From the NCBI GenBank assembly GCA_021787035.1, contig JAJYMM010000097.1, positions 1 to 63,714 on the forward strand: 63,714 nucleotides of DNA. Reading direction: 5' to 3'. Below are positions 1 through 63,714 of the stretch, piece by piece (position 1 is the first letter of the stretch; each line of letters begins with the position of its first letter). Origin of the DNA: Actinomycetes bacterium (GTDB lineage: Bacteria > Actinomycetota > Acidimicrobiia > Acidimicrobiales > Palsa-688). The position numbers were made by a program, and so were the translations under genes. A model generated the notes under the pieces. That model saw nothing but the letters and a program-made list of their open reading frames with translations. It had not been told where the DNA came from and did no database searches.

Positions 1-45
1 GGTTACACGCCGCTACCCGCGCACGCGTTCGAGCCCGCCGGTTTG

Positions 46-150
46 ACGACCGGCCCGCAGACGACCGGCCCGCAGACGACCGGCCCGCAGACGACCGGCC
101 CGCAGATGACCGGCCCGCAGATGACCGGCCCGCAGATGACCTGTCGGCAC
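46..150. repeat. 15-bp tandem repeat, about 6.5 copies (ACGACCGGCCCGCAG x4, ATGACCGGCCCGCAG x3); it spans the menH start region
   Basis: Direct reading of positions 46-150. The last three units each carry an in-frame ATG. Translation gives TTGPQ/MTGPQ pentapeptides. Confidence 0.9.
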
Positions 151-906
151 CCGCTCACACTCGTGGCCCTCCACGGGTTCACCCAGACCGGGGCATCATG
201 GGGACCCCTAGCCACCCGTCTTGGCGGCTCCTATCGGCTGCTAGCCCCCGACGCCCCAGGCCATGGCCGAGCGTCAGCCCTGCGGGCAGGCCTGTGGGAA
301 ACCGCCGACCTTCTCGACGGCACGGTCGTCGCCGATGGGGGCAGCGTCGCGGGCTGGGTCGGCTATTCGATGGGCGGCCGGATGGCGCTCCATGTTGCCC
401 TTGCGCACCCCCGAGCCGTACCCAAGTTGGCGCTCATCAGCACCTCACCTGGCATCGAGGACGACATCGAACGGGAAGCCCGGCACGCGGCCGACGAAGC
501 GCTGGCTAAGCGCATCGAGGAGGGAGGCCCCCAAGGCCTCGGTCGCTTCCTCGCCGACTGGCTCGCCCAGCCGCTCTTCGCCACCCTCCCGCGCGAGCGG
601 GCCGGCCTGGACGCGCGCCTTTCCAATTCGCCTGCTGGCCTCGCCTCTAGCCTTCGTCTCGCCGGCGCCGGCGCGCAGGAGCCCCTGTGGGGCCGCCTAC
701 CTGAGCTTGGCCGGCGCAAGCTGCCGGTACTGCTCCTCGCCGGCGAGCTGGACCGCAAGTACTGCGAACTGGCATCTGCCACCGCAGAGGCGATCGGTCC
801 AACCGCAACGGTGCGCATCGTCTCCGGTGCTGGCCACGCCTGTCACCTGGAACGTCCCGACGAGGTAGCCGGCGAGCTCGCGCGCTTCTTCGACGCCGGC
901 GACTAG
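106..906 (+). CDS. menH: 2-succinyl-6-hydroxy-2,4-cyclohexadiene-1-carboxylate synthase (alpha/beta hydrolase, MenH)
   Basis: ORF 43..906 has an HGF...GYSMGG nucleophile elbow in an alpha/beta-hydrolase fold, next to menA and menE. The start is ambiguous: TTG at 43, or ATG at 106, 121 or 136 inside the repeat. Confidence 0.75.
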   Translation: MTGPQMTGPQMTCRHPLTLVALHGFTQTGASWGPLATRLGGSYRLLAPDAPGHGRASALRAGLWETADLLDGTVVADGGSVAGWVGYSMGGRMALHVALAHPRAVPKLALISTSPGIEDDIEREARHAADEALAKRIEEGGPQGLGRFLADWLAQPLFATLPRERAGLDARLSNSPAGLASSLRLAGAGAQEPLWGRLPELGRRKLPVLLLAGELDRKYCELASATAEAIGPTATVRIVSGAGHACHLERPDEVAGELARFFDAGD

Positions 907-915
907 GGCCTCGCC

Positions 916-1818
916 CTACAGGGCCAGCCCAGCGGCAAGGAGTAGCCCGAGCACGAGCTGGGCCTGCCCCGTCGCCCCGAGGACCTCCACGAGCGAGCGG
1001 CCCTCGGCGCCAGCAAGGACCTTGCGCGCCGGCACCCATGACACTGCGAGCGACCCGAGACCGAGGAGCGCCCACGGGCGCATGGCAGCCACGGGCACCA
1101 CGAGCAGGGCGGCGCCAGCGACGCAGCCGCAGTACAACCATCTTGTCCGGGCGGCGCCCAGCCGCACGGCCAGCGTTCGCTTGCCGGAGGCAGCGTCACC
1201 AGCTATGTCCCGCAGGTTGTTCACGACTAGGAGGGCGACAGCGACGAGCCCAACGGGTAGAGCGGCCAGCACCTCGAGCGTCGTCACCTTTCCCGTCTGA
1301 ACATAGGCCGTCCCAACGGTCGCGACGAGGCCAAAGAACACGAACACCGAGAGCTCGCCCAACCCCGTGTACCCGTACGGTTTAGGCCCACCCGTGTAAA
1401 GCCAGGCGGCGGCAACGCTGGCAAGGCCCACAGCTACGAGCCACCACCCGGCGACAGCAGCCAGCGACAGCCCCGCGGCCCCGGCGACAGAAAATGCGAG
1501 CAGCGCCGCCCTCTTGACAGCATCTGGGGTGGCCAGCCCTGATGCCACGAGCCTCACCGGCCCAACCCTGGCGGCATCCGTGCCCCTCACCCCGTCGCTG
1601 TAGTCGTTCGCATAATTGACGCCCACTTGAAGCGCCAGGGACACGACACCCGCCAGCAGCGCCCTCCACCAGATGGCGTCGCCATGGGCAGCAGCAGCGC
1701 CCGTGCCGACGAGTACCGGAACGAGCGACGCGGGTAGCGTCCGGGGGCGAGCCCCGGCAACCCAGGGGTACCTGACCGACTTGGCTCGTGACTGGTCGAC
1801 CACGGCGGCCGACCTTAC
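916..1818 (-). CDS. menA: 1,4-dihydroxy-2-naphthoate octaprenyltransferase (UbiA family), MenA
   Basis: The C-terminal ~300 aa of ORF 916..2451 has a UbiA prenyltransferase fold (NDxxD-like motif, multiple TMs). The N-terminal 210 aa of the ORF is an implausible GC-rich extension. The start is placed at the GTG near ...VRSAAVVDQ. Confidence 0.7.
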   Translation of the reverse strand, partial: VRSAAVVDQSRAKSVRYPWVAGARPRTLPASLVPVLVGTGAAAAHGDAIWWRALLAGVVSLALQVGVNYANDYSDGVRGTDAARVGPVRLVASGLATPDAVKRAALLAFSVAGAAGLSLAAVAGWWLVAVGLASVAAAWLYTGGPKPYGYTGLGELSVFVFFGLVATVGTAYVQTGKVTTLEVLAALPVGLVAVALLVVNNLRDIAGDAASGKRTLAVRLGAARTRWLYCGCVAGAALLVVPVAAMRPWALLGLGSLAVSWVPARKVLAGAEGRSLVEVLGATGQAQLVLGLLLAAGLAL

Positions 1819-2022
1819 CCTCACAATGGCGCCGCTCGCGGGCAAGGCGTTCAGCGCGCCGTCGCGCGACCGGCCCTGACACTCGCCGGCGTGACCGCTC
1901 GCCGTCGCGAAGCGGGCCTGCAGCCTCGCCGGCCCCAGTCGTGGGCTCCTGATCGCGCGCCGATATCCGCCCGGGGCCCTCGAGGCGGGCCAACCGAGGG
2001 CGGTCTCGGCCAGACTGAACCC

Positions 2023-3174
2023 ATGGCCGAAGTCGTCGCCCTCGACCTTCCCGGTGGCCCCGGCTTTGTTTCCGCGCTCGAGGAGGCGTGGCGGCGCGGG
2101 CATGCCGTCGCGCCCCTGGACCGCAGGCTCGCGCCCCCGGCTCGCCGGCGCCTCCTGGCCGTTCTCCGCCCCAAGTGGGTTGTCGACCAGCACGGCACGC
2201 ATGCCTGCCCCGATGCGCAGCCGACCGAGGAGGGCGATGCCCTGGTCGTAGCCACCAGCGGGAGCACCGGCCAGCCCAAAGCGGCGGTCCTGACCCACGA
2301 GGCGGTCGCCGCCTCGGCGAGCGCGACTTCGAAGCGCCTGGGCGTCGACCCGGCGTTCCACCGCTGGTTGGCCTGCCTCCCCCTCTCCCACATCGGAGGC
2401 CTGGCCGTCATAACCCGTGCGATCCTGACGGGTACCCCTGTACGCGTCCACGACGGCTTCGAAGCCGAACGCGTGGAGGCCGAGGCAGGTGGCAACCAGG
2501 ACCTGCTCGTGTCCCTCGTTCCGACCGCCCTCGCGCGCGTCGACGCGAGCCGCTTCGCAAGGATCCTCCTCGGGGGGTCTGCCCCGCCAAGAGGGCTTCC
2601 CCCAAACGTCGTCACCACCTACGGCATGACCGAAACGGGCAGTGGCGTCGTTTATGACGGAGTGCCCCTGGAAGGCGTCGAGGTAGCGCTGTCACCAACC
2701 GACGAGGTGCTCCTCCGAGGGCCGACCCTTCTTCGCGCCTACCGGGACGGGAGCGTGCCGCTCGACCGAGATGGCTGGCTTGCAACCGGTGATGCCGGGC
2801 ACTTCGACGCTGCCGGCAGGCTCCATGTTGATGGTCGGATCCGAGACATGGTCGTGACCGGAGGAGAAAATGTCTGGCCCGCGGCCGTTGAGGATGTCCT
2901 CCGCCACCACGAAGCCGTGTTGGAGGTGGCCGTATCCAGCAGGCCCGATCCCGAGTGGGGAGAAAGGCTGGTGGCTTGTGTCGTCCCTATGGACCACGCC
3001 TCGCCTCCCACGCTCAGCGAGCTGCGCTCGCTCGTACGCGACCACCTAGCCCCTTTCGCCGCCCCCAAGGAGCTCGTCCTCATGGGGAGCATCCCGAGGA
3101 CGGGCAACGGGAAGGTGCGCCGGGAGGAACTGCGCCGGCTCCTCTCGGCCGGTCAGGAAGCTGAGCCCGGTTAG
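2023..3174 (+). CDS. menE: o-succinylbenzoate-CoA ligase (short actinobacterial form), MenE
   Basis: Adenylate-forming enzyme motifs are present (TSGSTGQPK; YGMTETG; GRIRDMVVTGGENVWP; NGKVRR). The start is taken at the internal MAEVV (ORF 1891..3174). Confidence 0.8.
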   Translation: MAEVVALDLPGGPGFVSALEEAWRRGHAVAPLDRRLAPPARRRLLAVLRPKWVVDQHGTHACPDAQPTEEGDALVVATSGSTGQPKAAVLTHEAVAASASATSKRLGVDPAFHRWLACLPLSHIGGLAVITRAILTGTPVRVHDGFEAERVEAEAGGNQDLLVSLVPTALARVDASRFARILLGGSAPPRGLPPNVVTTYGMTETGSGVVYDGVPLEGVEVALSPTDEVLLRGPTLLRAYRDGSVPLDRDGWLATGDAGHFDAAGRLHVDGRIRDMVVTGGENVWPAAVEDVLRHHEAVLEVAVSSRPDPEWGERLVACVVPMDHASPPTLSELRSLVRDHLAPFAAPKELVLMGSIPRTGNGKVRREELRRLLSAGQEAEPG

Positions 3175-3181
3175 GTGCCAG

Positions 3182-4360
3182 CTAGTTCGATTGGGCTGGC
3201 GGCGCACCCGGCGGGCTGAAGGGGAGCACCGACGCAGGCGAACCGTCACCTGTCTTCCTCGAGAGCGTGTCCCCCACCTGCGCTGCGCCGCTGCGGACGA
3301 TGTTCAGTATCGAGCTCGCTTGGGTGGCCAGGCCAGCCACGAGCTCGCCCAAGCCCTCGCTCCCGTTCAATATCGTCACGTTGGCCTGGCGTAGCTCGCT
3401 CGCAGCGGCCGCCAGGATTTCGGGCATCCGCTCAACTAGCAGCCTTTCCAGCATGACCCCGCCTTGAGTGGCAGTGGCGTCGGCCTGGAGACGGGTGGCG
3501 TCGGCCTGGGCACTAGCGAGGGTACGGGTTTTCGCCGCCTCTGCCTCCGCCGGCCGGACGACCTCGGCGACCAGTTGCTGGCGGCGCAGCTCAGCTTGAG
3601 CCTCCGCGACCTTGGCCTGTTCGCTCAACACCTCTTGTTGAGCCTTGGCCTGCGCCAAGGGCCCGGACTGGGCGGCCGTTTGCTGTGCCTGGTCGATCTG
3701 TGCCTGGTACTGGGCCTTGGCGACGGACGTCTCCTGCTGGTACTCGGCCTGGTTTCGCTCAGACTCCTGCCTCGCCTTAGAAGCTGCCTGGTCAGCCTGC
3801 GCCTGGGCGATCTGGGCCGCCTGGTTGACGGCAGCGACGTGCGGCTGCGAAAGCGCCCTTATGTACCCAGCCTGGCCATCGTCAATGGACTCGATCTGGA
3901 ACGAGTCCACGACCAAGCCGAGCTTGGCCATCTCGGGCTTCGAAGCGTCGAGTATCTCAGAGGCCAGCCTCTGGCGCTCACGGATGATCTCCTCGACGGT
4001 CATCGACCCAACTATCGATCGCAGGTGGCCAGCGAATATGCGACCGACCAACATGGGCATGAACTTCTGGTCCTGGAGGAACCTCCGCCCCGCGTTGGCT
4101 ATCGACTCACTGTCGTCACCCACCTTGAAGGCAATGACGGCCCTTACCTGGAGGGTGATCCCCTGCTGGGTCACGCAAGGCTCGGCTACCTCCGCCTCCT
4201 GCATGGCAAGAGTCAGGAAGGAGATCTTGTTGCGTATGGGCATAGCGAGGGCACCATGACCAACGACGATCCGGAAAGGGGCCTCGCCCCTGTTTTTGCT
4301 CCCCGAGATCAGCATCGCCTCATTGGGCGACGGAACGTGCCATCCGAGCACCTCTACCAC
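3182..4360 (-). CDS. SPFH/band-7 flotillin-like protein with a long Ala/Gln-rich coiled-coil
   Basis: N-terminal SPFH domain followed by an extended AQ-rich heptad region. An nfeD partner lies immediately upstream on the same strand. Confidence 0.8.
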   Translation of the reverse strand: MVEVLGWHVPSPNEAMLISGSKNRGEAPFRIVVGHGALAMPIRNKISFLTLAMQEAEVAEPCVTQQGITLQVRAVIAFKVGDDSESIANAGRRFLQDQKFMPMLVGRIFAGHLRSIVGSMTVEEIIRERQRLASEILDASKPEMAKLGLVVDSFQIESIDDGQAGYIRALSQPHVAAVNQAAQIAQAQADQAASKARQESERNQAEYQQETSVAKAQYQAQIDQAQQTAAQSGPLAQAKAQQEVLSEQAKVAEAQAELRRQQLVAEVVRPAEAEAAKTRTLASAQADATRLQADATATQGGVMLERLLVERMPEILAAAASELRQANVTILNGSEGLGELVAGLATQASSILNIVRSGAAQVGDTLSRKTGDGSPASVLPFSPPGAPPAQSN

Positions 4361-4384
4361 CTTCTCTCTAGAGCGGCGCCCTCT

Positions 4385-4600
4385 CTACAGCGGCGCCACC
4401 GACACCGACCGCGCCCCAAGGTTGGCCATTACGACAACCTCGGTGCCAGCATCGATCTGCTCGTCAGCATACGCTATGTAGGCCTCCGTGCCGCCCCTGA
4501 TCCGTACGACTACCTCGCCTGCCCTCGCCCCGCCCGGTATCGGCACGCTCACGCGACCGACCTTTCCAACGACCCGGTCGGCTTCGGCGTAACTCGACAT
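4385..4600 (-). CDS. NfeD-like OB-fold protein (short form)
   Basis: 71-aa beta-rich protein (VVVRIRGGTEAYIAYADEQIDAGTEVVV), typical of an NfeD C-terminal domain encoded with flotillin. Confidence 0.65.
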   Translation of the reverse strand: MSSYAEADRVVGKVGRVSVPIPGGARAGEVVVRIRGGTEAYIAYADEQIDAGTEVVVMANLGARSVSVAPL

Positions 4601-4723
4601 TTGCTAAAGACTATTGCGGCCGGCTCCCCAAGCCCCGGGCCCCAGGTCTGGAACGTGCCCCGGGGGCGCCAAGAGCTACGCCCGTAATTTGGGCGCCAGG
4701 TCCCTCCTCTATCATCACCGGCG

Positions 4724-5647
4724 GTGCAAGGGGTATCGCTAACTGCGCTTTGGACGGCCGCCCAGCGCGCCCAGGAGTCCGCGAGACCAGACCGCCTCGT
4801 CGAGGACCCGCTTGCGGAGACCTTGGCCGGGCCTGAGGGGGCCCGGATCATGGAGATACTGCAAGCAGGCGAACCACCGAGCCCGACCGTTGCCATCCGC
4901 ACCCGTTTTTTCGACGATCGCATCGTGGACCGGACCTCCGCCGGCACCGGGCTAGAGGGCACCGGGCTAGAGGGCACCGGGCGAGAAGGCACCGGGCGAG
5001 AAGGCCCCGCCCGGCAGGTCGTGCTCCTCGGGGCGGGCATGGACAGCCGTGCGTTCCGTCTGGGCCTCCTCCCGCACGTAACAGTCTTCGAGCTCGACCA
5101 CCCAGAGCTGCTCCGGCTGAAGGACCAAAGGTTGGAGCGCGCTGGCGCCAAGCCAACCTGCGAGCGCCGGAGCGTCCCCTGCGACCTCGGCGGCGCCTGG
5201 GTGGTCGAGCTGTTATCTTCGGGCTTCTCGACCAAAGAAGCTTCTGTTTTCGTCGCCGAAGGCCTCCTCATGTACCTGGACGAACGCGAAGTTGACGGGC
5301 TGCTCGACGTGCTCGGCACTCTCTCGGTACCGGGCAGTACCCTGCTCGCCGACGTGTGCGGCCGGTCTCTCAGGTACTCGCCCTACATGACAGAGTGGTT
5401 CGCTGGCCTCGAACGTGCCGGGATGGCCTGGCGTTTCGCGACCGACGAGCCAGAAGTGCTCCTAGCAGAGCACGGCTGGGAAGCAGACGTTGTGCGCTAT
5501 GGCGACGAACGCGCCCACTTCGGGCGCTGGCCTGGGCCCAAGGTGGACCGGAGCAACCTGGCCTGGCCGCAAAGCTACCTGGTAGAAGGCACACGGGCTC
5601 ACGTCGAGCCGGGGAAGGCGCAGGCGGGCCAGCCCGTCTTGGGCTGA
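4724..5647 (+). CDS. SAM-dependent methyltransferase, LCM / Rv0726c-like family
   Basis: Motifs IRTRFFDD...QVVLLGAGMDSRAFRL, characteristic of the mycobacterial putative O-methyltransferase family (PF04072). Confidence 0.75.
   Translation: MQGVSLTALWTAAQRAQESARPDRLVEDPLAETLAGPEGARIMEILQAGEPPSPTVAIRTRFFDDRIVDRTSAGTGLEGTGLEGTGREGTGREGPARQVVLLGAGMDSRAFRLGLLPHVTVFELDHPELLRLKDQRLERAGAKPTCERRSVPCDLGGAWVVELLSSGFSTKEASVFVAEGLLMYLDEREVDGLLDVLGTLSVPGSTLLADVCGRSLRYSPYMTEWFAGLERAGMAWRFATDEPEVLLAEHGWEADVVRYGDERAHFGRWPGPKVDRSNLAWPQSYLVEGTRAHVEPGKAQAGQPVLG
4943..5002. repeat. 15-bp tandem repeat x4 inside the methyltransferase CDS (GGCACCGGGCTAGAG x2, GGCACCGGGCGAGAA x2)
   Basis: Direct reading. It encodes the in-frame sequence GTGLEGTGLEGTGREGTGREG. 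Confidence 0.9.
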
Positions 5648-5685
5648 GCCGGGCTACTCGGGCGGAGCGCCGTTAGCGTAGAGCA

Positions 5686-7713
5686 GTGCCGGCAACGAAC
5701 CGCCTAGCCCTGGAAGCCAGCCCTTACCTCCGCCAACACGCGAGCAACCCCGTCGATTGGTACCCCTGGGGCCCCGAGGCTTTCGCGGCGGCCAAGGAGC
5801 GGGACGTTCCGGTCCTCATCTCCATCGGTTACTCCGCCTGCCACTGGTGCCACGTGATGGCCCACGAGAGCTTCGAGGACGTGGACGTCGCACGGGCGCT
5901 AAACGACGGCTTCGTGGCGGTCAAGGTCGACCGCGAGGAGCGCCCAGACGTGGACTCCCTCTACATGACGGCCGTGCAGCTCATGAGCGGCTCCGGCGGG
6001 TGGCCCATGACGGTGGTGGCGATGCCCGACGGCAGGCCGTTCTGGGGTGGCACCTACCTACCCAGGCAGACGTTCCTCCGCCTTTTGGCGCGCGTGACCG
6101 AGCTCTGGCGCGCCCAGCGCGATGCGCTCGAACACGACGCTGACGCCCTCTCCCAAGCGCTTCGGCGCGAGGCGACGTCGCTCTCGCGGGCCGCTCCCGG
6201 CCCGACCACGTACGGGGCGGGGAACGAGCCCGCGTGGGGAGGCGCCCTCTCCGCTTCTGCCCAGGCCGTGATCGCACGCCACGACGCGGAGTGGGGGGGC
6301 AGCGCTGGCGCGCCGAAGTTCCCATCGCCCCCCACCTTGGAGGCGCTCACCCGCCACTTCTGGCGCACAGGTGACCAACTGGCGGAGAGCGCCTTGCGCC
6401 GGACCCTCGACGCCATGAGCTCTGGAGGTATCTACGACCACATCGGCGGGGGCTTCGCCCGCTACAGCACCGACAGGTTCTGGCTCGTCCCGCACTTCGA
6501 GAAGATGCTCTACGACAACGCCCTCCTAGTGGCCGCCTACACCCACGCCTGGCAGCTCACCGGCGAGCCTCGCTACCGCCAGGTGGTCCAAGAGACGGCC
6601 GCTTACATGCTCGCCCCGCCGATGCGCCTCCCGCAGGGCGCGTGGGCGGCGTCCGAAGACGCCGACAGCGAAGGGCACGAGGGGCGCTTTTACACCTGGT
6701 CCTTCGACGAGCTGGTCGGTGTCGCCGGCCGGGAGGTTGCGGAGTGGTACGGGGCGACCCCGGAGGGGAACTTCGAGGGGAGCAACGTCCTATGGCGCCC
6801 AGGCCTGGGGCCGGTCGAACGCCCACCCGAGATCGACGATGCTCGGCGCAAGCTCGCAGAGAGGCGCGCAACGCGTGAGCGCCCAGGGCTCGACTCCAAG
6901 GTGCTCACAGAGTGGAACGCCATGGCCATCTCGTCCCTCGCCTATGCCGGCAGGGCCTTCGGGCGGCCCGAGTGGGTGGAGGCCGCGGCCGAGACCGCCG
7001 CCTTGCTCATGGGCGAGCTACGCCGTGACGACGGGCGCTGGCTCAGGAGCTGGCATCCCGGCTCGGCCGCCACGCGCAGGCACCTCGCCGTCTGTTCCGA
7101 CTACGCCTGGCTCGTGGACGCCTTCACCCGCCTCGGCGAGGCCACGGGCGAGGCCAAATGGACCGATGCCGCCGGCGAAGCGGCATCGGGGCTTGCCGAG
7201 CTGTTCTGGGACGAAGCAGACGGCGGCTTTTTCACCTCCGGCACTGACGCCGAACGCCTGGTCGCACGCCAGAAGGACGTCTTTGACGGCGCCGTGCCCG
7301 CCGCCAGCTCGGTTGCGTCCCTTGCACTCGCCCGCCTCGGGGAGCTCACCGGGGAACCCCGTTTCGGATCCCTGGCGGCGTCGGCCCTCGACCTAGCTGG
7401 GCCGGCTCTCCAGAAGTCGCCGGGCGCGTTGTGCTCGCTCGCCTTGGTGGCCGATTACCTCTCCTCGCCGCGGCGCGAAGTGGTGGTGGCCTCGTGCGAC
7501 CCCTCCTTCGTGCGCCCGGCCTGGGAGCGCTACCTTCCCGACACCGTGCTCGCCTGGTGCCAGCCCTACGGCTCCCCAGATGCCAGGAGCCCGCTCTGGG
7601 AGGGGAGAGACGGGCAGAGCGCCGCTGGCCTAGCCTTCGTCTGCGAGGCCTACCAATGCCGTCTGCCCGTAGGAAGCCCAGATGAGCTCGGCCTTTTGCT
7701 CGACGGGCGCTAG
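5686..7713 (+). CDS. Thioredoxin-domain protein, YyaL/DUF255 family (N-acylglucosamine-2-epimerase-like C-terminus)
   Basis: N-terminal NPVDWYPWG...SACHWCHVM thioredoxin-like motif plus a long alpha/alpha-toroid region. The protein is 675 aa. Confidence 0.8.
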
Positions 7714-7822
7714 ACATGCCGGCCAGATGTCACAAATGCCCCTAGCGTGCCGGCACTTTCCTGCTGGTATCCACCAATTCGTGGCTCGGAGCGGGCACCA
7801 TTGAGAGGGATGGCTGAGCTAG

Positions 7823-8491
7823 ATGTCAGCTAGTGCAGGTTCGGTTGCCCGAAAGTTCCGCCGGCTGCTCGACACGCCGGGGGCGCAGCTACGCCTCATG
7901 GTCCTTTCGACCGGTGGCCACCACTGCGTCGGCGTCGACCTCGAGTCGGGCGCGCTCGTCCGAGCCTGGAGCTTCGCGGCGGTTGACCAGCGCATCTCGC
8001 CCTACGACCTCGTCGATGTCACTGTCGGTGGCGGCCCGGACCTCGTGCCCGACCCCACGGAGCCCGATGCCCTGGTGATCTCTGGGCCGCCCTCGTACGC
8101 CGGGCAGCTGACCGGCAGGCGGGCGGCACGGCTGATGCGCCCGCTGCTGCACCCCGAGAAGGTCCCCCTGCTCGGCTTCCACGGCCCGAGCGTGCCGTTT
8201 TGGGAGCGCCGGCCCGACCACCCGTCGGTGGCGCTCGCTCAACCCGAGGGGGCCATTACGGTGACCGCAGATCCCGAGCGAACAGCGTCTGGGGGCATGT
8301 GGTGCCACTTCGCGTGGGGGCGGAGGCCCCAGGTCCTAGCCTGCGCAGACCCGCGCCTCGCGGCTTGGATGGAGCGCACAGGACGAGACCGCGCCACCGT
8401 GCACGAAGGCACCTACCTCGTCGTGGCGCTCGAGCCACCGGTAGCGGGCCAGTGCCACAAGGTCGTCGAGTCCCTGGTCCCGCGGCGCTAG
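7823..8491 (+). CDS. hypothetical protein
   Basis: 222-aa ORF with no recognisable motif. Codon usage is consistent with its neighbours. Confidence 0.4.
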   Translation: MSASAGSVARKFRRLLDTPGAQLRLMVLSTGGHHCVGVDLESGALVRAWSFAAVDQRISPYDLVDVTVGGGPDLVPDPTEPDALVISGPPSYAGQLTGRRAARLMRPLLHPEKVPLLGFHGPSVPFWERRPDHPSVALAQPEGAITVTADPERTASGGMWCHFAWGRRPQVLACADPRLAAWMERTGRDRATVHEGTYLVVALEPPVAGQCHKVVESLVPRR

Positions 8492-8539
8492 GGGCGAGGC
8501 CCCGAGCCATGAGGGGCCGAGACCCGGCGTAGGAGGGGC

Positions 8540-9220
8540 CTAGACGGACCCCGAGGCCAACCTCTCCGCCATCGCCCAGCCAAAAGCGATGACCGCGTCC
8601 CGGCGCTTCCTGTCGAGGCCAGCCATTAGCTCTACCACCTGGGGGTCGATGTCGGAACTGTCCTCCGGCTCGTAGTCGAGGACGGGCGCGGGGGACCCGT
8701 CACCCTTCACCACGAACGTCCGGTCGTCAACGCGGCCCTCGACCCCGAAGCGCTTCGCCAGGCGTCGTGACCAAGCTCTTTCCTCGCCGGAGACCTTGTA
8801 GCCCGGGCGCGGGCAAATATCCTCGAGGCCCCCGAACGCAGAGAAGCCGCCCGGCTCGCGCAGCCTTGTGGCCACGAGGACGTCTTCGTCGGGGAAGGCC
8901 AGCACGGCCTTTCGGAACTGGTCGGCACGGAGCGCCTCCAGCACACCCCCCCGCTCGGGGGAACGCCTGACCGACACCAAGCCCCAAAGGATGCATGGGG
9001 TACCGCCTATGCGCTCCAACGTGCAAAACGAAAATCCCTGCAACTGGCCGCCGGAACGTACCTGAGTAATGAGCACCCACTCGTCACGCTGCTTGGACAG
9101 CAACCCGATGTCCAAACCGGCGGGCCCGTCGGCGACGATGTCGGCCATGTCCGCCAACTCGCCGTCAGAGAGCGCTGTGCAGTCCTTCGTCTCGACCTCA
9201 AAGCTCATGTCCGCTGTCAC
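8540..9220 (-). CDS. hypothetical protein
   Basis: 226-aa ORF with no recognisable motif. It lies immediately downstream of dnaE on the same strand. Confidence 0.4.
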   Translation of the reverse strand: MTADMSFEVETKDCTALSDGELADMADIVADGPAGLDIGLLSKQRDEWVLITQVRSGGQLQGFSFCTLERIGGTPCILWGLVSVRRSPERGGVLEALRADQFRKAVLAFPDEDVLVATRLREPGGFSAFGGLEDICPRPGYKVSGEERAWSRRLAKRFGVEGRVDDRTFVVKGDGSPAPVLDYEPEDSSDIDPQVVELMAGLDRKRRDAVIAFGWAMAERLASGSV

Positions 9221-9247
9221 TCCTCACTGCTAGGACCAGGTTAAATG

Positions 9248-12200
9248 TTAGCCCGCTGGTACCTCTCTGTTCCATAGGCACGAAGCCCCGAGCAACACTC
9301 GGAGCTCTGCCAGCAGCCCAGGCGACGCCTCCACGTTGAACTCAGCAGGTAGCCGCACCACCTTCTCCCCGACATGGAGCAGGACCGGCGACCCCCCGGG
9401 GTGCTCACCTAACAGCTCCCTCAGGCGCGACAGGCGGGCGTCGTCCATGGCGCCGGCTGGGACGGTCACACGGAGGGGCTCGGCTCCGTCCAGGGAAAGC
9501 TGCGGGCGCTTAAGCTCCGAGCAGATCAGCTTGGGGGCCTCGTCTCGCTGGTCGAGCCTCCCTTTCACGAAAACCACGGCATCGTCGCCCAACAGGTGCC
9601 CGACGTCAGACATCGTGCGAGGGAAGACGAAGACCTCGATCGAGCTCTCAAGGTCCTCGAGCACGAAGGTCGCCATCAGTTCTCCCCGCTTGGTGTACTT
9701 GCGGGTCAGCCCCGTTACCACGCCACCGACCCACGGGCCGCCCTTCCAGCCTCCTCCCCCGCCGAAGCCCCTGTCCTGCCCAACACTGGCCTGCCCAAGA
9801 CTGGCCTGCCCAAGACTGGCCTGCCCAACATTGGCCTGCCCAACATTGGCCTGCCCAACATTGGCCTGCCCAACACTGGCCTGCCCGCCGGGCCCGCCGT
9901 CGGCCCCCTCGCGGCTACCCGCCTCGTCGCGCAGGTCGAGGATCGTGCAGTCGGCGTGGCGGCGCAGTGCCGCCTCCGCCCCGACGAGGGGGTGGTCGCT
10001 CACATAGAGGCCGAGCATCTCCTTCTCGAACGCGAGCTTCGTGTGCTTGTCAAACTCCATGTCCGGGATGGGCACCCTGGCGTCGTCGAAGCCACCATCG
10101 GCGCCGTCGGCACCACCGAAGAGGCTGAGGACGCCTTGGTCGGCCTCCTTCCGGCGAGCGAGGGTGCGGTCTACGACCTGCTCGAACACGAGGCAAAGCC
10201 CCTGGCGGGGATGCCCGAGGGAATCGAAGGCGCCCGCTTTCACGAGCGACTCGACCGTGCGTTTGTTGAGCACCATCGGGTCCACCCGCCGGCAGAAATC
10301 GTAGAAGTCCGTGAAGGGGCCGCCCGCGGACCGCTCGGCCAGGATCCGCTCGACCAGGCCCTCGCCCACATTGCGGATCGCCGACAGCCCAAAGGGGATG
10401 GCGCCGGCGCTCCTGGAGCCGCCTGCGCCCTCTACGGCCGGCGCACCGGCCTCGGTACCCTTGCACGTGGCGGAGGCAGGGCTAGCCCGCACCGCGGTGA
10501 AGTCAGAGGCCGACAGGTTGACGTCGGGCACGAGGACCTCGACCCCCATCTGGCGGCACTCGGCCAGGTACACCCCGAGCTTGTCTTTGTCGTCCTTTAC
10601 GCTCGTGAGCAGGGCAGCCATGTACTCGATCGGGTGGTTGGCCTTCAACCAGGCCGTCCAGTAGCAGACGAAGGCGTAGCCGAACGCATGGCTTTTGTTG
10701 AACGCGTAGTCGGCAAAGGGCTCGATCAGGTCGAAGACGGCATTGCCGAGCTCAGTCCCGTAGCCGGTCTTCTCGCAGCCAGCGACGAACTTCTCGCGCT
10801 CCTTGGCCATGATCTCCCGGACCTTCTTGCCCGCAGCCTTGCGGAGGGTATCGGCCTCTGCGAGCGAATAGCCAGCTATACGCTGCGCCACCCGCATCAT
10901 CGACTCCTGGTAGACCATGAGGCCGTAGGTGTCCGCTAGGACCTCGGCCATGTCGGGGTGGAGGGAGGCCACGGGCTTGCGGCCGTTTTTCCTGTCCGCA
11001 AAGTCGTAGTGCATGTTGGCCGCCATCGGCCCGGGGCGGTAAAGAGCATTGACGGCCGCTACGTCGTCGATGCATGTGGGGCCGACCGCACGGAGGAGCG
11101 CCCGCATGTTGACGCCTTCCATCTGGAACACCCCTACCGTGTCCCCCTGCCGGAAGAGCTCGAAGGTGGCCTCGTCGTCGAAGGGCAGCGCGTCGAGGTC
11201 CGGCCGGTCCCCTGTGTTGGCCTCCACGAGGTCGAGCGTGCGCTCGATCACCGAGAGGTTGCGCAGGCCGAGGAAGTCCATCTTCAAGAGGCCCAGCTCC
11301 TCGACCCCGTGCATCTCGTACTGGGTCACGATCGGCGCGTCCTCCGGGCGCCCACCAGGCTCGGGTTTGCGCTGGATAGGCATGTGCTCGGTGAGCGGGT
11401 CGGAGGAGATCACGACGGCGGCGGCGTGGATCCCGTCCTGGCGGCGCAGGCCCTCGAGGCCCATGGCCACGTCGACCACCCTCTTCACGTCCGGGTCGCT
11501 CGCGTACAGCTCGCGCAGTTCGAAGGCGACCTTGTAGCCATCGGAGTACTTGGGGTCCTCTTTGAAGCAGGCCCAAAGAGGGGTGTCGCGCCCCATCACG
11601 AGCGGGGGCATCAGCTTGGCGACCCGGTCGCCCATGCCGTAGGGGTAACCGAGCACCCTGGCTGCGTCCCTCACGGCGGCCCGCGCCTTTATCGTCGAGA
11701 AGGTAACTATCTGCGCGACGTGGTCCCAACCCCAGCGCTCGGACGCGTAGCGGATCATCTCGCCCCGGTAGCGCTCGTCGAAGTCCATGTCGATGTCGGG
11801 CATCTGCCTGCGACCAGGGTTCAAGAACCTCTCGAATATGAGGTCGTAGCTCAGGGGGTCGATGGCCACGATGTGAAGGCAGTACGCCACGCAGCTGCCC
11901 GCCGCGCTCCCCCGGCCCGGCCCGACCCTGATCCCGTTTTCCCTTGCGTGGCGGATCAGGTCCCACACGACGAGGAAGTAGTCCGAAAACCCCATCGAAG
12001 CTATTACACCGAGCTCGTAGTCGAGCCGCTCCGCCACTTTGGCCGGCACCGGCGACCCGTAGCGCTCGGCCGCGCCCTCGTAGGTCAGGTGCCGCAGGTA
12101 CTCATCGGAACCCGAAAAGCCCTCCGGCAGTGGGAAAGCAGGCAACTTGGGTTTGCCCAGCTCGATCGTGACGCCTGCTCGTTCGGCAACCCAAAGCGTG

Positions 12201-13033
12201 TTGTCGCAGGCTTCGGGGAGGTCTGAAAAGACGGCCCGCATCTCGCCAGCAGTCTTCAGGTAGTGCTCCGAGCCCTCGAAGCGGAAGCGCTTGGGGTCGT
12301 CCATGTTGGAAGCGGTCTGGACGCACAGGAGGGCGTCGTGGGCGAGGTGGTCCTCCCTCGTCGTGTAGTGGCTGTCGTTGGTGGCGACGAGCGGTGCCCC
12401 GATGTGCCGGGCTATCTCGACGAGCTGCGGGTTGGTCTTCCTCTGCTGCTCCATTCCGTGGTCTTGGAGCTCGATGAAAAAGTTGTCGCGGCCGAATATG
12501 TCCTGGAGCCTTGCTGCGTGAGCGGTTGCCCGCTCGAAATCGCCGTGGAGGAGGGCTTGGGTGACCACCCCGCCGAGGCATCCCGAGCTCGCGATCACCC
12601 CCTCGTGGTAGCGCTCAAGCAGCTCCCAGTCACAGCGGGGCTTGTAGAAATAACCCGACAGGTACGCCTCGGAGGACAGCTTCATCAGGTTTTTGTAGCC
12701 CCGGTTGTCCTCCGCCAGAAGGGTCAGGTGGTAGTAGAGCTTCTCGCCCCCCTCGCCTTCGCCGCCGGTGTCGTCAAGACGCCCCCTGCGCGCCGGGCGC
12801 TCCAGGCGGCTCTCGCCCGCCATGTAGGCCTCGATCCCGATCACGGGCTTGATGCCCTCCGCCTGCGCCGCCTTGTAGAAGTCGAGGACCCCGTACATGT
12901 TGCCATGGTCGGTGATCGCGATGGCCGGCTGGCCGTCCCTCGCCGCTCGCTTCACCACCTCCCCAACCCTCGCCGCCCCGTCGAGCATCGAGAACTCCGT
13001 GTGGAGGTGCAGATGGGCGAACGAAGAACTCAT
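9248..13033 (-). CDS. dnaE: DNA polymerase III alpha subunit DnaE1
   Basis: PHP domain (HLHLHTEFSMLDGA), polymerase core and a C-terminal OB fold. It is 1261 aa and includes a repeat insertion. Confidence 0.95.
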   Translation of the reverse strand: MSSSFAHLHLHTEFSMLDGAARVGEVVKRAARDGQPAIAITDHGNMYGVLDFYKAAQAEGIKPVIGIEAYMAGESRLERPARRGRLDDTGGEGEGGEKLYYHLTLLAEDNRGYKNLMKLSSEAYLSGYFYKPRCDWELLERYHEGVIASSGCLGGVVTQALLHGDFERATAHAARLQDIFGRDNFFIELQDHGMEQQRKTNPQLVEIARHIGAPLVATNDSHYTTREDHLAHDALLCVQTASNMDDPKRFRFEGSEHYLKTAGEMRAVFSDLPEACDNTLWVAERAGVTIELGKPKLPAFPLPEGFSGSDEYLRHLTYEGAAERYGSPVPAKVAERLDYELGVIASMGFSDYFLVVWDLIRHARENGIRVGPGRGSAAGSCVAYCLHIVAIDPLSYDLIFERFLNPGRRQMPDIDMDFDERYRGEMIRYASERWGWDHVAQIVTFSTIKARAAVRDAARVLGYPYGMGDRVAKLMPPLVMGRDTPLWACFKEDPKYSDGYKVAFELRELYASDPDVKRVVDVAMGLEGLRRQDGIHAAAVVISSDPLTEHMPIQRKPEPGGRPEDAPIVTQYEMHGVEELGLLKMDFLGLRNLSVIERTLDLVEANTGDRPDLDALPFDDEATFELFRQGDTVGVFQMEGVNMRALLRAVGPTCIDDVAAVNALYRPGPMAANMHYDFADRKNGRKPVASLHPDMAEVLADTYGLMVYQESMMRVAQRIAGYSLAEADTLRKAAGKKVREIMAKEREKFVAGCEKTGYGTELGNAVFDLIEPFADYAFNKSHAFGYAFVCYWTAWLKANHPIEYMAALLTSVKDDKDKLGVYLAECRQMGVEVLVPDVNLSASDFTAVRASPASATCKGTEAGAPAVEGAGGSRSAGAIPFGLSAIRNVGEGLVERILAERSAGGPFTDFYDFCRRVDPMVLNKRTVESLVKAGAFDSLGHPRQGLCLVFEQVVDRTLARRKEADQGVLSLFGGADGADGGFDDARVPIPDMEFDKHTKLAFEKEMLGLYVSDHPLVGAEAALRRHADCTILDLRDEAGSREGADGGPGGQASVGQANVGQANVGQANVGQASLGQASLGQASVGQDRGFGGGGGWKGGPWVGGVVTGLTRKYTKRGELMATFVLEDLESSIEVFVFPRTMSDVGHLLGDDAVVFVKGRLDQRDEAPKLICSELKRPQLSLDGAEPLRVTVPAGAMDDARLSRLRELLGEHPGGSPVLLHVGEKVVRLPAEFNVEASPGLLAELRVLLGASCLWNREVPAG
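9775..9895. repeat. 15-bp tandem repeat x8 inside dnaE (CTGCCCAACACTGGC and variants)
   Basis: Direct reading. It encodes an in-frame (GQANV/GQASL)n insertion just before the DnaE C-terminal OB domain. Confidence 0.9.
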
Positions 13034-13235
13034 TTTTCCGGTCTCCCTGAGGGTTGCTGAACCAAGATTACAACGGTGTGGTCCTCCACAAAGCTAGCAC
13101 CGCAGCCCGCCGGCGAGCCCCGTGGCGTGGCGCCTCCTCGGAGCTTTGCCCGCTCCGGAGCACCAAAAACCGCTCCTTGCCCAGCTCCGAGCTACGGCTC
13201 GCGACAAGGCTTGAGCCGCCCGCCTTGGCACCGGC

Positions 13236-13775
13236 TCACAAGTACGTGCCGGGCATGGGGCGCTCGTCTCTGTCGTCCCTCGCCGATGGCAGCGCTCGCC
13301 GGCGGGCGTCCTCGACAGCGGCGCGCTGGGCCATCTGTTGCGCGTACATGGTTGCCTGGATACCGGCGAAGAGGCCTTCGAGCCACCCGACCAGCTGAGC
13401 TTGGGCGACGCGCAACTCCGACTCGCTCGGCACCGAGCCCGGGTTGAAAGGCGGCGCTATCCGCCTTAGCTCGTCAACGAGCTCAGATGAGAGCCCGTCT
13501 TGGAGCTCGCGCCTCGAGGTGTCGTAGATCTCGGCCAGGCGCGCCCGGCCGGCCTCGTCCAGGGGAGCCTGGCGGGCTTCCTCGAGGAGCTGGCGGATCA
13601 TCGAACCGATCCTCATGACCTTGGCCGGCCTCTCGACGCTCTCGGTCGTCTCCTGCCCCTCCTCGCCATGGACCTGAGCCTCATGCGGGAGCGTTTCCGG
13701 CACTTCGGTCGGGACGGTCTGGACGACCAACAGCCGTGGTTCCTTGTCGGGCGAGTCGCTCATATCAATACCCAT
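13236..13775 (-). CDS. bpa: Bacterial proteasome activator Bpa (PafE)
   Basis: Near-identical core to mycobacterial Bpa (PAKVMRIG.MI.QLLEE...RIAQAQLVGWLEGLF.GIQ). The C-terminus is GTYL, where the canonical motif is GQYL. The start is at MGIDMSD (ORF 13236..14003). Confidence 0.8.
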   Translation of the reverse strand: MGIDMSDSPDKEPRLLVVQTVPTEVPETLPHEAQVHGEEGQETTESVERPAKVMRIGSMIRQLLEEARQAPLDEAGRARLAEIYDTSRRELQDGLSSELVDELRRIAPPFNPGSVPSESELRVAQAQLVGWLEGLFAGIQATMYAQQMAQRAAVEDARRRALPSARDDRDERPMPGTYL

Positions 13776-13971
13776 CTTGCCCCAAGGCGCGCCGCGTGCG
13801 AGAGACCGGCGGGAGGCTCCCAGGGCGGTAGCGTGCTCCGCCGGGCATGTGCTGGTAGCGCGCCCGGGGTTGGAGGGGCCTGTGTGCTGTGCCGAAACAT
13901 CTGATCGCCGTGAGGAAGGGCCGGAAGGGATCCTCGGAGGCGGTGGGAGCGCGCCCGGCACGTCGTCGGCG

Positions 13972-15144
13972 GTATTGCACCGCGACAACCCGCTTGCGGC
14001 CACTGCCGCTCTCGGCGCTCTCGCCGCAGCCGCGTTTGCCTACGTCACCACCGAGAGCCTCCCGGTGGGCCTCCTCCAGCCCATCTCGCACGGCCTCCAC
14101 TCTTCGCTCGTGGCCACGGGTCGGCTCGTGACCGTGTACGCCGCCATCAACGTGGTACTTTCGGCCCCCCTCGCCCACTTGACCAGAGGCCTGCCGAGGA
14201 AGGCCACGATGTGCGCCCTCATGGCCGCACTCGTTCTCACCTCGCTCGCCGCATCTGCCGCACCCGGCTACGGCTGGCTGATGGTTGTGCGCGTCGTGAC
14301 GGCGCTCGGCCAGGCGGTGTTCTGGGCGCTAGTCATCCCAACCGCCGCCAGCTTGTTCCCAGAAGGCATGACAGGTCGTGCCGTGGGTTGGGTCCTCGGG
14401 GGAGCCTCGCTGGCAGTCGTGCTCGGCGTCCCAGCCGGTACGTGGCTCGGGCAGCTGGCCGGCTGGCGTGCTGCTTTCATCGGCGTTGCCGTTCTCGCCG
14501 GCGCCGTCGCGGTCCCGATCGCGCTGGCCCTCCCCACTTACCACCCCGCCGAGACCCACGCCGGGACCGGCTCCGCACCCGACCGGCGCCGCTACCGCCT
14601 CGCGATGGCGACCACCGCCCTATCGATCGGCGGGTTCTTTTGCATGTACACCTACGTGAGCCCCTTCCTCACGAAGGTCGCGGGCCTAGCGCTCCATGAC
14701 GTCCCAGCGGTCCTCCTCATCACCGGGGGCGCCACCGTCGGTGGTGTCTTCGCTGGGTCGGTCGTCTCGCGGCGGCGACCGGACATCGCCCCCCTCATAC
14801 CAGTCGCCGTCATGGCGCCGTCTCTCATCGCCCTGTACTTCACGGGCCGCGTGCTGCCCGCGGCCATTGCGTTCACCGCCACCGCCTGCATCTCTCTCGG
14901 CGCTTATGACGTCAGCAACCAAAACCGCGTCCTCGAGGTGGCGCCCGCAAGCACCGACGTGGCCTCGGCGTGGGCCTCTGCCTCGTTCAATATGGGCATC
15001 GCCGGCGGCTCCCTCGCCGGCGGGTTGGTCCTCCACGGTTACGGGCCTCGGCCGACGGCCCTACTCGGCGGGTTGGTGGCTTTGGTCGCGCTCTTGGTAG
15101 CGGGGGCCGCCGTTCGCCGGCCGCGCCGCGCAGCGGTGCTCTGA
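13972..15144 (+). CDS. MFS transporter (12 TMS, sugar/drug efflux type)
   Basis: 12 hydrophobic segments in an MFS fold. The first ~76 codons of ORF 13744..15144 overlap bpa and are probably not translated. Confidence 0.7.
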   Translation, partial: VLHRDNPLAATAALGALAAAAFAYVTTESLPVGLLQPISHGLHSSLVATGRLVTVYAAINVVLSAPLAHLTRGLPRKATMCALMAALVLTSLAASAAPGYGWLMVVRVVTALGQAVFWALVIPTAASLFPEGMTGRAVGWVLGGASLAVVLGVPAGTWLGQLAGWRAAFIGVAVLAGAVAVPIALALPTYHPAETHAGTGSAPDRRRYRLAMATTALSIGGFFCMYTYVSPFLTKVAGLALHDVPAVLLITGGATVGGVFAGSVVSRRRPDIAPLIPVAVMAPSLIALYFTGRVLPAAIAFTATACISLGAYDVSNQNRVLEVAPASTDVASAWASASFNMGIAGGSLAGGLVLHGYGPRPTALLGGLVALVALLVAGAAVRRPRRAAVL

Positions 15145-15145
15145 C

Positions 15146-15209
15146 CTCATCTGGCAGGCCTCTCATCTGGCAGGCCTCTCATCTGGCAGGCCTCTCATCT
15201 GGCAGGCCC
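15146..15209. repeat. 16-bp tandem repeat x4 (CTCATCTGGCAGGCCT), intergenic, immediately after the MFS stop
   Basis: Direct reading. Confidence 0.9.
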
Positions 15210-15248
15210 GTCAATGTGGCAAGTGGCCGCCGGAGCGGCGCTCAGGCC

Positions 15249-15464
15249 TCAGAGAGGCGTTACGGAGCGCGCCTCCCAGACTCCCAAGTGACCAGGGGCA
15301 ACCTCGAAGGTCACCTCGGCACCGACCGCAATATCGCGCGTGCCTCCAGCGATCTCCGTGCAATGGAACGCGAGCAGGCGGCCGTCTCCCCCCCTGAGCT
15401 CGCCGAGACCGGCCTCTCGGTCGAAGCGCTCGACCTTTCCTCTCGCCACCCGTCCCATCGCCAC
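15249..15464 (-). CDS. divergent cold-shock-domain (CSD/S1-like) protein
   Basis: 71 aa with the pattern GKV.RFD...G.G.L.G.DG..L.FHCTEI, CSD-like with degenerate RNP motifs. Confidence 0.5.
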   Translation of the reverse strand: MAMGRVARGKVERFDREAGLGELRGGDGRLLAFHCTEIAGGTRDIAVGAEVTFEVAPGHLGVWEARSVTPL

Positions 15465-15507
15465 CGAGCCCTCCTCCTAAGTAAACCTCTCTCTCACACG
15501 CGCTGGC

Positions 15508-15993
15508 TCAGTGCGGCCGTTCGCCGGCGAGGAGGTCGAGCGCGTGCGGGATCAAGTCTGTCAGGACAGCGAGGGACTCGAGCGCTCCCTTGGGTGAGCC
15601 CGGGAGGTTGACGACCAGAGCACGGCCGCGCACGCCGGCGATACCCCTGGACAGCGGCGCGAGCGGACCGGACCGGCGCATCAGTTCGCCGAACCCAGGG
15701 GCCGCCCGTTCGATGACCTCCGCAGTGCCCTCGGGCGTTTGGTCGCGCGGGCCGAAACCGGTGCCACCAGTCGTAACGATGAGACCAGCGAAGCCCGACG
15801 CCAGCCGCACGAGGTCGCCGGCCACCGATGCCACTCCGTCGGCAGTGAGCGCCTGCTCGATGACCTCGAACCCCGACCCTTCGAGGGCCCGCGCCACCGC
15901 CGGCCCGCTCTCGTCCTCGCGCTCGCCGCGCATGGCCGAGTCCGACACGGTGAGCACCTTGGCCTGATAGGTCACCTTGGCCTGATAGGTCAC
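15508..15993 (-). CDS. mogA: molybdenum cofactor biosynthesis protein MogA/MoaB
   Basis: Motifs GGTGFGPRD...PGFGE...LSRG.AG.RG..LV.NLPGSP. A GTG start with a GGAG Shine-Dalgarno (SD) sequence sits at 15993. An 18-bp direct repeat encoding VTYQAK twice lies at the 5' end. Confidence 0.75.
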   Translation of the reverse strand: MTYQAKVTYQAKVLTVSDSAMRGEREDESGPAVARALEGSGFEVIEQALTADGVASVAGDLVRLASGFAGLIVTTGGTGFGPRDQTPEGTAEVIERAAPGFGELMRRSGPLAPLSRGIAGVRGRALVVNLPGSPKGALESLAVLTDLIPHALDLLAGERPH

Positions 15994-16063
15994 CTTCGCT
16001 CCCCGGTCGGCCCCAGCGGGGCGCTCATATGAATACCAGTCATATCTCGGCCAGCTTCGCAGC

Positions 16064-16732
16064 TCATAAGCTGCCTGACCCGATCGCGGCCGCTGCCGCC
16101 TCCCGGATGCTCCGAGCAGCGGCGACCCGGTCGGCCTGGCCAAATATCGCGCTGCCCGCTACGAGGAGCCTGGCGCCAGCGCGTACAACCGCCGGGACCG
16201 TGGCCGCGTCAATACCCCCGTCCACCTGGATCTCGACAGCAAGACCCTTTTCGTCTATTGCCTTCCGGGCGCGTCCCACCTTGCCGACGACCTCCTCGAT
16301 GAAGCTCTGGCCACCGAACCCAGGGTGGACGGTCATGAGCAAGAGCAGGTCGATCTCCTCCAGCCACGGCTCGGCTTCTTCGAATGCGGTCTCGGGGTTT
16401 ACCGCCAGACCTGCCCCGAGGCCAAGGGACCGCATCTTGGCGACCAGCTCACCAGTCCCCCCGACCTCGACATGCACGCTGCACCCATCGGCGCCGGCAT
16501 CGCGAAAGGCCTCGAGGTACTGGCCCGGGTCGTCCATCATCAGATGGCAGTCGAGGTAAAGGTCTGTGTGCCGGCGGATCCAGGCCACCACCGGCGGCCC
16601 GATCGTGAGGTTGGGCACGAAGTGGGCGTCCATCACGTCCACGTGCAACACGTCGGCCTCTTGCCTGACGCTCTCGATCTCCTCGGCGAGACGGGCGTAG
16701 TCGGCCGAGAGGATGGACGGGGCCACCCGTAC
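16064..16732 (-). CDS. rpe: ribulose-phosphate 3-epimerase
   Basis: Motifs VAPSILSADYARL...HVDVMDAHFVPNLT...MTVHPGFGGQ. The 5' 75 codons of ORF 16064..16957 are unlikely to be coding. Confidence 0.85.
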   Translation of the reverse strand, partial: VRVAPSILSADYARLAEEIESVRQEADVLHVDVMDAHFVPNLTIGPPVVAWIRRHTDLYLDCHLMMDDPGQYLEAFRDAGADGCSVHVEVGGTGELVAKMRSLGLGAGLAVNPETAFEEAEPWLEEIDLLLLMTVHPGFGGQSFIEEVVGKVGRARKAIDEKGLAVEIQVDGGIDAATVPAVVRAGARLLVAGSAIFGQADRVAAARSIREAAAAAIGSGSL

Positions 16733-16813
16733 CGATCCTGGGCGACCCGCCGCAACCGGGTAAGGCAGTCGTGGCACCCGGCCGAAGCTAGTACGAACCC
16801 GCCGCCACCGGGG

Positions 16814-16866
16814 CCATCGGAGGGGGCCATCGGAGGGGGCCAAGGGAGGGGGCCAATGGAGGGGGC
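16814..16866. repeat. 13-bp tandem repeat x4 (CCATCGGAGGGGG and variants) upstream of rpe
   Basis: Direct reading; period 13. Confidence 0.85.
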
Positions 16867-16939
16867 TCGCGCCCGAAAGCGACCTCCCGCGAGCCGCGAT
16901 CGCCGAGAGTTCCGGCGCGTCGGTGGTTAACTGGCCATC

Positions 16940-17677
16940 ATGGCAGGTGAGGGCCACCCAACCAATGACCCTGGCGTGACCAATGACCCTGGCGTGACCA
17001 ATGTCTTGCTTATCGACGACGATGCCCGCATCAGGGCATCGCTCGGGATGCTCCTGCGCAGGGACGGCTACGCCGTCTCAGAGGCCGCAAGCGGCGAGGA
17101 AGGGCTCCATGCCTTCGCTGAAGAGGGCCCCGACGTGGTCCTCGTGGACCTCCTCCTCCCAGACATGGACGGCTACGAGGTGACACGCGAGCTGCGTCGG
17201 GCAAGCAACGTCCCCGTCATCGTCATATCGGCAAGGACGGGCACCGACGACATCGTGCTCGGCCTCGAGGCGGGCGCCGACGACTACCTGACCAAGCCGG
17301 TGATGCCGCGCGAACTGCCCGCGCGCATCCGCGCGCTCATGCGCCGGGCCCAGCTGTCCGCCTCGGGTGGCACGAGCCTCACTCTCGGCGACCTCGAGAT
17401 CCTCCCCCACGCTGGCGTCGTCAAGAAGGCCGGCGTACCAGTGGCGCTCACCCGGACAGAGCTTCGCCTCCTCTGCGAGCTCGCATCCCAGCCCGGCTGG
17501 GTCCTTTCACGGGCACAGCTCCTGGAACGCGTCTGGGGTTACGACTACTTCGGCGACACCCGCCTTGTCGACGTCCACGTCGGGCGCCTCCGTACGAAGA
17601 TCGAGACCGACCCCACCAACCCCGCGCTCATCCTCACGATCAGAGGGCTCGGCTACAAGCTCGAACCGCCCCAATGA
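16940..17677 (+). CDS. mtrA: OmpR-family response regulator, MtrA ortholog
   Basis: REC domain plus a winged helix. The C-terminus LLERVWGYDYFGDTRLVDVHVGRLRTKIETDPTNPALILTIRGLGYK closely matches MtrA. An 18-bp repeat at the 5' end encodes TNDPGV twice. Confidence 0.85.
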   Translation: MAGEGHPTNDPGVTNDPGVTNVLLIDDDARIRASLGMLLRRDGYAVSEAASGEEGLHAFAEEGPDVVLVDLLLPDMDGYEVTRELRRASNVPVIVISARTGTDDIVLGLEAGADDYLTKPVMPRELPARIRALMRRAQLSASGGTSLTLGDLEILPHAGVVKKAGVPVALTRTELRLLCELASQPGWVLSRAQLLERVWGYDYFGDTRLVDVHVGRLRTKIETDPTNPALILTIRGLGYKLEPPQ

Positions 17678-19215
17678 CCCAACGACCGCGGTCCGGGCAG
17701 CGGGGCTGGCAGCGCTTCGGGCTGCGCGCTCGGGTCAGTGCCGCGTTCGCAGCGGGCGCGGCCCTCCTTTCCGCGGCCCTCGCCACGGTCACCTTCGCCG
17801 TCACCGACCACTACCTATTGGCCAGGCAGCTGCAAAACGCCGTGCACGAGACCTACGCCGACGCCCGTGTCGTCCACCGTGACCTGCTCCGGGGGGGCCC
17901 GAACATCGGCGGCGTCCTCTCGTCACTGACCGCTCCCGAGGGCACGGCCGCCTACTTGTACCAAGACCGCGAGTGGTACTCGGCGGCCATTGCGTTCGGC
18001 TACGGCCCGAGGACATCGCGCCCTGCCGGGGTCCCCCGAGCCCTCGTAGACCTCGTCAGGACCGGCCAGCCAGCGCGCCAGGAGGCCATCGTCGGGAACG
18101 AACCAGTAGTGACGGTCGGCGTTCCCCTGGACTCTGTCGGCGCGGATTTCTTCGAGGTCTACTCGCTTGCCCAGCTGTCGCACAACCTTCAGTTGCTCGC
18201 CTGGGTACTCTTCGGGTGCGCAGCAGCGACCTCCGCCGGCGGCCTCGTCGTCGGCCGGTGGGCAAGCGCCCGGTTGGTGCGACCCCTCCAAGAGATCGCC
18301 GACGTCGCTGCGGCGATCGCTGGAGGGGAGCTCGGTACCCGCCTGCCCTCGGGCGGCGGCCCCGAGATCGCAGTGCTGTCCGCGTCGTTCAACGAGATGG
18401 TCGGCGCTCTGGAGGAAAGGATCAAGCGCGACGCGCGCTTCGCGTCCGACGTGAGCCACGAGCTGCGCTCCCCGCTCACGACCATCCAGGCGGGGATAGA
18501 GGTCCTCCGCTCAGCCGAGGCCAGCCTCCCCCCCGATGCCCGAAGCGCCCTCGAGCTCCTCTCGGCAGAAGTGAGCCGCTTTTCGGCGATGGTGCAAGAC
18601 CTGCTCGAGATGTCCCGGTTCGACGCCGGCTCCCCCGGCTTGGACTTCGAGGAGCTTCGCGTCGACGAGCTCGTCGCCAGCACGGTCTCCGCCTACACAG
18701 CCAGCGCCGTCCCCGTGATCGTGGAACCCGGCGCCACGGACATGTGGGCCCTCGCCGACCGGCGCCGGCTCCAGCGCGTCCTGGTCAACCTCTTGGACAA
18801 CGCCACGGCCTACGGCGGCGGCGCCGTCGCCGTCCGCGTCGAGCGCCGTAGCGACCCGGCCCCGAGCGGAGAAGCAGCCGTCGTCGTGGAAGACGCAGGC
18901 CCGGGGGTGCCTGCGCGCGAGCGCTCGGCCATCTTCGAGCGCTTTTACCGGGGGGCCGCCGCGGGGCGCCGAGGCGCGAGCACCGGCACCGGCCTCGGCC
19001 TCGCTCTCGTAGCCGAGCACGTGAAGGCCCACGGCGGCAGGATCGAAGTCGCCGACCGCCCTGGGGGCGGGGCCCGGTTCGTGGTCCACTTACCGCTCAG
19101 CGCCGTTCCCCAGCCACCACCGCCTGAGCACGGCCAGCGGGCCGCGGAGGACACGCCACCCGAGCCGCCAAACGCACACGCCGGCGCCCCGGCAGGCGTG
19201 AGCGGGCAGGGATGA
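17674..19215 (+). CDS. mtrB: sensor histidine kinase MtrB-like
   Basis: HAMP, HisKA (SHELRSPLTTI) and HATPase_c domains. It overlaps mtrA by 4 bp. Confidence 0.85.
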   Translation: MTQRPRSGQRGWQRFGLRARVSAAFAAGAALLSAALATVTFAVTDHYLLARQLQNAVHETYADARVVHRDLLRGGPNIGGVLSSLTAPEGTAAYLYQDREWYSAAIAFGYGPRTSRPAGVPRALVDLVRTGQPARQEAIVGNEPVVTVGVPLDSVGADFFEVYSLAQLSHNLQLLAWVLFGCAAATSAGGLVVGRWASARLVRPLQEIADVAAAIAGGELGTRLPSGGGPEIAVLSASFNEMVGALEERIKRDARFASDVSHELRSPLTTIQAGIEVLRSAEASLPPDARSALELLSAEVSRFSAMVQDLLEMSRFDAGSPGLDFEELRVDELVASTVSAYTASAVPVIVEPGATDMWALADRRRLQRVLVNLLDNATAYGGGAVAVRVERRSDPAPSGEAAVVVEDAGPGVPARERSAIFERFYRGAAAGRRGASTGTGLGLALVAEHVKAHGGRIEVADRPGGGARFVVHLPLSAVPQPPPPEHGQRAAEDTPPEPPNAHAGAPAGVSGQG

Positions 19216-19243
19216 ACGACCCGCCAGGCAAGGGTGGCCCTCA

Positions 19244-19849
19244 GTGGAGAGTGGGCTTGTGAACCGCTGGCGTCGTCTCCTCGCAACAATTCTCACGGCC
19301 GCGGTCGCTGCCGGGTCCCTCGCAGGCTGCGGGGTCGGCGGACAGGGCCCACCTCGCGCGCTCGGGCGTGATTCGGTGCCCTACGGGCTGCTCGCCAGAC
19401 GGGCCAACAGGAGGGGCACCGTGCCGCGCTTCGGGTCGGTCAGGGTCACGTTGTGGCTGGAGGGCGCCAACCAGCAGCTCTCTCCCGTCAGCGCGTATGT
19501 CGCCTGGCCGGCGACGATAGGCGGCCTCCTGAACGCCCTCGCCCAAGGGCCCACCGAACGCCAGTCCGAACAAGGCCTCGTGAGCCCGGCCTCTTCGTTC
19601 GGGCCCCTCTCGAGCAGGTCCATGCGACGAGGGGTCGTACCGGTCGAGCTCCCCGCCTCCTTCGAAAACCTGAGTGGCGGGGACCAGCTCATTGCGGCGG
19701 CGCAGATCGTCTATACCGTGACGGGCTTCCCGGGGGTGCATGGCGTGACGTTTTTCCTGGCAGGCCGGCGAGCCCACGTCCCAAACGCCGTCGGCAAGCT
19801 CCTTGCTGGCCCCCTTACGCGAAAAGACTATTCATCGCTCGCCGGCTGA
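19244..19849 (+). CDS. GerMN-domain lipoprotein (LpqB N-terminal-like, short)
   Basis: Lipobox LAGC. The GerMN pattern is present (ALE.LL.GP...E...G..S..P...VDLS..F...QIVYTVTGFPGV..V.F...G). It is 201 aa, where canonical LpqB is ~580 aa. Confidence 0.65.
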   Translation: MESGLVNRWRRLLATILTAAVAAGSLAGCGVGGQGPPRALGRDSVPYGLLARRANRRGTVPRFGSVRVTLWLEGANQQLSPVSAYVAWPATIGGLLNALAQGPTERQSEQGLVSPASSFGPLSSRSMRRGVVPVELPASFENLSGGDQLIAAAQIVYTVTGFPGVHGVTFFLAGRRAHVPNAVGKLLAGPLTRKDYSSLAG

Positions 19850-20060
19850 GCCGGGGGCATCACAAAGCTGTTACAAAACTGTTGCGCGCCCCTCACAGAT
19901 TTGTGGCCGCCGCTGCTTAGGTTTCCCCATAGACGCCGGTAACGCCCCTTTTGGGCCGCGTAGTCAAATTGTCCCTCCAACTTCCTGGGGCGTAGCCAGC
20001 GCCGCAAGGCAAAACGGCTCGCAGGAGACAGAGCCCGCAGGAGACAAGGAGAGGACGGCA

Positions 20061-20777
20061 ATGTTTGTGATTGGCGCAGGGCTGCCGCGGACAGCCACCC
20101 TTACCCAAAAAATCGCACTCGAACAGCTCGGTTTCGGTCCCTGCTACCACATGGTGGAGGTGCTGGGCGACCTGAGCCGCGCCGAGCAATGGCGGGAGGC
20201 ACTCGAGGGTGACAGCAACTGGGATAAGGTCCTCCCGGGGTACAAGGCGACAGTCGACTGGCCCGGTGCCTTCTTCTACCAGGAGCTCATGGAGGCGTTC
20301 CCCGAGGCCAAGGTGCTCCTGTCCGTCAGGGACGGAGAGGCCTGGGAGCGCAGCATGGGCGAGACGATCTGGGGGATCTTCTACGGCGACACGGTGGCCC
20401 GCCACCTTTCGGACGCGAGGGCCCTGGTCGACGAGGGCTGGGCCTCCTACATGTCCCTCATGAAGGAAATGTGGGTGAAGAGCGGGCTTATGACAAGTGA
20501 GGTAGACGAGCCCGGCACCGGCTCGATGGCGCGTGCCATGGAGCGTTACAACGAAGAGGTGAAGGCCAGCGTGCCGCCCGAGCGCTTGCTTGTCTGGAAC
20601 CCGGCCGATGGGTGGGGGCCCCTCTGCGAGTTCCTCGAAGTCCCCGTACCGGTAACGCCCCTGCCTCACGTCAACGATTCGAAGTCCTTCGGGGTCATGC
20701 TTTCAGACGCAGCGCTCCGGGCCTTGAACACCTGGCGCGACAGCCAGGATTTCAGCACACTCGCCGCCCACCCGTGA
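20061..20777 (+). CDS. PAPS-dependent sulfotransferase (Sulfotransfer_4-like)
   Basis: 5'-PSB loop GLPRTAT and 3'-PB R-x7-S (RDGEAWERS). A strong AAGGAGAGG SD precedes the ATG at 20061. It is 238 aa and predicted cytoplasmic. Confidence 0.7.
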   Translation: MFVIGAGLPRTATLTQKIALEQLGFGPCYHMVEVLGDLSRAEQWREALEGDSNWDKVLPGYKATVDWPGAFFYQELMEAFPEAKVLLSVRDGEAWERSMGETIWGIFYGDTVARHLSDARALVDEGWASYMSLMKEMWVKSGLMTSEVDEPGTGSMARAMERYNEEVKASVPPERLLVWNPADGWGPLCEFLEVPVPVTPLPHVNDSKSFGVMLSDAALRALNTWRDSQDFSTLAAHP

Positions 20778-20881
20778 GCCTCGTAGGGGCAGCTCGGCCC
20801 CCAAGAAGCAAGGACAACCCCAACGCGAGCCCAGAGGCCGCTCCGGTCCCCCTTGGCGCGGGGGAGGGTAGTGGCAGCCAG

Positions 20882-23842
20882 GTCACTCGTCATGGCTGGT
20901 TGCTCGCGGTCTGTTGCATCGCGCAGTTCATGGTCATCTTGGACCTTTCGATCGTCAACGTTGCCCTGCCCTCCATCCAGTCGGCACTAGGTTTCTCGAG
21001 CACCCAGCTTCAGTGGGTCGTCGATGCTTACGCCATCGTCTTCGCCGGCTTTTTGATGCTGGGGGCTCGGGCAGCCGACCGATTCGGGCAACGACGGACC
21101 TTCGTCGTCTCGCTCGCTCTCTTCTCGTTCACGTCTTTGGCTGGCGGCCTCTCGCCAACTAGCGAGATGTTGATCGCGGCGCGCGCTTTCCAGGGCCTCT
21201 CGGGCGCACTGATGGCCGCCACCTCCCTCGCCATCATCACGGCCTCCTTCCCCGCCGGTCCCGCCCGCCACCGTGCGATCGGGTTGTGGGGTGCGATGAA
21301 CGGGGCGGGGGGCGCCGCTGGCACTCTCCTCGGAGGCATATTGACCCAAGAGCTCTCTTGGCGCTGGGTCTTGCTGATCAACCCGCCGATCGGCATCGCG
21401 GCGGCCTTGGTCGCCTACCGCGTGGTGGCCGAGCGAAAAAAGCAACGGGACCTTCCCCGTTTCGACCTGGCCGGGGCCCTCACAATGACGCTCGGCACGC
21501 TCGTGGTTGTGTACGGGATCGTCGAAACCGGCGTCGTTGGTTGGTCGTCACCCGGCGCCGTCGTCCCGATCGTGCTCGGCGTCGTGCTGCTCTCAATTTT
21601 CTGCCTCGTGGAAGCGCGTTTCGCAGTCGCTCCCCTGGTGCCTTTCCGTGAGCTGACAGGCCCGATGAAGCTGGCCAATGTCATCGTCTTGTTGTTCAGC
21701 GCGTGCTTGTTCCCAATGTGGTACGTCGGCTCGCTCTACATGCAACAAGTCCTCGGCTTGTCGCCCTTGGCCACTGGCTTCGCCTTCCTCCCCCTGACCG
21801 TCGTGATCATGGTGGTCGCCTCGCGCGCGGGGAAGCTCGTGGGCCGCTATGGCGTGCGGGCGGTGATGGGGAGCGGCCTGGTCCTGCTGGCTGCGGGCAT
21901 GTTGCTATTTGCCCGCATCGGCTCGACCGGTAGCGCCTGGGGCTACATCGTGCTCCCCGGCCTGCTCGTCGCCGCCGGCATCGCCCTGTCCGTCGTCCCC
22001 TCCACGATCTTCGCCACCCAGGTCGCCGGCCCTGCGCAAGCCGGGCTCGCGTCGGGCCTCGTAAACACGTCCCGCCAAGCCGGCGGAGGCCTCGGGCTTG
22101 CCATCTTGATCACTCTCGCCAGCCGGTCCACGAGCGCCGCCATCGGCCGCGGGACCTCAGCGCCCGTAGCACTCACTGACGGTTTCCGCCTCGCCTACCT
22201 AATCGGGGCCGGCCTAGTCGTTACGGCCGCGGCAGTCACCTTTGCCCTGGTCCACCCCCTCGCCTCGGCAGGAGGCACGGGCGGCCCGCGCCGGCACCGA
22301 CCCCTCGCGATGGCTTCCAACCCACAGTGGCGGTTCGCGTCCGTTATAGCCGCCGTGCTCATCGTCTTCGGAGCCCTCGACTTCAGCCTGGCGGGAGCGA
22401 AGGCAAGCCCGATCGGCGCTTACACGACCAAGGGTTCCTATAGCTTTGTCTCGGCCCCGGGCCTCCATCCCCCGAAGATCTCCGCCGGCGCGCCCACAAA
22501 GCTGGCAAGCCTTGCGCCCGGCTACATCATGCTCGCCAACTTTTACGACCTCACTACAAAGCCGATGCAGGGCCAGAGCGGCCCCCTCATCCTCGACAAC
22601 AACCTCCAGCCGGTGTGGTTCCGGCCGGTACCGACCGACGTTGTAGCTACCAACCTGGAGACCCAGACCTTCCAAGGCAAGCCAGCGCTCTCATGGTGGC
22701 AGGGCGTCGTGAGCAATACGGGCCAGACCGAGAGCGGCGAAGACGTCATCGTGAACGACCACTACCAGACGGTCGCCACCCTGAAGGGCCAAGGCGGTTG
22801 GGTCATAACCATGCACGAGCTCGTCATACAAGGCGACCACGCCTGGGTGACGGCCGAAAAGGATGTCCCGATGAACCTGTCGAAGTACGGCGGGACTTCC
22901 GACGGCGTGCTCGACGACGCCGCCATCCAGGAGTACAGCCTCTCCACAGGCAAGCTGCTCTACACCTGGGACGCCCTTCACCACGTCCCCCTCACCGCCT
23001 CCCATGCCCAGGCACCCGCCAACGGCTTTCCCTGGGACGCCTACCACATAAACTCCCTCGAGCTCCTGGGCAATGCCACGATGCTGGTGTCCATGCGAAA
23101 TACCTGGGCCGCCTATTTGGTGGACCAAAAGACCGGCGTCATCGACTGGGAGCTCGGCGGCAAAAACTCTAGTTTCCAAATCCCTGGCGCTGCCTCGTTC
23201 GAATGGCAACACGACGTCAGGCTGCGCTCTAACGGCGTCGTCACGATGTTTAACGACAACTGCTGCCAGATCACCGGCGCGGGCACGTACCTGGCCCCGG
23301 CGGGGCCGTCTGCCGGCCTAGAGCTGCAGTTGAACATGAAGTCACACACGGTGTCGATGCTCGCCCGCTACCAACAGCTCGACAAGCTCTCCGCCGCGTA
23401 CATGGGAGACATGGAGCCCTTGCCCAACGGCAATGTCTTCGTCGGGTGGGGTTCTCAGCCGTATTTCTCCGAGTACACGAAGTCCGGCAAGCTCTTGCTC
23501 GAAGGCACCCTACCCGGTCCAGACCTCTCTTACCGCGCTTTGCTCAAACCATGGGTAGGACTTCCCCTGTACCCACCGAGCGGTGCGGCCCGCTCCGTCA
23601 CAGGCGCTACAGATGTCTATGCGAGCTGGAACGGTGCCACCCAATTGGCCTCCTGGCGACTCTTGGCAGGGAAAGGCGCTGCGCCCCTCCATGAGGTGTC
23701 GAGCGCCCCCAAGCGCGGGTTCGAAACCGAGCTCAAACTGAAGGGCACCTACAACGTGTTCAAGCTCCAGGCGCTCGATTCCGCAGGGCACGTGATCGCA
23801 ACATCGAAGAGCTTCGGCGCCACGGCGAGTGTAAAGCCTTAG
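20882..23842 (+). CDS. DHA2-type MFS transporter (14 TMS) fused in-frame to an arylsulfotransferase(ASST)-like beta-propeller
   Basis: Continuous ORF 20612..23842. It contains an MFS domain (~20882-22300), then an internal Sec-signal-like segment (MASNPQWRFASVIAAVLIVFGALDFSLAGA from the ATG at 22310), then a ~480-aa domain. That domain shares the motifs GPLILD..PVWF, YQGKP.L.WWQG, FHINS, WQHD, GWG.QPYFSE and ASWNGAT with the two downstream paralogs. Confidence 0.65.
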   Translation, partial: VTRHGWLLAVCCIAQFMVILDLSIVNVALPSIQSALGFSSTQLQWVVDAYAIVFAGFLMLGARAADRFGQRRTFVVSLALFSFTSLAGGLSPTSEMLIAARAFQGLSGALMAATSLAIITASFPAGPARHRAIGLWGAMNGAGGAAGTLLGGILTQELSWRWVLLINPPIGIAAALVAYRVVAERKKQRDLPRFDLAGALTMTLGTLVVVYGIVETGVVGWSSPGAVVPIVLGVVLLSIFCLVEARFAVAPLVPFRELTGPMKLANVIVLLFSACLFPMWYVGSLYMQQVLGLSPLATGFAFLPLTVVIMVVASRAGKLVGRYGVRAVMGSGLVLLAAGMLLFARIGSTGSAWGYIVLPGLLVAAGIALSVVPSTIFATQVAGPAQAGLASGLVNTSRQAGGGLGLAILITLASRSTSAAIGRGTSAPVALTDGFRLAYLIGAGLVVTAAAVTFALVHPLASAGGTGGPRRHRPLAMASNPQWRFASVIAAVLIVFGALDFSLAGAKASPIGAYTTKGSYSFVSAPGLHPPKISAGAPTKLASLAPGYIMLANFYDLTTKPMQGQSGPLILDNNLQPVWFRPVPTDVVATNLETQTFQGKPALSWWQGVVSNTGQTESGEDVIVNDHYQTVATLKGQGGWVITMHELVIQGDHAWVTAEKDVPMNLSKYGGTSDGVLDDAAIQEYSLSTGKLLYTWDALHHVPLTASHAQAPANGFPWDAYHINSLELLGNATMLVSMRNTWAAYLVDQKTGVIDWELGGKNSSFQIPGAASFEWQHDVRLRSNGVVTMFNDNCCQITGAGTYLAPAGPSAGLELQLNMKSHTVSMLARYQQLDKLSAAYMGDMEPLPNGNVFVGWGSQPYFSEYTKSGKLLLEGTLPGPDLSYRALLKPWVGLPLYPPSGAARSVTGATDVYASWNGATQLASWRLLAGKGAAPLHEVSSAPKRGFETELKLKGTYNVFKLQALDSAGHVIATSKSFGATASVKP

Positions 23843-23878
23843 CGAGCTGGCAAGTAGTCCGGTACGTGGGGGGCGCCC

Positions 23879-24026
23879 GCACCTCCTGCGCCAATCCCCC
23901 TGCGCAATCCCCCTGCGCAATCCTCCGGCGCCCCCAACGGCGGCCCCCTTTAGGCTCACCCCAGGTATCTTGATGGGCCCAGCTCAAATCACCGCCAGCT
24001 CAGAGCACCGCCAGCTCAGAGCACCG
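23879..24026. repeat. two short tandem arrays (about 13-14 bp x3 at 23884-23925; 16 bp x2.5 at 23984-24026)
   Basis: Direct reading of CTGCGCAATCCCCC-type units and CACCGCCAGCTCAGAG units. Confidence 0.8.
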
Positions 24027-24182
24027 CTAGTAGCCCGGTGCCCTCGTCGTAGTCGTGTGACCGCTGCCGCTACCCGAACCACCACAAGCGGCCGTCGCAG
24101 ACGCAAGGGTCGCTAGGGCCAACCCGGCCACTAGCCAGCGCCCCAGCCTCCGCAAAAGGCCACGTACCATAAAGCTCGTCAT
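24027..24182 (-). CDS. small Gly/Ser/Thr-rich lipoprotein (51 aa), not in the ORF track
   Basis: The ATG at 24182 is preceded by GAGGAG. The peptide is MTSFMVRGLLRRLGRWLVAGLALATLASATAACGGSGSGSGHTTTTRAPGY. Signal peptide plus lipobox-like AAC. Confidence 0.35.
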   Translation of the reverse strand: MTSFMVRGLLRRLGRWLVAGLALATLASATAACGGSGSGSGHTTTTRAPGY

Positions 24183-24275
24183 GATCACTCCTCGAAAACC
24201 GCCATGGCTATGACCTAAAATCTACACCGCAGACCCCAACTTGCCCAGGCAGGTGCGCCCCGGTCGAGCCCCGCC

Positions 24276-25940
24276 TCAAGTCCCAGCTAAAGGGCGGCTC
24301 TTTAGCGCTTCTGACCGTCGCAGCACCCTGCCGTCCGGCCCGATTGCTGCCACCGCAAACCACGGCCCCGTGGCATTTACCGCGATGGCCGTCTCGAACC
24401 CCGCCCAGTCTCCCCCGCCAACGGGCTGGAGCGAAGTGGGCTCCTTGCCAGCTAGGACCACCCAACGCCGCACCTCGGTCGCACCGTTCCAGCTAGCGAA
24501 AACTTGCTTGCCGTTAGCCGGGTTGTCCAGCGCAACGGCAACGGGAGGCTCCCTAGGCGTGGCGTGCCAATCCGAAGTGAACGCCCGGTACGAGTGGTAG
24601 CCAAAGGGCATCTGCCCCTCGAGCAACAGCGCTCCTCCCGGTGCGAACTCGGAGAAGTACGGCTGGTTCCCCCAGCCTACGAACACTCGGCCGTCGGCCA
24701 GCAGCTGCACGTTGCCCTGGTTGCCGCTAAGGAAGCGAGCCGGGTTTAGGTAAGCCTTACGCAGGCTTACATGCATTGCCTTGGTGTCCACACCTAGTAT
24801 GAGCCCGCGCGACTGGCGCTCCTCCGGCGGCCAGGCGCCGTCGTCGAAGACGGTGATCACGTCTGGGCCGTGAGGCCGCGCATCGTGCTGCCAGTAGAAG
24901 TGCGCGCCTCGGCCGATACTGAAATCGGATTTTTTGCCACCGAGCCGCCAAACGACCTTGCCCGTGCTACGGTCCACTTTGTACAAGGCCCATGTGCCCA
25001 GGGACGAGATCAGCAAGTCCCCGTCGGGCATCTCGGCAATAGAGTTGATGTGGAAGTAGTCGTACTCGTCGCCTGGCGGGCCGATCTTCGTGTAGCTCTC
25101 TTCGATCCCGACATGCTTCAAGCTGTCCCAATCAAAGAGCACCTTGCCAGTCGCGATGTCGATCTCCTGCGCGTGCCCGACGATGAGCTTTCCCTTGGGT
25201 TTGCCTCCAACTGAAGAAAGATCGGCCTCCACCGCCTGGTACGCGGTGACCAGCGCGGTACCTGCCGACGTGAGCTCGAGCTCGTGAAGGTCGGCCTTCA
25301 GGCCGTCACCCGCTTGGATCTGCTGGATTCCTTGGTAACTGCTGCCCACCATCTCGCCCACACCCACGCCGTAGTCATAAACCACCTGGCCCTGCCACCA
25401 GGTGAGCACCGGCTTACCTTGATAGGACTGGACTTGCAGGTCGAAGGGTTGGGGGCCCATTGGCTGGAACCAAACGGTCCGGCCGCTCCGGTCAACGAGC
25501 ATGAGCCCATGCTGGCCGTCTGTGCCCGAGAGATATGTCCGGGGAGAAAGGACGATGTAGCTGGGCGACGAGGGAGACGCGCCATGGGCCGTCACGCTCA
25601 CCTTGGGAGGGCGCAAGTCGGGGCGCGTGATGAAGGACTCGACCTGCCCGCGCATGACGAGATCCGGGCTGATCTCCGAAGGGCCGTTTTGTGGCCTAGT
25701 TGCGCGGCCCTTAGCCGGGCTCCTGGGCCATTCGTAGCCCACAACGCCACCGACGCCCGCCAATATCAGGCCTCCTGCCGCACCTGCTGCACCGAGAAGC
25801 ACCTTGCGGCGAGAAAATCTCGGCGCGCCGCCAGCTCTCGGTCCGCGATCGGCGCCCGAGTCGCCCCACTCGTCGCCGCCTGCACCAGCATCTGTCCGTG
25901 GGCTCCCGACAAGATCCCTGTACTTGCCTTCTGTTTCCAC
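24276..25940 (-). CDS. TAT-secreted arylsulfotransferase(ASST)-like beta-propeller protein, paralog 2
   Basis: TAT-like SRRKVLLGAAGAAG. Shares the family motifs YQGKPVLTWWQG, DYFHINS, WQHDA, GWGNQPYFSEF and ASWNGATEV. Confidence 0.7.
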   Translation of the reverse strand: METEGKYRDLVGSPRTDAGAGGDEWGDSGADRGPRAGGAPRFSRRKVLLGAAGAAGGLILAGVGGVVGYEWPRSPAKGRATRPQNGPSEISPDLVMRGQVESFITRPDLRPPKVSVTAHGASPSSPSYIVLSPRTYLSGTDGQHGLMLVDRSGRTVWFQPMGPQPFDLQVQSYQGKPVLTWWQGQVVYDYGVGVGEMVGSSYQGIQQIQAGDGLKADLHELELTSAGTALVTAYQAVEADLSSVGGKPKGKLIVGHAQEIDIATGKVLFDWDSLKHVGIEESYTKIGPPGDEYDYFHINSIAEMPDGDLLISSLGTWALYKVDRSTGKVVWRLGGKKSDFSIGRGAHFYWQHDARPHGPDVITVFDDGAWPPEERQSRGLILGVDTKAMHVSLRKAYLNPARFLSGNQGNVQLLADGRVFVGWGNQPYFSEFAPGGALLLEGQMPFGYHSYRAFTSDWHATPREPPVAVALDNPANGKQVFASWNGATEVRRWVVLAGKEPTSLQPVGGGDWAGFETAIAVNATGPWFAVAAIGPDGRVLRRSEALKSRPLAGT

Positions 25941-25987
25941 CTGGCATAAGCTTACTTGGCATGAACTGCGTAGCGGCGCGTGCGTTT

Positions 25988-26004
25988 ATGCCAGATCGTG
26001 GCAT
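25988..26004. promoter_or_regulatory. 17-bp perfect palindrome ATGCCAGATCGTGGCAT in the divergent promoter between ASST paralogs 2 and 3; flanking TGGCAT direct repeats at 25942 and 25956
   Basis: Direct reading. It lies in a 91-bp divergent intergenic region. Confidence 0.5.
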
Positions 26005-26031
26005 GAGTCATAGGCAGGGCGAAGACCGGTT

Positions 26032-27618
26032 GTGAGCGTCTCAGGTAACGGCCGCTCCGCCCTTTCCCGCCGAGATTTGTTCCGGCTCGCCGGCGGTGCC
26101 GCTGGAGCAGCAGGTCTGTTTGCGGCAGCGCGTTTTGCGCCCCCCATCCTCGGCGGCGACGAGCGACACCTGCCATCGCTCCCGAGCCTCGACCACGCCC
26201 CGACGCTCGAGAGCAAGGTAAATATCTCGATCAGCACCACTCCGGCAGGGCAGATCTTGCGATTCCGGAGCCGTCCCGACCTCCAACTGGCGTTGCCGCA
26301 GTTGTCCACCGAGCTTCCTGGACAGGACCCCGGCGCCATATTGACCGACACCCACGCGGGGCCAGGTGGCCAGGGGCCGCTCATCCTCGACAGTTCGGGA
26401 CGCCAACCCGTCTGGTTCAACCAGATCTCCTTAGACGCCGACCCCTCGAAGCGTGCGTTCAACCTCCGCCTTGGGCGCTACAAGGGACAGCCGGTGCTCA
26501 GCTGGTTCGAGGGGGCGGTCGTAAACGAGCACGGCGAGGGCCACTACGTCATTACAGACTCGTCCTATTCCACGGTGAAGACTGTCCAAGCCGGAAACGG
26601 TTATGTGGGCGACCTCCACGAGTTTTTCCTGACGCCGCAAGGCACTGCGTACTTCACGTGCTTCGGCTTGGGCCACGCAGACTTGCGCCCCTACGGAGGC
26701 AGCGCGAACGGCGATTTCTACTACGGGGTAGCGCAAGAGGTCGAGGTGGACACCGGCAAGGTCCTTTTCCAGTGGAGGAGCGACCAGCACGTCAGCTTCG
26801 ACGACTCGTACTGCACGCCAAAACAATACGGCACGGAACCCTGGGACTATTTCCACATAAATGCTATTTCGCAAGACGGCAATGGTGACCTCCTTATTTG
26901 TTCTCGCAATACCTCGACGATATACAAGGTCAGCCGTTCCACGGGTGAGATAATTTACCGGATCGGTGGCAAGCGGAGCGACTTTTCTTTTGCCCCGGGC
27001 GCTCAATTTGCGTGGCAGCACGACGCAACGGCGCAGCCCGACGGGACGATAACGGTCTTCGACAACGGCGCCGGCGTCGAGGTTACCCAACCCGAGTCCC
27101 GAGCCCTCGTGCTCAACCTAAATATGTCGTCTAAGACCGTCGAGCTGTTCCACCAGTACCCACACCCCGGCGGGGCGATCTTGGCCAATGCCCTCGGCAG
27201 CGTCCAATTGCTGGAGGGTGGCCACACGTTCATCGGTTGGGGCAACCGCGGATGGTTCAGCGAAGTCGGGCCGACAGGACAGACCCTCCTAAACGGGCGC
27301 CTTGCAGGCGATACCACGCTGTCGTACCGCGCGTTCCGTTCGCCGTGGACAGCCAAGCCGCCCGAACCACCGGACATCGCCGTAGAGGCCGCGAGCCAGA
27401 CCACGACCGTGTACGCGAGCTGGAACGGCGCCACAGAGGTGGACCGCTGGGCGGTACTCGGCGGCGCGGCCAAAAACAGCCTTTCGGTCCTCGGGGTTGC
27501 ACCCAAGGCAGGGTTCGAGACACAGATAACCGTGCCAGGACGGCCGGCTCACGTCGCCATAGCGGCCCTGGACGCCGCCAGCAACGAGCTCGGCCGCTCC
27601 GGGACCCTGAAGACCTAG
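26032..27618 (+). CDS. TAT-secreted arylsulfotransferase(ASST)-like beta-propeller protein, paralog 3
   Basis: Twin-arginine signal SRRDLFRLAGGAAGAAG and the same motif set (GPLILD..PVWF, YKGQPVLSWFEG, DYFHINAIS, WQHDA, GWGNRGWFSE, ASWNGATEV). Confidence 0.7.
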   Translation: MSVSGNGRSALSRRDLFRLAGGAAGAAGLFAAARFAPPILGGDERHLPSLPSLDHAPTLESKVNISISTTPAGQILRFRSRPDLQLALPQLSTELPGQDPGAILTDTHAGPGGQGPLILDSSGRQPVWFNQISLDADPSKRAFNLRLGRYKGQPVLSWFEGAVVNEHGEGHYVITDSSYSTVKTVQAGNGYVGDLHEFFLTPQGTAYFTCFGLGHADLRPYGGSANGDFYYGVAQEVEVDTGKVLFQWRSDQHVSFDDSYCTPKQYGTEPWDYFHINAISQDGNGDLLICSRNTSTIYKVSRSTGEIIYRIGGKRSDFSFAPGAQFAWQHDATAQPDGTITVFDNGAGVEVTQPESRALVLNLNMSSKTVELFHQYPHPGGAILANALGSVQLLEGGHTFIGWGNRGWFSEVGPTGQTLLNGRLAGDTTLSYRAFRSPWTAKPPEPPDIAVEAASQTTTVYASWNGATEVDRWAVLGGAAKNSLSVLGVAPKAGFETQITVPGRPAHVAIAALDAASNELGRSGTLKT

Positions 27619-28973
27619 GCCCCAGACGGCCGGCGGCGCAAGCCGATCAGGTACATGCCGTCTGTCCCCGCCGACTGAGGTAGGAGCAACGCCCCTGGCC
27701 CGAGGGGCTCCCACGGTGGCCCAGGCGGCGGCAGTATCTCCCATCCGGGAACTAGCCGGGCTGCGAGCCACTGCCCGACGCCTGAGGTTTCTTCCTTCGT
27801 GAGAGTGCAAACGCTGTAAGCGATCAGCCCACCGGGCGCGACGAGGGGGACCGCCGCGGCGAGGAGCCGCCTCTGGAGACCTGCCAAGCGGGCAACGTCC
27901 TCAGGGCGCACCCGCCAGCGGGCGTCCGGGCGGCGCCGGAGGACGCCCAAGCCGCTGCAGGGAGCATCGACCAGGACCGCGCCGAAGCTGCCCGGGCGGA
28001 ACGGGGGTGCAGCGCCGTCTGCTACGACCGGGCCCAGGTTGGAGAGCCCGAGGCGTGCCGCGTTTGCCGCCACCACACGGGACCGCGCCGCCGAGAGGTC
28101 GCCGGCGACGACGAAGGGTGCGTGGGCCGCCAGAAGGGTGGCCTTGCCGCCCGGAGCAGCGCACATGTCGAAAACTGAGCGGCCTCTCCCGCACCCTGTC
28201 GCTCCCCCGGGTGCGGTGCCAACGCGCTCGTCCGCCCAGCGCGCGACCTGCTCCCCGACGGCTTGGCTTCCGGGGTCCTGGACGTAGCCGTCGTCCCTCT
28301 TCGACACGACGGCGGCCTCGTCCATTTTTGCGAGCGCAGCCAGGGCTCGTTCACGCCCGAGGTCGGCTGACAAGCGCCGTAGTACCCAGTCGGGATAACT
28401 GAGGCGGGTTCCCGCATCGGGCCACTGGACTGGGCCAGCCGCGACGAGCTCGCCTACCCGGCGGAGCACGGCGTTTAGGAGCGGCCGGGCGCGCCTCGGA
28501 CAAAGGTCGACCGCTTCGGAGACGGCGGCGTAAGGCGGGACCCGCATGAAGGCGAGCTGGTAACAACCCGTACGGGCAGCAGCACGCACAATTGGTTCGA
28601 GCTCGCCACGGGCGAACCTCGCTATAAGCCAGTCACACGCGCGCTGCATCCGGACAGCGCCGTAAACGAGCTCGGTGGCGAAGGAGCGGTCCCGTTCGTC
28701 GAGCGACGAAGCGGCGAGCAGGCGGGGCAGGATCTCGTTCGCGCGCTCGCCGGCGTCAACGGCCACGAGAGCCGCGACGGCTAGCCCCCTGGCCGTGCCG
28801 GCAAGCCGAACATCGAGCTCGGCCCCCCGGTACTGGGAACCGCCGCGCTGGGAACCACCGCGCTGGGAACCGCCGCGCTGGGAACCGCCGCGCTGGGAAC
28901 CGCCGCGCTGGGAACCGCCGCGCTGGGGGATTTTTCGTTCGGGGCCGGTTGGCTGCGCGGCGATCTCTCTCAC
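27615..28973 (-). CDS. rsmB: 16S rRNA (cytosine967-C5)-methyltransferase RsmB/Sun
   Basis: NusB-like N-terminal domain plus a methyltransferase core (FDMCAAPGGKAT...VLVDAPCSG...AYSVCT). A GTG start at 28973 forms a GTGA overlap with the fmt stop. ORF 27615..29018 extends further upstream. Confidence 0.85.
   Translation of the reverse strand: MREIAAQPTGPERKIPQRGGSQRGGSQRGGSQRGGSQRGGSQRGGSQYRGAELDVRLAGTARGLAVAALVAVDAGERANEILPRLLAASSLDERDRSFATELVYGAVRMQRACDWLIARFARGELEPIVRAAARTGCYQLAFMRVPPYAAVSEAVDLCPRRARPLLNAVLRRVGELVAAGPVQWPDAGTRLSYPDWVLRRLSADLGRERALAALAKMDEAAVVSKRDDGYVQDPGSQAVGEQVARWADERVGTAPGGATGCGRGRSVFDMCAAPGGKATLLAAHAPFVVAGDLSAARSRVVAANAARLGLSNLGPVVADGAAPPFRPGSFGAVLVDAPCSGLGVLRRRPDARWRVRPEDVARLAGLQRRLLAAAVPLVAPGGLIAYSVCTLTKEETSGVGQWLAARLVPGWEILPPPGPPWEPLGPGALLLPQSAGTDGMYLIGLRRRPSGA
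28833..28927. repeat. 15-bp tandem repeat x6 (CTGGGAACCGCCGCG) in the rsmB N-terminus
   Basis: Direct reading. It encodes the in-frame sequence (QRGGS)6. Confidence 0.9.
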
Positions 28974-29941
28974 GCCCCGAGACGTTCCCCGGGCACGGGC
29001 CGCGTGCCTCGCAGCCAATCGGGCACCGCCAGCGGTGCCTTTCCTTCGGGCTGCACGACCAACAGCTGCAGCGTACCGGCACCCGTCCCCACCAGGTCAC
29101 CCGCGAGCTCGCCAGGCTCAAGGGCAATTGCAGGAGCTCCAGCGCCCGGGGTTGAGCCGGCGCGTATTGAGCCGGCGCGTATTGAGCCGGCGGGCACGGG
29201 GGTTTCTGCTTGGCAGCGGCCGCCATCCGCGCCCGAGTCATGGTCCACCAGCCGGGCCCGATGGACGATCAGGCGCCGGCCCCGCCAAGTGGTCCATGCC
29301 CTGCCAACCCTCACGGCGCGGAGGCAAACCTCCGCCGGCAGCTCAAAGTCCAGCCGGAGCTCCGAAGGATCGACCTTGTTGGCATAACTAGGCTCGCCAA
29401 CTTGGGCCACGGGCTCTGGAAAACCTTGGCTGAGGGCGCCAAGCAGCATCTCGGTCCCCAGGTCACCGAGGCGACCACGCAGCTCCGTCACCGTTTCCTC
29501 GGGCCCTATGCTTACGGCCCGACAGGCAAAAATAGGGCCGGTGTCCAAGCCCTCTTCCAGCTTCATCAAGCAAACACCGGTCTCTTTGTCGCCGGCCAGC
29601 ACAGCCCTCTCCACCGGTGCCGCACCCCGCCAGCGCGGCAGGAGGGAGAAGTGGACATTGACCATCGGCACCTTCTCGAGCACGTCCGGCTTGATGATGC
29701 GCCCGTAGGCAACGACCACCCCAAGCTCGGCGCCCGAACCCACCACCGCGGCCGCATCGTAGGAGACGGGAAGGCCGAGCTCGGCCGCCACGACCTTCAC
29801 TGGGCTCGGCCCAAGCTCCCCTCCTCGGCCCCGGCGTGCGTCCCGCCTGGTCACCACCACGCGAACATCGTGGCCCGCGCCAACTATCGACCGAAGTGTC
29901 GCGGCCGCGACCGTAGGGGTGCCTAGGAAGGCGAGGTGCAA
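28970..29941 (-). CDS. fmt: methionyl-tRNA formyltransferase
   Basis: Motifs FLGTP...HFSLLPRWRGAAP...GVCLMKLEEGLDTGPI. Confidence 0.9.
   Translation of the reverse strand: MHLAFLGTPTVAAATLRSIVGAGHDVRVVVTRRDARRGRGGELGPSPVKVVAAELGLPVSYDAAAVVGSGAELGVVVAYGRIIKPDVLEKVPMVNVHFSLLPRWRGAAPVERAVLAGDKETGVCLMKLEEGLDTGPIFACRAVSIGPEETVTELRGRLGDLGTEMLLGALSQGFPEPVAQVGEPSYANKVDPSELRLDFELPAEVCLRAVRVGRAWTTWRGRRLIVHRARLVDHDSGADGGRCQAETPVPAGSIRAGSIRAGSTPGAGAPAIALEPGELAGDLVGTGAGTLQLLVVQPEGKAPLAVPDWLRGTRPVPGERLGA
29152..29195. repeat. 15-bp tandem repeat x~3 (TTGAGCCGGCGCGTA) inside the fmt C-terminal region
   Basis: Direct reading. It encodes the in-frame sequence AGSIRAGSIRAGS. Confidence 0.85.
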
Positions 29942-29995
29942 TTGCCCAAAAGGTGCTGGCGAACTAATGACAAGCTGACTCCAAAGGATCCGTGG

Positions 29996-30553
29996 CTAGG
30001 CCCTGGGCTCCCGGCCGGCAGGTGCCACCTCGCGGGCCGAGTGGCCCTCAGCGCGCCGGCGCAGCTCACGCATGGCCTGCTTGCGCTGCTCCGCGTCCAG
30101 GCGCTCGAGCAACAGGTGGCCGTCCAGGTGGTCGACCTCGTGCTGGTAAAGCTTTGCCTCCATGTCCTCTCCCTCGTAGGAGACCTCCCGGCCGTCGATG
30201 TCGTAACCCCTGACACGGACGCGCTTGGCGCGGGTGATGTGGAACCAAAGGCCGGGCACCGACAGGCACCCTTCCTCGTGCTCCCATTCGCCCTCGGCCT
30301 CTTCGAGGACCGGGTTGATGACAGTCCGCGGTCCGCTGTTGCCGATTTCGTAGACGAATATCCGCTTGGACACCCCAATCTGCGGTGCAGCCAGGCCCAC
30401 CCCATTCGCCTCCCTCATCACGGCGTGCATCTCGTCGACCAAGCGCGCGACGCGCTCGTCGATATCGGTCACCTCCTCGGCACGCCGCCTGAGCACGGGG
30501 TCACCAAAGGTCCGGATCCTGTAGGGGGCCACGCGCAACATCATACGGGGCAA
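29996..30553 (-). CDS. def: peptide deformylase
   Basis: Motifs GVGLAAPQIG...EGCLSVPG...HEVDHLDG. Confidence 0.9.
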   Translation of the reverse strand: MPRMMLRVAPYRIRTFGDPVLRRRAEEVTDIDERVARLVDEMHAVMREANGVGLAAPQIGVSKRIFVYEIGNSGPRTVINPVLEEAEGEWEHEEGCLSVPGLWFHITRAKRVRVRGYDIDGREVSYEGEDMEAKLYQHEVDHLDGHLLLERLDAEQRKQAMRELRRRAEGHSAREVAPAGREPRA

Positions 30554-30598
30554 GGGTCCCGCGAGGCCCGCTTGAGCACTACGCTCCGGTCCTGGGTC

Positions 30599-31459
30599 CT
30601 ACGCGGCCGCGGCCGGCTGGACTACGAAACTCCCTTCCATGCCTTCTTGGGCATGGCCGGGGACGGGACAGAAGTAGCTGTAGGTGCCCGCCGACGACGC
30701 TGTGAAGCTGAGCATCCCGGCGTGCATCCCGGCAGAGGTCTTCTCACCCAGGAACCAAAGGGCAGCCCCGGGGAAGGCCGGCCGCGCAGTCATCATCGGC
30801 ATCCAAGAACTGCCGGCACCCCGGGCCGACAGGACTAAGCCGTGGGCCATGTCGTCGTCGGCGTTCACCAGCTCGATAGAAACATGCGCTCCTTCCGCCA
30901 CGACGACCGTCGGGTCCGTCAACCGGGCGATCTTGAAGTTCTCGGCCGGCATCGACGGGCTCGCCAGCACGGCGAAAGAGACGTCCTGGCCCGAGAAGGT
31001 TACGGTGTTGGTGGAGCGGTCCACAGTTGCGCCCGAGGGTACCTCCGCGCCCAACTGGGCCGCTTGGGCGGGGCTCACGCGAGGTCCGGGGGCGCCGGCG
31101 AAGAGCCTGCCCATGACCTTGCCCATGTTGTCGCTGCCTTGCGTGAACGAACCAGGAAGAGAACCGCCCATCATCCAGCCCGGCGCGCCACTGCCGCCCA
31201 TCATCCAGGAGTAGCCGCTGGCGCCCATCATCCAGGAGTAGCCGCCCCCCATCATCCCCCCGTACCCTGCGCTCTGCTGGGGGGCGTACCGCTTGGCGAC
31301 GGCGAGGTAATAGGCATAACTGGCCTTGGCGCTCGCCGGTGTCAACGTCTGGGCGGGGGCGCCCGGGCCGCCCGAGAGGCCGATGCCGAGGCCAGCCCCG
31401 AGGCCGCCGGCAGCCAATACGAGAGCTGTAGCGAGGACCGTCAGTTGCTTGCGGTTCAT
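30599..31459 (-). CDS. secreted cupredoxin (type-1 copper, azurin-like C-x4-H-x4-M site) with a Met-rich MMGG region
   Basis: Signal peptide from MNRKQLTVLATALVLAAGG, with an SD before the ATG at 31459. Four (G/W)MMGG motifs are present. The C-terminal YFCPVPGHAQEGMEG is a copper site. ORF 30599..31600. Confidence 0.7.
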   Translation of the reverse strand: MNRKQLTVLATALVLAAGGLGAGLGIGLSGGPGAPAQTLTPASAKASYAYYLAVAKRYAPQQSAGYGGMMGGGYSWMMGASGYSWMMGGSGAPGWMMGGSLPGSFTQGSDNMGKVMGRLFAGAPGPRVSPAQAAQLGAEVPSGATVDRSTNTVTFSGQDVSFAVLASPSMPAENFKIARLTDPTVVVAEGAHVSIELVNADDDMAHGLVLSARGAGSSWMPMMTARPAFPGAALWFLGEKTSAGMHAGMLSFTASSAGTYSYFCPVPGHAQEGMEGSFVVQPAAAA

Positions 31460-31708
31460 GGTGAATGTCCCCTTTCTTTGTTCAGGTTCAGGCGGGCCGT
31501 TCCCTGGCGAGCGCCACGGCAGAGCCGGCCGGCGCGGCCTGCGGCTTGCTTTGCACAGTTCCCACCTTGCCGCTCCCCTGCAGGTGGGGGGCAGGGCCAT
31601 CGGGCCCTTGGGGCCGTGACCTATGGCCCTACCCCCTAGGGGTACCCTGACGCCATCCTGAACCTGAAGCGCCCGGGTTTCACTGGGCGCACATGGAGGT
31701 GGTCAGAC

Positions 31709-31987
31709 ATGATGTTCTGGTACGGGAGCGGCTGGGGCTGGTGGCAGGGCGTGCTCAGCGTCGTGTTCATGCTCGCTTTTTGGGGCCTGGTCGCCTGGGG
31801 GATCTACGCCCTCGCGAGGAGCTCCCGAGGGCCAGCCCCGCGGGCCAGCACCTATGACGCCCTCATGATTTTGGACGAGCGCCTAGCACGGGGAGAGATC
31901 GACCAGGAGCAGTACCGGGCCGCACGCGAGCTGATCAGGACAGGTGGCGGGGCCGGCCCGACGGCACCGACGGGAGGCGCGTGGTGA
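31709..31987 (+). CDS. SHOCT-domain membrane protein
   Basis: Trp-rich TM segments followed by ILDERLARGEIDQEQYRAARELI, a SHOCT motif. Confidence 0.6.
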   Translation: MMFWYGSGWGWWQGVLSVVFMLAFWGLVAWGIYALARSSRGPAPRASTYDALMILDERLARGEIDQEQYRAARELIRTGGGAGPTAPTGGAW

Positions 31988-32364
31988 CGCCGGCCAGCCT
32001 GCCCGAGACCGGGCTTGGCGAGAGCGCTTGCGCTCGCGAAGCCCCGCCGGCAACGGGGAGCCCCGGGCGGGCCCTGCACCCTGTCAGGGGCTACACCTCG
32101 GACAAAGGCGACTACTTGAGCCGGCTCAAAAAGATCGAGGGCCAGGTACGCGGCCTGCAACGGATGATCGAGGCCGACAAGTGGTGCCCAGACATCGTGA
32201 CCCAGGTCGCCTCGGCCACCCGCGCCCTCCAGGAGGTGGCGGTCGTGCTCCTGTCCGAGCACCTCCGCCACTGCGTGCTCGGGGCCGCCCGCTCCGAAGA
32301 TGGTAAGCCGGAGGTGCTCCTGGACGAGGTCGCGGGCACGATCCGCCAGGTGGTCCGGCTCTAG
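31981..32364 (+). CDS. csoR: CsoR/RcnR-family metal-sensing repressor
   Basis: Motifs RLKKIEGQVRGLQRMIEADKWCPDI...LLSEHLRHC, a Cys/His/Cys metal site. The true start is probably downstream of 31981. Confidence 0.75.
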   Translation: MVTPASLPETGLGESACAREAPPATGSPGRALHPVRGYTSDKGDYLSRLKKIEGQVRGLQRMIEADKWCPDIVTQVASATRALQEVAVVLLSEHLRHCVLGAARSEDGKPEVLLDEVAGTIRQVVRL

Positions 32365-32385
32365 GGCCTGCTCAGGCTGGATCCC

Positions 32386-33120
32386 GTGGACGACGTCGAG
32401 CTCAACAAGAGGGCCGTGGTGGTAGACGACGACCCCTCGGTCCAGGCGGTCGTGCGCGCCTACCTCGAGCGCGACGGCTTCTTGGTCTACGTGGCGGCCA
32501 ACGGGGCCGAGGGCCTCGCCACCGCCGAGCGGGTAAAGCCGGCACTGATAGTGCTCGACCTGATGCTCCCGGACCGCCCCGGCGAGGACGTCGCCCGCGA
32601 GATCAGGGCCCGTTCGGACGTGCCGATCATCATGCTCACGGCCAAGGCAGCCGAGGACGACCGGGTCGGTGGGCTTGGCCTTGGCGCTGACGACTACTTG
32701 ACAAAGCCATTCAGCCCCCGCGAGCTGGCCGCCCGTGCCCGGGCCGTGCTCCGCCGCGCTCGGAGCAGCGACGTCCCCCTGGTCGAGGTGCTCCGCTTCG
32801 ACGACGGGGCACTGGAGGTCGACACGGTCAGCCACGAGGTGCGCGTCAAAGGCCGACCGGTCGAGCTCACCCGGGCGGAGTACCGCCTGCTCACCACCCT
32901 CGCGCGCTACCCGGGGAGGGTGTACACCCGGGCCGAGCTCGTCCACCACATAGCGGGCTACGACTACGAGGGCTACGAGCGCACGATGGACGCCCATGTG
33001 AAGAACCTCCGCAAGAAGATCGAGCCCGACCCCCGCCACCCACGCTACATAGAGACCGTCTTCGGCACCGGCTACCGACTGGCGCGATCGCTGGCCGCGA
33101 CTTCCCCTTCAAAGAGATGA
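32386..33120 (+). CDS. OmpR-family response regulator (CopR/CusR-like)
   Basis: REC domain plus a winged helix. Confidence 0.8.
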   Translation: MDDVELNKRAVVVDDDPSVQAVVRAYLERDGFLVYVAANGAEGLATAERVKPALIVLDLMLPDRPGEDVAREIRARSDVPIIMLTAKAAEDDRVGGLGLGADDYLTKPFSPRELAARARAVLRRARSSDVPLVEVLRFDDGALEVDTVSHEVRVKGRPVELTRAEYRLLTTLARYPGRVYTRAELVHHIAGYDYEGYERTMDAHVKNLRKKIEPDPRHPRYIETVFGTGYRLARSLAATSPSKR

Positions 33121-34457
33121 GCACGAGGCAGCTGGGCCTAAGGGCGCGGCTGGCCGTTGCCCTGGTCGCCGTGGCCGTGGCGGCCGTGGGGCTCGCCGCC
33201 TTCATCGGCAACATGGGCCTCAGCTCACGCCTGGAGCAAGCCGCACGGGCGCGGCTCTCGACCGAAGCGCAGCACGTAGCCGGCGTCGCCGCCGCCGTGT
33301 ACGAGGGCGCGGGGGCCTGGACGGGAGACGCCCGCACCGAGCTCACGCACCTCGCCGCCCTGGACGGCCTCCGCCTGTCGTTGCTCCTGCCCCACGGGCG
33401 AGTGCTGCCGGCTGGCCCGGCCCCCGCAGGACGGGTAGCCGGTGCCCCCGTCCTCCTCCACGGGCGCCGCCTGGCCACCGTGTCGGTCTCCTACGAGAAC
33501 GGGGCGCTCCTCTCCAATGAAGACCGGCAACTTGAAGCTTCGCTCGACCGGCTCCACCTGGTGGCGGCGGCGGTGGCGGCGTTCGCTGCGCTCGTCGTCG
33601 GGTTAGTGCTCGCCGAAGCCCTCTCGAGGCCGCTCCGGCGTATCCGGGCCACGGCCGAACAGCTCGAGCGCGGTGACCTAGAGGCGCGCGTCGAGGCCGG
33701 CGGCGAGCCCGAGGTCCGCGCCGTCGGCCGGGCCTTGAACCGGCTGGCCGAGACCCTCAGCCACGAGGAGGACCTGCGCAGGGAAAGCGTGGCCGACCTC
33801 GCCCACGAACTGCGCACACCGGTCAACGGCTTGTTGTCCCGCATCGAGGCCGCGCAGGACGGGCTCCTGCCCCATCCGGAGAACCTTGCCGCCATGCACG
33901 GCGAGGCCACCCGCCTGACGCGGCTCTTGGACGACCTCTCCCGACTCGCCGATGCCGAGCGGCCCGGCCTCCTCCTCGACAAGGCTCCCGTCAACCTGGC
34001 CGAGGTCGCAGAGGCTGTTGGCCAAGCCTTCGCCGCCCGGTTCACCAAGGCGGGCATTGCCTTCAGCTCGGGCTGCACGGCAGCCTGGGCCCTCGGGGAC
34101 CCCGGGCGCCTGGAGCAAGTTGTCGCAAACTTGCTGTCCAATTCGCTCGCCTATACGGAGCCGGGCGGGAAGGTCTCGCTCACGGCGGCGCGCAACGGCC
34201 GGGAGGCCTTCGTGGAGGTGGCCGACACCGGTGTCGGGATCGACCCCGAAGACCTGAGCCATATATACACCCGCTTTTGGCGCGGCGACCGCTCACGGTC
34301 GAGGACCACCGGCGGGAGCGGCATCGGCCTCGCCATAGTGAGAGAGCTGGTCCGCGCCCATGAGGGCCGCATCGATGTGGAGAGCGCCCCCGGACGGGGC
34401 TCCCGCTTCAAGGTGGTGCTGCCGGCGCTCGGACGAGAGCCACTAGCCCGCCTGTAG
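33117..34457 (+). CDS. sensor histidine kinase (CopS/CusS-like)
   Basis: Two TMs, HAMP, HisKA (LAHELRTPVNGL) and HATPase_c. It overlaps the response regulator by 4 bp. Confidence 0.8.
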   Translation: MSTRQLGLRARLAVALVAVAVAAVGLAAFIGNMGLSSRLEQAARARLSTEAQHVAGVAAAVYEGAGAWTGDARTELTHLAALDGLRLSLLLPHGRVLPAGPAPAGRVAGAPVLLHGRRLATVSVSYENGALLSNEDRQLEASLDRLHLVAAAVAAFAALVVGLVLAEALSRPLRRIRATAEQLERGDLEARVEAGGEPEVRAVGRALNRLAETLSHEEDLRRESVADLAHELRTPVNGLLSRIEAAQDGLLPHPENLAAMHGEATRLTRLLDDLSRLADAERPGLLLDKAPVNLAEVAEAVGQAFAARFTKAGIAFSSGCTAAWALGDPGRLEQVVANLLSNSLAYTEPGGKVSLTAARNGREAFVEVADTGVGIDPEDLSHIYTRFWRGDRSRSRTTGGSGIGLAIVRELVRAHEGRIDVESAPGRGSRFKVVLPALGREPLARL

Positions 34458-34671
34458 TTGGGGCTCAGGCGCCCGGCGGCCCGGCGCCCAATTTACGATT
34501 AATTGGCTTCGCGGCCACAAAGGAAGGCAACCGGCACTGGCAACAGCGGCCCACCAACCCCGCTGTGTATCGAACAGGCAGGGCTGGCGGTCGGAGATCC
34601 TTTTTTCGGAGCCGTGAGCCCGCTCCGAACGAGGGTCGTTGGCCGCCCTCCAAGGTCCATGAAAACCGCAG

Positions 34672-34783
34672 GGCTTCATGAGATCTTCGCAACCGGGGCC
34701 AAAGCTCGCCGCCCCACCCTGCGCCGGCGCCGCTGTAGCTCGTCGGCTTCATGAGATCTTCGCAACCGGGGCCAAAGCTCGCG
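34672..34783. promoter_or_regulatory. two direct copies of a 39-bp element (CTTCATGAGATCTTCGCAACCGGGGCCAAAGCTCGC) 73 bp apart, upstream of the ICMT-like gene
   Basis: Direct reading. A third, degenerate copy (CTTCACGAGATCTTCGCACGGGCAGCC) lies at 35536-35569, upstream of the next gene. Confidence 0.5.
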
Positions 34784-34785
34784 CT

Positions 34786-35718
34786 ATGGCCGACTACGCG
34801 TACGGGCTATGGGGGCTCGTCATCTTCGACTCGGTGCTCACGATCGCTTTCGCCGCGAGCTTCTTCTGGCCCCGTTCCAAGCACGACTGGCGCGCGTTCG
34901 GAGGCTTCTCCGGCTTCATCGTGGCGCTCTTCACCGAGATGTACGGTTACCCGCTCACCGTCTACCTTTTGGCCGGTCCGCTCGCCGGGGTCGTCCCGGG
35001 GGTGAACTTCTCCCACGGCGGCGGCCACCTGTGGAACGACGTGGTCGGCTGGAAGGGGGACCCTCACCTGAGCCCGTTCCACGTCGCCAGCTACCTGGTG
35101 ATCGTCGCCGGCTTCTCGCTCGTCTACGCCGCCTGGAGGGTGCTCTACGTGGCCAAGAAACGCGGCGAGCTCGCCACGGCCGGCCCCTACGCCTACGTCC
35201 GCCACCCCCAGTACCTCGGCTTCATCTTGGTAATGGCGGGCTTCTTGCTGCAATGGCCGACCTTTGTGACGCTCGCCATGTTCCCGGTCCTGCTCGTCGT
35301 GTACCGCCGGCTGGCAGCCCGGGAAGAAAGCGATGTGAGGGCCGAGTTCAAAGAGGCCTTCGACGCGTGGGCGACGACTACGCCCCCGTTTTGGCCCCAC
35401 TGGCGGTCGCTCAGGCACGCGGGAACCCCCGCTTGGCTCCTCGGGCCGCGCCTCGCCCTGGCCCGGCTCGGCACGCTCACCAACAAGACGACGACCCCAG
35501 CCGCCTTTTCTGCCCGCCACGAAGCAAGCAGGAGCCCTTCACGAGATCTTCGCACGGGCAGCCGACACTCTGGTCATGGGCGAAAGGAGCCACAAGTGTT
35601 GCGCAGCCCCATGGAGCGAAGCAGCGGTGCTGGTGCGCCTGGCCAGGCCCGCGAAGTCCCGGTCCGGGTCAAGGGTGGCCACGGCCCCGCCGTGGCCCCT
35701 CTGAGGGCCGAGCCATGA
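34786..35718 (+). CDS. ICMT/PEMT-family membrane methyltransferase with a long low-complexity C-terminal tail
   Basis: Motif YVRHPQYLGFILVMAGFLLQ and an ...EE...F..W motif in 5-6 TMs. The core is ~200 aa. The remaining ~100 codons may be tail or a frameshift. Confidence 0.6.
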   Translation: MADYAYGLWGLVIFDSVLTIAFAASFFWPRSKHDWRAFGGFSGFIVALFTEMYGYPLTVYLLAGPLAGVVPGVNFSHGGGHLWNDVVGWKGDPHLSPFHVASYLVIVAGFSLVYAAWRVLYVAKKRGELATAGPYAYVRHPQYLGFILVMAGFLLQWPTFVTLAMFPVLLVVYRRLAAREESDVRAEFKEAFDAWATTTPPFWPHWRSLRHAGTPAWLLGPRLALARLGTLTNKTTTPAAFSARHEASRSPSRDLRTGSRHSGHGRKEPQVLRSPMERSSGAGAPGQAREVPVRVKGGHGPAVAPLRAEP

Positions 35719-36074
35719 GCGCCGAGGCCGGCACCGGCCCGAGCCCGGTCTGGCCCGAGGGCGAAGGTGCGCCGCCCGACGAGTGGCCCGCTTCGGCACT
35801 TGGCCCACTTGCAGGTCCCCACGCCCGAGGTCGTACTGACCACCAGGCGCCAGCCCCCGAGGGCCACTCGGCCACCGGGCGGCACAGCCACGGCTGGATG
35901 ATGATCGCCTGCTGCATCCCGATGATCGCGATAGCTGTCGCCCTCGTAGCCACCGGGGTGGCGGGGGCGGGGTTCATCCTGGTCGCCCTGGCCTGCACGG
36001 CGATGATGGCCGCCATGCACCTGGGCATGGGCCACGGCAGCCACCGGGACGGGCATGGCCCGGGCGGGAGCTGA
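35716..36074 (+). CDS. small His/Met/Cys-rich 2-TM membrane protein
   Basis: ATG at 35716. Sequence HGWMMIACCIPMIAIAV...MMAAMHLGMGHGSHRDGHGPGG suggests metal binding. Confidence 0.45.
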
Positions 36075-36185
36075 GCCGTGCGCCGGAGCAACCCCGTATG
36101 CCAGGAGGCGTCTCTGCCTCACCAACCCGCTCGACAGCGCCGGGCAGGACGCCTAGAGAAGGCCTAGCAGGAAGACGCGGGCAAA

Positions 36186-37301
36186 ATGCCACAACTATTG
36201 ACGGGCACGACGGTGATCGCCGCCTTTTTCGCCGGTGTGGTGGCGCTTTTCGCGCCTTGCTGCATCTCTGTGATGTTGCCCGCCTATCTCGCCACCGGGG
36301 TGCAGCGCCGGAGCGGCCTCGTGGCGATGACGTTCGTCTTCGCAGCTGGTGTGGCGACGGTCATCCTGCCGATCGCCTTCGGCGTCACCGCCCTCAGCCG
36401 TTTGATAAACGAGTACCACCCGATCGTGTACACCGTCATGGCCGTCGTCATGGCCGCCCTGGGGACCTTCATGCTGCTCGGACATCGTGTCTCCATGCCG
36501 ATGCCCGGGTTCCGGGCGCGACAGGGCCAAGGCGCGGGGCGCGCTTACGTGCTCGGTGTCTTCTCGGGAGTGGCCACGGCATGCTGCGCGCCCGTGCTGG
36601 CCGGCGCTATCGTCCTGGCCGGCGCCAGTGCCAACTTCGTCACCTCCCTCGGGGTGGGCGCGGCCTACGTCTTCGGGATGGTGGCGCCGCTATTTGTCGT
36701 CGCGCTGGCCTGGGACGGGCGCAAGCTCGGCCAGGCCCGCTGGTTGCGAGCCAAGGCGGTAAAGCTCTCGATCTTCGGCCGGGCCCGCTACGTCCCTGTG
36801 ACAAACCTGGCGGGGGGCCTGCTGCTCGTCGCCATAGCAGTCATTACCGGTATAACCGCAGTCACCGGGCCGGCCAGCCCCACCAGCGGCTGGCAGCTGC
36901 GGATGGCCACCACCCTCCAACACACGGCCCATGTCCTCACGACGGGTGCCGGCCACGTCCCCGGCTGGGTGACGGCGCTAGGCCTCTTAGCCGTGCTCGC
37001 CTTGCTGGCCCGCATGGCCGTGCACCAAGCCGCGGCTCGCGCGCCCAGGGGACCAGAAGCAGACGAGAGGGCAGAAGCAGACGAGAGGGCAGAAGCAGAC
37101 GAGAGGGCAGAAGCAGACGAGAGGGCAGAAGCAGACGAGAGGGCAGAAGCAGACGAGAGGGCAGAAGCAGACGCCGAGCCCCCAGCCGGAGCCGCACCTC
37201 ATCGGGTCGCAGGCCACGGCTGCTGTGCCCACGATGCTGCCACGACCGGCAGCGCTGTGCTCACCTCCGCTCCTACCGCCACGCCCGTCTCGCGTTCATA
37301 A
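36186..37301 (+). CDS. CcdA/DsbD_2-family transmembrane thiol-disulfide transporter with a C-terminal (AEADER)6 tail
   Basis: TM1 reads FAPCCISVMLP and TM4 reads ACCAPVLAG. The C-terminal tail carries HGCCAHD. Confidence 0.7.
   Translation: MPQLLTGTTVIAAFFAGVVALFAPCCISVMLPAYLATGVQRRSGLVAMTFVFAAGVATVILPIAFGVTALSRLINEYHPIVYTVMAVVMAALGTFMLLGHRVSMPMPGFRARQGQGAGRAYVLGVFSGVATACCAPVLAGAIVLAGASANFVTSLGVGAAYVFGMVAPLFVVALAWDGRKLGQARWLRAKAVKLSIFGRARYVPVTNLAGGLLLVAIAVITGITAVTGPASPTSGWQLRMATTLQHTAHVLTTGAGHVPGWVTALGLLAVLALLARMAVHQAAARAPRGPEADERAEADERAEADERAEADERAEADERAEADERAEADAEPPAGAAPHRVAGHGCCAHDAATTGSAVLTSAPTATPVSRS
37062..37175. repeat. 18-bp tandem repeat x6 (GCAGAAGCAGACGAGAGG)
   Basis: Direct reading. 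It encodes the in-frame sequence (AEADER)6. Confidence 0.9.
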
Positions 37302-37313
37302 GGAGGACGACCG

Positions 37314-38060
37314 ATGACCACAAGAGTCCCGACCCGCCCCAGGCCCGGCGCGCCCAAGGTGCCCCGCCCTACGCGTCCGAGCGAAGGGCGACCGGCGGGG
37401 GGCAGCAACTCCGCCCGCCGCCGAGCCGCGCAGGCCCGCGTCGCGCGCCAACGAAAGATCTGGGCGACCGGCGCGGTTGCTGTGCTGGCGGCCGTGGTCG
37501 GCCTCTACGTTGCTACCAACGGCGGAGCGAAAAAGGGCACGGGCTCGTACCCCTACGCGGTCGGCCAGCCCGGACCGGGACAAAAGGCACCTGACTTCAC
37601 CCTGGCGTCCACGACAGGAGGTAGCTGGAGCCTCGCCGCCCAAAAGGGCAAGACCGTACTTCTTTTCTTCCAAGAAGGCGTTGACTGCGAGCCGTGCTGG
37701 ACACAGATAAAGGACATGGAGTCCGACTGGAGGAGCTTCCGGGCTCTCGGCATAAACGAGATGGTCAGCATAACCACAGACCCGCTCTATGCCCTCAAGC
37801 AAAAGGTGGCAGACGAAGGCATAACCACCCCCCTCCTAGCCGACCCGAACGTGTCGGTATCCAACGCGTACGGCATGACTTCTTACGCGATGGCAGGGAT
37901 GGCCAACCAGGACGGGCACAGTTTTGTGGTCGTCGGCCCCAACGGGCTGATCAAATGGCGGGCCGACTACGGCGGGGCGCCAGATTACACGATGTATGTC
38001 CCGGACTCAGATCTGGTCGCTCAGATGAAGGCTGGCGGCACCGGGGGCACGGCGTTGTGA
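37314..38060 (+). CDS. membrane-anchored TlpA/ResA-like thioredoxin-fold redoxin
   Basis: Motifs KAPDFTL...GKTVLLFFQEGVDCEPCW. Arg/Pro-rich N-terminus followed by a TM. Confidence 0.75.
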   Translation: MTTRVPTRPRPGAPKVPRPTRPSEGRPAGGSNSARRRAAQARVARQRKIWATGAVAVLAAVVGLYVATNGGAKKGTGSYPYAVGQPGPGQKAPDFTLASTTGGSWSLAAQKGKTVLLFFQEGVDCEPCWTQIKDMESDWRSFRALGINEMVSITTDPLYALKQKVADEGITTPLLADPNVSVSNAYGMTSYAMAGMANQDGHSFVVVGPNGLIKWRADYGGAPDYTMYVPDSDLVAQMKAGGTGGTAL

Positions 38061-38326
38061 CAATTCAGGTCACCGTGCTCAGCGCGCCACATTGCGAGCT
38101 GTGCGAGCACGCGAAAAAGGTGCTCGCAGAGGTATCAGCCGATTACGACATCGAGATCTCGGTCATCTCCGACGAAAGCGAGGAGGGCCGCGCCCTCATG
38201 ATGGAGCACATGGTCGCTTTCCCACCCGGCGTGCTGCTCGACGGCAACCTCTTTTCCTTCGGCAGGCTCTCGGAGCGCAGGCTCCGCCGGCAACTGGAGC
38301 ACTCCGGCGCCTCCAGGTCCCCCTGA
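38057..38326 (+). CDS. glutaredoxin-like / thioredoxin-family small protein (CxxC)
   Basis: GTG start in a GTGA overlap with the tlpA stop. Sequence VTVLSAPHCELCEHAK. It is 89 aa. Confidence 0.55.
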   Translation: MTIQVTVLSAPHCELCEHAKKVLAEVSADYDIEISVISDESEEGRALMMEHMVAFPPGVLLDGNLFSFGRLSERRLRRQLEHSGASRSP

Positions 38327-38499
38327 AAGGCGCTCGAGGTGGAGCCAAGGCGGGGGGGCTGGCCCCTGCCAGGGGTTCGGACGAGGACGAGGGCCAAGCG
38401 CCGCCTGTTGACGGAGCGCCAGAGCCGGCCTGCCGACCTGGTCGTGGTCTCAATTTGGCGTTGCCGGTGCCGAAGGGGCCCCAACGCACGAGTAGGATC

Positions 38500-38600
38500 C
38501 CCTGCGGGCCGTTACTGGCGCTTACGTGGTAACCACGAGGGAGCGGCCCGCCGGCACGGCCTGCCCGCCGGCCAAGCCGCACGCCTGGGCGTCCCGAGCA
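38500..38600 (+). ncRNA. putative ZTP (pfl-motif) riboswitch in the glyA leader
   Basis: GGGCCGUUACUGGCG at 38506-38520 against consensus GGGUCGUGACUGGCG. The downstream pseudoknot element CGCCUGGGCG lies at 38582-38591, about 45 nt before the glyA ATG. glyA is a classic ZTP regulon member. Confidence 0.5.
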
Positions 38601-38635
38601 GACTACGACCGCACGACCGCGACCAGGAGGACGCC

Positions 38636-40171
38636 ATGTCACAAGCCAGCAACGCTCAGACCTCAACGAACGCCGTTTCGGATGGAGGCGCAGCAGCTAC
38701 GGGCGAAAGCGAGGCGATCGCCGCCAACACCCGAGGCCCCTGGCCTGCCACAGCAACAGCGACTGCCATTGCCTACACCAACGCGCTCGAGGTCATAGCT
38801 GCCACGGAGCCCGACGTCGCGGCAGCCATCAGAGGCGAGCTCGAGAACCAGCGCCGTCAGCTGAAGCTCATTGCCTCAGAGAACTACGCCTCGCCTGCGG
38901 TCCTGCTCGCCATGGGCAACTGGCTCTCAGACAAGTACGCAGAGGGCACGCCCGGGCACCGCATGTACGCCGGCTGCGAGATGGTCGACCGAGTCGAGAC
39001 GCTGGCGGCAGGCCATGCTATTGCCCTCTTTGGCGCTGAGCACGCCTACGTCCAGCCCCATTCGGGCATCGACGCCAACCTCGTCGCCTACTGGGCGATC
39101 CTTGCCAAACGAGTGGAAGCGCCCGCTTTGGAGGAGGCCGGCGCCAAGCACGTGAACGACCTGCCTGCTGACGCCTGGGACCACCTCCGCCACTCTTTCA
39201 ACGAGCAACGGATGCTTGGCATGTCATTGGACGCCGGCGGCCACCTGACCCACGGGTTCCGCCCGAACATCTCGGGCAAGCTGTTCAACCAGGCGAGCTA
39301 CGGCGTCGACCCCGAGAGCGGCCTGATCGACTACGACGCCCTCGCCCGACAGGCGCGCGAGTGGCGCCCGCTCGTGCTGGTCGGCGGTTACTCGGCATAC
39401 CCCCGCAACCCCAACTTCGCTCTCATGGCCGAGATCGCCGAAGAAGTGGGCGCTACCTTCATGGTCGACATGGCCCACTTCGCGGGCCTGGTGGCCGGCA
39501 AGGTGCTGACAGGCGACTTCGACCCCGTCCCGCACGCTGGCGTCGTCACCTCGACCACCCACAAGTCGCTCCGCGGGCCGAGGGGCGGGTTGGTGCTCTG
39601 CAAAGGCGAGTACGCGCCCTTCGTCGACAAGGGCTGCCCCATGGTGCTCGGCGGCCCGCTTCCCCACGTGATGGCGGCCAAGGCGGTGGCGCTGGCTGAA
39701 GCTCGCCGGTCTTCGTTCGCCGATTACGCGGCAGCGATAGTCGCCAACGCCCGCGCCCTCGCCGAGGGCTTTTCGCGCCGCGGGGTCAAGCTCGTCACGG
39801 GCGGCACGGACAACCACATAGTCCTGATGAACGTCGAGGCGAGCTTCGGGCTAACGGGCCGCCAGGCGGAGTCGGCGCTCCTCGACTCCGGCGTTGTCAC
39901 CAACCGCAACTCCGTTCCCTCTGACCCAAACGGAGCGTGGTACACCTCCGGCGTAAGGATGGGCACGCCGGCTCTCACCACGCTCGGCTTCGGCGCGGAC
40001 GAGCTCGACGAGGTGGCTGACGTCATCGCGGAAGCCCTCCGGGCGACCCAACCCGCCTCGGGGACCTCGAAGGCCAAGTACATGATCGACGCCAAGGTGG
40101 CAGAGCGCTGCCGGGGGCGCTGCACCGACCTCCTCGCGGCCCACCCCCTTTACCCTGAGATCGAGCTCTAG
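38636..40171 (+). CDS. glyA: serine hydroxymethyltransferase
   Basis: PLP motifs are present (ASENY...[12 protein letters not shown]). The ATG at 38636 follows a CCAGGAGGA SD. The 5' 99 codons of ORF 38339..40171 are leader. Confidence 0.9.
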
Positions 40172-40179
40172 GGCGAACG

Positions 40180-40236
40180 CAGGGCGCAAGGCAGCGTTTT
40201 GAGACGAGACGGGCGACCTTCGCCTTGGCGCCCTGC
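40180..40236 (+). terminator. GC-rich imperfect inverted repeat (GCAGGGCGCAAGGC...GCCTTGGCGCCCTGC) after glyA
   Basis: Direct reading. There is no clear U-tract, so intrinsic-terminator status is uncertain. Confidence 0.3.
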
Positions 40237-40330
40237 GGGCAACGGCTCCGCCCCGGCCTCAGTGGGGCCCCGGTGAACCTCGGTGACAAGGGGGTGAAGG
40301 TCCGGCCTCAGCACTAGGCTGGCCGCCGTA

Positions 40331-40924
40331 ATGGCCGAGCACTACTTCTCGAGCGCGCCGGCCGTCGCCTCCGACCCGGCCATGGTGGAGCTCCGCCTGC
40401 CGGGTCTCGAGCTCAGCCTGCTCGCGGACCGGGGCGTATTTTCTTCCCGCCGGGTCGACCCAGGCACCTTTGCCTTGTTGCGGGAGTCGCCGGCGCCTCC
40501 CGTTGCGGGTCAGTTGCTCGACCTCGGGTGCGGTTACGGGCCGATCGCCTGCGTGCTGGCAACGCGTTCGCCCGACGCCACGGTCTGGGCCGTCGATGTC
40601 AACTCCCGTGCCCTCGAGCTGGCAGCGTCCAACGCGGAGCGCCTGGGCCTCCATAACGTGAGGGCGGCACCCCCCGGCGAGGTACCCGAGACCTTGCGCT
40701 TCGACGGCATATGGTCCAACCCACCGGTCCGCGTCGGCAAGGACGCGCTCCATGACCTGCTTGGCACCTGGCTCCCCCGCCTCGCCGGCAGTTCGAGCGC
40801 CTGGCTGGTGGCCAACAAACACCTGGGCGGGGACTCCCTGGCGACCTGGCTCACCGGGCAGGGCTGGACCGTGCGCAGGGCCGCCTCCAAGTCCGGCTAC
40901 CGCGTATTGCAGGTAACTCGGTGA
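40331..40924 (+). CDS. class I SAM-dependent methyltransferase, small-domain (RsmC/RlmG-like)
   Basis: Motifs LLDLGCGYGPI...DVN...NPP. Confidence 0.7.
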   Translation: MAEHYFSSAPAVASDPAMVELRLPGLELSLLADRGVFSSRRVDPGTFALLRESPAPPVAGQLLDLGCGYGPIACVLATRSPDATVWAVDVNSRALELAASNAERLGLHNVRAAPPGEVPETLRFDGIWSNPPVRVGKDALHDLLGTWLPRLAGSSSAWLVANKHLGGDSLATWLTGQGWTVRRAASKSGYRVLQVTR

Positions 40925-40927
40925 GAC

Positions 40928-40975
40928 GTGGCACCACGAAGGGTGGCCCCACGAAGGGTGGCCCCACGGAGGTCA
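40928..40975. repeat. 15-bp tandem repeat x~3 (ACGAAGGGTGGCCCC)
   Basis: Direct reading; intergenic. Confidence 0.85.
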
Positions 40976-41039
40976 GGCAACGTGCTGCCCACATGCCGCG
41001 TTCCTTCGCGGACGGCCTTCGCCCCCTCGGGTCCGCCAC

Positions 41040-41567
41040 GTGAAGCAGCTCGGCCAGACTGACCGTAAGCGCCTCTACAGGGACTGGGCGCGACGCTCAT
41101 CAGGGCGCTTGGCGTTGCTCCTCGACGGCGTCGCCTCACCTTGGAACGTGGGGTCAATCGTGCGCACCGCAGCCGCGTTCAAAGTCGAGCACCTTTACCT
41201 GGCCGGGGCCACCGTTTCCCCGGGATCGGCGCGCGCGGCCAAGACTGCCATGGGCACCGAGCGCTACCTGTCCTGGTCCCATTTCGAGCGCGGACCGGAG
41301 GCAGCGGACGCCGCTCGAGAGGACGGCTTCTGCGTGGTCGGGCTCGAACTGGCGGACCAAGCCGTGCCGCTCCACCACCTGTCTGTCGGGCGCGACGCCT
41401 GCCTGGTGCTCGGGAACGAGGACCACGGCCTCTCCAGCGCAACCCTGGCGGCCTGTGACGCCGTTGCCTTCCTCCCTCAGCTCGGACGGGTCGGGAGCCT
41501 AAACGTCGCAGCCGCCGCCGCGATCGCCATATTCGAGCTGCGAAGGCGCGAGTGGTCGGGAGCATAG
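41040..41567 (+). CDS. SpoU/TrmH-family RNA 2'-O-methyltransferase
   Basis: SPOUT motifs are present (NVGSI.RTA...LVLGNEDHGLS...LPQLGRVGSLNVAAAAAIA). Confidence 0.75.
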   Translation: MKQLGQTDRKRLYRDWARRSSGRLALLLDGVASPWNVGSIVRTAAAFKVEHLYLAGATVSPGSARAAKTAMGTERYLSWSHFERGPEAADAAREDGFCVVGLELADQAVPLHHLSVGRDACLVLGNEDHGLSSATLAACDAVAFLPQLGRVGSLNVAAAAAIAIFELRRREWSGA

Positions 41568-42160
41568 GAAACTCGAGGCACGCCGGGTTGGCGCGCGCCG
41601 TGGCCTTGGGAGCCGCTTGCGTGCTCGCCTCGGAGGCTGCCCATTGGTGGGCCTCCAGGCGCCACTTCCCGCCAACCGAGAACGTCGGGGGCCCCTGTGC
41701 CCTTATCGTGCTCGGCTACCCGCCGCGCACCAATGGTGGGCTCCACCCGGTCCAGAAGTGGCGAACGCAACTGGCCGCCCGTGCACGAGACGCGCTCGGG
41801 GCCGAGAAATTGGTGTTCTCGGGCGCGCCCTCTGGCGGGCGCCCGGCTGAGGCCGACGTGATGGCCGCTTACGCCAAGAGCATCGGGGTCCCGCCAGAAG
41901 CTCTGGCCACCGAGACGCGTGCGACTACTACGTGGGAAAACGTGGCCTTTTCCCGAGCTCTCGTGGGCGGCTACAAGAGGCTGGGCATCGTGTCGGACCC
42001 CCTCCACGCAGCCCGCGCCCGCCGCTACCTCTGGCAGCAATCCCCCGAGCTCGCCGCGCGTCTCGTGAGCGCCGGCGAGTACCGGTTTATGGACCACTTT
42101 TGGCTGAAAATGTTCTCGACCGGCTACGAACTATACCTGGCGGTCTCCGCCAGGACCTGA
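41552..42160 (+). CDS. YdcF/DUF218 (ElyC/SanA) family protein
   Basis: Motifs LIVLGYPP...KLVFSGA...EADVMAAYA...TTTWENV. Confidence 0.65.
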   Translation: MVGSIGNSRHAGLARAVALGAACVLASEAAHWWASRRHFPPTENVGGPCALIVLGYPPRTNGGLHPVQKWRTQLAARARDALGAEKLVFSGAPSGGRPAEADVMAAYAKSIGVPPEALATETRATTTWENVAFSRALVGGYKRLGIVSDPLHAARARRYLWQQSPELAARLVSAGEYRFMDHFWLKMFSTGYELYLAVSART

Positions 42161-42162
42161 AC

Positions 42163-44043
42163 ATGGCAGCGGGCGCACTCGTTCACGACGAGACCTGCGA
42201 CGGGGGCGCTGGCGGGGCACAGGGATCCCCACCCCCGCAACCTCGCCCGCGCCTGGTGGCCACAAAAGCCGGGAAATGGCCAGCTTCATTACATGCCTGC
42301 ACGCTGCTCGCATCGCTCGCCTTTTGGTCTTGGACCGACAGGGCGCTGTGGTTCTTCGGTGACGAATGGGACTTCTTGGTAAGGCGCGGCCTCTCCTTTC
42401 CCCCGGGCAGCCCTCGGAGCATCTGGTACCCCCACAACGAGCACTGGTCAACACTGCCGATCCTGCTCTGGCGCGCGCTCTACAGCATCTTCCACCTGAA
42501 CAGCTACTGGCCGTACCTGGCCCCGCTCCTTCTCGCAGGCACGGTCGTCGCCCACCTGAGCTGGAGGCTGGCCCTGCGGGCCGGGGCCGACCCCTGGGTT
42601 GCGACTTTTGCAGCCGGGCTCTTGGCTTTCCTTGGAGCGGGCGCGTCCGACATGACCTCTGCCTTCCAGGTGACGTTCGTGGGTTCCGTGCTCTTCGGGC
42701 TGCTGTCAATGTTGCTCCTCGACCCCGCGACGCCACCGAAGGGGCGGACCGACTTTAGGGCGAGAGATGCCATCGCCTCCCTTTCACTGCTCGGCGCGCT
42801 CATGTGCTCGACGGTGGGTGACGCCATGGTTGCCGGCACGGCCCTCCTCCTCTTCGCGAGAAGACCGTGGCGCCGGGCACTCGCAGTCCTTGCGCTACCC
42901 GTGGTTTCGTACGCGATCTGGTTTGCCTTCTTGGGCCGCCCCTCGATTAGCGCGCCAAGGGCCCATTTTGGGCTTAGGACCTTCACGACGCTGCCCTCAT
43001 ACGTGCTCTTCGGCCTAGCCGGAGCCATCGGGCAAAGTGCCGACGACACCAAGGCGGGCGTCGTCGTCTTGACCTGCCTGGCAGCATGGGCCGCCTGGCA
43101 GCTCCGCTCGCTCTGGCAGCACTCACCCGGCATACTCGGCCTCTGCGCCGCGGCTGTCGCTTTTTACGTCATGGCCGCAGCTGGCCGCGACCAGACGGCC
43201 GGAGCGTTCACGGTCGTGTCCCGCTACGTGTGGGTCGCGATGGCCATACTCGTCCCCGTCATCGCGAAGGCCCTTTCCCCACGGTCATTCGGCGCAGGTG
43301 GCCCGGCGTTTCGCGTCCCAGTTTGCGCTCTATTGACGGCCGCAACGCTCGGCAACCTCGGCCAGGCCAGCCGATGGGCGACCGCCCAGGCAGGGGAACG
43401 GACCACGCTCGAACACCAGCTCGTCGCCGTCGGTCGACTTCTCGGCGCCGGCGTGCACGACGTGTCGGGGCCACGCACGTCACCAATCCAGCTCTACCCC
43501 GCCTTGGCGGTCGCGAGCATCGAGCACCTCGAACACGCCCACCTCTTGCCGGCGGGCGAGCCACGCCCCCTCGTGACCTCCCAAGCACGCGAGCTGCTGG
43601 CTCTGGGCACGTGGGACGGGACCAAGACGTCGCTCACGGCGAGGCGCCTTTACCTCGGGAGCTTCACCCTACTTCGAGCCATGAGCGCCGTCGTCTCGCC
43701 CGCCGGCGCCGGCTGCATCTCCTTCGCGCCCAAGTTTCCCTTGCCGCGGGTACAAATCTGGTTGATGGCGCCCCGCTCCGGGGGCGCATCGCTCGAGCTG
43801 GCCGCTCCTCCCGCCTCGCAGGGGCTCACCAATTTCGTGGCTGCGACCCTCGTGCCAACGTCGGGGCGCGCGCCGGCGCCGGTGGAGCTGGCCGTGCCGG
43901 TTTCAGGCCGCGGTTACCTGAGCGACAACGCCGCCGCCACCCTTGTCGAGCTCTCCTGGCGCGTCGGAACGCCCCTCCTGGCCTGCGGGTTGCGGGCCCC
44001 AGGCAGGGACAGCCACCAGCTCGGGACGTCACAACGCCCCTAG
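42163..44043 (+). CDS. large polytopic membrane protein (>=12 TMS), possibly a GT-C-type glycosyltransferase
   Basis: ATG at 42163 immediately after the ydcF stop. The first loop contains FFGDEWDF. The last 20 codons lie inside a 65-bp tandem repeat. Confidence 0.5.
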   Translation: MAAGALVHDETCDGGAGGAQGSPPPQPRPRLVATKAGKWPASLHACTLLASLAFWSWTDRALWFFGDEWDFLVRRGLSFPPGSPRSIWYPHNEHWSTLPILLWRALYSIFHLNSYWPYLAPLLLAGTVVAHLSWRLALRAGADPWVATFAAGLLAFLGAGASDMTSAFQVTFVGSVLFGLLSMLLLDPATPPKGRTDFRARDAIASLSLLGALMCSTVGDAMVAGTALLLFARRPWRRALAVLALPVVSYAIWFAFLGRPSISAPRAHFGLRTFTTLPSYVLFGLAGAIGQSADDTKAGVVVLTCLAAWAAWQLRSLWQHSPGILGLCAAAVAFYVMAAAGRDQTAGAFTVVSRYVWVAMAILVPVIAKALSPRSFGAGGPAFRVPVCALLTAATLGNLGQASRWATAQAGERTTLEHQLVAVGRLLGAGVHDVSGPRTSPIQLYPALAVASIEHLEHAHLLPAGEPRPLVTSQARELLALGTWDGTKTSLTARRLYLGSFTLLRAMSAVVSPAGAGCISFAPKFPLPRVQIWLMAPRSGGASLELAAPPASQGLTNFVAATLVPTSGRAPAPVELAVPVSGRGYLSDNAAATLVELSWRVGTPLLACGLRAPGRDSHQLGTSQRP

Positions 44044-44155
44044 TGACCTGCGGGTTGAGGGCCCCAGGCACGGACAGCCACCAGCTCGGGACGTCACAAC
44101 GCCCCTAGTGACCTGCGGGTTGAGGGCCCCAGGCAGGGACAGCCACCAGCTAGGG
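43982..44155. repeat. 65-bp tandem repeat x~2.7; each copy carries the TAG stop context
   Basis: Direct reading of CCTGCGGGTTG(C/A)GGGCCCCAGGCA(G/C)GGACAGCCACCAGCTCGGGACGTCACAACGCCCCTAGTGA. Confidence 0.9.
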
Positions 44156-44308
44156 GGCGCCTCTTGGCCTACGCCTGCTTACGCCGGCCTACGCCTGGCA
44201 TAAGCCGAGCCGGGCCGCCTCAACGCCGAGCGGGCATCGCTCCGCGGCGGCAGTGGCCGGCGGTACTAGCCTCTTGTCAGGACCGAACAACTGACCGAAG
44301 GAGGCAAC

Positions 44309-44818
44309 ATGGTACGCGTACCCAAGTCGCTCGCCGCCGGCTTCGTCGGGGGTGCACTGGTGTTCCTCATGGTTGCGCCCGCCGGTGCTCAGACGACGAG
44401 TGCCTGCAGCCAAATCGAGGCGACCTTGAGCAGCATCCAAAAGCAGCTCCCCCAGGCGAGCAGCTCGTCCCTTGCTAGCAAGCTCGGCGGGTTCGCCACC
44501 CAGCTAGAGACCGAAGCCGCGAGCGCCCAACCGAGCGTGAAGAGCGCCGTGGGCGCTTTCGTAGGCGACCTGAAGGCCGCAGCCAGCGGGAACATCAATG
44601 TAGCGAAGCTCTCTGCCGATGCCAACGCCATCGGCAGCGCTTGCACTTCCTCTGCCGCGGTTCCTGCCCCGAGCGGCGCCCCCCAGACAGGCGCCGGCAC
44701 GACCGCCGGGTTCCAAGACGCAGGCGTGCTTTACGGAGGGGCGAGCGCGATGGTCGTGGGCGGGGGCCTCGTTGCTCTCGGGTGGCGCCGGCGGCGCCGG
44801 GCACAGGCGACCTCCTAG
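44309..44818 (+). CDS. secreted protein with a C-terminal cell-wall-sorting-like signal (APQTG + TM + RRRRR)
   Basis: Signal peptide. The C-terminus reads GAPQTGAG...VVGGGLVALGWRRRRRAQ. A GAAGGAGG SD precedes the start. It is adjacent to a sortase gene. Confidence 0.6.
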   Translation: MVRVPKSLAAGFVGGALVFLMVAPAGAQTTSACSQIEATLSSIQKQLPQASSSSLASKLGGFATQLETEAASAQPSVKSAVGAFVGDLKAAASGNINVAKLSADANAIGSACTSSAAVPAPSGAPQTGAGTTAGFQDAGVLYGGASAMVVGGGLVALGWRRRRRAQATS

Positions 44819-44883
44819 AAGCCGGCGGACCGGGGAACGACCATCACCAGGCCGGTCTACCTGAGACAGGAGCGAAGCCGCTG

Positions 44884-45810
44884 ATGAAGGGAAGGCACTT
44901 CGGCGCCCCGCCTCCAACGTCCCGCGCCCCTTGGACGGCTGTGGTGCTGGCCGCCGGCGCGGCTCTCCTCGCCGGCGGCGCCACGGCCGTGGGTGTCGTG
45001 GTAGCCACGCAGCAACACGCGCCCCAGCCGACCCGAGCGCAGGCGGGGGCGCTTGGCCCGCCGGCCCCGCACTTGGTCCCTAGCGCCGCGGCACCAGTTG
45101 GGCGGAGCGAGACGCCGGGGGCTCGGGTCGCCGGCTCGCTCGCGACGGCCGCCATTGACCGTGCCGCTTTGGCCCTCGCAGAGCGAAAGGGCCTGCCCGC
45201 TGGGCCCGCGCTGGCCAGGTCGCGACCGGTAGGCCTCGACATACCCGCGATCGGGGTAGACGCCCACGTGGGCGAGGTCGGCCTCAACGCGAACGGCACC
45301 ATCCAGGTGCCGCCCCTCTTCGCCAAGCCGAGCGAGGCTGCTTGGTACCGCTACTCCCCCACTCCGGGCCAACCCGGCCCGTCGGTGATCGTGGGGCACG
45401 TGGACAATATTTACGGCCCAGCCGTCTTTTTCCGCATAGGCGCGCTCGTGCCTGGCGACCACATAGGAATAGCCCTGGCCGACGGTGATGTGGCGAACTT
45501 CATGGTCGACGGCGTGCGCACATATTCAAAAGCGCACTTCCCCACCGCTGTCGTCTACGGCTCGACCAGCTACCCGGCCCTCCGCCTGATCACATGCGGG
45601 GGGCCTTTCGACTACTCGACGCGCCAGTACTTGGACAACACGGTCGTCTTCGCCTCGCTGGTCACAGCACATGCCTCTCCGAGCGCTGGTGCGGGTGCTG
45701 GTGCTGGTGCTGGTGCTGGTGCTGGTGCGGGTGCGGGTGCGGGTGCGGGTGCGGGCGCGCCGGGTGCTGGTGCTGGTGCAGCCCGAGGCGCTAGCGCGGG
45801 CGCTGGCTAG
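44884..45810 (+). CDS. class F sortase with a C-terminal (Ala-Gly)n tail
   Basis: N-terminal TM, catalytic His (VIVGHVD) and catalytic Cys (LRLITCGG). The tail is encoded by GCTGGT/GCGGGT hexanucleotide repeats at 45663-45800. Confidence 0.75.
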   Translation: MKGRHFGAPPPTSRAPWTAVVLAAGAALLAGGATAVGVVVATQQHAPQPTRAQAGALGPPAPHLVPSAAAPVGRSETPGARVAGSLATAAIDRAALALAERKGLPAGPALARSRPVGLDIPAIGVDAHVGEVGLNANGTIQVPPLFAKPSEAAWYRYSPTPGQPGPSVIVGHVDNIYGPAVFFRIGALVPGDHIGIALADGDVANFMVDGVRTYSKAHFPTAVVYGSTSYPALRLITCGGPFDYSTRQYLDNTVVFASLVTAHASPSAGAGAGAGAGAGAGAGAGAGAGAGAPGAGAGAARGASAGAG

Positions 45811-46029
45811 GACGCGAGCGCACGAACGGGGCCGGCCGGCGCAAGAACGGCCCAAGCCGAGGAAAAACTGCGGCGTCTGGATCCGAAAACGGCACATGGC
45901 TTCGTTTTTTGCGCGAAACCGCGCTGATTTCTACTGGATGTGGAGTTTCCAGACCCACATGTGCCACTTTTTTGTGCGCCACTGGCGTTCAGGAGCTCGC
46001 CGGCACCCGCCGCGACGGCCCGGCCACCT

Positions 46030-46130
46030 CCTCAGCCCACCGTCCTCAGCCCACCGTCCTCCGTCCTCAGCTCACCGTCCTCAGCTCACCGTCCTCAGCT
46101 CATCGTCCTCAGCTCATCGTCGGGAAGTGC
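46030..46130. repeat. 15-bp tandem repeat x~6 (CTCAGCCCACCGTCC / CTCAGCTCACCGTCC / CTCAGCTCATCGTCC), intergenic, just past the mmsA stop
   Basis: Direct reading. Confidence 0.85.
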
Positions 46131-47604
46131 AAGGACGCGCCGGCGCCGGCCCTGGGTGCCGGCCAACGGACGTGACGACCTTGGAGCGCGTGTAGAAGCC
46201 GACGCCCTCGGGGCCGTGGATGCGTCGCTCCCCGAAGAGCGAGTCTTTCCACCCTCCGAAGGAGTAGTAGGCCATCGGGACCGGGATCGGAACGTTCAGC
46301 CCGATCATGCCGACGTTTACTTCCCTGTGGAACCTCCGGGCCGCCTCGCCCGACGAGGTGAAGACCGCGGTGCCGTTGCCATAAGGATTGGCGTTCACAA
46401 GCTCGATCGCCTCGTCCACGGTCCCGGCCCGCAAGACCGACAGCACGGGGCCAAATATCTCGTCCCGGTAGACCTCCATGTCCGGGGTCACCTGGTCGAC
46501 AACTGTGGGGCCGACAAAAAAGCCTCCTTCGTGCCCGGCGACTACGAGACCTCGGCCGTCGCGTGCGAGACGTGCCCCCTCTCGCTCGGCGCGCTCGATG
46601 TAGCCGGTTATCCGCTCCTTGGCCTGCAGGGTGACGACGGGCCCCATCTCGCTCGCCTCGTCCCTACCTGGGCCCACTCGCACGGCATCGGCCCGCTCGG
46701 TAAGGGCGCGCACCAAGTCATCGCCGGCGTCGCCGACAGCCACCGCTGCCGATATTGCCATGCACCGCTCGCCGGCACTACCGAACGCCGCCGCAGATAC
46801 GTGGTCTGCCGCAAAGGACAGGTCGGCGTCTGGCAACACGACAGCGTGGTTCTTCGCCCCGCCGAGCGCCTGGACGCGCTTGCCTGAGGCGGTGGCCTTT
46901 TCGTGGACGTAGCGGGCAATCGGCGTCGATCCGACGAAGGAAACCGCAGCCACGTCGGGGTGGCCCAAGATGGCGTCGACGGCCAGCTTGTCGCCGTTTA
47001 TCACGTTGAAGACCCCCTCTGGCAAGCCGGCCTCGGCCCAGAGCTCAGCCACGCGGAGCGACGGCGACGGGTCGCGCTCGCTCGGCTTTAGGACAAAGGT
47101 GTTGCCGCACGCGATCGCGACTGGGTACATCCACATAGGGACCATCGCCGGGAAATTGAACGGCGTAATGCCCGCTACTACGCCCAGTGGTTGGCGGTAG
47201 GAGAAAACGTCGACGCCTCGCGAGACCTGGTCCGAGTACTCCCCCTTCAAAAGGTGCGGGATGCCGCAGGCGAACTCCACTACCTCTAGGCCTCGCTGCA
47301 CCTCGCCCAGCGCATCTGAATAGACCTTGCCGTGCTCGTCCACGATCATGCCCGCAAGCTCGGGCATGTGGGCGTTCAGAAGTTCCCTGAAGGAAAAGAG
47401 GATCTTCGCCCGCTGCGAGAGCGACGATTGGCCCCACTCCAAGAAGGCCGCCGCGGCGGCCCGGACGGCCTCGTCAACCTCGTCCGCGCCGACAAAGCTC
47501 ACCTCGGCCTGCTGCTCACCCGTCGCTGGGTTGTAGACCGCTCCGGTGCGCCCCGAGCGCCCCTCGACCGCCTTGCCTGCGAACCAATGCCCGATCGACC
47601 TCAT
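46114..47604 (-). CDS. mmsA: methylmalonate-semialdehyde dehydrogenase (CoA-acylating) MmsA/IolA
   Basis: Aldehyde dehydrogenase family (GITPFNFPAMVPMWM; VGSTP; catalytic Cys context ERCMA). Confidence 0.85.
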   Translation of the reverse strand: MRSIGHWFAGKAVEGRSGRTGAVYNPATGEQQAEVSFVGADEVDEAVRAAAAAFLEWGQSSLSQRAKILFSFRELLNAHMPELAGMIVDEHGKVYSDALGEVQRGLEVVEFACGIPHLLKGEYSDQVSRGVDVFSYRQPLGVVAGITPFNFPAMVPMWMYPVAIACGNTFVLKPSERDPSPSLRVAELWAEAGLPEGVFNVINGDKLAVDAILGHPDVAAVSFVGSTPIARYVHEKATASGKRVQALGGAKNHAVVLPDADLSFAADHVSAAAFGSAGERCMAISAAVAVGDAGDDLVRALTERADAVRVGPGRDEASEMGPVVTLQAKERITGYIERAEREGARLARDGRGLVVAGHEGGFFVGPTVVDQVTPDMEVYRDEIFGPVLSVLRAGTVDEAIELVNANPYGNGTAVFTSSGEAARRFHREVNVGMIGLNVPIPVPMAYYSFGGWKDSLFGERRIHGPEGVGFYTRSKVVTSVGRHPGPAPARPCTSRR

Positions 47605-47617
47605 GTGATCGCTCCTT

Positions 47618-49513
47618 TCAGGCCTTCAGATAGTTGCCGCGCGCCGCCACCTGGCGAGCCTTGGCCACTTCGTAACCCTTTCGCGCCGAGACCGTCGGCT
47701 CAGTCTCGGCGACCTCGGCCACGGCCACGTCCCACCAAGACTCGCTCGATGGCGCCGGCACGAACGGGTCCGTCTCAACGCACACCAGGACCGGTCCCTC
47801 GGCTGCCTTGGCTTCGACCAAGGCAGCCCGCAGTTCCGCGATGCTCTTTACCCCAATCGCCTTCGCGCCGAGGCTCTTGGCGTTGGCGACGAAATCGACC
47901 GGGAGGGGGGGCCCGTCGAGCATGCCGCTCCCCTCGTCGCGGTAGCGGTACCAGGTGCCGAAGCGCTCCGTACCAACCGTCTCGGAAAGCGACCCGATCG
48001 AGGCGAAGCCGTGGTTGTCGACCAAGACCACGATCAGCTTCACGCCCTCTTGCACGGCAGTGACGAGCTCCTGGGCCATCATCAGGTAGGAACCATCCCC
48101 TACCATCACGTAAACCTCGCGCTCGGGCGCCGCCAGCTTCACGCCGAGCCCGCCGGCGATCTCGTATCCCATACAGCTGTAGCCGTACTCCACGTGGTAG
48201 CCCTTCGGGTCACGGGTGCGCCACAGCTTGTGGAGGTCTCCCGGCATGGAGCCAGCCGCGCACATGACCACGTCACGGGGCCCAGAAACCTCGTTCACGG
48301 CACCGATCACCTCGGACTGAGCCGGGAGGGGGCCGTGGCCGAGGTGATAGGCACCCTCGACGGTGGCATCCCAGTCGCGAGCGAGGCGCCCGGCCTTCTC
48401 GCGGTAGGGCTCCCCCACGGACCAGCCGGCCAGAGCGGCCCCAAGCTGCTCGAGGACCGCACGGGCGTCACCTACCACTGAAAGCCCTGAGTGCTTGGTG
48501 GCGTCCATGCGGGCGACGTTCAGGTTGATAAAACGCACGTCCGGATTCGAAAACGCGGTGCGCGACGCAGTGGTGAAATCGGCCCAGCGCGTCCCGATGC
48601 CGATCACCACGTCTGCCTCAGCTGCGAGGGCGTTGGCGGCAGTCGTGCCGGTGACGCCCACGGCCCCGACCGAGAGTGGGTGGTCGTAGGGTAACGAGCC
48701 CTTGCCGGCTTGCGTCTCGGCCACGGGGATCCCCGTCGCCTCGGCGAGGGCGGCAAGCACGCCGGTGGCCTCGGAGTAGATCACGCCTCCTCCAGCGACG
48801 ATCAGAGGACGGCTCGCGCTACGCAAAAGGTCCACAGCCCGAGCGAGCGCCTGAGGGGCCGCCGGCGCCCTGTCGATGGGCCAGACGCGCCGCTCGAACA
48901 GCTCCACCGGCCAGTCGTAGGCCTCCGCTTGGACGTCTTGGTCGAGGCAGAGCGTCACCGCCCCCGTCTCAGCCTGGTCGGTGAGCACTCGCATCGCACC
49001 GAGGAGCGCTTCGGTCAGCTGCTCGGGCCTTGCCACCCGGTCGAAGAAGCGAGAAACGGGCCGGAAGGTGTCGTTCACCGACACGTCCCGGTAGACGGGG
49101 TGCTCTAGTTGCTGGAGAACGGGGTCGGCAGGCCGCGTGGCGAACACGTCGCCCGGCAGCAACAAGACCGGGAGGCGGTTCACGGTCGCGAGCGCCGCCC
49201 CCGTGACCATGTTGGTGGCACCGGGCCCAATCGACGAGATGCACGCCATAGTCGAGAGGCGGTTGCGCATCCGGGCGAAGGCAGCAGCTGCGTGGACCGT
49301 CGCTTGTTCGTTGCGGGCCTGGCGGTAGACGAAGGCACCGGGCCTACGCAGTTCGGCCTCGAGCAATGCCTGGCCGAGACCGGCTACGTTGCCATGCCCA
49401 AAAATCCCGAAGCAGCCTTCCACGAGGCGGTGCTCAACCCCGTCGCGCTCGCTGTACTGCTCGGAAAGAAACCTGATGACCGCCTGCCCGACAGTCAGGC
49501 GCACCGTGCTCAC
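47618..49513 (-). CDS. iolD: 3D-(3,5/4)-trihydroxycyclohexane-1,2-dione hydrolase IolD (TPP enzyme)
   Basis: TPP_N/M/C architecture. The GTG start at 49513 forms a GTGA overlap with the iolB stop. ORF 47618..49612. Confidence 0.85.
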   Translation of the reverse strand: MSTVRLTVGQAVIRFLSEQYSERDGVEHRLVEGCFGIFGHGNVAGLGQALLEAELRRPGAFVYRQARNEQATVHAAAAFARMRNRLSTMACISSIGPGATNMVTGAALATVNRLPVLLLPGDVFATRPADPVLQQLEHPVYRDVSVNDTFRPVSRFFDRVARPEQLTEALLGAMRVLTDQAETGAVTLCLDQDVQAEAYDWPVELFERRVWPIDRAPAAPQALARAVDLLRSASRPLIVAGGGVIYSEATGVLAALAEATGIPVAETQAGKGSLPYDHPLSVGAVGVTGTTAANALAAEADVVIGIGTRWADFTTASRTAFSNPDVRFINLNVARMDATKHSGLSVVGDARAVLEQLGAALAGWSVGEPYREKAGRLARDWDATVEGAYHLGHGPLPAQSEVIGAVNEVSGPRDVVMCAAGSMPGDLHKLWRTRDPKGYHVEYGYSCMGYEIAGGLGVKLAAPEREVYVMVGDGSYLMMAQELVTAVQEGVKLIVVLVDNHGFASIGSLSETVGTERFGTWYRYRDEGSGMLDGPPLPVDFVANAKSLGAKAIGVKSIAELRAALVEAKAAEGPVLVCVETDPFVPAPSSESWWDVAVAEVAETEPTVSARKGYEVAKARQVAARGNYLKA

Positions 49514-50460
49514 TTGCCATCCCCCCCTCGGCCGGACAAGCGGGGATCGACCGCTTGCCCCTCCCATGAGGACCGCACCCAGTCGTGGGTGGGGTCGAAG
49601 CTGACTGACCATGCACGCTCACCCGGCCCGGCCATCACGTTCAAGTAGTAGAGGTCATAGCCCGGGGCCGCCATCGAGGGCCCATGGTAGCCATGGGGTA
49701 TGAGGACGACATCGCCGCTCCGTACCTCTGCAAGTACGTCAATAGGGCGCTCTGGCGTGCCGTACACGCGCTGGTAGGCGACTCCCTCGGACCCCGAGGG
49801 GCCTTCTGCGACACAGAAGTAGTAGATCTCTTCGAGCTCGGTCTCCCCGGGGCGCTCCTCGTCGTGCTTGTGGGGCGGCCACGACGACCAGTTGCCGCCT
49901 GGGGTAACGACTTCACAGGCGATCAGCCTGTCGGCGTCGAAGGTCCCGGGCATGCAGTAATTGGCGATACGGCGCGAGCTCGAGCCGGCGCCCCGCACTT
50001 CGAGCGCCACCTCGGCACCGCCCCCGCGACGCGGCGACAAGCGACGGCTGGCTTTCGCCCCAGCAAGAGCAAACCGCCCCCCTCCCTCGCTCGAAGCCTC
50101 GACGTCAGAGCCGACAGGTAGGTAGGCAAAATCGCTCGGCCCGGAGAACACGTCCACCCGCCCGGCGAGCTCGTAGCGCTCAGCGCAACACGAGACCCTG
50201 CACCCTCCCTCGAGGGGCAGGAGGATCATCTCGTCACCACCCGTGTTGAAGGCGTGCGACCCACCGGGAGCGAGCGCGAGCACCCTGAGCGACGACCAAG
50301 ACCAGCCGGCGCCCTCCTGGGTCAGCTCGAGCTCCCATGGGCCGGCGGCCATAGAGCCCGCTGGCCGGTGGAGGCTGCCGGTACGTGCGGGCCCTTGCCC
50401 TGCTCGCCCTTGCCCTGCTCGCCCTTGCCCTGCTGGCATACCTTGCCCTGCCACCGTCAT
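49510..50460 (-). CDS. iolB: 5-deoxy-glucuronate isomerase IolB
   Basis: Motifs SSWPPHKHDE...YYLNVMAGP match B. subtilis IolB. The ATG at 50460 forms an ATGA overlap with the iolG stop. A 15-bp x3 repeat (GCCCTTGCCCTGCTC, 50385-50440) encodes GQGRAGQGRAGQG in the N-terminus. Confidence 0.85.
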   Translation of the reverse strand: MTVAGQGMPAGQGRAGQGRAGQGPARTGSLHRPAGSMAAGPWELELTQEGAGWSWSSLRVLALAPGGSHAFNTGGDEMILLPLEGGCRVSCCAERYELAGRVDVFSGPSDFAYLPVGSDVEASSEGGGRFALAGAKASRRLSPRRGGGAEVALEVRGAGSSSRRIANYCMPGTFDADRLIACEVVTPGGNWSSWPPHKHDEERPGETELEEIYYFCVAEGPSGSEGVAYQRVYGTPERPIDVLAEVRSGDVVLIPHGYHGPSMAAPGYDLYYLNVMAGPGERAWSVSFDPTHDWVRSSWEGQAVDPRLSGRGGDGK

Positions 50461-51524
50461 CTCTTCGGCTCCGACGACGCCGCCTCTCGGTCCCCCAGCG
50501 ACACTTCCGCGACCGCGACGCTGCGGCCTTGCGCGAGGGAGCGCTTCGCTGCCAACCCGAGGACGAGCGCCGCCCGGCCGTCGTGGCCCGAAGTCGGCGG
50601 CGGCGACCCTGACTGCACGGCGCGCACGAAGGCCTCCCACTGGCGCAGGTAGCTCTCTTGGTAGCGCTCGATGAAGAAGTACGGCAGCGTCGCCAACCGG
50701 GCACCGCCCGCGTCGAGCACCTGCGCCGTATTGACGAGGGGGTTGCCCGACGCCGCCAGGCCAGCCGAACCAAGCACCTCCACCCTCTGGTCGTACCCGT
50801 ACACCGCCTTGCGGCTGTTGTCGATCGATGTGAGACATCCGTCCACATGGTGGAGCGTTATAACCGCGGTGTCAACGTCGCCGAGCTCGGCCAGAGCTGG
50901 CTCGATACGGACGGCGCCCGCTGCGTGAACTTCGGCCACTTCGCTCCCCACCACGAAACGCGCCATGTCGAAGTCATGGATGGTCATGTCGAGGAATATC
51001 CCACCCGACGCGCGCGCGTAGGCCATCGGGGGCGGTTCGGGGTCCCGGCTCGTGATCCGCACGACGTGGGGTACCCCCACCGTCCCCTCAGCCACGGCTT
51101 GGCGCACCGCGGCGTGCGAAGGGTCGAACCTGCGGTTGAACCCGACCATGAGGGCCGTGCCCGCCGCGGCAACGGCAGCAAGTGCCCGGTCCACCTCGGC
51201 CAGGTCGAGCGAGACTGGTTTCTCACAAAAGACCGCCTTCTTGCCGCCTGCCGCCGCCTCAATTATCAATTCGACGTGCTGCTCGGTGGGAGCACAGATG
51301 GCGACGGCGTCTATCGCGGGGTCCTCAAGGAGGCGGCCCGTCTCGAGGGCTGGGACCCCGAGCGCCTGGCCAACTTCGCCGGCGAGCGGGGCGACCGCGT
51401 CGGACACCGCGGCCAGCTTGGCGCCAGGTACCCGCCCGACCAGGAGCTCGGCGTGCATCCGGCCGATCCGGCCCACCCCGGCCACGCCGACGCGCAAGGG
51501 CGCACCTTTGCCGGGCGCGCTCAA
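50457..51524 (-). CDS. iolG: inositol 2-dehydrogenase (Gfo/Idh/MocA)
   Basis: Rossmann motif GVAGVGRIGRMHA followed by a GFO_IDH_MocA C-terminal domain. Confidence 0.8.
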   Translation of the reverse strand: MSAPGKGAPLRVGVAGVGRIGRMHAELLVGRVPGAKLAAVSDAVAPLAGEVGQALGVPALETGRLLEDPAIDAVAICAPTEQHVELIIEAAAGGKKAVFCEKPVSLDLAEVDRALAAVAAAGTALMVGFNRRFDPSHAAVRQAVAEGTVGVPHVVRITSRDPEPPPMAYARASGGIFLDMTIHDFDMARFVVGSEVAEVHAAGAVRIEPALAELGDVDTAVITLHHVDGCLTSIDNSRKAVYGYDQRVEVLGSAGLAASGNPLVNTAQVLDAGGARLATLPYFFIERYQESYLRQWEAFVRAVQSGSPPPTSGHDGRAALVLGLAAKRSLAQGRSVAVAEVSLGDREAASSEPKR

Positions 51525-52414
51525 AGTGCACCCCGGAGGTACTCGATCGAGGCGCTGACGTCGCTCGCGGGGTCGGCCGAAGCGGCCATGTCGGGGTCGA
51601 TGGTGGTGTCCTGCTCAAACACGTACCAACCCCGGTAGCCGCCCGCCTCGAGTGCCTTGACGGTGCCGGCGATGTCCACGCTCCCCTTGCCGAGGGGCCG
51701 GAACAGGCCGGCGCGGGTCGCTTCGAGCAAGCTCGTCTTGTGCTCGATGACCGCTGGCGCGAGCGAGAGGTCGACGTCTTTCAGGTGCACGAGCCCGACC
51801 CTTCCAACGTGGCGCTTGGCGAATGTGACGGGGTCGGCACCCCCTATGGCGAAATGACCCGTGTCAAGGCAGAAAGCCACGCGAGAGCGCTCCACGACGG
51901 CTTCGATGTGGCTGGCGCGCTCCACCAGGGTCCCCACGTGGGGGTGGAGCACTTGTTTCAGCTCGTGGCGGGCGCACACCTCGTCCACCATGTCCAAGCC
52001 CTCGGCCATGCTGTCCCATTGCGCCGGGGTCAGCTCGAAGGGCTCACTCCACCCCTCGTCGACTACCGCCGCAGTGACGAAGTACGTCCCACCGGCGCCG
52101 GACAAAAGGCGCGCGGCTTGTTCCGCGGCCTCCTGTGCCGCTTCTCGCTGGGACTCGTCGTGCAACGCCGGGACGGGAACGAAACCGCCGATCGCCCCCA
52201 GGCCGAAGCCTCTCAGCAGAGCCCGGATTTGCTCTGGCTGCTCACCCAGGTACCCGAGCGCACCGAGCTCGCTCCCCAACAGGCCGAGCTTGCGCATCTC
52301 AGATAGCACGCGTTCGGGGGGCAGCATCACCCCCCAGCCTGGTACCTCGCAGACACCCCACGAGATCGGGGCGCCTGCGAGGCGCCCCAAGACACTTCCC
52401 TCTGGTGCAAGCAT
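51521..52414 (-). CDS. iolE: inosose dehydratase / sugar-phosphate isomerase (xylose-isomerase-like TIM barrel), IolE-like
   Basis: Motifs GAPISWGV...LDTGHF...VHLKDV, AP-endonuclease-2-like TIM barrel. It is in the iol operon. Confidence 0.7.
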   Translation of the reverse strand: MLAPEGSVLGRLAGAPISWGVCEVPGWGVMLPPERVLSEMRKLGLLGSELGALGYLGEQPEQIRALLRGFGLGAIGGFVPVPALHDESQREAAQEAAEQAARLLSGAGGTYFVTAAVVDEGWSEPFELTPAQWDSMAEGLDMVDEVCARHELKQVLHPHVGTLVERASHIEAVVERSRVAFCLDTGHFAIGGADPVTFAKRHVGRVGLVHLKDVDLSLAPAVIEHKTSLLEATRAGLFRPLGKGSVDIAGTVKALEAGGYRGWYVFEQDTTIDPDMAASADPASDVSASIEYLRGAL

Positions 52415-52456
52415 TTTGGTCTCGGTCTCCTTCCTGGTTCAGCGGACCACTTCGCC

Positions 52457-53515
52457 CTAGCGGAGCGGTCTTGCGACATCGTGACGCCCTGGAACGGCGA
52501 CCGGCGCGCCGAGGCGACAAGATTCCGCCGCGGCACGGGCAATGTCGAAGGCGGCCAGGGCGTCGTGGCCCGAGGGGCCGGTTGGCTCACCACTCAGCAC
52601 CGAACGAGCGAAGTGCTCTAGCTCGGCCGAAAAGGCAGCGCCGTAGCGGCGGTCGTAGCTCGCGATGAGGGGCTTGCTCGAGGAACCGGGCTCCCGCCAC
52701 TCGTAACTGGCCGCAAACGGCTCGTCTATACGCACGGTCGCTTTTTCCCCCATGAGCTCGAGCGAGCTCTCGTAGCCGTACCCGGCCACGCGCGAGATGT
52801 CGATCGACCCGAGTGCTCCCCCTGTAAAACGGAGCACGACCACCGCGCTGTGGTAGTCGCCGGTACTCGCGAAGGCGGGGTCTTGCCAAGAAGCGCCTTC
52901 TGCGCTCACGCTCTCCACCTCGCCGACCAACCACCGGGCGGTGTCAAAATCGTGGATCCCCATGTCGATGAAGATCCCACCGGACCCAGCGATGAACTGC
53001 GGCGCAGGAGACGCCTTGTCCCGCTGGCTCGCCCGGTAGAGGCGGACCTCCCCGAGCTCCCCCGCACTCACCCGCCCCGCGGCCGCCACGAGCGCGGGGT
53101 CAAAACGCCGGTGGAAACCTACCTGAAGGAACTGCCTCGCCTCGGAAAACGCCTCGACTACCTCCACGGTCGACGCCCTCTCGAGCGAGATCGGCTTCTC
53201 GGAAAATACGTGCTTCCCGGCACGGACTGCTTCGAGGGCCATCGCGGCGTGGGCGGCCGTGGGGGTTGCTATAACCACAGCGTCCACGCCCGGGTCAGCC
53301 AAAAGCGCTTCGTAGCTCTCTGCCACCCGAGCACCTAGCTCCTCGCCAAGGGGCCGAGCGACATCAAGACGAGTGTCGAAAACCGCAACCAGCTCCGCGG
53401 AGGGGCACGAACGGGCGATGTTACGGGCGTGCACGCTCCCCATGCGGCCGAGCCCGGCAACGGCCAGCCTCGCCCGGCCCGCAGGCCTCGGTGCGCTGGC
53501 GCTCCGATCGGTCAT
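52457..53515 (-). CDS. Gfo/Idh/MocA oxidoreductase (second inositol dehydrogenase paralog)
   Basis: Rossmann motif VAGLGRMGSVHARN plus a C-terminal domain. Confidence 0.75.
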   Translation of the reverse strand: MTDRSASAPRPAGRARLAVAGLGRMGSVHARNIARSCPSAELVAVFDTRLDVARPLGEELGARVAESYEALLADPGVDAVVIATPTAAHAAMALEAVRAGKHVFSEKPISLERASTVEVVEAFSEARQFLQVGFHRRFDPALVAAAGRVSAGELGEVRLYRASQRDKASPAPQFIAGSGGIFIDMGIHDFDTARWLVGEVESVSAEGASWQDPAFASTGDYHSAVVVLRFTGGALGSIDISRVAGYGYESSLELMGEKATVRIDEPFAASYEWREPGSSSKPLIASYDRRYGAAFSAELEHFARSVLSGEPTGPSGHDALAAFDIARAAAESCRLGAPVAVPGRHDVARPLR

Positions 53516-54366
53516 TCTTGGGCGAGCACGCGAAGTGCCCCGGTATCGAGCGCGCTCTCGTCAATACCGAGCTCGCTCAGCTTGCCCTTGATGATGTAGC
53601 CCGCCAGCTCCTGTTCGCTCTGGCCCTCGTTGGCGACGTCCACGACCTTCCTCCCATGCCAAAAAACTACGAAGCGATCGGCCACGTCGCGCACTTGTGC
53701 GAGGTTGTGCATCACGCACACGACCGCCAGCCCTCTTTGCCTTGCCCTGCGCATGAACTCGAAGACCTTTTCAGTCTCCGCGATCGACAGGGCCGAAGTC
53801 GGCTCATCCAAGATGAGCATCCTTTTTTCGAAGGCCACCGCCCGGCCGATACTGATGGCCTGGCGCTCACCGCCGGAGAGGCGGCTCACGTCCTGGCCGA
53901 GGTCGCGCAGGTTGCCGAGGCCGATCTCCTCCAACATCTTGTTCGTCTCCCTGCGCATTCGCCGCAGGTCCAAGAAGGGGCCCTTGCGAACCTCTGCGCC
54001 GAGGAAGAAATTGCGCACGATGCTCATGGAATCGACCAGGCCGAGGTCCTGGTGGACCGTCTCGATGCCCGCTTGGCGGGCATCGGCGGCGTTTCGGAAC
54101 CGGACGTCCTTGCCTCCGATGGCGATCGACCCGCGCGTCGGCTGGTACACACCTGAAGCGATCTTCACGAAAGTGGACTTGCCCGACCCGTTGTCGCCGA
54201 TCAGGCCGACGATCTGGCCAGGGTAAAAGGTGATATCTATCCCGTCTAGCGCTACGACCCCCCCGAAGTGCTTGGCCACGCCGCGTGCCTCGAACCATGG
54301 CCCTGCGCTGCCGGGGCTGCCGGGGGTGCCCTCCGTCTTAGGAGCTGGGCCGGCCTCCGCGCTCAT
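53512..54366 (-). CDS. sugar ABC transporter ATP-binding protein
   Basis: Walker A (GDNGSGKST), LSGGERQ signature and Walker B (ILDEPTSAL). The ATG at 54366 forms an ATGA overlap with the permease stop. ORF 53512..54453. Confidence 0.8.
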   Translation of the reverse strand: MSAEAGPAPKTEGTPGSPGSAGPWFEARGVAKHFGGVVALDGIDITFYPGQIVGLIGDNGSGKSTFVKIASGVYQPTRGSIAIGGKDVRFRNAADARQAGIETVHQDLGLVDSMSIVRNFFLGAEVRKGPFLDLRRMRRETNKMLEEIGLGNLRDLGQDVSRLSGGERQAISIGRAVAFEKRMLILDEPTSALSIAETEKVFEFMRRARQRGLAVVCVMHNLAQVRDVADRFVVFWHGRKVVDVANEGQSEQELAGYIIKGKLSELGIDESALDTGALRVLAQE

Positions 54367-55490
54367 GCGCCCGCCCCCGACACGAGCCGGCCGACGCGGG
54401 TGTGCATCGCCACAGCGGCTACCAAGATCACTCCAACGACGGCCTCGTACCAATAAGGTGACACCCCGCTCAAGATCAGCCCGCTACCGAGCATCGCCAG
54501 GATCAGCGTCCCGACGGCAGCACCGAGCATCGAACCGCGGCCACCCATGAGCGCGCATCCGCCCACAACTGATGCCGCGATCGCCTCGAGCTGGTAGGTC
54601 GTGCCAAAAGACGCCGACATCGAGTCGAGGTGCCCGAGCTGGACCGCGCCGGCAAATGCCGCAAAGACCCCACAGATGACGAAGGCGAGGACGCGGGTGC
54701 GCATGACGGGCACACCGGCCTCCACGGCGGCGAGCCTCTTACCTCCAACCGCGAAAAACCAGTTCCCCATCACGGTCCGTTGCAGCACCACCCCGACGAC
54801 GAGCGCCAACCCGAGCCACCACAACAGCTCTGAGCGTACCTGGCCCGCGAGCACGCCACCGAGCACGTTTAGCAGTCCCGGCGTTGGCGGCAAGATCGTG
54901 ACGGTCTCGCCCCCGGTCACGATCAGCGTGACGCCTGTCCATACGAAAAAGGCACCGAGGGTCGTTATGAACGACGGGATGTCCAACAACACGGTCACAA
55001 GGCCGTTCACCAGGCCGATGCCGGCCCCGATGGCTAGCGCGACCACGAGGGCGGCGATTGCCGGGTAGTGGTCCTGGACCATCGTTGCCATGACGAGGGC
55101 GGCAAAAGAGAAGTTCGCCCCAACAGAGAGGTCGAACTCCCCGCAGATCATCAACAGGGCCACGCCGATCGTCACGATGCCGAGCTCTGCGGCGGTGCTC
55201 GTTATCCCGCCCCAGTTCTCCAAGCTGTCAAAGGTGCCGTTGGAGAGGATCGAGAACACCACGAACAAGATCACGCCCACGACGACGATCCCGGTCTCTC
55301 GCTGGCGCAGGACGCGGAAAGCGAGGTTGCTGCTACCAAGGCGGGACGTGCGCGCCGCGCCCCCCGAGGTTCCAGGCCCCGGCGGGCCAGCAGGGCTCGC
55401 TCCCGCGAGCACCTGCTGGTTCGCGCCTGCTTGCGCCGCTGTCATTGCGGTGAGACCAAGCGACCCCGGGCTAGAAACCCGTGTGGTCAA
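54363..55490 (-). CDS. sugar ABC transporter permease (RbsC/branched-type)
   Basis: Ten TMs and a BPD-transp_2 pattern. The alternative start at 55445 avoids overlap with the SBP gene. Confidence 0.75.
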   Translation of the reverse strand: MTTRVSSPGSLGLTAMTAAQAGANQQVLAGASPAGPPGPGTSGGAARTSRLGSSNLAFRVLRQRETGIVVVGVILFVVFSILSNGTFDSLENWGGITSTAAELGIVTIGVALLMICGEFDLSVGANFSFAALVMATMVQDHYPAIAALVVALAIGAGIGLVNGLVTVLLDIPSFITTLGAFFVWTGVTLIVTGGETVTILPPTPGLLNVLGGVLAGQVRSELLWWLGLALVVGVVLQRTVMGNWFFAVGGKRLAAVEAGVPVMRTRVLAFVICGVFAAFAGAVQLGHLDSMSASFGTTYQLEAIAASVVGGCALMGGRGSMLGAAVGTLILAMLGSGLILSGVSPYWYEAVVGVILVAAVAMHTRVGRLVSGAGA

Positions 55491-56517
55491 CGTACTTGGC
55501 CAGTGCCTTCACGTTCTGCGAGGTAAGGAACACTGGCCCCGTAGAGATGGGAACGGGGGCCGCGCCCTCGGTCGCGTCGAGGAAAAGCTCGACGATGCTG
55601 AGGTACCCCTGCAAATAGGGCTGCTGGTCGACCGTGAAGGCGACCGTGCCGCGCTCGATGTAGCTGAGCGTCGACGAGTCGAGGTCCATGGCCCCGATCT
55701 TTTGCTTCGTGCCCGAAGAAGACATGGCCTGGACGACTTCGTCCGTGCCCGTGGTACCGAGGGTGAGCACCGCGCCGAGGTTCTTGTGGGTCGTGAAGTA
55801 CGCGCCCACGATCGAAGCCCCTTGGGAGATATTGTCCGACGTGTTGACGATCGTCGGGGTTACGCCCACGGCCTTGAAGGCCGCCCGAACGCCCTGCAGC
55901 CTCTGGTTCAAGGAGATGTTGGTCGGCTCGTGGTCGACTACTACCACCTTGGCGCCCGACCTCAGGCCGAAGTCCTTGACGGCCTCTTGAGCGAGCCCTT
56001 GGCCGGCTGAATAGTTTTGCTGGCCTATATATGCAAGGAACGGGTTGGCACTGCTCGGTTGGCCGTTTGCCGTAGGAGCCGAGTTGAAAACGACCACCGG
56101 GATGCCGTCTTTGGCGGCCGTCTTCAGCACCGGACTAAACGAGGTCGCGTCCGTCACGGTCGTGGCTATGCCGGCCGGGTGGGCCGCAATCGCCGTCTGG
56201 AGCAAGCTGACCTCGGCGGCCGTGCTGCCGCACTGGGCCGAGGTGATGTGCAATATGTCAACCCTTACACCGAGGCGCTTGCCGGCGTCTGCCGCGCCGT
56301 TCCAGACAGGCGGCCAGAACGGGTCGGTCGGGCAGCCATGGGAGACGAAATAGAACGTGAGCGACGGCGACGCGCTGGAAACAGCGGCACCGGCTACCAA
56401 TCCCCCCGATGCCATAGAAGTGGCAACCAGCGCGACCGCGGATACCGCGATCTTCCGACCCCACCACCGGCGCCCACGGGCGCGCACCGAAGCCCCTGCA
56501 ACTTTATATGACCGCAT
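55471..56517 (-). CDS. sugar ABC transporter periplasmic substrate-binding protein
   Basis: Signal peptide plus a Peripla_BP_4 pattern (GIPVVVFN...). The start is at MRSYKV (56517). Confidence 0.75.
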   Translation of the reverse strand: MRSYKVAGASVRARGRRWWGRKIAVSAVALVATSMASGGLVAGAAVSSASPSLTFYFVSHGCPTDPFWPPVWNGAADAGKRLGVRVDILHITSAQCGSTAAEVSLLQTAIAAHPAGIATTVTDATSFSPVLKTAAKDGIPVVVFNSAPTANGQPSSANPFLAYIGQQNYSAGQGLAQEAVKDFGLRSGAKVVVVDHEPTNISLNQRLQGVRAAFKAVGVTPTIVNTSDNISQGASIVGAYFTTHKNLGAVLTLGTTGTDEVVQAMSSSGTKQKIGAMDLDSSTLSYIERGTVAFTVDQQPYLQGYLSIVELFLDATEGAAPVPISTGPVFLTSQNVKALAKYVDHTGF

Positions 56518-56535
56518 CTCAGTCCCCTTTCTAGC

Positions 56536-56650
56536 GTCCACAATGTGAACACATGTCCGCCATATAAGCTACCGAACGCTTCTGAGGGTGTCAAGCTAGC
56601 CAGAGGCCTGTGAATCACAATGTGGACATCAGGCTTGCCATGTGGACATC
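56536..56650. promoter_or_regulatory. repeated ATGTGGACATC / GTCCACAATGTG half-sites in the divergent iol transporter/iclR promoter
   Basis: GTCCACAATGTGAACACATGTCC at 56536-56558. CACAATGTGGACATC at 56616-30. CCATGTGGACATC at 56638-50. Confidence 0.5.
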
Positions 56651-56679
56651 GGCCTTGGTACCGCCTAAAATAGGCGGAA

Positions 56680-57489
56680 ATGCCCTCCCCGCGCGTAAAA
56701 GTCCTCGGTAAGGCCGCGAGGCTCCTCGACGTTCTGGCCGTCCAGCCCGACCTGAGCGCGCCGGACCTCGCCCAGCGTCTCGGTGAACCTCGCCCTACTG
56801 TCTACCGCCTCGTCCAGGATCTGGCGGCCCTTGGCTATCTGGAGCAAGGTGCTCGCCGGGGTACATACCGCCTTGGCATGGAGCTGTTCCGCCTCGGCTC
56901 CTTGGTCGGGCTGCGCTTGGACGTTCGTGAAAGAGCGGCACCGGTGATGAACGAGATCCACAAGGCCACCGAGGAGACCGTCTACCTCATGGTCCGCCGC
57001 CACAACGAAGCCGTCTGCATCGACCGGGTCGAGGGCTTGCACATACGCTCGATGGCGCTCCACCTTGGTGGCTCCCTGCCTCTCCACCTCGGTGCCGGTC
57101 CGCGCGTGCTCCTCGCCTACCAACCACGCGAGTACTGGGAGGCGTACCTTTCAGACGTCTCCCTAGAGGCGATCACGCCCCGTTCGCCGACCAGCAAAGC
57201 CGGCATTGTTGCGCTGCTCGAGGAGACACGCCACCTCGGCTTCGCGATCTCCGACGAGGACGTCACGCTCGGGATCAGCTCGGTCGGCGCCCCGATATTC
57301 GACCACACGGGTGCTGTCCATGCCGCGCTCTCCGTCGGCGGGCTGCGCGCCGCCGTACTGGGCGACGGTGGCGAGCGGGCGGCACGCCTGGTCATGGAGG
57401 GGGCAGCCGAGGTCTCGCGCAACATGGGTTACCTCGGCGGAGGAGAGGTGCGCGACTCCGATGAGCGCCAGGAGACCCGAGTCGGCTAA
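56680..57489 (+). CDS. IclR-family transcriptional regulator
   Basis: N-terminal wHTH (LSAPDLAQRLGEPRPTVYRLVQDL) plus a C-terminal IclR effector domain. Confidence 0.85.
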   Translation: MPSPRVKVLGKAARLLDVLAVQPDLSAPDLAQRLGEPRPTVYRLVQDLAALGYLEQGARRGTYRLGMELFRLGSLVGLRLDVRERAAPVMNEIHKATEETVYLMVRRHNEAVCIDRVEGLHIRSMALHLGGSLPLHLGAGPRVLLAYQPREYWEAYLSDVSLEAITPRSPTSKAGIVALLEETRHLGFAISDEDVTLGISSVGAPIFDHTGAVHAALSVGGLRAAVLGDGGERAARLVMEGAAEVSRNMGYLGGGEVRDSDERQETRVG

Positions 57490-57550
57490 GACGTGTGAGA
57501 GGCCGGAGATGCCCCAAGGGGCGGGCCGAAGGGGACGAAAGGAGTAGGGG

Positions 57551-58636
57551 ATGACGGGTGCTTACAAGAGCCCTCTGGAGGAGATGACCGCAACAACGCC
57601 GACGTGCCTTTGGAACGACTCGGCGTCGACCAAGGAGCTTGCCTACGCCCTCGCCAATGGGGCTGTCGGGGCGACATGCAACCCTGTGATCGCGCTCAGC
57701 GTGGTGCGCCAAGAAATCGACCGATGGGCACCCCGCCTCGCGGGGCTCGTGGAGGAGCACCCGACCGAGACGGAGGACGAGGTGGGCTGGCGGCTCGTGG
57801 AAGAGGTCTCCAGCGAAGCGGCCCGCATGCTGGTGCCCGCCTTCGAACAGTCCAAAGGCAGGAACGGTCGCCTTTCCATCCAAACTGACCCGCGCTTTTA
57901 CCGCAACAGCGAAGCCATCCTGCGCCAGGCCGCCCACTTCAACGAGCTGGCACCCAACATGATCGTCAAGATCCCGGCGACCGCCGCAGGCATCCCGGCG
58001 ATAGAGGAGGCCACGTACGCGGGCATAAGCATCAACGCCACGGTTAGCTTCAGCGTCCCCCAGGCGCTGGTCGTGGCCGAGGCGGTCGAACGTGGCCTTG
58101 CCAGGCGGGAGGCTGAAGGCAAAGAAACGCTCAGCATGGGCCCCGTCTGCACGATCATGGTTGGCCGGCTCGACGACTGGTTGAAGGTGGTCGCAGAAAA
58201 GAGCGGCGTCCTTACCGACCCCGGCCACCTCGAGTGGGCCGGAGTGGCCGTGTTCAAAAAGGCATACCAGATCTACGCCGAACGCCACTACCGTACCCGC
58301 CTGCTGTCGGCCGCCTTCCGCAACCACTTTCACTGGAGCGAGCTGATCGGCGGTGACGTGGTCATCTCACCCCCACACTCGTGGCAGGTGCGGATAAACG
58401 CGAGCGACATCGCGGTGGAGCACAGGATCGAGCGGCCGGTGGCGCAAGACGTCGTGGCTGACCTCCTGGCTCGCTTCCCAGACTTCCAGGCAGCCTACGA
58501 ACCAGACGGCATGTCTACAGCCGAGTTCGACAGCTTCGGGCCGACCCGGCGCACGCTGCGCCAGTTCATGGGGGCGAGCACCGACCTTGCCGCCTTGGTC
58601 CGCGACGTGATGACGCCAGACCCCGACAAGCTTTAG
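57551..58636 (+). CDS. tal: transaldolase (long actinobacterial form)
   Basis: Motifs NPV...MIVKIPAT...TVSFSV. It is 361 aa. Confidence 0.85.
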   Translation: MTGAYKSPLEEMTATTPTCLWNDSASTKELAYALANGAVGATCNPVIALSVVRQEIDRWAPRLAGLVEEHPTETEDEVGWRLVEEVSSEAARMLVPAFEQSKGRNGRLSIQTDPRFYRNSEAILRQAAHFNELAPNMIVKIPATAAGIPAIEEATYAGISINATVSFSVPQALVVAEAVERGLARREAEGKETLSMGPVCTIMVGRLDDWLKVVAEKSGVLTDPGHLEWAGVAVFKKAYQIYAERHYRTRLLSAAFRNHFHWSELIGGDVVISPPHSWQVRINASDIAVEHRIERPVAQDVVADLLARFPDFQAAYEPDGMSTAEFDSFGPTRRTLRQFMGASTDLAALVRDVMTPDPDKL

Positions 58637-58681
58637 TCAAACCTGGGGCAGTTCCCCAGGGCCAGTAGCCCGAGCGCCCGC

Positions 58682-58792
58682 CGGGACTAAGGGGCCGGGA
58701 CTAACGGGCCGGGACCAAAGGGCCGGGACCAAAGGGCCGGGACCAAAGGGCCGGGACCAAAGGGCCGGGACCAAAGGGCCGGGACTAACGGC
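58682..58792. repeat. 15-bp tandem repeat x7 (GGGCCGGGACCAAAG), intergenic, abutting the GDPD stop
   Basis: Direct reading. Confidence 0.9.
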
Positions 58793-59576
58793 CGAGAGCG
58801 GCCAGGACGGAGCGAGGGCGGTTGGTGATCACGGCAGCTGCGCCCATGCCCGCGAGTGCCACCGCGCGCGAGGTGTCGTCCACCGTCCAGGGCACGACGG
58901 CGAGCCCTGCCGCCGACGCCGCGCTGAACAGCTCCGGGCCCGCATCCACGTGCGCGGGATGAAGGGCACGCCACCCCCCGCTACGCGAGATGGCGTCGCG
59001 CCAATCGCTACCCGCAGCGAGCAGGAGCCCCGTTGACAACCGAGGAGCCTGCCGGCGCAGCTCCACGAGCGCCTCCGGGTCGAAGGAGGAAACTACAACC
59101 CTCACCAGCCCGTCCACACCGGGCGCGTCCACACCGGGCCCGGGCCATTGGCCGACGCCAGCGTCCATGAGCAACCTTGCAACCAGGCGGGCAAGCGTGT
59201 GGGGCTCGTCCCAGCCGGGCTCGCCTGGCAAGTCCTTCAACTCGACGTTTAGGACCGGGGAGCGTCCCTTCGCCTCCTTCGCCCAAGCCCCTACGGCCTC
59301 GAGTAGCTCGGTGAGCGTGCTCAGGTGCCCCAAGTCGGCCCTCTTGGCAGCGTACACAGCCGTGCCTTCCCGCAGGCCACAACCGGCGGATACGTCCGGC
59401 GCACCGATGTGCGCGTCGTGGTGCATGACGACCACGCCGTCGGCACTCATCCTCACGTCGAACTCGGCGCCGTCTGCGCCCGCCCGGAGGCCCGCCAGTA
59501 CGGCGTCGACACTGTTGGGCTCCAGCCCGCCGGGAGCCTCCAGCCAGTCGCCCTGATGCGCTATCACAGCCGTCAC
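58785..59576 (-). CDS. glycerophosphodiester phosphodiesterase
   Basis: Motifs HQGD...EFDVRMSADGVVVMHHD...ELK of the GDPD family. Confidence 0.8.
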   Translation of the reverse strand: MTAVIAHQGDWLEAPGGLEPNSVDAVLAGLRAGADGAEFDVRMSADGVVVMHHDAHIGAPDVSAGCGLREGTAVYAAKRADLGHLSTLTELLEAVGAWAKEAKGRSPVLNVELKDLPGEPGWDEPHTLARLVARLLMDAGVGQWPGPGVDAPGVDGLVRVVVSSFDPEALVELRRQAPRLSTGLLLAAGSDWRDAISRSGGWRALHPAHVDAGPELFSAASAAGLAVVPWTVDDTSRAVALAGMGAAAVITNRPRSVLAALGR

Positions 59577-59624
59577 AACCCGGAGGATACCTGCTACCGG
59601 CCTTGACAGGCCAACGTGCTCCCC

Positions 59625-59683
59625 GCTAGCTTAGGTCTCCCTAACTAGTGAGGCTAACTAGACCTAAGATGAGGAGACCCCCG
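59625..59683 (+). promoter_or_regulatory. AT-richer leader with nested inverted repeats (CTTAGGTC...GACCTAAG; GGTCTCC...GGAGACC) overlapping the SD of the Fe-ABC operon; TTAGGT/ACCTAA iron-box-like half-sites
   Basis: Direct reading of 59630-59680. The GAGGAG SD at 59671-76 lies inside the 3' arm. Confidence 0.4.
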
Positions 59684-60778
59684 ATGGCGCGTTGTGCAGC
59701 CGTTCGCGCGAAAGTGCCGAGGCGACTTCGCGCCCTTGGCATCATTGCAGCCCTGTTGCCCACGGTGCTCGGCGCGGGCTCTGCCTCGGCCTCTCCAGCG
59801 AGGCACTCGAAGGCCACGACCACCCTCGTGCTCTACAACGGGCAGCACGAGCAGACAACGGGCTTGTTGGTCAGCGGTTTCGAGAAGCAGTACCCGCACA
59901 TAAAGGTGCGCGTGAGGACCGACGACGAGAACACTTTTGACGCGCAGATCATCGCCGAGGGCCGCCGTTCGCCGGCCGACGTGTTTTATACCGAGAACTC
60001 GCCGGCGCTCGAGTACCTCCAGCAGCGCGGGCTGCTGGCAAAGCTCGACGCGTCTACCCTGGCACGCACGCCAGCCGAGTACAGCTCTCCCCAAGGTGAC
60101 TGGGTCGGCGTCTCGGCGCGCGTGAGCGTGCTCCTTTACGACCCGAGGCTCATAAAGAAGTCACAACTCCCGGCTCACGTCCTGGCGCTGGCCGATCGGA
60201 AGTACAGAGGCAAGCTCGCCATCGCCCCAGCTGAAACTGACTTCCAGCCGATCATTACCGCCGTAGCGAAGGCCTACGGCGTGAAAGCAGCGCTCCACTG
60301 GCTCGAGGGGGTCAGGGCCAACGCCGGCAGCCACATTTACCCCGACGACGAGGCGGTCACCGACGAGGTCAACCGGGGTGTCGTTTCCTTCGGGGTGGTC
60401 AACCAGTACTACTGGTACCGCCTGCGCGCACAAGTCGGCCCCTTCCACACCGACTCCAAAATAACGTACTTCGCACCCCGAGACCCTGGATATGTGGTCG
60501 ACATCTCCGGCGCCGCAGTCTTGAAATCCTCGAAACACAACGCAGCAGCCCAAAAACTGGTCGCGTACCTGGTCTCGCGGGAAGGACAAGGCGTTATCGC
60601 CAACTCGGGTTACGGGCGGGGCCAGTCGACCAGCTTCGAGTACCCTATTGCCTCCGGAGTGACAACAAAAGCCCCGGAGAAGCCGTTCAAGGAGCTCCGG
60701 CCCTACCCGATGACCATGGCCGAGCTGGGCACCGGTGCCGAGGCTGTGAGCTTGCTAAAACAGGCGGAGCTTCTCTGA
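59684..60778 (+). CDS. Fe(III)-type ABC transporter substrate-binding protein (FbpA/AfuA family)
   Basis: Signal peptide from MARCAAVRAK... The ATG at 59684 follows an SD. SBP_bac_1/8 pattern with YN.Q....L...F and YYWYR. The ORF track starts at 59648. Confidence 0.7.
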   Translation: MARCAAVRAKVPRRLRALGIIAALLPTVLGAGSASASPARHSKATTTLVLYNGQHEQTTGLLVSGFEKQYPHIKVRVRTDDENTFDAQIIAEGRRSPADVFYTENSPALEYLQQRGLLAKLDASTLARTPAEYSSPQGDWVGVSARVSVLLYDPRLIKKSQLPAHVLALADRKYRGKLAIAPAETDFQPIITAVAKAYGVKAALHWLEGVRANAGSHIYPDDEAVTDEVNRGVVSFGVVNQYYWYRLRAQVGPFHTDSKITYFAPRDPGYVVDISGAAVLKSSKHNAAAQKLVAYLVSREGQGVIANSGYGRGQSTSFEYPIASGVTTKAPEKPFKELRPYPMTMAELGTGAEAVSLLKQAELL

Positions 60779-60843
60779 CCGGCCGGCGCCAGCGGCCACC
60801 AAGGCCGCTCATAGCCCTCTGCCTGCTCGTCGCGGCCACCCTG

Positions 60844-62343
60844 GTGCTCCCGCTCGCTTTTTTGTGCACCGAGGCGGCCGGCGCGGGAGGGCCGGGCGTC
60901 TGGCACCTCATCTGGCGCTCCCTCACGGCCCAACTGCTATGGAACACCGTGCGCCTCACCGTCGTCGTGACCGTCCTGTCTGCACTGGTCGGCACCCTTG
61001 CGGCCTACGGCGTCGAGCGCACGACCCTACCGGGCCGCCATATCTGGGCCCCATTGGTTGTAATCCCCTTCGCTATACCGGATTTCGTCGTCGCGTTCGG
61101 TTGGAGCTCGCTTTTCACCTGGGTGCAGGGCTTCCGGGGCGCCGTCCTTGTCATGACCCTTGCCGTCTACCCCCTCGTCTACTTGCCCGTCGCGGCGAGC
61201 TTCAGGGGAGTCGACCCCGGCCAAGAAGACGTGGCGCGGGGGCTCGGAGCGGGACGCATGCGGGTCTTCTGGCGCATCACGCTCGGCCAAGCGCGCCGGG
61301 CCATCCTCGGCGGGAGCCTTCTCGTCGCCCTCGTAGTCTTGGCGGAGTACGGCGCCTTCGAGATCCTTGGTTTCAGGACCTTTACGACAGAGATCTTCTC
61401 TGAGTTCCAGGCAGGCTTCGATACCAGCTCCGCCTTCGCCCTTTCGGTCGTCCTCGTGGCCTTATCTCTCCTCGTCCTCTTAGCCGAGCATGCGTCGCGA
61501 GGTGGCGGGAGGGCGTCGCGGATCGGCCAGGGCGCGCAACGCCCGGCGACGCGGCGGCGGCTCGGGAAGGCAACGCTACCCGTCTTGCTCGCCTATGCGC
61601 TGCTCGTCGCAGCGGCTCTCGGCGTCCCCGTGGCAGCGTCTGTGTACTGGATCCTCGAGGGAGGAGCGCAAGGCCTGAGCGGCCTGTCGATCTCCAGCGC
61701 GGCGGGTTACACGGCGGCCTACAGCGCCGCAGCCGGTGCGCTGGCCACGCTTGCAGCGCTCCCCGTTGCCCTTCTCGCCGCCCGATATCCCAGCCGGTTG
61801 GCTTCGCTCCTAGAACGCTCGACGTTCCTCGTCCTCGCCATGCCCGGCCTAGTTGTCGCGCTGGCGCTCGTCTATTTCTCGGAGCGCTACGCCGGCGGCT
61901 TCGCCTACCAAAGCGCACCGCTGCTCGTCTTTGCCTACGCCCTACTTTTCTTCCCGATGGCGTTGGTCGGGGTACGAGCCTCGGTCCTACAGGCGCCAGT
62001 CGCTTTGGAGGAGGCTGCCAGCTCCCTCGGGATGGGGCGGGTCAAGGCGTTCCTCCGGGTGACCCTCAGGCTCATCGCACCCGGCCTCGGAGCGGCATTC
62101 TGCCTCGTGTTCCTTTCCTGCGTGACCGAGCTGACGGCGACGCTGGTCCTCATCCCGACGGGGGCACAAACGCTTGCGACGCAGTTCTGGGCGTACCAGC
62201 AAAACCTCTCCTACGGCCAGGCCGCCCCTTTTGCATTGGCGATCATCGCAACTGCCGCCTTCCCCTCCTACGCGCTCGGGCGCTTCTTCGACCGCCTCCC
62301 GGCCCGCTCGCGCTCTCCCCAAGGCCAAACCGTCCCCACCTAA
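60844..62343 (+). CDS. Fe(III)-type ABC transporter permease (fused two-domain FbpB/AfuB)
   Basis: 12 TMs with two BPD_transp_1 EAA-like loops (EAA region RGLGAG...; SLGMGRVKAF). GTG start. Confidence 0.75.
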   Translation: MLPLAFLCTEAAGAGGPGVWHLIWRSLTAQLLWNTVRLTVVVTVLSALVGTLAAYGVERTTLPGRHIWAPLVVIPFAIPDFVVAFGWSSLFTWVQGFRGAVLVMTLAVYPLVYLPVAASFRGVDPGQEDVARGLGAGRMRVFWRITLGQARRAILGGSLLVALVVLAEYGAFEILGFRTFTTEIFSEFQAGFDTSSAFALSVVLVALSLLVLLAEHASRGGGRASRIGQGAQRPATRRRLGKATLPVLLAYALLVAAALGVPVAASVYWILEGGAQGLSGLSISSAAGYTAAYSAAAGALATLAALPVALLAARYPSRLASLLERSTFLVLAMPGLVVALALVYFSERYAGGFAYQSAPLLVFAYALLFFPMALVGVRASVLQAPVALEEAASSLGMGRVKAFLRVTLRLIAPGLGAAFCLVFLSCVTELTATLVLIPTGAQTLATQFWAYQQNLSYGQAAPFALAIIATAAFPSYALGRFFDRLPARSRSPQGQTVPT

Positions 62344-62559
62344 ACATCCCGCCACGCGCCACCCGGCCCACGTTGGGCTAGGCACTTGCGCTCATTTCCT
62401 TGGCCGAGGCTGGGCCATTTCCCGACTATACCCTTGCCCCGCCCGCCGCGGCGGAGTTGTCTCGTCGCGGGCCGGTCAAAGTCCGGCCCGCGAAGGGCAC
62501 GGATGGCATGCAACACCTCCGTGGTTTTCGCGCAGGAGAACCGAGACAGGAGGAAAGCT

Positions 62560-63714
62560 ATGGAACTACGCAAACCGCGAAGCCCGGTGGGCAAAGCCGT
62601 GAACATGCTCGTTGCGGCTGGCACCATCGCGGGGCTCTGTTTGGGCTGGAACGTGGGCACAGCCTTCGCTCAGAGCTCGAGCGTCGGTGGCATCGGTGTC
62701 AGCGCCACCATCGGCGGTGGCACCAGCGACCCCAACGCCAAGCCTACGGTCGAGTGTGCTTGGATGCTCACAGACGACAACGCCGCCGGCGGTGGGGAGA
62801 CCCAGCAGTACTCCTTCGCCGAAGGCAAGGACGTCGGCCCGACCAACACGAGCGTAAGCACCATCAACTACACCCAGCCCTCGCAGAGCCCAGGGGCACC
62901 AGCGTCTGGCAGCCCCAATGCTCCTTCGTTCGGCGGGTCCCCCAATTCCGCGACGTCGTTCACCTACGGTGACGACGACAACCCGTCGGCGTACCTGACC
63001 ACGCCCAACTGCACGTCGACAGGCGCGGCAACGAGCCAGCCCAGCCAGCTTTCGGGCTCCCAGGCCTCGCCCGTGTCGACCGGCATCCAGGTGCTCCCCA
63101 ATGCCTTCGACAGCCCCGCGCCCAGGCGCCTCGTCATCTGGTCAGCCGTCGACAACGCGACCGCAGTCAACTTCAACGTTTTCTACCCCAACGGGACAGA
63201 AGACACCGACCTCGGCGCCGTCCAGATAGGCGGGAGCCCCCAAGCGTGCTCCAGCTACACCTCCGCGGGCAGCCTGCTCAATACGATGTTCAACTGGGCC
63301 GGCCCCTCGCACTCCAACCAGGTGAGCTCCACTGCTATCACGAACCCAACCGGGACGGGCATCGTCGACCTTTGCAACGACAACGAGAAGAGCCTCTGGT
63401 ACCAAGCCTTCACCGTCTCCAAGGACGACCCCAACGGCACCTACACGGTCGAGGTACAGGCCATAAATAGCGCCGGCACCACGGAGTCGTGGCTCAGCTT
63501 CTACGTGATCCCCTTCTTCGACCTCGCCGTCGACTTCAGCTCCGTCAACATCAACTGCAGCTCGACGACCCCTGTAGTCTGCTTCGCTAGCGGCGATACG
63601 AGTTGGGATCCGCCCAGCTCCACGTTGCCGACCGTGACAAATGGGGGCAACCAGGGCATGCAGGTGGGTGTCACGTTCTCCACGCTTACCTACACCCCGC
63701 CGACGGGGAGCCCG
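62560..63714 (+). CDS. secreted Ser/Thr/Asn/Gly-rich protein, 5'-partial view (runs off the window end)
   Basis: The ATG at 62560 follows a CAGGAGGAAAG SD. Signal peptide MELRKPRSPVGKAVNMLVAAGTIAGLCLGWNVGTAFAQ. The open frame is continuous to position 63714. It is not in the ORF track because there is no stop within the window. Confidence 0.6.
   Translation, partial: MELRKPRSPVGKAVNMLVAAGTIAGLCLGWNVGTAFAQSSSVGGIGVSATIGGGTSDPNAKPTVECAWMLTDDNAAGGGETQQYSFAEGKDVGPTNTSVSTINYTQPSQSPGAPASGSPNAPSFGGSPNSATSFTYGDDDNPSAYLTTPNCTSTGAATSQPSQLSGSQASPVSTGIQVLPNAFDSPAPRRLVIWSAVDNATAVNFNVFYPNGTEDTDLGAVQIGGSPQACSSYTSAGSLLNTMFNWAGPSHSNQVSSTAITNPTGTGIVDLCNDNEKSLWYQAFTVSKDDPNGTYTVEVQAINSAGTTESWLSFYVIPFFDLAVDFSSVNINCSSTTPVVCFASGDTSWDPPSSTLPTVTNGGNQGMQVGVTFSTLTYTPPTGSP

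Follow-up and report, generated by a model that had tools for sequence, protein, structure and literature searches.

The window, the whole 63,714-nucleotide stretch of DNA analysed here, is a 63.7-kb piece of the genome of an uncultured, free-living actinobacterium of the Acidimicrobiales. Analysis of the entire window using TRF, with overlapping rows merged and a cut-off score of at least 70, revealed 19 tandem arrays, mostly with 93–100% matches, in which the copies follow one another head to tail without spacers. Fifty dinucleotide shuffles of the window, taken as the chance level, gave a mean of 0.04 arrays at this score and a maximum of 1. Two loci, at 34672 and 59111, were added through strain comparison, bringing the total to 21 (Table 1). 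A sequence-only reading had listed about 19 arrays; arrays are present at every coordinate it gave for them, and its count was slightly low, the array at 31187 being absent from its list and found by TRF. The '39-bp element' that it placed at 34672 consists of two separated copies. Its gene identities (DnaE, MenH, MogA-type, MtrA-like regulator, RsmB, Fmt, IolB, sortase and DsbD/CcdA-like) were right. Arrays go on in 11 kb of flank beyond the window, and the last ~4.5 kb of the window together with 8.6 kb past it are almost array-free; window and flanks amount to ~84 kb of sampled genome.

Table 1. Repeat loci of the window, with alleles in repeat units among strains
Position	Gene or region	Unit × copies	Features	Alleles
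45–141	MenH-like hydrolase ORF	15 bp × 6.5	TTGPQ repeats; N-terminal extension upstream of first conserved residue (aa 53)	0, +1
4943–5009	LCM/TIGR00027 methyltransferase	15 bp × 4.5	Internal; GTG[LR]E repeats; splits family match	0, +1
9771–9886	Replicative DnaE	15 bp × 7.7	GQA[SN][VL] repeats; Gly-rich linker directly before OB-fold domain	0, −1, −3, −6
15146–15208	Intergenic	16 bp × 3.9	Begins 2 nt past MFS transporter stop codon	0, −1, −2
15955–15996	MogA-type gene start	18 bp × 2.3	GTG start and five codons duplicated (VTYQAK)	No variation; relative L001 has a single MARQAKVLIVSD
16810–16866	rpe/MtrA-like regulator, divergent intergenic	13 bp × 4.4	G-rich	0, +3, +4, +5; seven sequence alleles
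16961–17003	MtrA-like response regulator N-terminus	18 bp × 2.4	TNDPGV; in-frame GTG per unit	Single copy in L088, L089
23885–23931	Intergenic	13 bp × 3.5	43 nt past MFS-arylsulfotransferase gene stop	One unit fewer in all 7 other covering samples
23979–24027	Intergenic	16 bp × 3.1	Same convergent region as 23885 array	Length invariant
28833–28927	fmt stop/RsmB NusB-like domain	15 bp × 6.3	In frame in long RsmB ORF; QRGGS repeats	Five length alleles, −4 to +1
29152–29192	Fmt C-terminal domain	15 bp × 2.7	Internal; AGSIR repeats	Invariant
31187–31257	Cupredoxin-like protein	27 bp × 2.7	87% matches; upstream of its domain	Length invariant
34672–34783	ICMT/PEMT-like gene	39 bp, two copies	Copies 73 bp apart; spans ATG	Both copies in 6/10 strain contigs, one in 4/10 (73-bp difference)
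37054–37173	DsbD/CcdA-like membrane protein	18 bp × 6.7	Perfect; C-terminal tail; EADERA repeats	0, −3
40928–40972	Intergenic	15 bp × 3.0	Begins 4 nt past MTS-type methyltransferase stop	Invariant
43968–44155	626-aa protein without family match	65 bp × 2.9	Across stop codon	One unit fewer in all 11 other samples; 188 bp > k=141, short-read collapse possible
45685–45791	Sortase	6/12/18-bp Ala-Gly repeat	C-terminal tail	−1, −7 six-bp units
46025–46121	Sortase/aldehyde dehydrogenase	14 bp × 7.5	Imperfect; fills convergent intergenic region	Five length alleles
50391–50434	GFO/IDH oxidoreductase stop/IolB domain	15 bp × 2.9	In frame in long IolB ORF; AGQGR repeats	0, −1
58680–58785	Transaldolase/GDPD gene	14 bp × 7.6	Fills most of 148-bp convergent spacer	0, −1, −3, −4
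59111–59139	GDPD gene, proto-array	15 bp × 1.9	Internal; PGVDA repeats	2.9 copies in L105; 4.9 in L104, L121

The arrays lie closer to gene boundaries than expected, as had been proposed: 9 of the 21 are mostly intergenic where 1.5 would be expected (P<5e-5), and the arrays lie a median of 72 bp from a gene end, compared with 253 bp (P=4.5e-4), although these P values, like the others given here, are possibly inflated because the window may have drawn notice by being extreme. The proposal that coding arrays are in frame also holds. The period is divisible by 3 in each of the 12 arrays that are coding or putatively so and in only one of the nine strictly intergenic arrays, where periods of 13, 14 and 16 bp are found. 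The encoded repeat peptides are hydrophilic and of low complexity, fall outside or between family-matched segments, and occupy linkers, loops or tails. The boundary bias is best explained by purifying selection acting on a process that is itself blind to position, since the survival of only in-frame arrays in coding sequence and of arrays of any period between genes produces an apparent attraction to gene boundaries.

Near-perfect arrays with periods of 10–20 bp number 1.88 per 10 kb here and 0.19 per 10 kb in the loci of 80 related Acidimicrobiales species (1.69 Mb), an approximately 10-fold excess (Poisson P=6.5e-9) that is consistent with the lineage-specific slippage or duplication process suggested by the sequence-only reading. 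The units are also more uniform in size, 16 of 18 high-identity arrays falling at 13–18 bp compared with 41 of 102 in the relatives (P=1.7e-4). The claim that the density is far beyond what is normal for a bacterium is nevertheless too strong, because Burkholderia pseudomallei has 0.86 arrays per 10 kb of at least 4 units and at least 30 bp (PMC1853098); by these criteria the window alone holds 9 arrays in 63.7 kb, or ~1.4 per 10 kb, ~1.6 times the B. pseudomallei value. Among the Acidimicrobiales relatives, array density is patchy.

Copy-number polymorphism, for which the sequence-only reading had proposed a test, was sought in same-species contigs, 99.1–99.9% identical, from ~20 metagenome datasets and four sources using different assemblers (ENA MEGAHIT k141, JGI, NCBI MAGs and Logan). 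With conserved unique flanks and at least 99.1% identity, length differences of whole units are seen at 16 of the 21 loci (14 of the 19 TRF arrays, plus 34672 and 59111), the alleles not all being independent as some datasets may share reads; the arrays at 15955, 23979, 29152, 31187 and 40928 are fixed and invariant. Internal variant patterns indicate that adjacent units are gained or lost. Practically all indels of more than 2 bp between strains are at arrays, and in one strain comparison spanning 17.7 kb there are 5 SNPs, yet 3 of 7 arrays differ. As a relative estimate from the strain contigs, the change per array locus is ~1000 times the substitution level per site. Loci with more copies tend to have more length alleles (Spearman 0.61, P=0.004), behaviour typical of slippage, and the seemingly neutral arrays between convergent genes rank with the most variable.

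Overall, we conclude that the arrays are genuine VNTR (minisatellite-type) loci, and neither artefacts nor a new genetic system. The kind of locus is ordinary and already known; it is the number that stands out. The reading that best accounts for them, to which we assign a probability of about 0.8, is slippage-type instability that is elevated in this lineage and filtered by purifying selection. Each array would have been born separately by local tandem duplication of native sequence, as suggested by the MogA-type array, a duplicated native N-terminus that is single in relative L001. Whole units would then have been gained and lost through replication slippage or misalignment, a process that may be faster, or better tolerated, in this species than in its relatives and that would favour units of ~13–18 bp. 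Purifying selection would determine the survivors: within coding regions, arrays with in-frame units only (15, 18 or 27 bp), confined to linkers, loops, N-terminal extensions and C-terminal tails, and between genes, arrays of any period. A raised mutation rate is the presumed source of the excess, although it is inseparable here from relaxed selection. The narrow 13–18-bp range is not predicted by plain slippage.

That the sequences are metagenome assemblies, and that the 188-bp array at 43968 exceeds k=141 and lacks one unit in all other assemblies, would suit an origin in spurious tandem copies or collapsed repeats, but such assembly or sequencing artefacts are highly improbable. The same arrays and conserved unique flanks were recovered by different assemblers from ~20 datasets, so that independent assemblies agree; apart from 43968, none of the arrays exceeds 122 bp, a length below that of the k-mers and reads used; length differences between alleles are exact multiples of the unit, and the variants inside them are structured; and coding arrays keep the reading frame. 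We give still less credence to copies or footprints of dispersed elements (REP/MITE, MIRU-like, CRISPR remnants or transposon target duplications), which the intergenic placement near gene ends, as in REP and MIRU elements, might recall. Within the window this reading is refuted: no unit recurs elsewhere at up to one mismatch and no k-mers are common to different arrays above chance, so the loci are independent and their units all different, as had been claimed, and the absence of spacers bears out the earlier dismissal of CRISPR. Moreover, no cas domains occur among the annotated window genes, the arrays have no Rfam matches, and their units form no stable structure, with folding energies not lower than those of random segments and no hairpin propensity. 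The proposal of an active contingency mechanism, in which selection keeps arrays for reversible changes in expression or protein, as in phase or antigenic variation, fared poorly and is improbable. The array at 16810 does lie in the divergent rpe/regulator promoter, those at 16961, 15955 and 34672 span start codons, those at 28833 and 50391 are directly upstream of conserved domains, and all of these except 15955 are polymorphic. However, no coding array (0/12) has a frame-shifting period, and the genes are housekeeping (DnaE, Fmt, RsmB, MenH, IolB) rather than surface, restriction-modification or virulence genes; others encode MogA, GDPD and methyltransferases, the sortase alone being cell-surface related. 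The array at 16810 is the sole one in a divergent promoter, where any effect is putative, while arrays between convergent genes, where a regulatory effect is unexpected, are equally or more variable. Variability also tracks copy number, as neutral slippage predicts.

Two further alternatives are unlikely, though less so than those above. Weak selection in the lineage, through small effective population or slow growth, could let slightly deleterious duplications build up with no rise in mutation rate, which would fit the persistence of arrays inside essential proteins (DnaE, Fmt), the fixed arrays and the patchy density among relatives. Against this, the high polymorphism at 99.9% identity indicates rapid ongoing change, the strict in-frame character of coding arrays and their avoidance of domains indicate that selection is still effective, and the 13–18-bp mode is left unexplained. 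The other is a specific replication or repair signature in place of generic polymerase slippage, for example inefficient removal of Okazaki flaps by the Pol I 5′ nuclease or a FEN-type enzyme. In yeast rad27 and Escherichia coli polA mutants, short duplications arise that are flanked by microhomology. The narrow, lineage-specific unit sizes, the imperfect 7-bp direct repeats that flank the unit in the single-copy 16961 allele, and units without a hairpin propensity that could otherwise drive slippage are consistent with such a defect. On the other hand, the terminal partial units are of inconsistent length and give no clear microhomology signature, and DnaE is the only repair or replication gene in the sampled sequence. 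Mismatch repair of the NucS type is known from one Acidimicrobiia species; it corrects chiefly transitions (PMC5290159) and is not known to process loops of this kind. It is likewise doubtful, if conceivable, that both the 13–18-bp units and the tenfold excess stem from an inherited oddity in how this species replicates or repairs its DNA, for instance an unusual DnaE holoenzyme or a change in the processing of Okazaki flaps or large loops.

In window and flanks, an uncultured free-living member of the Acidimicrobiales thus has a VNTR density at least matching that of the best-known VNTR-rich bacteria, and polymorphic peptide repeats occur within essential enzymes, the replicative polymerase included. 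The arrays are usable as strain markers with which to track the population from one metagenome to another, and they are a caution that such MAGs differ in gene length and start site for trivial reasons. The narrow unit size constitutes a mutational signature, which, if genome-wide, comparative genomics could tie to a replication or repair feature. Were a replication or repair peculiarity responsible, the species would be a natural 'minisatellite mutator' and the signature could point to the gene involved.

Among known systems, the VNTR-rich B. pseudomallei/mallei genome (U'Ren et al. 2007, PMC1853098) is similar in being that of a high-GC bacterium from soil, with many independent arrays that mutate by whole units; there, too, arrays are over-represented in intergenic DNA and the periods of coding arrays are for the most part divisible by 3, with motifs mostly of 6–9 bp and many arrays duplicated elsewhere (PMC1853098). 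Here, in contrast, the units are of 13–18 bp, each is unique, and the host is an uncultured member of the Acidimicrobiales. The contingency loci of Haemophilus, Neisseria and Campylobacter share copy-number change driven by slippage, sometimes at promoters or 5′ ends. Those loci have units of 1–7 bp, whose gain or loss puts surface and restriction-modification genes out of frame or alters the spacing of their promoters, whereas the coding arrays described here cannot shift frame and lie in housekeeping genes. Flap-endonuclease mutants (yeast rad27; the E. coli polA 5′ nuclease) show, as a laboratory phenotype, duplications flanked by short direct repeats; the features in common, short duplications of native sequence in tandem and minisatellites that become unstable, may offer a lead, by analogy only. 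The mycobacterial MIRU-VNTR and ETR/QUB loci are likewise actinobacterial minisatellites, mostly intergenic and polymorphic in copy number between close strains. MIRUs have units of 40–100 bp, belong to one shared dispersed family and occur at far lower density, whereas the arrays of the present window are short in unit, mutually unrelated and about ten times denser.

Tandem Repeats Finder, with overlapping rows merged, resolved 19 arrays at a score of at least 70 in the 63,714-bp window (67.5% G+C) and confirmed the array list of the sequence-only reading. A typical array has a unit of 13-18 bp, 2.3-7.7 copies and 93-100% matches; one 27-bp, one 65-bp and one 6/12/18-bp repeat lie outside the usual size. 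At the same threshold, 50 dinucleotide-preserving shuffles of the window gave a mean of 0.04 arrays and a maximum of 1, while 50 kb each of E. coli K-12 and of the high-GC Rhodococcus plasmid pRHL1 gave 0 and 2, respectively. The units all differ from one another, none recurs elsewhere in the window with one mismatch or fewer, and no spacers separate the repeats. The arrays share no more 4-6-mers than do random segments, fold no better than random segments of the window (z from -2 to +3.8 with DNA parameters, no trend) and have no matches in Rfam or ARAGORN (tRNA) scans. The unique units, the absence of spacers, the unexceptional folding and the lack of matches rule out CRISPR, dispersed elements of the REP/MITE/MIRU type and structured RNAs.

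To this set we add two loci, 34672, a 39-bp pair, and 59111, a 15-bp proto-array in the GDPD gene, all loci being named by their start in the window. Strain variation at these 21 loci was analysed in 46 same-species loci (L081-L110 and L113-L128) from about 20 datasets, retrieved by searching for exact matches to six proteins (five of the window, one of the flank) in ENA MEGAHIT assemblies, JGI metagenomes, Logan assemblies and four NCBI MAGs. The first ten of the 46 are 99.1-99.9% identical to the window by BLAST. When array lengths were compared by anchoring on unique flanks, 14 of the 19 arrays differed among strains by whole units, in samples that are not all independent, as some datasets may have reads in common. 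Relative to the window, the array in DnaE has alleles of 0, -1, -3 and -6 units, that at the RsmB N-terminus (28833) spans -4 to +1, that in the transaldolase/GDPD spacer (58680) has 0, -1, -3 and -4, and 16810 has 0, +3, +4 and +5, in seven sequence alleles. The proto-array 59111 has 1.9 copies in the window and 2.9 or 4.9 in other strains. Length alleles become more numerous with copy number (Spearman 0.61, P=0.004), and when the window is compared with 15 strain contigs, almost all indels of more than 2 bp fall at these loci. Against one strain, three of seven arrays differ, yet there are just 5 SNPs in 17.7 kb outside the arrays, so that change per array locus exceeds substitution per site about a thousandfold. 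Only array 43968, at 188 bp, is longer than the assembly k-mer of 141; the others are shorter, and repeat collapse is therefore no concern for them. We conclude that the loci are genuine VNTRs, differing in copy number between strains.

Locus 34672, which had been read as a 39-bp element, contains a 39-bp segment twice, 73 bp apart, in six of ten contigs and once in the other four. A deletion between the paired segments seems to have given rise to the single-copy allele. The 34 bp lying between these segments are not explained by simple tandem duplication of 73 bp, as the periodic region measures 112 bp and not 146 bp. At about 25940 and 46160 the window is one base short relative to several sister contigs; the former difference coincides with a longer arylsulfotransferase ORF (554 aa in the window, 495 aa in the sisters) and may be sequencing error or real frameshift.

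Comparison with relatives puts the peak of the trait at about the level of the species. The DnaE encoded here is the replicative polymerase III alpha subunit, scoring 1343 bits against the NCBIfam equivalog (cutoff 1002) and falling under the cutoff for the error-prone type. Its nearest relatives among 185,579 species genomes, from uncultured Acidimicrobiales/Acidimicrobiaceae MAGs of bogs and soils, share at most 78% amino-acid identity, indicating that the window species is absent from these representatives. Loci centred on DnaE in 80 related species, 1.69 Mb in all, have a pooled density of 0.78 per 10 kb (median 0.59) at a score of at least 70, against 2.98 in the window. For young arrays, defined by a period of 10-20 bp, at least 2.5 copies and at least 90% matches, the densities are 0.19 and 1.88 per 10 kb, with 12 observed and 1.2 expected (Poisson P=6.5e-9), a P value that, like the others, is descriptive only, because the window may have been flagged for being extreme. 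No young array was found in 55 of the 80 relatives. The three closest (L001, L002 and L006) have three in 59 kb when pooled, an intermediate density, from which we conclude that the trait peaks at roughly the rank of species and is patchy outside it. Periods of 13-18 bp account for 16 of 18 high-identity arrays in the window and 41 of 102 in the relatives (Fisher P=1.7e-4), where 9, 12, 15 and 18 bp dominate. Sister contigs extend the picture upstream, where 11 kb holds five further arrays, two in MenF, a strain-specific one in MenD and two intergenic near rplS; 8.6 kb downstream holds one weak array. MenF of the window species, with two perfect 15-bp arrays, is 531 aa long, compared with about 440-500 aa in most relatives, and MenD is 644 aa in the one strain carrying its 18-bp array and 638-639 aa otherwise.

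The gene-boundary bias claimed for the arrays is statistically real, as judged on a gene map built from a codon model, gene calls on sister contigs and Pfam/NCBIfam matches. Nine of the 21 loci are mostly intergenic where 1.5 are expected (P<5e-5), and the median array lies 72 bp from a gene end, compared with an expected 253 bp (P=4.5e-4). Targeting to gene ends does not follow, since the periods themselves explain the bias. All 12 arrays within ORFs have a period divisible by 3 (15, 18, 27 or 6 bp), while the strictly intergenic ones have periods of 16, 13, 13, 16, 15, 65, 14 and 14 bp, together with the 73-bp duplication. Five of these 12 lie at N-termini that are ambiguous, in MenH, MogA, an MtrA-like regulator, RsmB and IolB. 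Were these untranslated, the chance of all five being multiples of 3 would be about 0.004, and they are thus probably translated, either extending the N-terminus or duplicating the start codon; in MogA the array repeats the native N-terminus, of which L001 has a single copy. The repeat peptides (TTGPQ, GTGLE, GQASV, VTYQAK, TNDPGV, QRGGS, AGSIR, EADERA, AG, AGQGR and PGVDA) are hydrophilic, of low complexity and placed between or outside the segments matched by protein families. The boundary bias is the footprint of purifying selection on a position-blind process.

The DnaE array lies in a Gly-rich linker ahead of the OB domain that is limited to the sub-clade of the window. The repeat content of this linker is different in each relative, identifying it as a hot spot at which an essential enzyme has expanded repeatedly. 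In the window, L001, L002, L003 and L006 the linker is a Gly-rich insertion of 30-55 residues that separates the HhH region from the OB fold. Across the relatives, no link is apparent between the insertion and array density.

Local duplication followed by slippage or misalignment, in a lineage where such changes occur faster or are better tolerated than usual, is the account with the best support. Tandem duplication of local sequence would create an array, and whole units would then be gained or lost through replication slippage or misalignment. The density makes likely the lineage-elevated process suggested by the sequence-only reading, whose alternative of an active contingency mechanism is unlikely. 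Arrays at 5' ends (16810 in the rpe/regulator promoter, 16961, 28833, 50391 and 34672) could, from their positions, affect expression, and 16810, where every 13-bp unit has a G4-G5 run and strains carry 4 to 9 units, could form a candidate G-quadruplex of copy-number-dependent size in the divergent rpe/MtrA-like promoter. Against contingency, frame shifting is impossible for every coding array, the genes concerned are housekeeping genes and the arrays between convergent genes (15146, 46025 and 58680) are among the most variable; contingency loci are therefore a weak explanation.

Duplication with slippage, in its plain form, does not explain the narrow unit size of 13-18 bp. Partial terminal units range from 0 to 15 nt, providing no microhomology of consistent size at the array ends, and the single-copy allele of 16961 is the only case with imperfect 7-bp repeats flanking the unit. 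By analogy with rad27 and polA phenotypes, a specific peculiarity of replication or repair, for example in flap processing, may offer a lead; the approximately 84 kb of genome sampled contains no repair genes. NucS-type mismatch repair, known in one Acidimicrobiia species, acts mainly on transitions (PMC5290159) and so probably has no bearing on loops of 13-18 bp.

The window has other features, listed with the principal loci in the table. The riboswitch is immediately upstream of the serine hydroxymethyltransferase gene, a known arrangement.

Positions of loci and genes in the window and on sister contigs (L114, L127)
Feature	Position	Strand	Remark
Menaquinone biosynthesis genes (menH, UbiA-type prenyltransferase, AMP-binding menE-like gene)	1-4360		left end; menD upstream
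DnaE gene	9248-13033	-	
DnaE array	9771-9886		
rpe/MtrA-like promoter array	16810-16866		
Sulfotransferase, MFS-arylsulfotransferase fusion and two more arylsulfotransferase (ASST) paralogues, clustered	20061-27618		G+C 0.64-0.65, below rest of window
39-bp pair	34672-34783		
ZMP/ZTP riboswitch RF01750	38501-38597	+	43.1 bits; gathering score 39
glyA	about 38636-40171		
Inositol catabolism cluster (iolB, TPP enzyme, aldehyde dehydrogenase, GFO/IDH oxidoreductases, sugar ABC transporter)	47618-56541		right side
MenF	L114:750-2345; L127:7701-9296		upstream of window
MenD 18-bp array	L127:10013-10062		one strain

In the literature searched, no paper ties Acidimicrobiia to tandem repeats. A 'preponderance' of such repeats has been described in B. 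pseudomallei, with 609 arrays of at least 4 units and at least 30 bp in 7.25 Mb, or 0.86 per 10 kb, mainly of 6-9-bp motifs and about 70% intergenic (PMC1853098). By these criteria the window contains 9 arrays, about 1.4 per 10 kb, and is denser, with units mostly of 13-18 bp. This high density thus reaches or exceeds the upper end of what is known, yet is of the same order of magnitude. With its unit-size signature, the window represents a further case of the known VNTR-rich type of bacterial genome.

Follow-up and report, generated by a model that had tools for sequence, protein, structure and literature searches.

A PAPS-type sulfotransferase gene coupled to an MFS–ASST fusion gene in an Acidimicrobiales genome, and a candidate pathway for sulfation outside the membrane

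Described ASST systems and the layout of the locus

The closest described counterpart of the genes analyzed here is the two-step sulfation of the caprazamycins, which, in the account given in PMC4257720 (citing Tang 2013), leads from the PAPS-dependent enzyme Cpz8 through a phenolic sulfate carrier to the ASST Cpz4, the carrier being a triketide-pyrone made by Cpz6, a type III PKS. For most bacterial ASSTs, the natural donors, acceptors, and roles are unknown (PMC13426309). Cpz4 and LipB are the sole characterised members of the clade to which the propellers described below belong, and they tailor a secreted natural product. The ASST of E. coli is not known to be linked with either a PAPS-dependent enzyme or a transporter.

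In the stretch of DNA analyzed here (63.7 kb, henceforth the window), four genes lie between positions 20061 and 27618, as described in the earlier note: a sulfotransferase gene, a gene for an MFS–ASST fusion, and two genes for exported ASST paralogs. The sulfotransferase gene (20061..20777, plus strand) is preceded by a ribosome-binding site, AAGGAG (20046..20051, plus strand), found by sequence inspection 9 nt before its ATG, and its TGA is overlapped in the sequence GTGA by the likely start codon of the fusion gene, the GTG at 20774 (20774..23842, plus strand). The sulfotransferase and the fusion are thus translationally coupled, and the same overlap of stop and start is present in three distant genomes (L086, L092, and L108). 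To be corrected in the earlier note's list is the strand of ASST paralog 2 (24276..25940), which is encoded on the minus strand; its gene converges with that of the fusion and diverges from that of ASST paralog 3 (26032..27618, plus strand).

The flanking genes in the window are housekeeping genes (menaquinone genes, dnaE, rpe, an mtrAB-like pair, def, fmt, rsmB, glyA, and iol genes). Among the annotated or scanned genes of the window there are no PKS, NRPS, or sugar-tailoring genes, no type III PKS or PAP phosphatase gene, and no cysC, cysN, or cysD. The G+C content is 4–5 points lower at 20–28 kb of the window; despite this, we do not treat the region as a recent, horizontally acquired island, because the order histidine kinase–Germane–sulfotransferase–fusion is common to the window and two other loci (L005 and L009).

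Compared with the caprazamycin/A-90289 system, the locus draws on the same pair of enzyme families, and their logical order is also the same. It differs in that neither a type III PKS nor a PAP phosphatase is encoded nearby, whereas the Streptomyces locus L169 has a type III PKS; in that its genes stand outside any biosynthetic cluster; in that one ASST is covalently joined, by way of an additional helix, to an exporter of the DHA2 type; in that there are several ASST paralogs, with sulfatases in addition in related loci; and in that the gene set is found widely among Acidimicrobiales and Solirubrobacterales that are uncultured. A literature search on PF14269, PF17784, MFS–ASST fusions, and ASSTs in Acidimicrobiales or Solirubrobacterales returned nothing relevant. 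The earlier note knew of no such arrangement. This appears to hold for the exporter fusion, the arrays of paralogs and sulfatases, and the location away from any biosynthetic cluster, but a PAPS-dependent enzyme that feeds an ASST is already described, as reported in PMC4257720.

Enzyme families, active sites, and predicted topology

The first gene encodes a protein of 238 aa, in which no signal peptide was found and which matches the Sulfotransfer_4 model PF17784 (E value 1.3e-61; 208.6 bits against a cut-off of 22.8) over profile positions 2–215 of 215. Its 5'-phosphosulfate-binding loop, IGAGLPRTAT, occupies residues 4–13, and its 3'-phosphate-binding element R-x7-S is formed by R90 and S98. 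Both elements align to their equivalents in 8Y9P, 9KF1, and 5TIZ, and their key residues, already recognized from the sequence as GLPRTAT and R-x7-S, proved invariant in an alignment of 23 homologues. The PDB matches are SgdX2 (8Y9P; E value 5.5e-41), 9KF1 (2.7e-39), and the schistosome SULT-OR (4MUA; 6e-24). The entry 9KF1 corresponds to the Sulfotransfer_4 protein encoded in the same cluster as Cpz4, which by gene position is probably Cpz8, and the sulfotransferase of the window shares 36% identity (E value 7e-47) with its Sulfotransfer_4 counterpart from a caprazamycin-type cluster. Judged by these matches, it belongs to the PAPS-dependent Sulfotransfer_4 type, of the Cpz8/SgdX2 kind, and is predicted to be a cytoplasmic enzyme with PAPS-dependent activity.

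The fusion protein of 1022 aa matches MFS_1 and PF14269 in one ORF. Its DHA2-type MFS domain (20882..22252, plus strand; residues ~37–493) matches MFS_1 with an E value of 7e-51 (173.5 bits; cut-off 33.4), and its best NCBIfam match is the DHA2/EmrB model TIGR00711 (4e-62), for which the score of 210.5 bits lies below the cut-off of 230.2. The best relatives of the MFS part are the efflux pumps EmrB, LmrA, and TcmA, and by this family resemblance it is predicted to export its substrate and to be coupled to protons. With the DHA2 (EmrB/QacA-type) drug:H+ antiporters it shares an MFS_1/TIGR00711-like sequence, 14 helices, and motif A (GARAADRFGQRR); unlike these antiporters, it falls short of the TIGR00711 cut-off and carries in addition a 15th helix and an enzyme domain of ~480 aa that is predicted to be extracytoplasmic. 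The AlphaFold model of the whole fusion, computed from 25 close homologues, has a pLDDT of 57 and a pTM of 0.46 and was therefore used for helix counting only, not for geometry or fold searches. DSSP of this model, together with hydropathy, places 14 helices ahead of residue 493, followed by the 15th helix at residues 521–539 (22334..22390, plus strand; hydropathy 2.27). The fused 14-helix DHA2 transporter of the earlier note was in this respect correct, whereas the 15th helix had been missed. Motif A, between helices 2 and 3, is on the same side as the alternate K/R-rich loops, and an Arg-rich cytoplasmic loop, GPRRHRPLAMASNPQWR, precedes the 15th helix; each of the 25 aligned fusions has this helix and a positive loop. 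Because the 15th helix follows the Arg-rich cytoplasmic loop, the propeller (22442..23812, plus strand; residues 557–1013) is placed outside the membrane, and a topology of 14+1 helices with positive loops inside, common to the 25 fusions, predicts that it faces the exterior.

A frameshift or an assembly artefact can be ruled out as the source of the fusion, because the same full-length architecture is conserved in more than 120 database clusters (61–75% identity) as well as in 80 genome loci, and the gene is called identically in locus L002. The public labels of these proteins are only 'MFS transporter' or 'EmrB/QacA'.

All three propellers match the ASST profile PF14269 above its cut-off of 27 bits: the fusion at 136.8 bits (1.3e-39, to this profile, Arylsulfotran_2), paralog 2 at 176.9 bits (8e-52), and paralog 3 at 149.7 bits (1.6e-43). 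These scores are far better than those on PF05935, which paralogs 2 and 3 match with E values of 2.4e-13 and 1e-18. The propellers are 35–37% identical to Cpz4 (for the fusion propeller against P0241, 37% with an E value of 7e-85), their nearest solved structures are those of Cpz4 (9KF4/9KF6), and paralog 3 matches 9KF6 with an E value of 8e-93. The AlphaFold model of paralog 3 has a pLDDT of 91.9, and in Foldseek it superimposes on Cpz4 with a TM score of 0.92 and an rmsd of 1.8 Å and on E. coli ASST with a TM score of 0.58 (4e-13), a fold result that applies to the paralog 3 model alone. E. coli ASST (3ELQ, PF05935) resembles the propellers of the window in its beta-propeller fold, aligned active site, and extracytoplasmic location, but the two are only ~15% identical.

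The E. coli active-site residues H356, N358, R374, and H436 align to the pattern H-x-N...R...WQHD of the window. The His of WQHD, which corresponds to that in TQH436T of E. coli, is found in all three window propellers and is invariant in three family alignments (A1, A2, and A4), and in the fusions H681, H758, N760, R775, and H813-D814 are invariant among the 25 sequences. The fusion has both the H-x-N motif and the Arg (YHINS...SMRNT), as does paralog 3 (FHINA...CSRNT), whereas in paralog 2 the active-site Arg is replaced by Leu, with SSLGT where the others have S[AS]RNT. This replacement is reproduced in four independent assemblies, and the Arg is kept in 178 of 180 family domains. Conservation of the catalytic histidines is thus borne out for all three propellers, and that of the Arg for two of them. 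By their sequences, the three are members of the Cpz4-clade ASST family, and PAPS-independent transfer is predicted for each.

The two separate paralogs had been taken to be twin-arginine proteins. Paralog 2, with a maximal ORF of 554 aa that public gene callers start at 495 aa, has the motif FSRRKVLL and a hydrophobic stretch, and paralog 3 (528 aa) has LSRRDLFRL within a Tat-like signal (LSRRDLFRLAGGAAGAAGLFAAA); in both, an S/T-R-R-x-F-L motif is followed by an uncharged hydrophobic region (FSRRKVLLGAAGAAGG..., LSRRDLFRLAGGAAGAAG...). The motif is kept in orthologues of the paralogs, with TRRxFL as the family consensus. Orthologues of paralog 2 with 55–60% identity occur in L006, L012, and L118. 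Among free ASST-family members, 23 of 43 have TRRxFL, and many have a lipobox. The Tat profile TIGR01409 is not significant on either paralog signal and a Pfam search of the two signals for a Tat profile gave nothing; the Tat assignment of the paralogs is therefore made at the level of the motif only.

Distribution and gene linkage in related genomes

The fusion is common in MAGs of Acidimicrobiales and Solirubrobacterales, and its module recurs in dozens of MAG species whose source samples are bog, fen, palsa, and soil. No cultured carrier was found in the ten clusters examined, all of which consist of MAGs or metagenomes. Scanning with MFS-domain patterns gave ~600 raw matches, which may include plain MFS genes; 80 fusion genome loci with 58–73% identity and varying neighbours were kept.

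Extra ASST paralogs, in arrays of one to five, are encoded in 68 of these 80 loci and a sulfatase in 28. The linked sulfatase is an exported, Cys-type enzyme with a Tat signal and a CSPAR motif (PF00884; E value 3e-35), and it passes TIGR01409 (18.9 bits against 16.7). A Sulfotransfer_4 gene is present within 10 kb of the fusion in 21 loci, leaving 59 without one that near. In the reverse direction, the fusion adjoins the sulfotransferase gene in 11 of the 18 Sulfotransfer_4 metagenome loci that extend at least 2.5 kb on both sides, and in 9 of 12 at an identity of at least 57%.

Genes for PAPS synthesis, which are lacking in the window, belong to the module elsewhere: APS kinase or CysNC is encoded in 11 of the 80 fusion loci, CysD together with CysNC stands beside the fusion in L052, L054, and L063, and in L088, as well as in 15 of 80 metagenome loci, the gene immediately before that of the sulfotransferase encodes APS kinase. 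The earlier note had named co-conservation in other genomes and the presence of cysN/cysC for the supply of PAPS as points to check; the genes do recur together, often with APS kinase or CysNC, and the supply genes are a feature of related loci. The gene clusters that recur in 160 related loci include no gene for carrier synthesis, of the type III PKS kind or any other.

A candidate sulfation relay across the membrane and its rivals

In our view, the probable function of the gene set is to produce a sulfated small molecule in the cytoplasm, to export it, and to deliver its sulfate to targets beyond the membrane. In such a relay, the cytoplasmic Sulfotransfer_4 enzyme would use PAPS to sulfate a small phenolic molecule, and the DHA2-type MFS domain, whose gene comes next and overlaps that of the sulfotransferase, would export the resulting aryl sulfate. 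The propeller at the outer face, tethered via the 15th helix, would then take the sulfuryl group onto the catalytic His of WQHD, and this propeller and the separately exported paralogs would pass it to acceptors outside, where no PAPS exists; environmental phenolics or envelope glycans are possible acceptors. We infer export by the MFS domain, with the sulfotransferase product as its cargo and as the donor for the ASSTs. To the reading as a whole, a trans-membrane version of two-step sulfation, we give an even chance.

The relay is favored because both enzyme types are homologous to the biochemically established Cpz pair, because the stop/start overlap of the window recurs in distant genomes, because sulfotransferase genes so often adjoin the fusion (11/18) in a module that includes genes for PAPS synthesis, and because of the predicted topology, the exported family of the propellers, and the efflux-type relatives of the MFS domain. 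Actinobacteria usually assimilate sulfate via APS reductase, and PAPS in these organisms is therefore made for sulfation. The earlier note had proposed a trans-envelope relay of this kind, and the ASST profile matches, catalytic histidines, PAPS-binding residues, and co-conservation on which it staked the proposal were all found. Its further suggestion, that three paralogs would widen the range of acceptors, is conjectural, and one of the three no longer has an active-site Arg. Against the relay count the lack of a conserved carrier-making gene in the window and in the 160 related loci, the presence of Sulfotransfer_4 within 10 kb in just 21 of the 80 fusion loci, and the lack of cys genes in the window; paralog 2 is without the sulfuryl-coordinating Arg, and the direction of transport is predicted from family resemblance, with a TIGR00711 score below the cut-off. 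Moreover, ASST reactions are reversible, so that environmental aryl sulfates could be the donors, and the exported sulfatases of 28 of the 80 loci are no less compatible with catabolism or scavenging than with the relay.

We regard the foremost rival as unlikely: the exported ASSTs and sulfatases would process environmental organosulfates and phenolics independently of PAPS, acting on the aryl sulfate esters and phenols of soil or peat organic matter so as to scavenge sulfur or modify phenols. The phenolic partner would be imported or expelled by the fused MFS domain, and the cytoplasmic sulfotransferase would be an occasional accessory. The frequency of ASST arrays (68/80) and Tat-signal sulfatases (28/80), the 59 fusion loci without Sulfotransfer_4 nearby, the bog, fen, palsa, and soil origin of the MAGs, and the laccase-type multicopper oxidase and BBE oxidase that adjoin the module in L088 are all consistent with this. 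It leaves unexplained, however, why a PAPS-type enzyme is translationally coupled to the fusion and why the module repeatedly includes APS kinase, CysD, and CysNC; in addition, the DHA2 relatives are efflux pumps.

We hold a detoxification of the phase II/III style to be less likely still. Toxic phenolics would be sulfated directly inside the cell and their conjugates expelled by the MFS domain, with no dedicated carrier and with the outside ASSTs only redistributing or recycling sulfuryl groups. The absence of a conserved carrier-biosynthesis gene is what this rival expects, the MFS domain is of the efflux type, the habitats are rich in phenolics, and relatives of the sulfotransferase act on xenobiotics, as does the schistosome oxamniquine sulfotransferase; yet it is not obvious why a pump for finished conjugates should need a covalently fused transferase with an intact active site that is invariant in 25 fusions, or as many as five additional ASSTs. 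The tailoring of a single secreted natural product, as in caprazamycin and A-90289, with its biosynthetic cluster elsewhere, is exactly what Cpz4 and LipB do but is highly improbable here, given that the window is housekeeping DNA with no PKS, NRPS, or sugar-tailoring genes and that the module is spread over dozens of MAG species at 58–73% identity with changing neighbours.

An exporter–enzyme fusion that is genetically tied to a PAPS-dependent sulfotransferase and to genes for PAPS synthesis offers a concrete and testable ASST pathway, and it flags hundreds of database proteins named 'MFS transporter' or 'EmrB/QacA' as bifunctional. If the relay is true, it would explain how sulfation takes place outside the membrane in cells that have no PAPS-containing outer compartment, would turn caprazamycin sulfation from a one-pathway curiosity into a trait found widely among the uncultured actinobacteria of soil and peat, and would bear on the turnover of organic sulfur and phenolics. 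Homologues of Cpz4 and LipB carry N-terminal signal peptides, which suggests that in the antibiotic system, too, the final sulfation step may take place outside the cell. It is a real possibility, short of an even chance, that many soil and peat Actinomycetota have a general route of extracytoplasmic sulfation that combines a diffusible aryl sulfate carrier charged from PAPS, an exporter-fused transferase into which the carrier is directly released, and a set of exported ASSTs that act on envelope polymers or environmental phenolics; ASST-family enzymes would thereby gain a defined physiological function, as parts of a new kind of extracytoplasmic group-transfer relay.

Gene organization of a proposed sulfation locus

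Four genes take up positions 20061–27618 of the window, which has a G+C content of 64–71%, matches contigs of Acidimicrobiales-type MAGs such as GCA_027371995.1 (L002), and has close homologues labelled Acidimicrobiales. The first (20061–20777, + strand) is preceded by an AAGGAG ribosome-binding site and encodes a sulfotransferase that has no signal peptide and matches the Pfam model Sulfotransfer_4 end to end (E 1.3e-61). Its PAPS-binding elements, read as intact in the earlier note, are indeed unchanged, the GAGLPRTAT loop and R90-x7-S98 being invariant in 23 homologues. The second gene (20774–23842, + strand) starts with a GTG at 20774 that overlaps the TGA of the first and remains open to 23842 with no internal stop; its product matches MFS_1 (E 7e-51) and then Arylsulfotran_2 (PF14269, E 1.3e-39), and the best NCBIfam family for the MFS part is DHA2/EmrB with a score just under the cut-off. 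The remaining genes encode ASST paralogs 2 (24276–25940, − strand) and 3 (26032–27618, + strand), both matching PF14269 and PF05935. The profiles thereby bear out the three propellers proposed in the earlier note, whose description is correct overall with all four genes present; it needs amendment in four respects, namely the strand of the third gene, an additional (15th) helix of the fusion, the level of support for Tat signals, and the active site of paralog 2.

In both free paralogs, an S-R-R-x-[VL]-[LF] motif precedes a hydrophobic stretch rich in Gly and Ala; the orthologues keep the motif. The proposed twin-arginine signals have support at motif level, the Tat HMM giving no significant match to either. 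A TRRxFL motif occurs in 23 of 43 free family members, many signals ending in a lipobox Cys, and the remainder have Sec-like signals. A sulfatase linked to related loci passes the Tat HMM. Most free paralogs of L010, L014, L019, and other Solirubrobacterales loci are 600–680 aa long, and a further conserved N-terminal module of ~150 aa (…GSxSGxHxGxLxxYSxGxGxSFxPxxPFxxGExV…) separates their propeller from a signal anchor or lipobox.

Several features of the surroundings were also recorded. G+C content is 0.636–0.651 across 20001–28000 versus 0.68–0.70 in the flanks; the synteny that it shares with other Acidimicrobiales loci speaks against recent insertion. The segment immediately upstream of the sulfotransferase gene, 16940–19849, encodes a response regulator, a histidine kinase, and a short lipoprotein with a Germane domain, resembling an mtrA-mtrB-lpqB set except that the LpqB is very short; the order kinase-Germane-sulfotransferase-fusion is shared with locus L005 and partly with L009, and a regulatory link is possible. 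The intergenic region 23843–24275 holds two short tandem repeats (13 nt × 3.5 at 23885–23931 and 16 nt × 3.1 at 23979–24027) and a minus-strand ORF of 53 aa (24027–24188) with a GAGGAG-like ribosome-binding site, an N-terminus that resembles a signal or lipoprotein sequence (…LASATAAC GGSGSGSG…), and no Pfam match. The RsmB-like gene (27615–29018, − strand) has at its 5′ end a 15-nt tandem repeat (28833–28927; 6.3 copies, 97% matches), which gives the encoded 16S rRNA methyltransferase-like protein an N-terminal (GGSQR)n; the gene codes for 457 aa in L001 against 432 aa in L002, so strains may differ in repeat number. The maximal ORF with a serine hydroxymethyltransferase domain at 38339–40171 (+ strand) is 610 aa, its best SHMT stretch beginning only at residue 289 with the match split in two; no identical protein is on record, and the true start probably lies inside the ORF, or there is a frameshift.

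Predicted topology and active sites of the MFS–ASST fusion

The full-length fusion architecture is common to more than 120 database clusters at 61–75% identity, and a scan of species-representative genomes identified 80 full-length fusion loci, nearly all in MAGs that come from soil, bog, fen, and palsa and belong to the Solirubrobacterales or Acidimicrobiales. This recurrence of an MFS reading frame that runs into a propeller without a stop shows that the fusion is real; public annotation calls these proteins merely “MFS transporter” or “EmrB/QacA”. A low-confidence model (pLDDT 57), used for secondary structure only, together with hydropathy revealed the 14 MFS helices already proposed and one further helix at residues 521–539 that had been missed. 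Motif A and alternate loops are K/R-rich, the loop ahead of helix 15, GPRRHRPLAMASNPQWR, is positively charged, and this helix and loop are present in 25/25 aligned fusions. On these grounds, the positive-inside rule predicts that the fused propeller is extracytoplasmic.

HMM alignment matches H356, N358, and R374 of E. coli ASST to the conserved residues of H-x-N...R and its sulfo-histidine, H436, to WQHD (E. coli residues as listed in PMC13426309). The motif residues do not vary among 25 fusions and are complete in the window fusion and paralog 3, but the active site of paralog 2 is altered. Here SSLGT, with Leu-Gly for the family Arg-Asn, occupies residues ~315–320 of the 554-aa ORF, at the site of R374, where Arg is kept in 178 of 180 family domains. 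Since the substitution is identical in four independent assemblies, it is real, and paralog 2 may have lost its activity or altered its chemistry.

Alignment A1 of the fusions also revealed an invariant vicinal Cys-Cys at residues 830–831 (window ~23261–23266), in the loop DDHCCQLTGGGTY just past the catalytic WQHD...FDD segment. It occurs in fused propellers and a few free paralogs, is absent from most free ASSTs, and may be a distinctive donor-site feature.

Kinship with the Cpz8/Cpz4 pair

PDB entries 9KF4 and 9KF6, titled [quoted passage not shown], match paralog 3 (E 8e-93) and a profile of 11 propellers (E 4e-153), and the confident model of paralog 3 (pLDDT 91.9) superposes on 9KF6, 9KF4, and E. 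coli ASST with TM scores of 0.92, 0.91, and 0.58, respectively. A protein of Streptomyces sp. SID7499 has exactly the 9KF4 sequence, and the aryl sulfotransferase of Streptomyces sp. SANK 60405, which produces A-90289, is 83% identical to that sequence. The genomic locus of the 9KF4 protein, a caprazamycin-type cluster, encodes a type III PKS, an inositol-phosphatase-family protein, SHMT, TauD, and a 212-aa Sulfotransfer_4 protein that is the sequence of PDB 9KF1 and is 36% identical to the window sulfotransferase (E 7e-47), which further matches SgdX2 (8Y9P) and schistosome oxamniquine sulfotransferases. The window enzymes are homologues of the Cpz8/Cpz4 pair, the 212-aa protein being probably Cpz8 by its position; in this pair, according to PMC4257720, Cpz8 sulfates triketide pyrones using PAPS and the sulfated pyrones are donors for PAPS-independent Cpz4. 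Both the Cpz4 orthologue (10001–11476 of the SID7499 locus L169) and P0243, the probable LipB, have N-terminal signal peptides (…STRRALTLLVGAVLALALGNAPGASA…), so that in the known liponucleoside pathways, too, the last sulfation may take place outside the cytoplasm.

That a PAPS-dependent enzyme can feed an ASST is already known, and to that extent the arrangement is less novel than first proposed. Our literature search found no description of a covalent exporter–ASST fusion, of ASST and sulfatase arrays, of frequent PAPS-synthesis linkage, or of such genes lying outside any biosynthetic cluster in uncultured soil actinobacteria. The simplest reading, to which we give an even chance, is a two-step sulfation across the membrane: PAPS would charge a small phenolic carrier in the cytoplasm, the exporter would let the carrier out at the fused propeller, and this propeller and the exported paralogs would pass the sulfuryl group to acceptors outside.

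Gene linkage and alternative readings

Co-occurrence of these genes across genomes was found in both directions. In the neighbourhoods of the 80 fusion genes identified in genomes, up to five extra ASST paralogs are found at 68 loci, a PF00884 sulfatase with a Tat signal and CSPAR motif at 28, and Sulfotransfer_4 at 21, including a position directly upstream of the fusion in 7/7 Acidimicrobiales-type loci. The sulfatases, and the many fusion loci with no PAPS-type enzyme, favour PAPS-independent processing of environmental organosulfates as the principal alternative. In the reverse count of 80 metagenome loci encoding Sulfotransfer_4 relatives (52–89% identity), 11 of the 18 loci that extend 2.5 kb or more to each side have the fusion adjacent, as do 9/12 at a minimum of 57% identity. 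APS kinase adjoins in 15/80, even though many contigs are short. Two large genomes have the gene orders sulfotransferase, fusion (start/stop overlapping), sulfatase (L086) and APS kinase, sulfotransferase, small gene, fusion, BBE oxidase, multicopper oxidase (L088).

As to the PAPS supply sought by the earlier note, no cys genes and no PKS were found among the annotated or scanned genes of the window; APS kinase or CysNC is encoded at 11/80 fusion loci. CysD and a bifunctional CysN-CysC lie beside the fusion in L052 (14746–16370), L054 (14078–16093), and L063 (12977–15007), which lack Sulfotransfer_4 within 10 kb; another PAPS-dependent sulfotransferase may serve them. Unbiased clustering of neighbours revealed no other recurrent partner, carrier synthase included, and this lack of a carrier gene favours another alternative, in which phenolics would be detoxified directly and then expelled. 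A third, the tailoring of a single natural product, is disfavoured by the housekeeping context and wide distribution.

The homology, coupling, PAPS-gene linkage, and topology all fit sulfation in two steps across the membrane, with a proposed cargo, direction of transport, and acceptor. For an enzyme family of mostly unknown natural function, the locus thus suggests a physiological role that can be tested.

Follow-up and report, generated by a model that had tools for sequence, protein, structure and literature searches.

A conserved in-frame fusion of a DHA2-type MFS exporter and a Cpz4-like aryl sulfotransferase domain in Acidimicrobiales and Solirubrobacterales

The fused gene and its neighbours

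We identify, in a window of 63,714 nucleotides, a plus-strand gene (20774..23842) that encodes 1022 amino acids, identical to P0001, and joins an MFS exporter, a linker, a fifteenth transmembrane helix (TM15) and an ASST-like propeller. The gene lies within a single plus-strand open reading frame at 20612..23842. The original prediction held that no stop precedes the ASST-like portion and that the MFS part reads through, and the reading of this frame bears it out, with zero stops between the two parts. The start it gave, 20882, is in the correct frame, but the start codon itself is most likely GTG 20774, because this is where gene callers begin P0001 (the identical 1022-aa protein) and because the resulting N-terminus, MSL..., is common to homologues of the fusion. 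The peptide quoted for the junction, RRHRPLAMASNPQWRFASVIAAVLIVFGALDFSLAGAKA, is present letter for letter with an ATG at 22310. Counted from that codon, the ASST-like portion (22310-23842) comprises 510 aa; the two free-standing paralogue ORFs in the window, whose size it was said to match, are of similar length, at 554 and 528 aa.

Directly upstream lies a Sulfotransfer_4 (ST4) gene of the PAPS-dependent type (20061..20777, plus strand; Pfam PF17784 at 3e-61), whose TGA stop overlaps the GTG 20774 start of the fusion as GTGA. Its sequence matches in the PDB are 8Y9P SgdX2 (3e-41) and 9KF1/9KF2, annotated "Sulfotransferase family protein" (2e-39), and it also matches the schistosome PAPS sulfotransferases 5TIZ/4MUA (1e-24 to 1e-30). 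Farther upstream, Pfam matches identify a response regulator, a histidine kinase and a Germane-domain protein in MtrA/MtrB/LpqB-like order (16940..19849, plus strand). Downstream of the fusion are two free-standing ASST-like paralogues. The first (24276..25940, minus strand; PF14269 at 8e-52) has a Tat-like signal, FSRRKVLLGAAG; it is 36% identical to the fused ASST domain and carries Leu at the position equivalent to Arg374 of the E. coli enzyme EcAST. The second (26032..27618, plus strand; PF14269 at 2e-43) retains all five catalytic residues and bears a classic Tat signal, SRRDLFRLAGGAAG. No type III PKS, APS kinase or sulfatase gene is present anywhere in the 63.7-kb window.

The MFS half is a DHA2-type domain of 14 TM helices (20870..22249, plus strand; P0001 aa 33-492). 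It matches Pfam MFS_1 (PF07690) at 2e-50 over aa 12-405 of the protein started at 20882, with 172 bits against a cutoff of 33.4. It scores 210.8 bits, just below the cutoff of 230.2, against the EmrB subfamily profile TIGR00711, of which positions 3-413 of 485 are matched. The stretch between TM2 and TM3 contains motif A (GARAADRFGQRR). An AlphaFold2 model places 14 long helices at P0001 aa 33-492, and both it and a hydropathy scan give this half 14 helices and the protein one more, at aa 517-540; the helix number originally assigned to this half therefore stands. Both ends of the 14-helix part are placed on the cytoplasmic side, as expected for the DHA2 drug:H+ antiporter family. In structure, EfpA, QacA and EmrB come closest (Foldseek, TMt 0.79-0.87), and the Rv1410 homologue MHAS2168 is likewise among the nearest matches. 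We infer from family membership and from the first three of these structures that the MFS half works as an exporter. The DHA2 exporters EfpA (8UFD, 8X6X), QacA (7Y58) and EmrB (8ZAL) have the fold and helix count seen in the fusion, but none of the three bears a fifteenth helix and an extracellular enzyme domain.

The C-terminal half (22409..23839, plus strand) is a Cpz4-like, PAPS-independent aryl sulfotransferase domain composed of a beta-propeller and a C-terminal beta-sandwich. Arylsulfotran_2 (PF14269) matches at 1e-39 over aa 595-874 of the protein started at 20882 (137 bits against a cutoff of 27), and PF05935 matches at 3.8e-07 (29.9 bits against 24.2). The sequence finds the Cpz4 structure 9KF4 at 1.5e-82. 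The AlphaFold2 model of this domain, with pLDDT mostly above 90, superposes on Cpz4 9KF6 and 9KF4 at TMt 0.93 and 0.91, respectively, with an rmsd of 2.3-2.4 Å and 35-36% identity. To place the catalytic residues, a family profile was aligned to EcAST 3ELQ (E 4e-6), for which the catalytic set is His436, His252, His356, Asn358 and Arg374 (PMC13426309), and the H436N mutant chain 4P04 marked the nucleophile column. The equivalent plus-strand codons lie within 22814..23212: His 22814 (His252, a column in a weak segment of the alignment), His 23045 (His356), Asn 23051 (Asn358), Arg 23096 (Arg374) and His 23210 (His436, the sulfo-histidine nucleophile). None of these five residues varies among 31 fusions, and at least 49/52 diverse relatives have them as well, which strongly supports the prediction of a catalytically intact, PAPS-independent ASST of the Cpz4/EcAST type.

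Conservation of the fused form

The original prediction called for a search for fused or split orthologs. PF07690 and PF14269 occur on one protein in 120/120 of the best homologues, which share 61-77% identity with the fusion at a query coverage of 94-100%, mostly 99%. Across the best 80 species-level genomes the match spans approximately residues 2-980, except at a few loci truncated by contig ends, and these genomes place the full fusion in Acidimicrobiales and Solirubrobacterales, that is, in two actinobacterial classes. The 90% cluster to which the window belongs holds at least nine independently assembled copies of 1022 aa. Because homologues, genomes and assemblies all carry the fused form, we conclude on this comparative evidence that the MFS-ASST fusion is a genuine, conserved single gene under selection. 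Among the best 150 of 7413 family representatives, the MFS-fused form makes up what is essentially a single clade, and the others are free-standing.

Gene content around the fusion varies. Every Acidimicrobiales locus has ST4 immediately upstream of the fusion and lacks a sulfatase, and the MtrA/MtrB/LpqB-like genes beside the ST4-fusion pair are likewise conserved in this order (the same gene order occurs in L001 and L004, and L008 preserves part of it, Germane-ST4-fusion, on a short contig). A census of the 80 genome loci (L003-L082) counted a free ASST in 68, a sulfatase in 28, ST4 within 10 kb of the fusion in 21 and a type III PKS in 12 (13/83 when L002 is counted; examples are L002, L020 and L042). 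Of the 82 loci retrieved (L001-L082), 11 contain an APS kinase. As ST4 is found within 10 kb in only 21/80, the step that would make a donor in the cytoplasm is not universally encoded beside the fusion. In a large clade of Solirubrobacteraceae, a secreted sulfatase takes the place of ST4, and the two never occur together. The fusion is accompanied by as many as five ASST paralogues that are secreted or anchored. Locus L042 has the order APS kinase, type III PKS, ST4, ASST, fusion, ASST, in which the neighbouring ASSTs bear a signal anchor and a lipobox. The type III PKS most resembles the alpha-pyrone synthases PKS18 and PKS11.

Topology and fate of the fifteenth helix

The two halves are joined by a linker (22250..22321, plus strand; P0001 aa 493-516) that is basic, disordered and rich in Pro, Gly and Ala, with pLDDT below 50 in the AlphaFold2 model. 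Across the 120 homologues its length varies between 10 and 55 aa (median 13), with a mean net charge of +2.9. A positive-inside count, with 22.8 K+R inside versus 4.8 outside, assigns this TM14-TM15 linker to the cytoplasm, and the ASST propeller is accordingly predicted to be extracytoplasmic, as the original prediction had proposed. TM15 follows at 22322..22393 (plus strand; P0001 aa 517-540) and ends in an A-G-A box (AGA, then KA). The helix has the form of a signal peptide: its n-region is basic, its hydrophobic core spans ~15 residues, and it carries a polar D/T at the h/c boundary as well as an A-G-S box. An R or K stands immediately N-terminal to it in 120/120 homologues, and the distance from the last R/K to a conserved Pro is fixed at 23-29 residues. 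Its position is that of the Sec signal peptide of the closest free-standing relatives, just ahead of the conserved GAYTT.G.YSFVSAP motif, and nearly all free-standing relatives have N-terminal signals at the equivalent position. The proposal that a signal peptide was retained as TM15 agrees with both observations. Taken together, the main reading is supported: MFS and ASST are fused in frame by way of a retained signal peptide, with the propeller outside.

Joint Sec/Tat insertion was considered and rejected. Actinobacterial Rieske proteins of the Sco2149 type are inserted in this way; they combine a twin-arginine motif, a weakly hydrophobic last TM helix and a folded, cofactor-bearing C-terminal domain. 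We find no Tat pattern (S/T-R-R-x-F-L-K) before TM15, although RR occurs just before it in 76/120 homologues; in the fusion of the window, RR is found 14 residues N-terminal to the hydrophobic core. TM15 itself is strongly hydrophobic, and the signals of the free-standing relatives are of the Sec type. We know of no cofactor for ASSTs.

The same features raise the possibility that TM15 is cut. The fusion could be a device for biogenesis or co-expression only, in which signal peptidase I cleaves TM15 after the A-G-S/A-G-A box, frees the ASST as a soluble or wall-associated enzyme and leaves a plain 14(+1)-TM exporter, so that the coupling of the halves would be stoichiometric and local rather than covalent. 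All the features typical of a cleavable signal peptide in Gram-positive bacteria are found in TM15, its fixed length included. Small residues occupy -3 and -1 in an AxA-like box in 99/120 homologues, and the nearest free-standing relatives have their AxA box at the same place; given this conservation, export may be followed by separation of the two halves. There is a precedent in S. aureus LtaS, which has five TM helices and an extracellular domain of sulfatase fold and is cut by the signal peptidase SpsB. LtaS resembles the fusion in that its last TM helix is followed by an AxA-like box and then by a large catalytic domain outside the cytoplasm, and for both proteins the key question is whether the active species is full-length or cleaved, but its membrane part is not an MFS-class transporter and its enzyme fold differs. 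Against cleavage, TM15 is highly hydrophobic (19-residue Kyte-Doolittle median 2.44 in the 120 homologues), and AlphaFold2 models it as an unbroken 24-residue helix (H517-540). The two-domain model has a pTM of 0.80 for the whole chain, which hints that the propeller is packed on the transporter in a defined way. Small residues are moreover common in these Ala/Gly-rich proteomes, where the box may be structural or due to chance, and release of the enzyme would leave no obvious reason for a fusion kept across two classes. On balance, we regard cleavage as a possible but rather unlikely fate of the protein.

A model for sulfation at the exporter and its alternatives

The gene context invites comparison with caprazamycin biosynthesis, in which sulfation proceeds in two steps through the type III PKS Cpz6, the PAPS-dependent sulfotransferase Cpz8 and the aryl sulfate sulfotransferase Cpz4, as the original work (Tang et al. 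2013, pmid 23912167) is summarised in PMC4257720 and PMC6731281. The fused ASST is a clear homologue of Cpz4 by the sequence and structure matches given above. A PAPS-type sulfotransferase lies immediately 5' of the fusion and matches 9KF1/9KF2; judging by PDB numbering only, 9KF1 may be Cpz8, as 9KF1/9KF2 belong to the same deposition series as the Cpz4 structures. Related loci, though not the window, add an alpha-pyrone-type type III PKS and APS kinase; no type III PKS was found in the 63.7 kb analysed here. Unlike the caprazamycin system, no nucleoside-antibiotic genes are present. The Cpz4 chain begins at the propeller, without a signal peptide, and acts within an antibiotic pathway, whereas the ASST of the fusion is joined to a 14-TM exporter, is predicted to lie outside the cell and has secreted or anchored ASST paralogues nearby. 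By analogy, the fusion locus resembles the Cpz6/Cpz8/Cpz4 two-step sulfation, here coupled to a membrane exporter.

Our best model, drawn from this gene context and in our judgement somewhat better than evenly probable, is that the MFS half exports a sulfated carrier of cytoplasmic origin, which the tethered ASST uses at the exit. The upstream, translationally coupled ST4 would, in the cytoplasm, sulfate a small carrier of phenolic or pyrone type; at related loci, this carrier could come from the adjacent alpha-pyrone-type type III PKS and PAPS from the adjacent APS kinase. The MFS half would pump the sulfated carrier out, and the tethered ASST would load the sulfuryl group onto its catalytic His (codon 23210) as the carrier emerges and hand it to an acceptor on the cell surface or outside the cell. 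Other acceptors could be served from the same donor by the neighbouring ASST paralogues, whether Tat-exported, lipoprotein or membrane-anchored. The caprazamycin logic (Cpz6, then Cpz8, then Cpz4) would thereby be shifted across the membrane. Tethering the enzyme to its exporter makes sense because a monoderm has no periplasm to retain a small exported donor, and channelling between exporter and ASST would fit the gene neighbourhood.

The usual sulfate donor, PAPS, is not available outside the cell, and a sulfated carrier would replace it there. Tentatively, and at rather less than even likelihood, we suggest that soil Acidimicrobiales and Solirubrobacterales carry out a dedicated extracytoplasmic sulfation in which the carrier serves as a trans-membrane "sulfate shuttle" to envelope or environmental acceptors. 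If true, this would be the first route identified by which an extracytoplasmic ASST receives its physiological donor.

The MFS half could instead export the acceptor, such as a lipid, glycolipid or secondary metabolite, for the tethered ASST to sulfate as it emerges, with the donor leaving the cell by another route. The lipid-handling proteins EfpA and MHAS2168 among the closest structures are consistent with such a cargo, as are the MtrAB/LpqB-like genes upstream and the envelope-glycan contexts, with DegT aminotransferase, BacA and DedA, of the closest free-standing ASST relatives. However, acceptor export requires a second exporter for the donor, and the fused MFS is the only transporter found consistently in the cluster. 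The translational coupling of a cytoplasmic ST4 to the exporter is more simply explained if the ST4 product is the cargo. We consider acceptor export unlikely.

Less probable again, and in our view improbable, is a role in sulfur scavenging by trans-sulfation of environmental organosulfates, in which surface ASSTs would shift sulfuryl groups from soil or peat sulfate esters to an exported, unsulfated PKS-derived phenol and a secreted sulfatase would then liberate the sulfate for uptake. The source genomes of the best 80 loci are all MAGs from soil, peat, bog or fen. The large sulfatase clade offers a suitable gene set, with 3-5 free ASSTs and a Tat-signal sulfatase, no ST4 nearby and a type III PKS in five such loci. 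Yet a sulfatase alone would suffice for scavenging; in the window and in every Acidimicrobiales locus, ST4 occurs without a sulfatase; and the APS kinase beside the L042 cluster points to PAPS synthesis rather than to sulfate scavenging.

Two further suggestions of the original prediction, a separate ASST gene translated from ATG 22310 and read-through created by a stop lost to sequencing error or frameshift, can be dismissed as very improbable: although a signal-like peptide does follow that ATG, its Met is not conserved (any Met occurs in the linker in only 9/120 homologues) and the sole AGGAGG lies ~36 nt 5' of it, beyond usable Shine-Dalgarno distance, which together with the in-frame fusion in all 120 homologues and the best 80 genomes effectively refutes the separate gene, while the identical product in independent assemblies and the conservation of the fused form exclude the artefact.

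Returning to the fusion as a single protein with an extracytoplasmic enzyme, its predicted ASST has a further counterpart in EcAST (AssT of uropathogenic E. coli, with DsbL/DsbI; 3ELQ; PMC13426309), which is likewise extracytoplasmic and shares the beta-propeller and the ping-pong catalytic set. Sequence kinship between the two is distant (profile E 4e-6, PF05935 at only 3.8e-07), and the N-terminal beta-sandwich of EcAST does not align to the family profile. EcAST is a soluble, Sec-exported periplasmic protein without a transporter fusion. Where EcAST has a DsbL/I-dependent disulfide, the fusion has a vicinal Cys-Cys (23261..23266, plus strand). These are the only cysteines of the ASST part, invariant in the fusions and found in 16/52 diverse relatives; they are compatible with an oxidising extracytoplasmic location, though only suggestive of it.

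A single gene for an exporter and an aryl sulfotransferase

We identify one open reading frame on the forward strand of the window, running from 20612 to 23842 with zero internal stops, in which an MFS transporter reads through into a domain of the PAPS-independent aryl sulfotransferase (ASST) type. The original prediction had described this read-through, and the peptide it quoted is found exactly, with its ATG at 22310. In Pfam, the first half of the product matches MFS_1 (2e-50) and the second Arylsulfotran_2 (1e-39) and Arylsulfotrans (4e-7); the NCBIfam model TIGR00711, at 210.8 bits slightly below its cutoff of 230.2, sets the first half beside the EmrB/QacA DHA2 exporters. A hydropathy scan and an AlphaFold2 model of the 1022-aa fusion (mean pLDDT 85.9, pTM 0.80) agree on the layout: 14 MFS helices (aa 33-492), a disordered linker (aa 493-516), one extra helix (aa 517-540) and an all-beta domain (about aa 546-1019, with strands at 584-1010). 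Reading frame, Pfam matches and layout together uphold the observation. Its start, placed at 20882, is revised: GTG 20774 is most likely, given that the identical public protein (P0001) is annotated from 20774, that the N-terminus MSL... is common to the fusion homologues and that the four bases GTGA contain both this GTG and the TGA with which the upstream gene stops. Scanned for promoters and terminators, 19700-24400 yielded no signal that exceeded shuffled expectation.

The MFS-ASST protein is a genuine fusion on four lines of evidence. When 5.8 billion proteins were searched, the best 120 matches were all about 950-1100 aa long and contained both Pfam domains, with identities of 61-77% and query coverage of 94-100% (99% in most). 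A one-genome-per-species scan yielded 596 relatives; across the best 80 of these, which are soil, peat, bog and fen MAGs belonging without exception to Acidimicrobiales or Solirubrobacterales/Thermoleophilia, residues ~2-980 are matched in one frame, except at a few loci cut by contig ends. The window's 90%-identity cluster has 18 members, at least nine of which are the same 1022-aa product, recovered from independent NCBI, ENA, JGI and Logan assemblies, an agreement that takes the place of the read-level verification first called for. A methionine anywhere in the linker occurs in only 9 of the 120 homologues, and the sole AGGAGG lies about 36 nt upstream of ATG 22310. Two alternatives considered at the outset are therefore rejected. 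Separate genes, with the ASST started internally at ATG 22310, are contradicted by the unconserved methionine, the lack of a usable Shine-Dalgarno sequence and the fused state of all these homologues, while an assembly or sequencing artefact, in which a stop was lost by error or frameshift, is contradicted by the agreement of at least nine independent assemblies. Nor do split orthologues account for the closest free-standing ASST relatives, P0126 and P0123, which lack an MFS neighbour.

Used alone as the query of an exhaustive HMMER search, the ASST part returned 7413 family representatives. Nearly all of the best 150 are free-standing proteins of 480-640 aa, and MFS sequence is confined to roughly one 50%-identity cluster: P0121, the truncated P0127 and P0122, which is N-terminally truncated with its last MFS helices still present. 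Judged by these sequences, the fusion thus appears to form one clade, found in two actinobacterial classes, and not to be a recurrent accident. A few family proteins have tandem ASST domains; P0124 (1006 aa) and P0260 (861 aa) each contain two ASST-like propellers. A literature search for an MFS-arylsulfotransferase fusion returned no relevant paper, and the enzyme half is hidden in public annotation, where the proteins are named only 'MFS transporter' or 'EmrB/QacA drug resistance transporter'.

The junction and the side of the membrane

The order of elements at the junction was read from an alignment of 120 fusions. TM14 is followed by a Pro/Ala/Gly-rich linker of 10-55 aa (median 13; mean net charge +2.9), whose last eight residues include at least one R/K in 120/120 and RR in 76/120. 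Next comes a hydrophobic segment, TM15 (median 19-residue Kyte-Doolittle score 2.44), with a core ending in polar D/T and -3/-1-type small residues at the aligned site in 99 fusions, and then the conserved motif ...A-G-S-H-G-A-P-I-G-A-Y-T-T-x-G-x-Y-S-F-V-S-A-P-x-L-H-P-P-K. Spacing between the last basic residue and the conserved Pro is nearly constant: 25 residues in 78/120 and 23-29 overall. In the closest free-standing relatives (P0123, P0125 and P0126; identity ~50%), an ordinary Sec signal peptide ends in an AxA that abuts the GAYTT.GA.SFVSAP motif shared with the fusions, and 95 of 122 free-standing representatives have an N-terminal hydrophobic signal ahead of the ASST domain. Because the extra segment matches the relatives' signal peptide in place, it is, as judged by position and composition, a retained signal peptide, in agreement with the original prediction. 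Dual Sec/Tat insertion, raised by the RR, was rejected: the segment is too hydrophobic and lacks a Tat consensus, and its nearest relatives bear Sec-type signals.

Since the MFS part has 14 helices and starts and ends in the cytoplasm, the 15th segment must cross the membrane outwards. Predicted cytoplasmic loops hold a mean of 22.8 K+R across the 120 homologues versus 4.8 in predicted outside loops, and the TM14-TM15 linker alone supplies 3.3 of the cytoplasmic total. The ASST family is extracytoplasmic by default: both ASST paralogues in the window carry Tat signals, SRRDLFRLAGGAAG and FSRRKVLLGAAG, and the ASSTs on either side of the fusion in L042, a complete Solirubrobacterales chromosome, have one a signal anchor and the other a lipobox. 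The charge bias and the export signals of these paralogues make placement of the propeller outside the cell, as first suggested, well supported. The only cysteines of the propeller form a vicinal pair (NDNCCQITG, 23261-23266, +) that is invariant in the fusions, occurs in 16 of 52 diverse ASST family members and, in contrast, is missing from Cpz4 of the caprazamycin pathway. The two could be joined in a vicinal disulfide close to the active site; the pair fits an oxidising compartment and proves nothing.

A serious rival to retention of TM15 is cleavage by signal peptidase I at the AxA-like box, which would turn the fusion into a device for co-secretion; the signal-peptide hallmarks of TM15 keep this rival in play. 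The evidence shows or strongly supports that one polypeptide is made and that its ASST domain is threaded outside beside a DHA2-type exporter.

Catalytic residues of the enzyme half

The ASST domain matches PDB entries 9KF4/9KF6 over its entire length (E 1.5e-82; Foldseek TMt 0.91-0.93, rmsd 2.3 A), described there as Cpz4, the caprazamycin sulfotransferase of Streptomyces (released 2025-11-05). A profile of 52 diverse family members matches the E. coli enzyme AssT (EcAST, 3ELQ; E 4e-6), for which a catalytic residue list is available (PMC13426309). The His356-x-Asn358 column of EcAST corresponds to the family motif H-x-N-S, Arg374 to S-x-R-N and the sulfo-histidine His436 to W-Q-H-D, the last confirmed by the H436N mutant chain 4P04; His252 corresponds to L-H-E within a weak alignment segment. 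Equivalents of His252, His356, Asn358, Arg374 and His436 lie at window codons 22814, 23045, 23051, 23096 and 23210 (+). None of the five varies among 31 fusions, and at least 49 of the 52 relatives share them, so the domain looks competent for ping-pong sulfuryl transfer. The first free-standing paralogue in the window (24276-25940, -) has Leu at the Arg374 site, giving the pentad HHNLH versus the usual HHNRH, and its sulfuryl binding may be altered or lost. Many free-standing paralogues of ~600 aa have an extra N-terminal domain of ~130 aa behind the signal, without a Pfam match and with the motif ...GSRSG.H.G.L..YS...GASF.P...F..GE.V.V...; examples are P0140, P0141, P0171 and L042 7713-9659 and 12904-14736.

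Gene neighbourhoods and a proposed sulfuryl supply

In the window, genes for a response regulator, a histidine kinase and a Germane-domain protein precede a PAPS-dependent-type Sulfotransfer_4 gene, the fusion and two free-standing ASSTs on opposite strands. The first three form an MtrA/MtrB/LpqB-like trio (16940-19849, +) that in Acidimicrobiales immediately precedes the sulfotransferase-fusion pair (also L001 4077-7002 and L004 5910-8900, two loci with fusion relatives) and hints at a link to cell-envelope homeostasis. In the PDB, the Sulfotransfer_4 protein matches SgdX2 (8Y9P, 3e-41), the 'Sulfotransferase family protein' 9KF1/9KF2 (2e-39), which is plausibly Cpz8 because it shares a deposition series with Cpz4, and PAPS-dependent schistosome sulfotransferases.

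A tblastn census covering 10 kb on each side of the fusion in 80 genome loci (the best 80 of 596) found free-standing ASST paralogues, up to five, in 68, a Tat-signal sulfatase in 28, Sulfotransfer_4 in 21 and a type III PKS in 12; APS kinase occurs in 11 of the 82 fetched loci. When the window and loci L001 and L002 are counted with these (83 loci), no locus has both Sulfotransfer_4 (23 loci) and the sulfatase (29 loci) within 10 kb of the fusion, and the PKS is found with either. These two cluster flavours track the fusion-protein tree; either the clades differ in sulfuryl source, or the gene missing here sits in another part of the genome. The clearest sulfation gene set is that of L042: APS kinase, a divergent type III PKS nearest to the alpha-pyrone synthases PKS18 and PKS11, Sulfotransfer_4, ASST, fusion and ASST, with overlapping gene ends. 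This set matches two-step caprazamycin sulfation, where triketide pyrones made by a type III PKS are sulfated by PAPS-dependent Cpz8 and then serve PAPS-independent Cpz4 as donors (PMC4257720, PMC6731281). The 63.7-kb window itself contains no PKS, APS kinase or sulfatase. At L083 and L084, the free-standing proteins closest to the fused ASST domain (~50% identity, with Sec signals) adjoin a DegT/DnrJ/EryC1 sugar aminotransferase and a DedA/VTT protein, and at L083 also BacA, an envelope-glycan context without an MFS neighbour.

The closest solved structures to the MFS half are mycobacterial EfpA, QacA, EmrB and the Rv1410 homologue MHAS2168. These are 14-TM (DHA2) or related exporters, several of which handle lipids or amphiphiles, and we infer export by the MFS half from DHA2 family membership only. 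We propose that the upstream cytoplasmic sulfotransferase would transfer the sulfuryl group of PAPS to a small phenolic or pyrone carrier, which the MFS half would export; the tethered ASST would then take the sulfuryl onto its histidine at the exit and pass it to an outside acceptor, and surface-bound ASST paralogues would widen the acceptor range. Such tethering makes sense in monoderms, which lack a periplasm in which a small donor could be kept. An acceptor in the cell envelope is weakly hinted at twice, by the upstream MtrAB/LpqB-like genes and by the DegT/BacA/DedA setting in which the closest free-standing relatives lie. As a rival to donor export, the MFS half may export the acceptor; in the sulfatase-containing clade, the system may instead scavenge organosulfates.

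Extracytoplasmic aryl sulfate sulfotransferases such as EcAST have been known for decades. To our knowledge PAPS is absent outside the cell, so sulfuryl supply to these enzymes is an open question. Little is yet known of the natural donors, acceptors and roles of these sulfotransferases (2026 review PMC13426309). The family of each half was already known, as was, from one antibiotic pathway, the logic of two-step sulfation. What is new is that a Cpz4-type ASST is coupled covalently, or at least co-translationally, to an exporter via a retained signal peptide, that it is placed outside the cytoplasm, and that the fusion is conserved with a surface ASST set in abundant uncultured soil actinobacteria. 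The fusion physically joins an extracytoplasmic ASST to an exporter, and in the window and roughly one in four related loci both are tied genetically to a PAPS-type sulfotransferase; some related loci add a pyrone-type PKS and APS kinase. This link offers a concrete, testable supply route, and widens the caprazamycin idea of a sulfated pyrone as reagent to abundant, uncultured soil and peat actinobacteria. If true, the model is relevant to the sulfation of cell envelopes or soil organic matter, and would offer biocatalysis ASSTs with natural, PAPS-regenerable donors.

Elsewhere in the window, four long reading frames have no Pfam match at E<=0.001 (29936-30838, +; 30842-31639, +; 31852-33039, -; 34809-36074, +); at this high GC content, spurious frames are likely. 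The DnaE-type DNA polymerase III alpha subunit (9248-13033, -) has a weak, sub-cutoff match to the pentapeptide-repeat family PF01469 (E 8e-5), just ahead of its OB fold.
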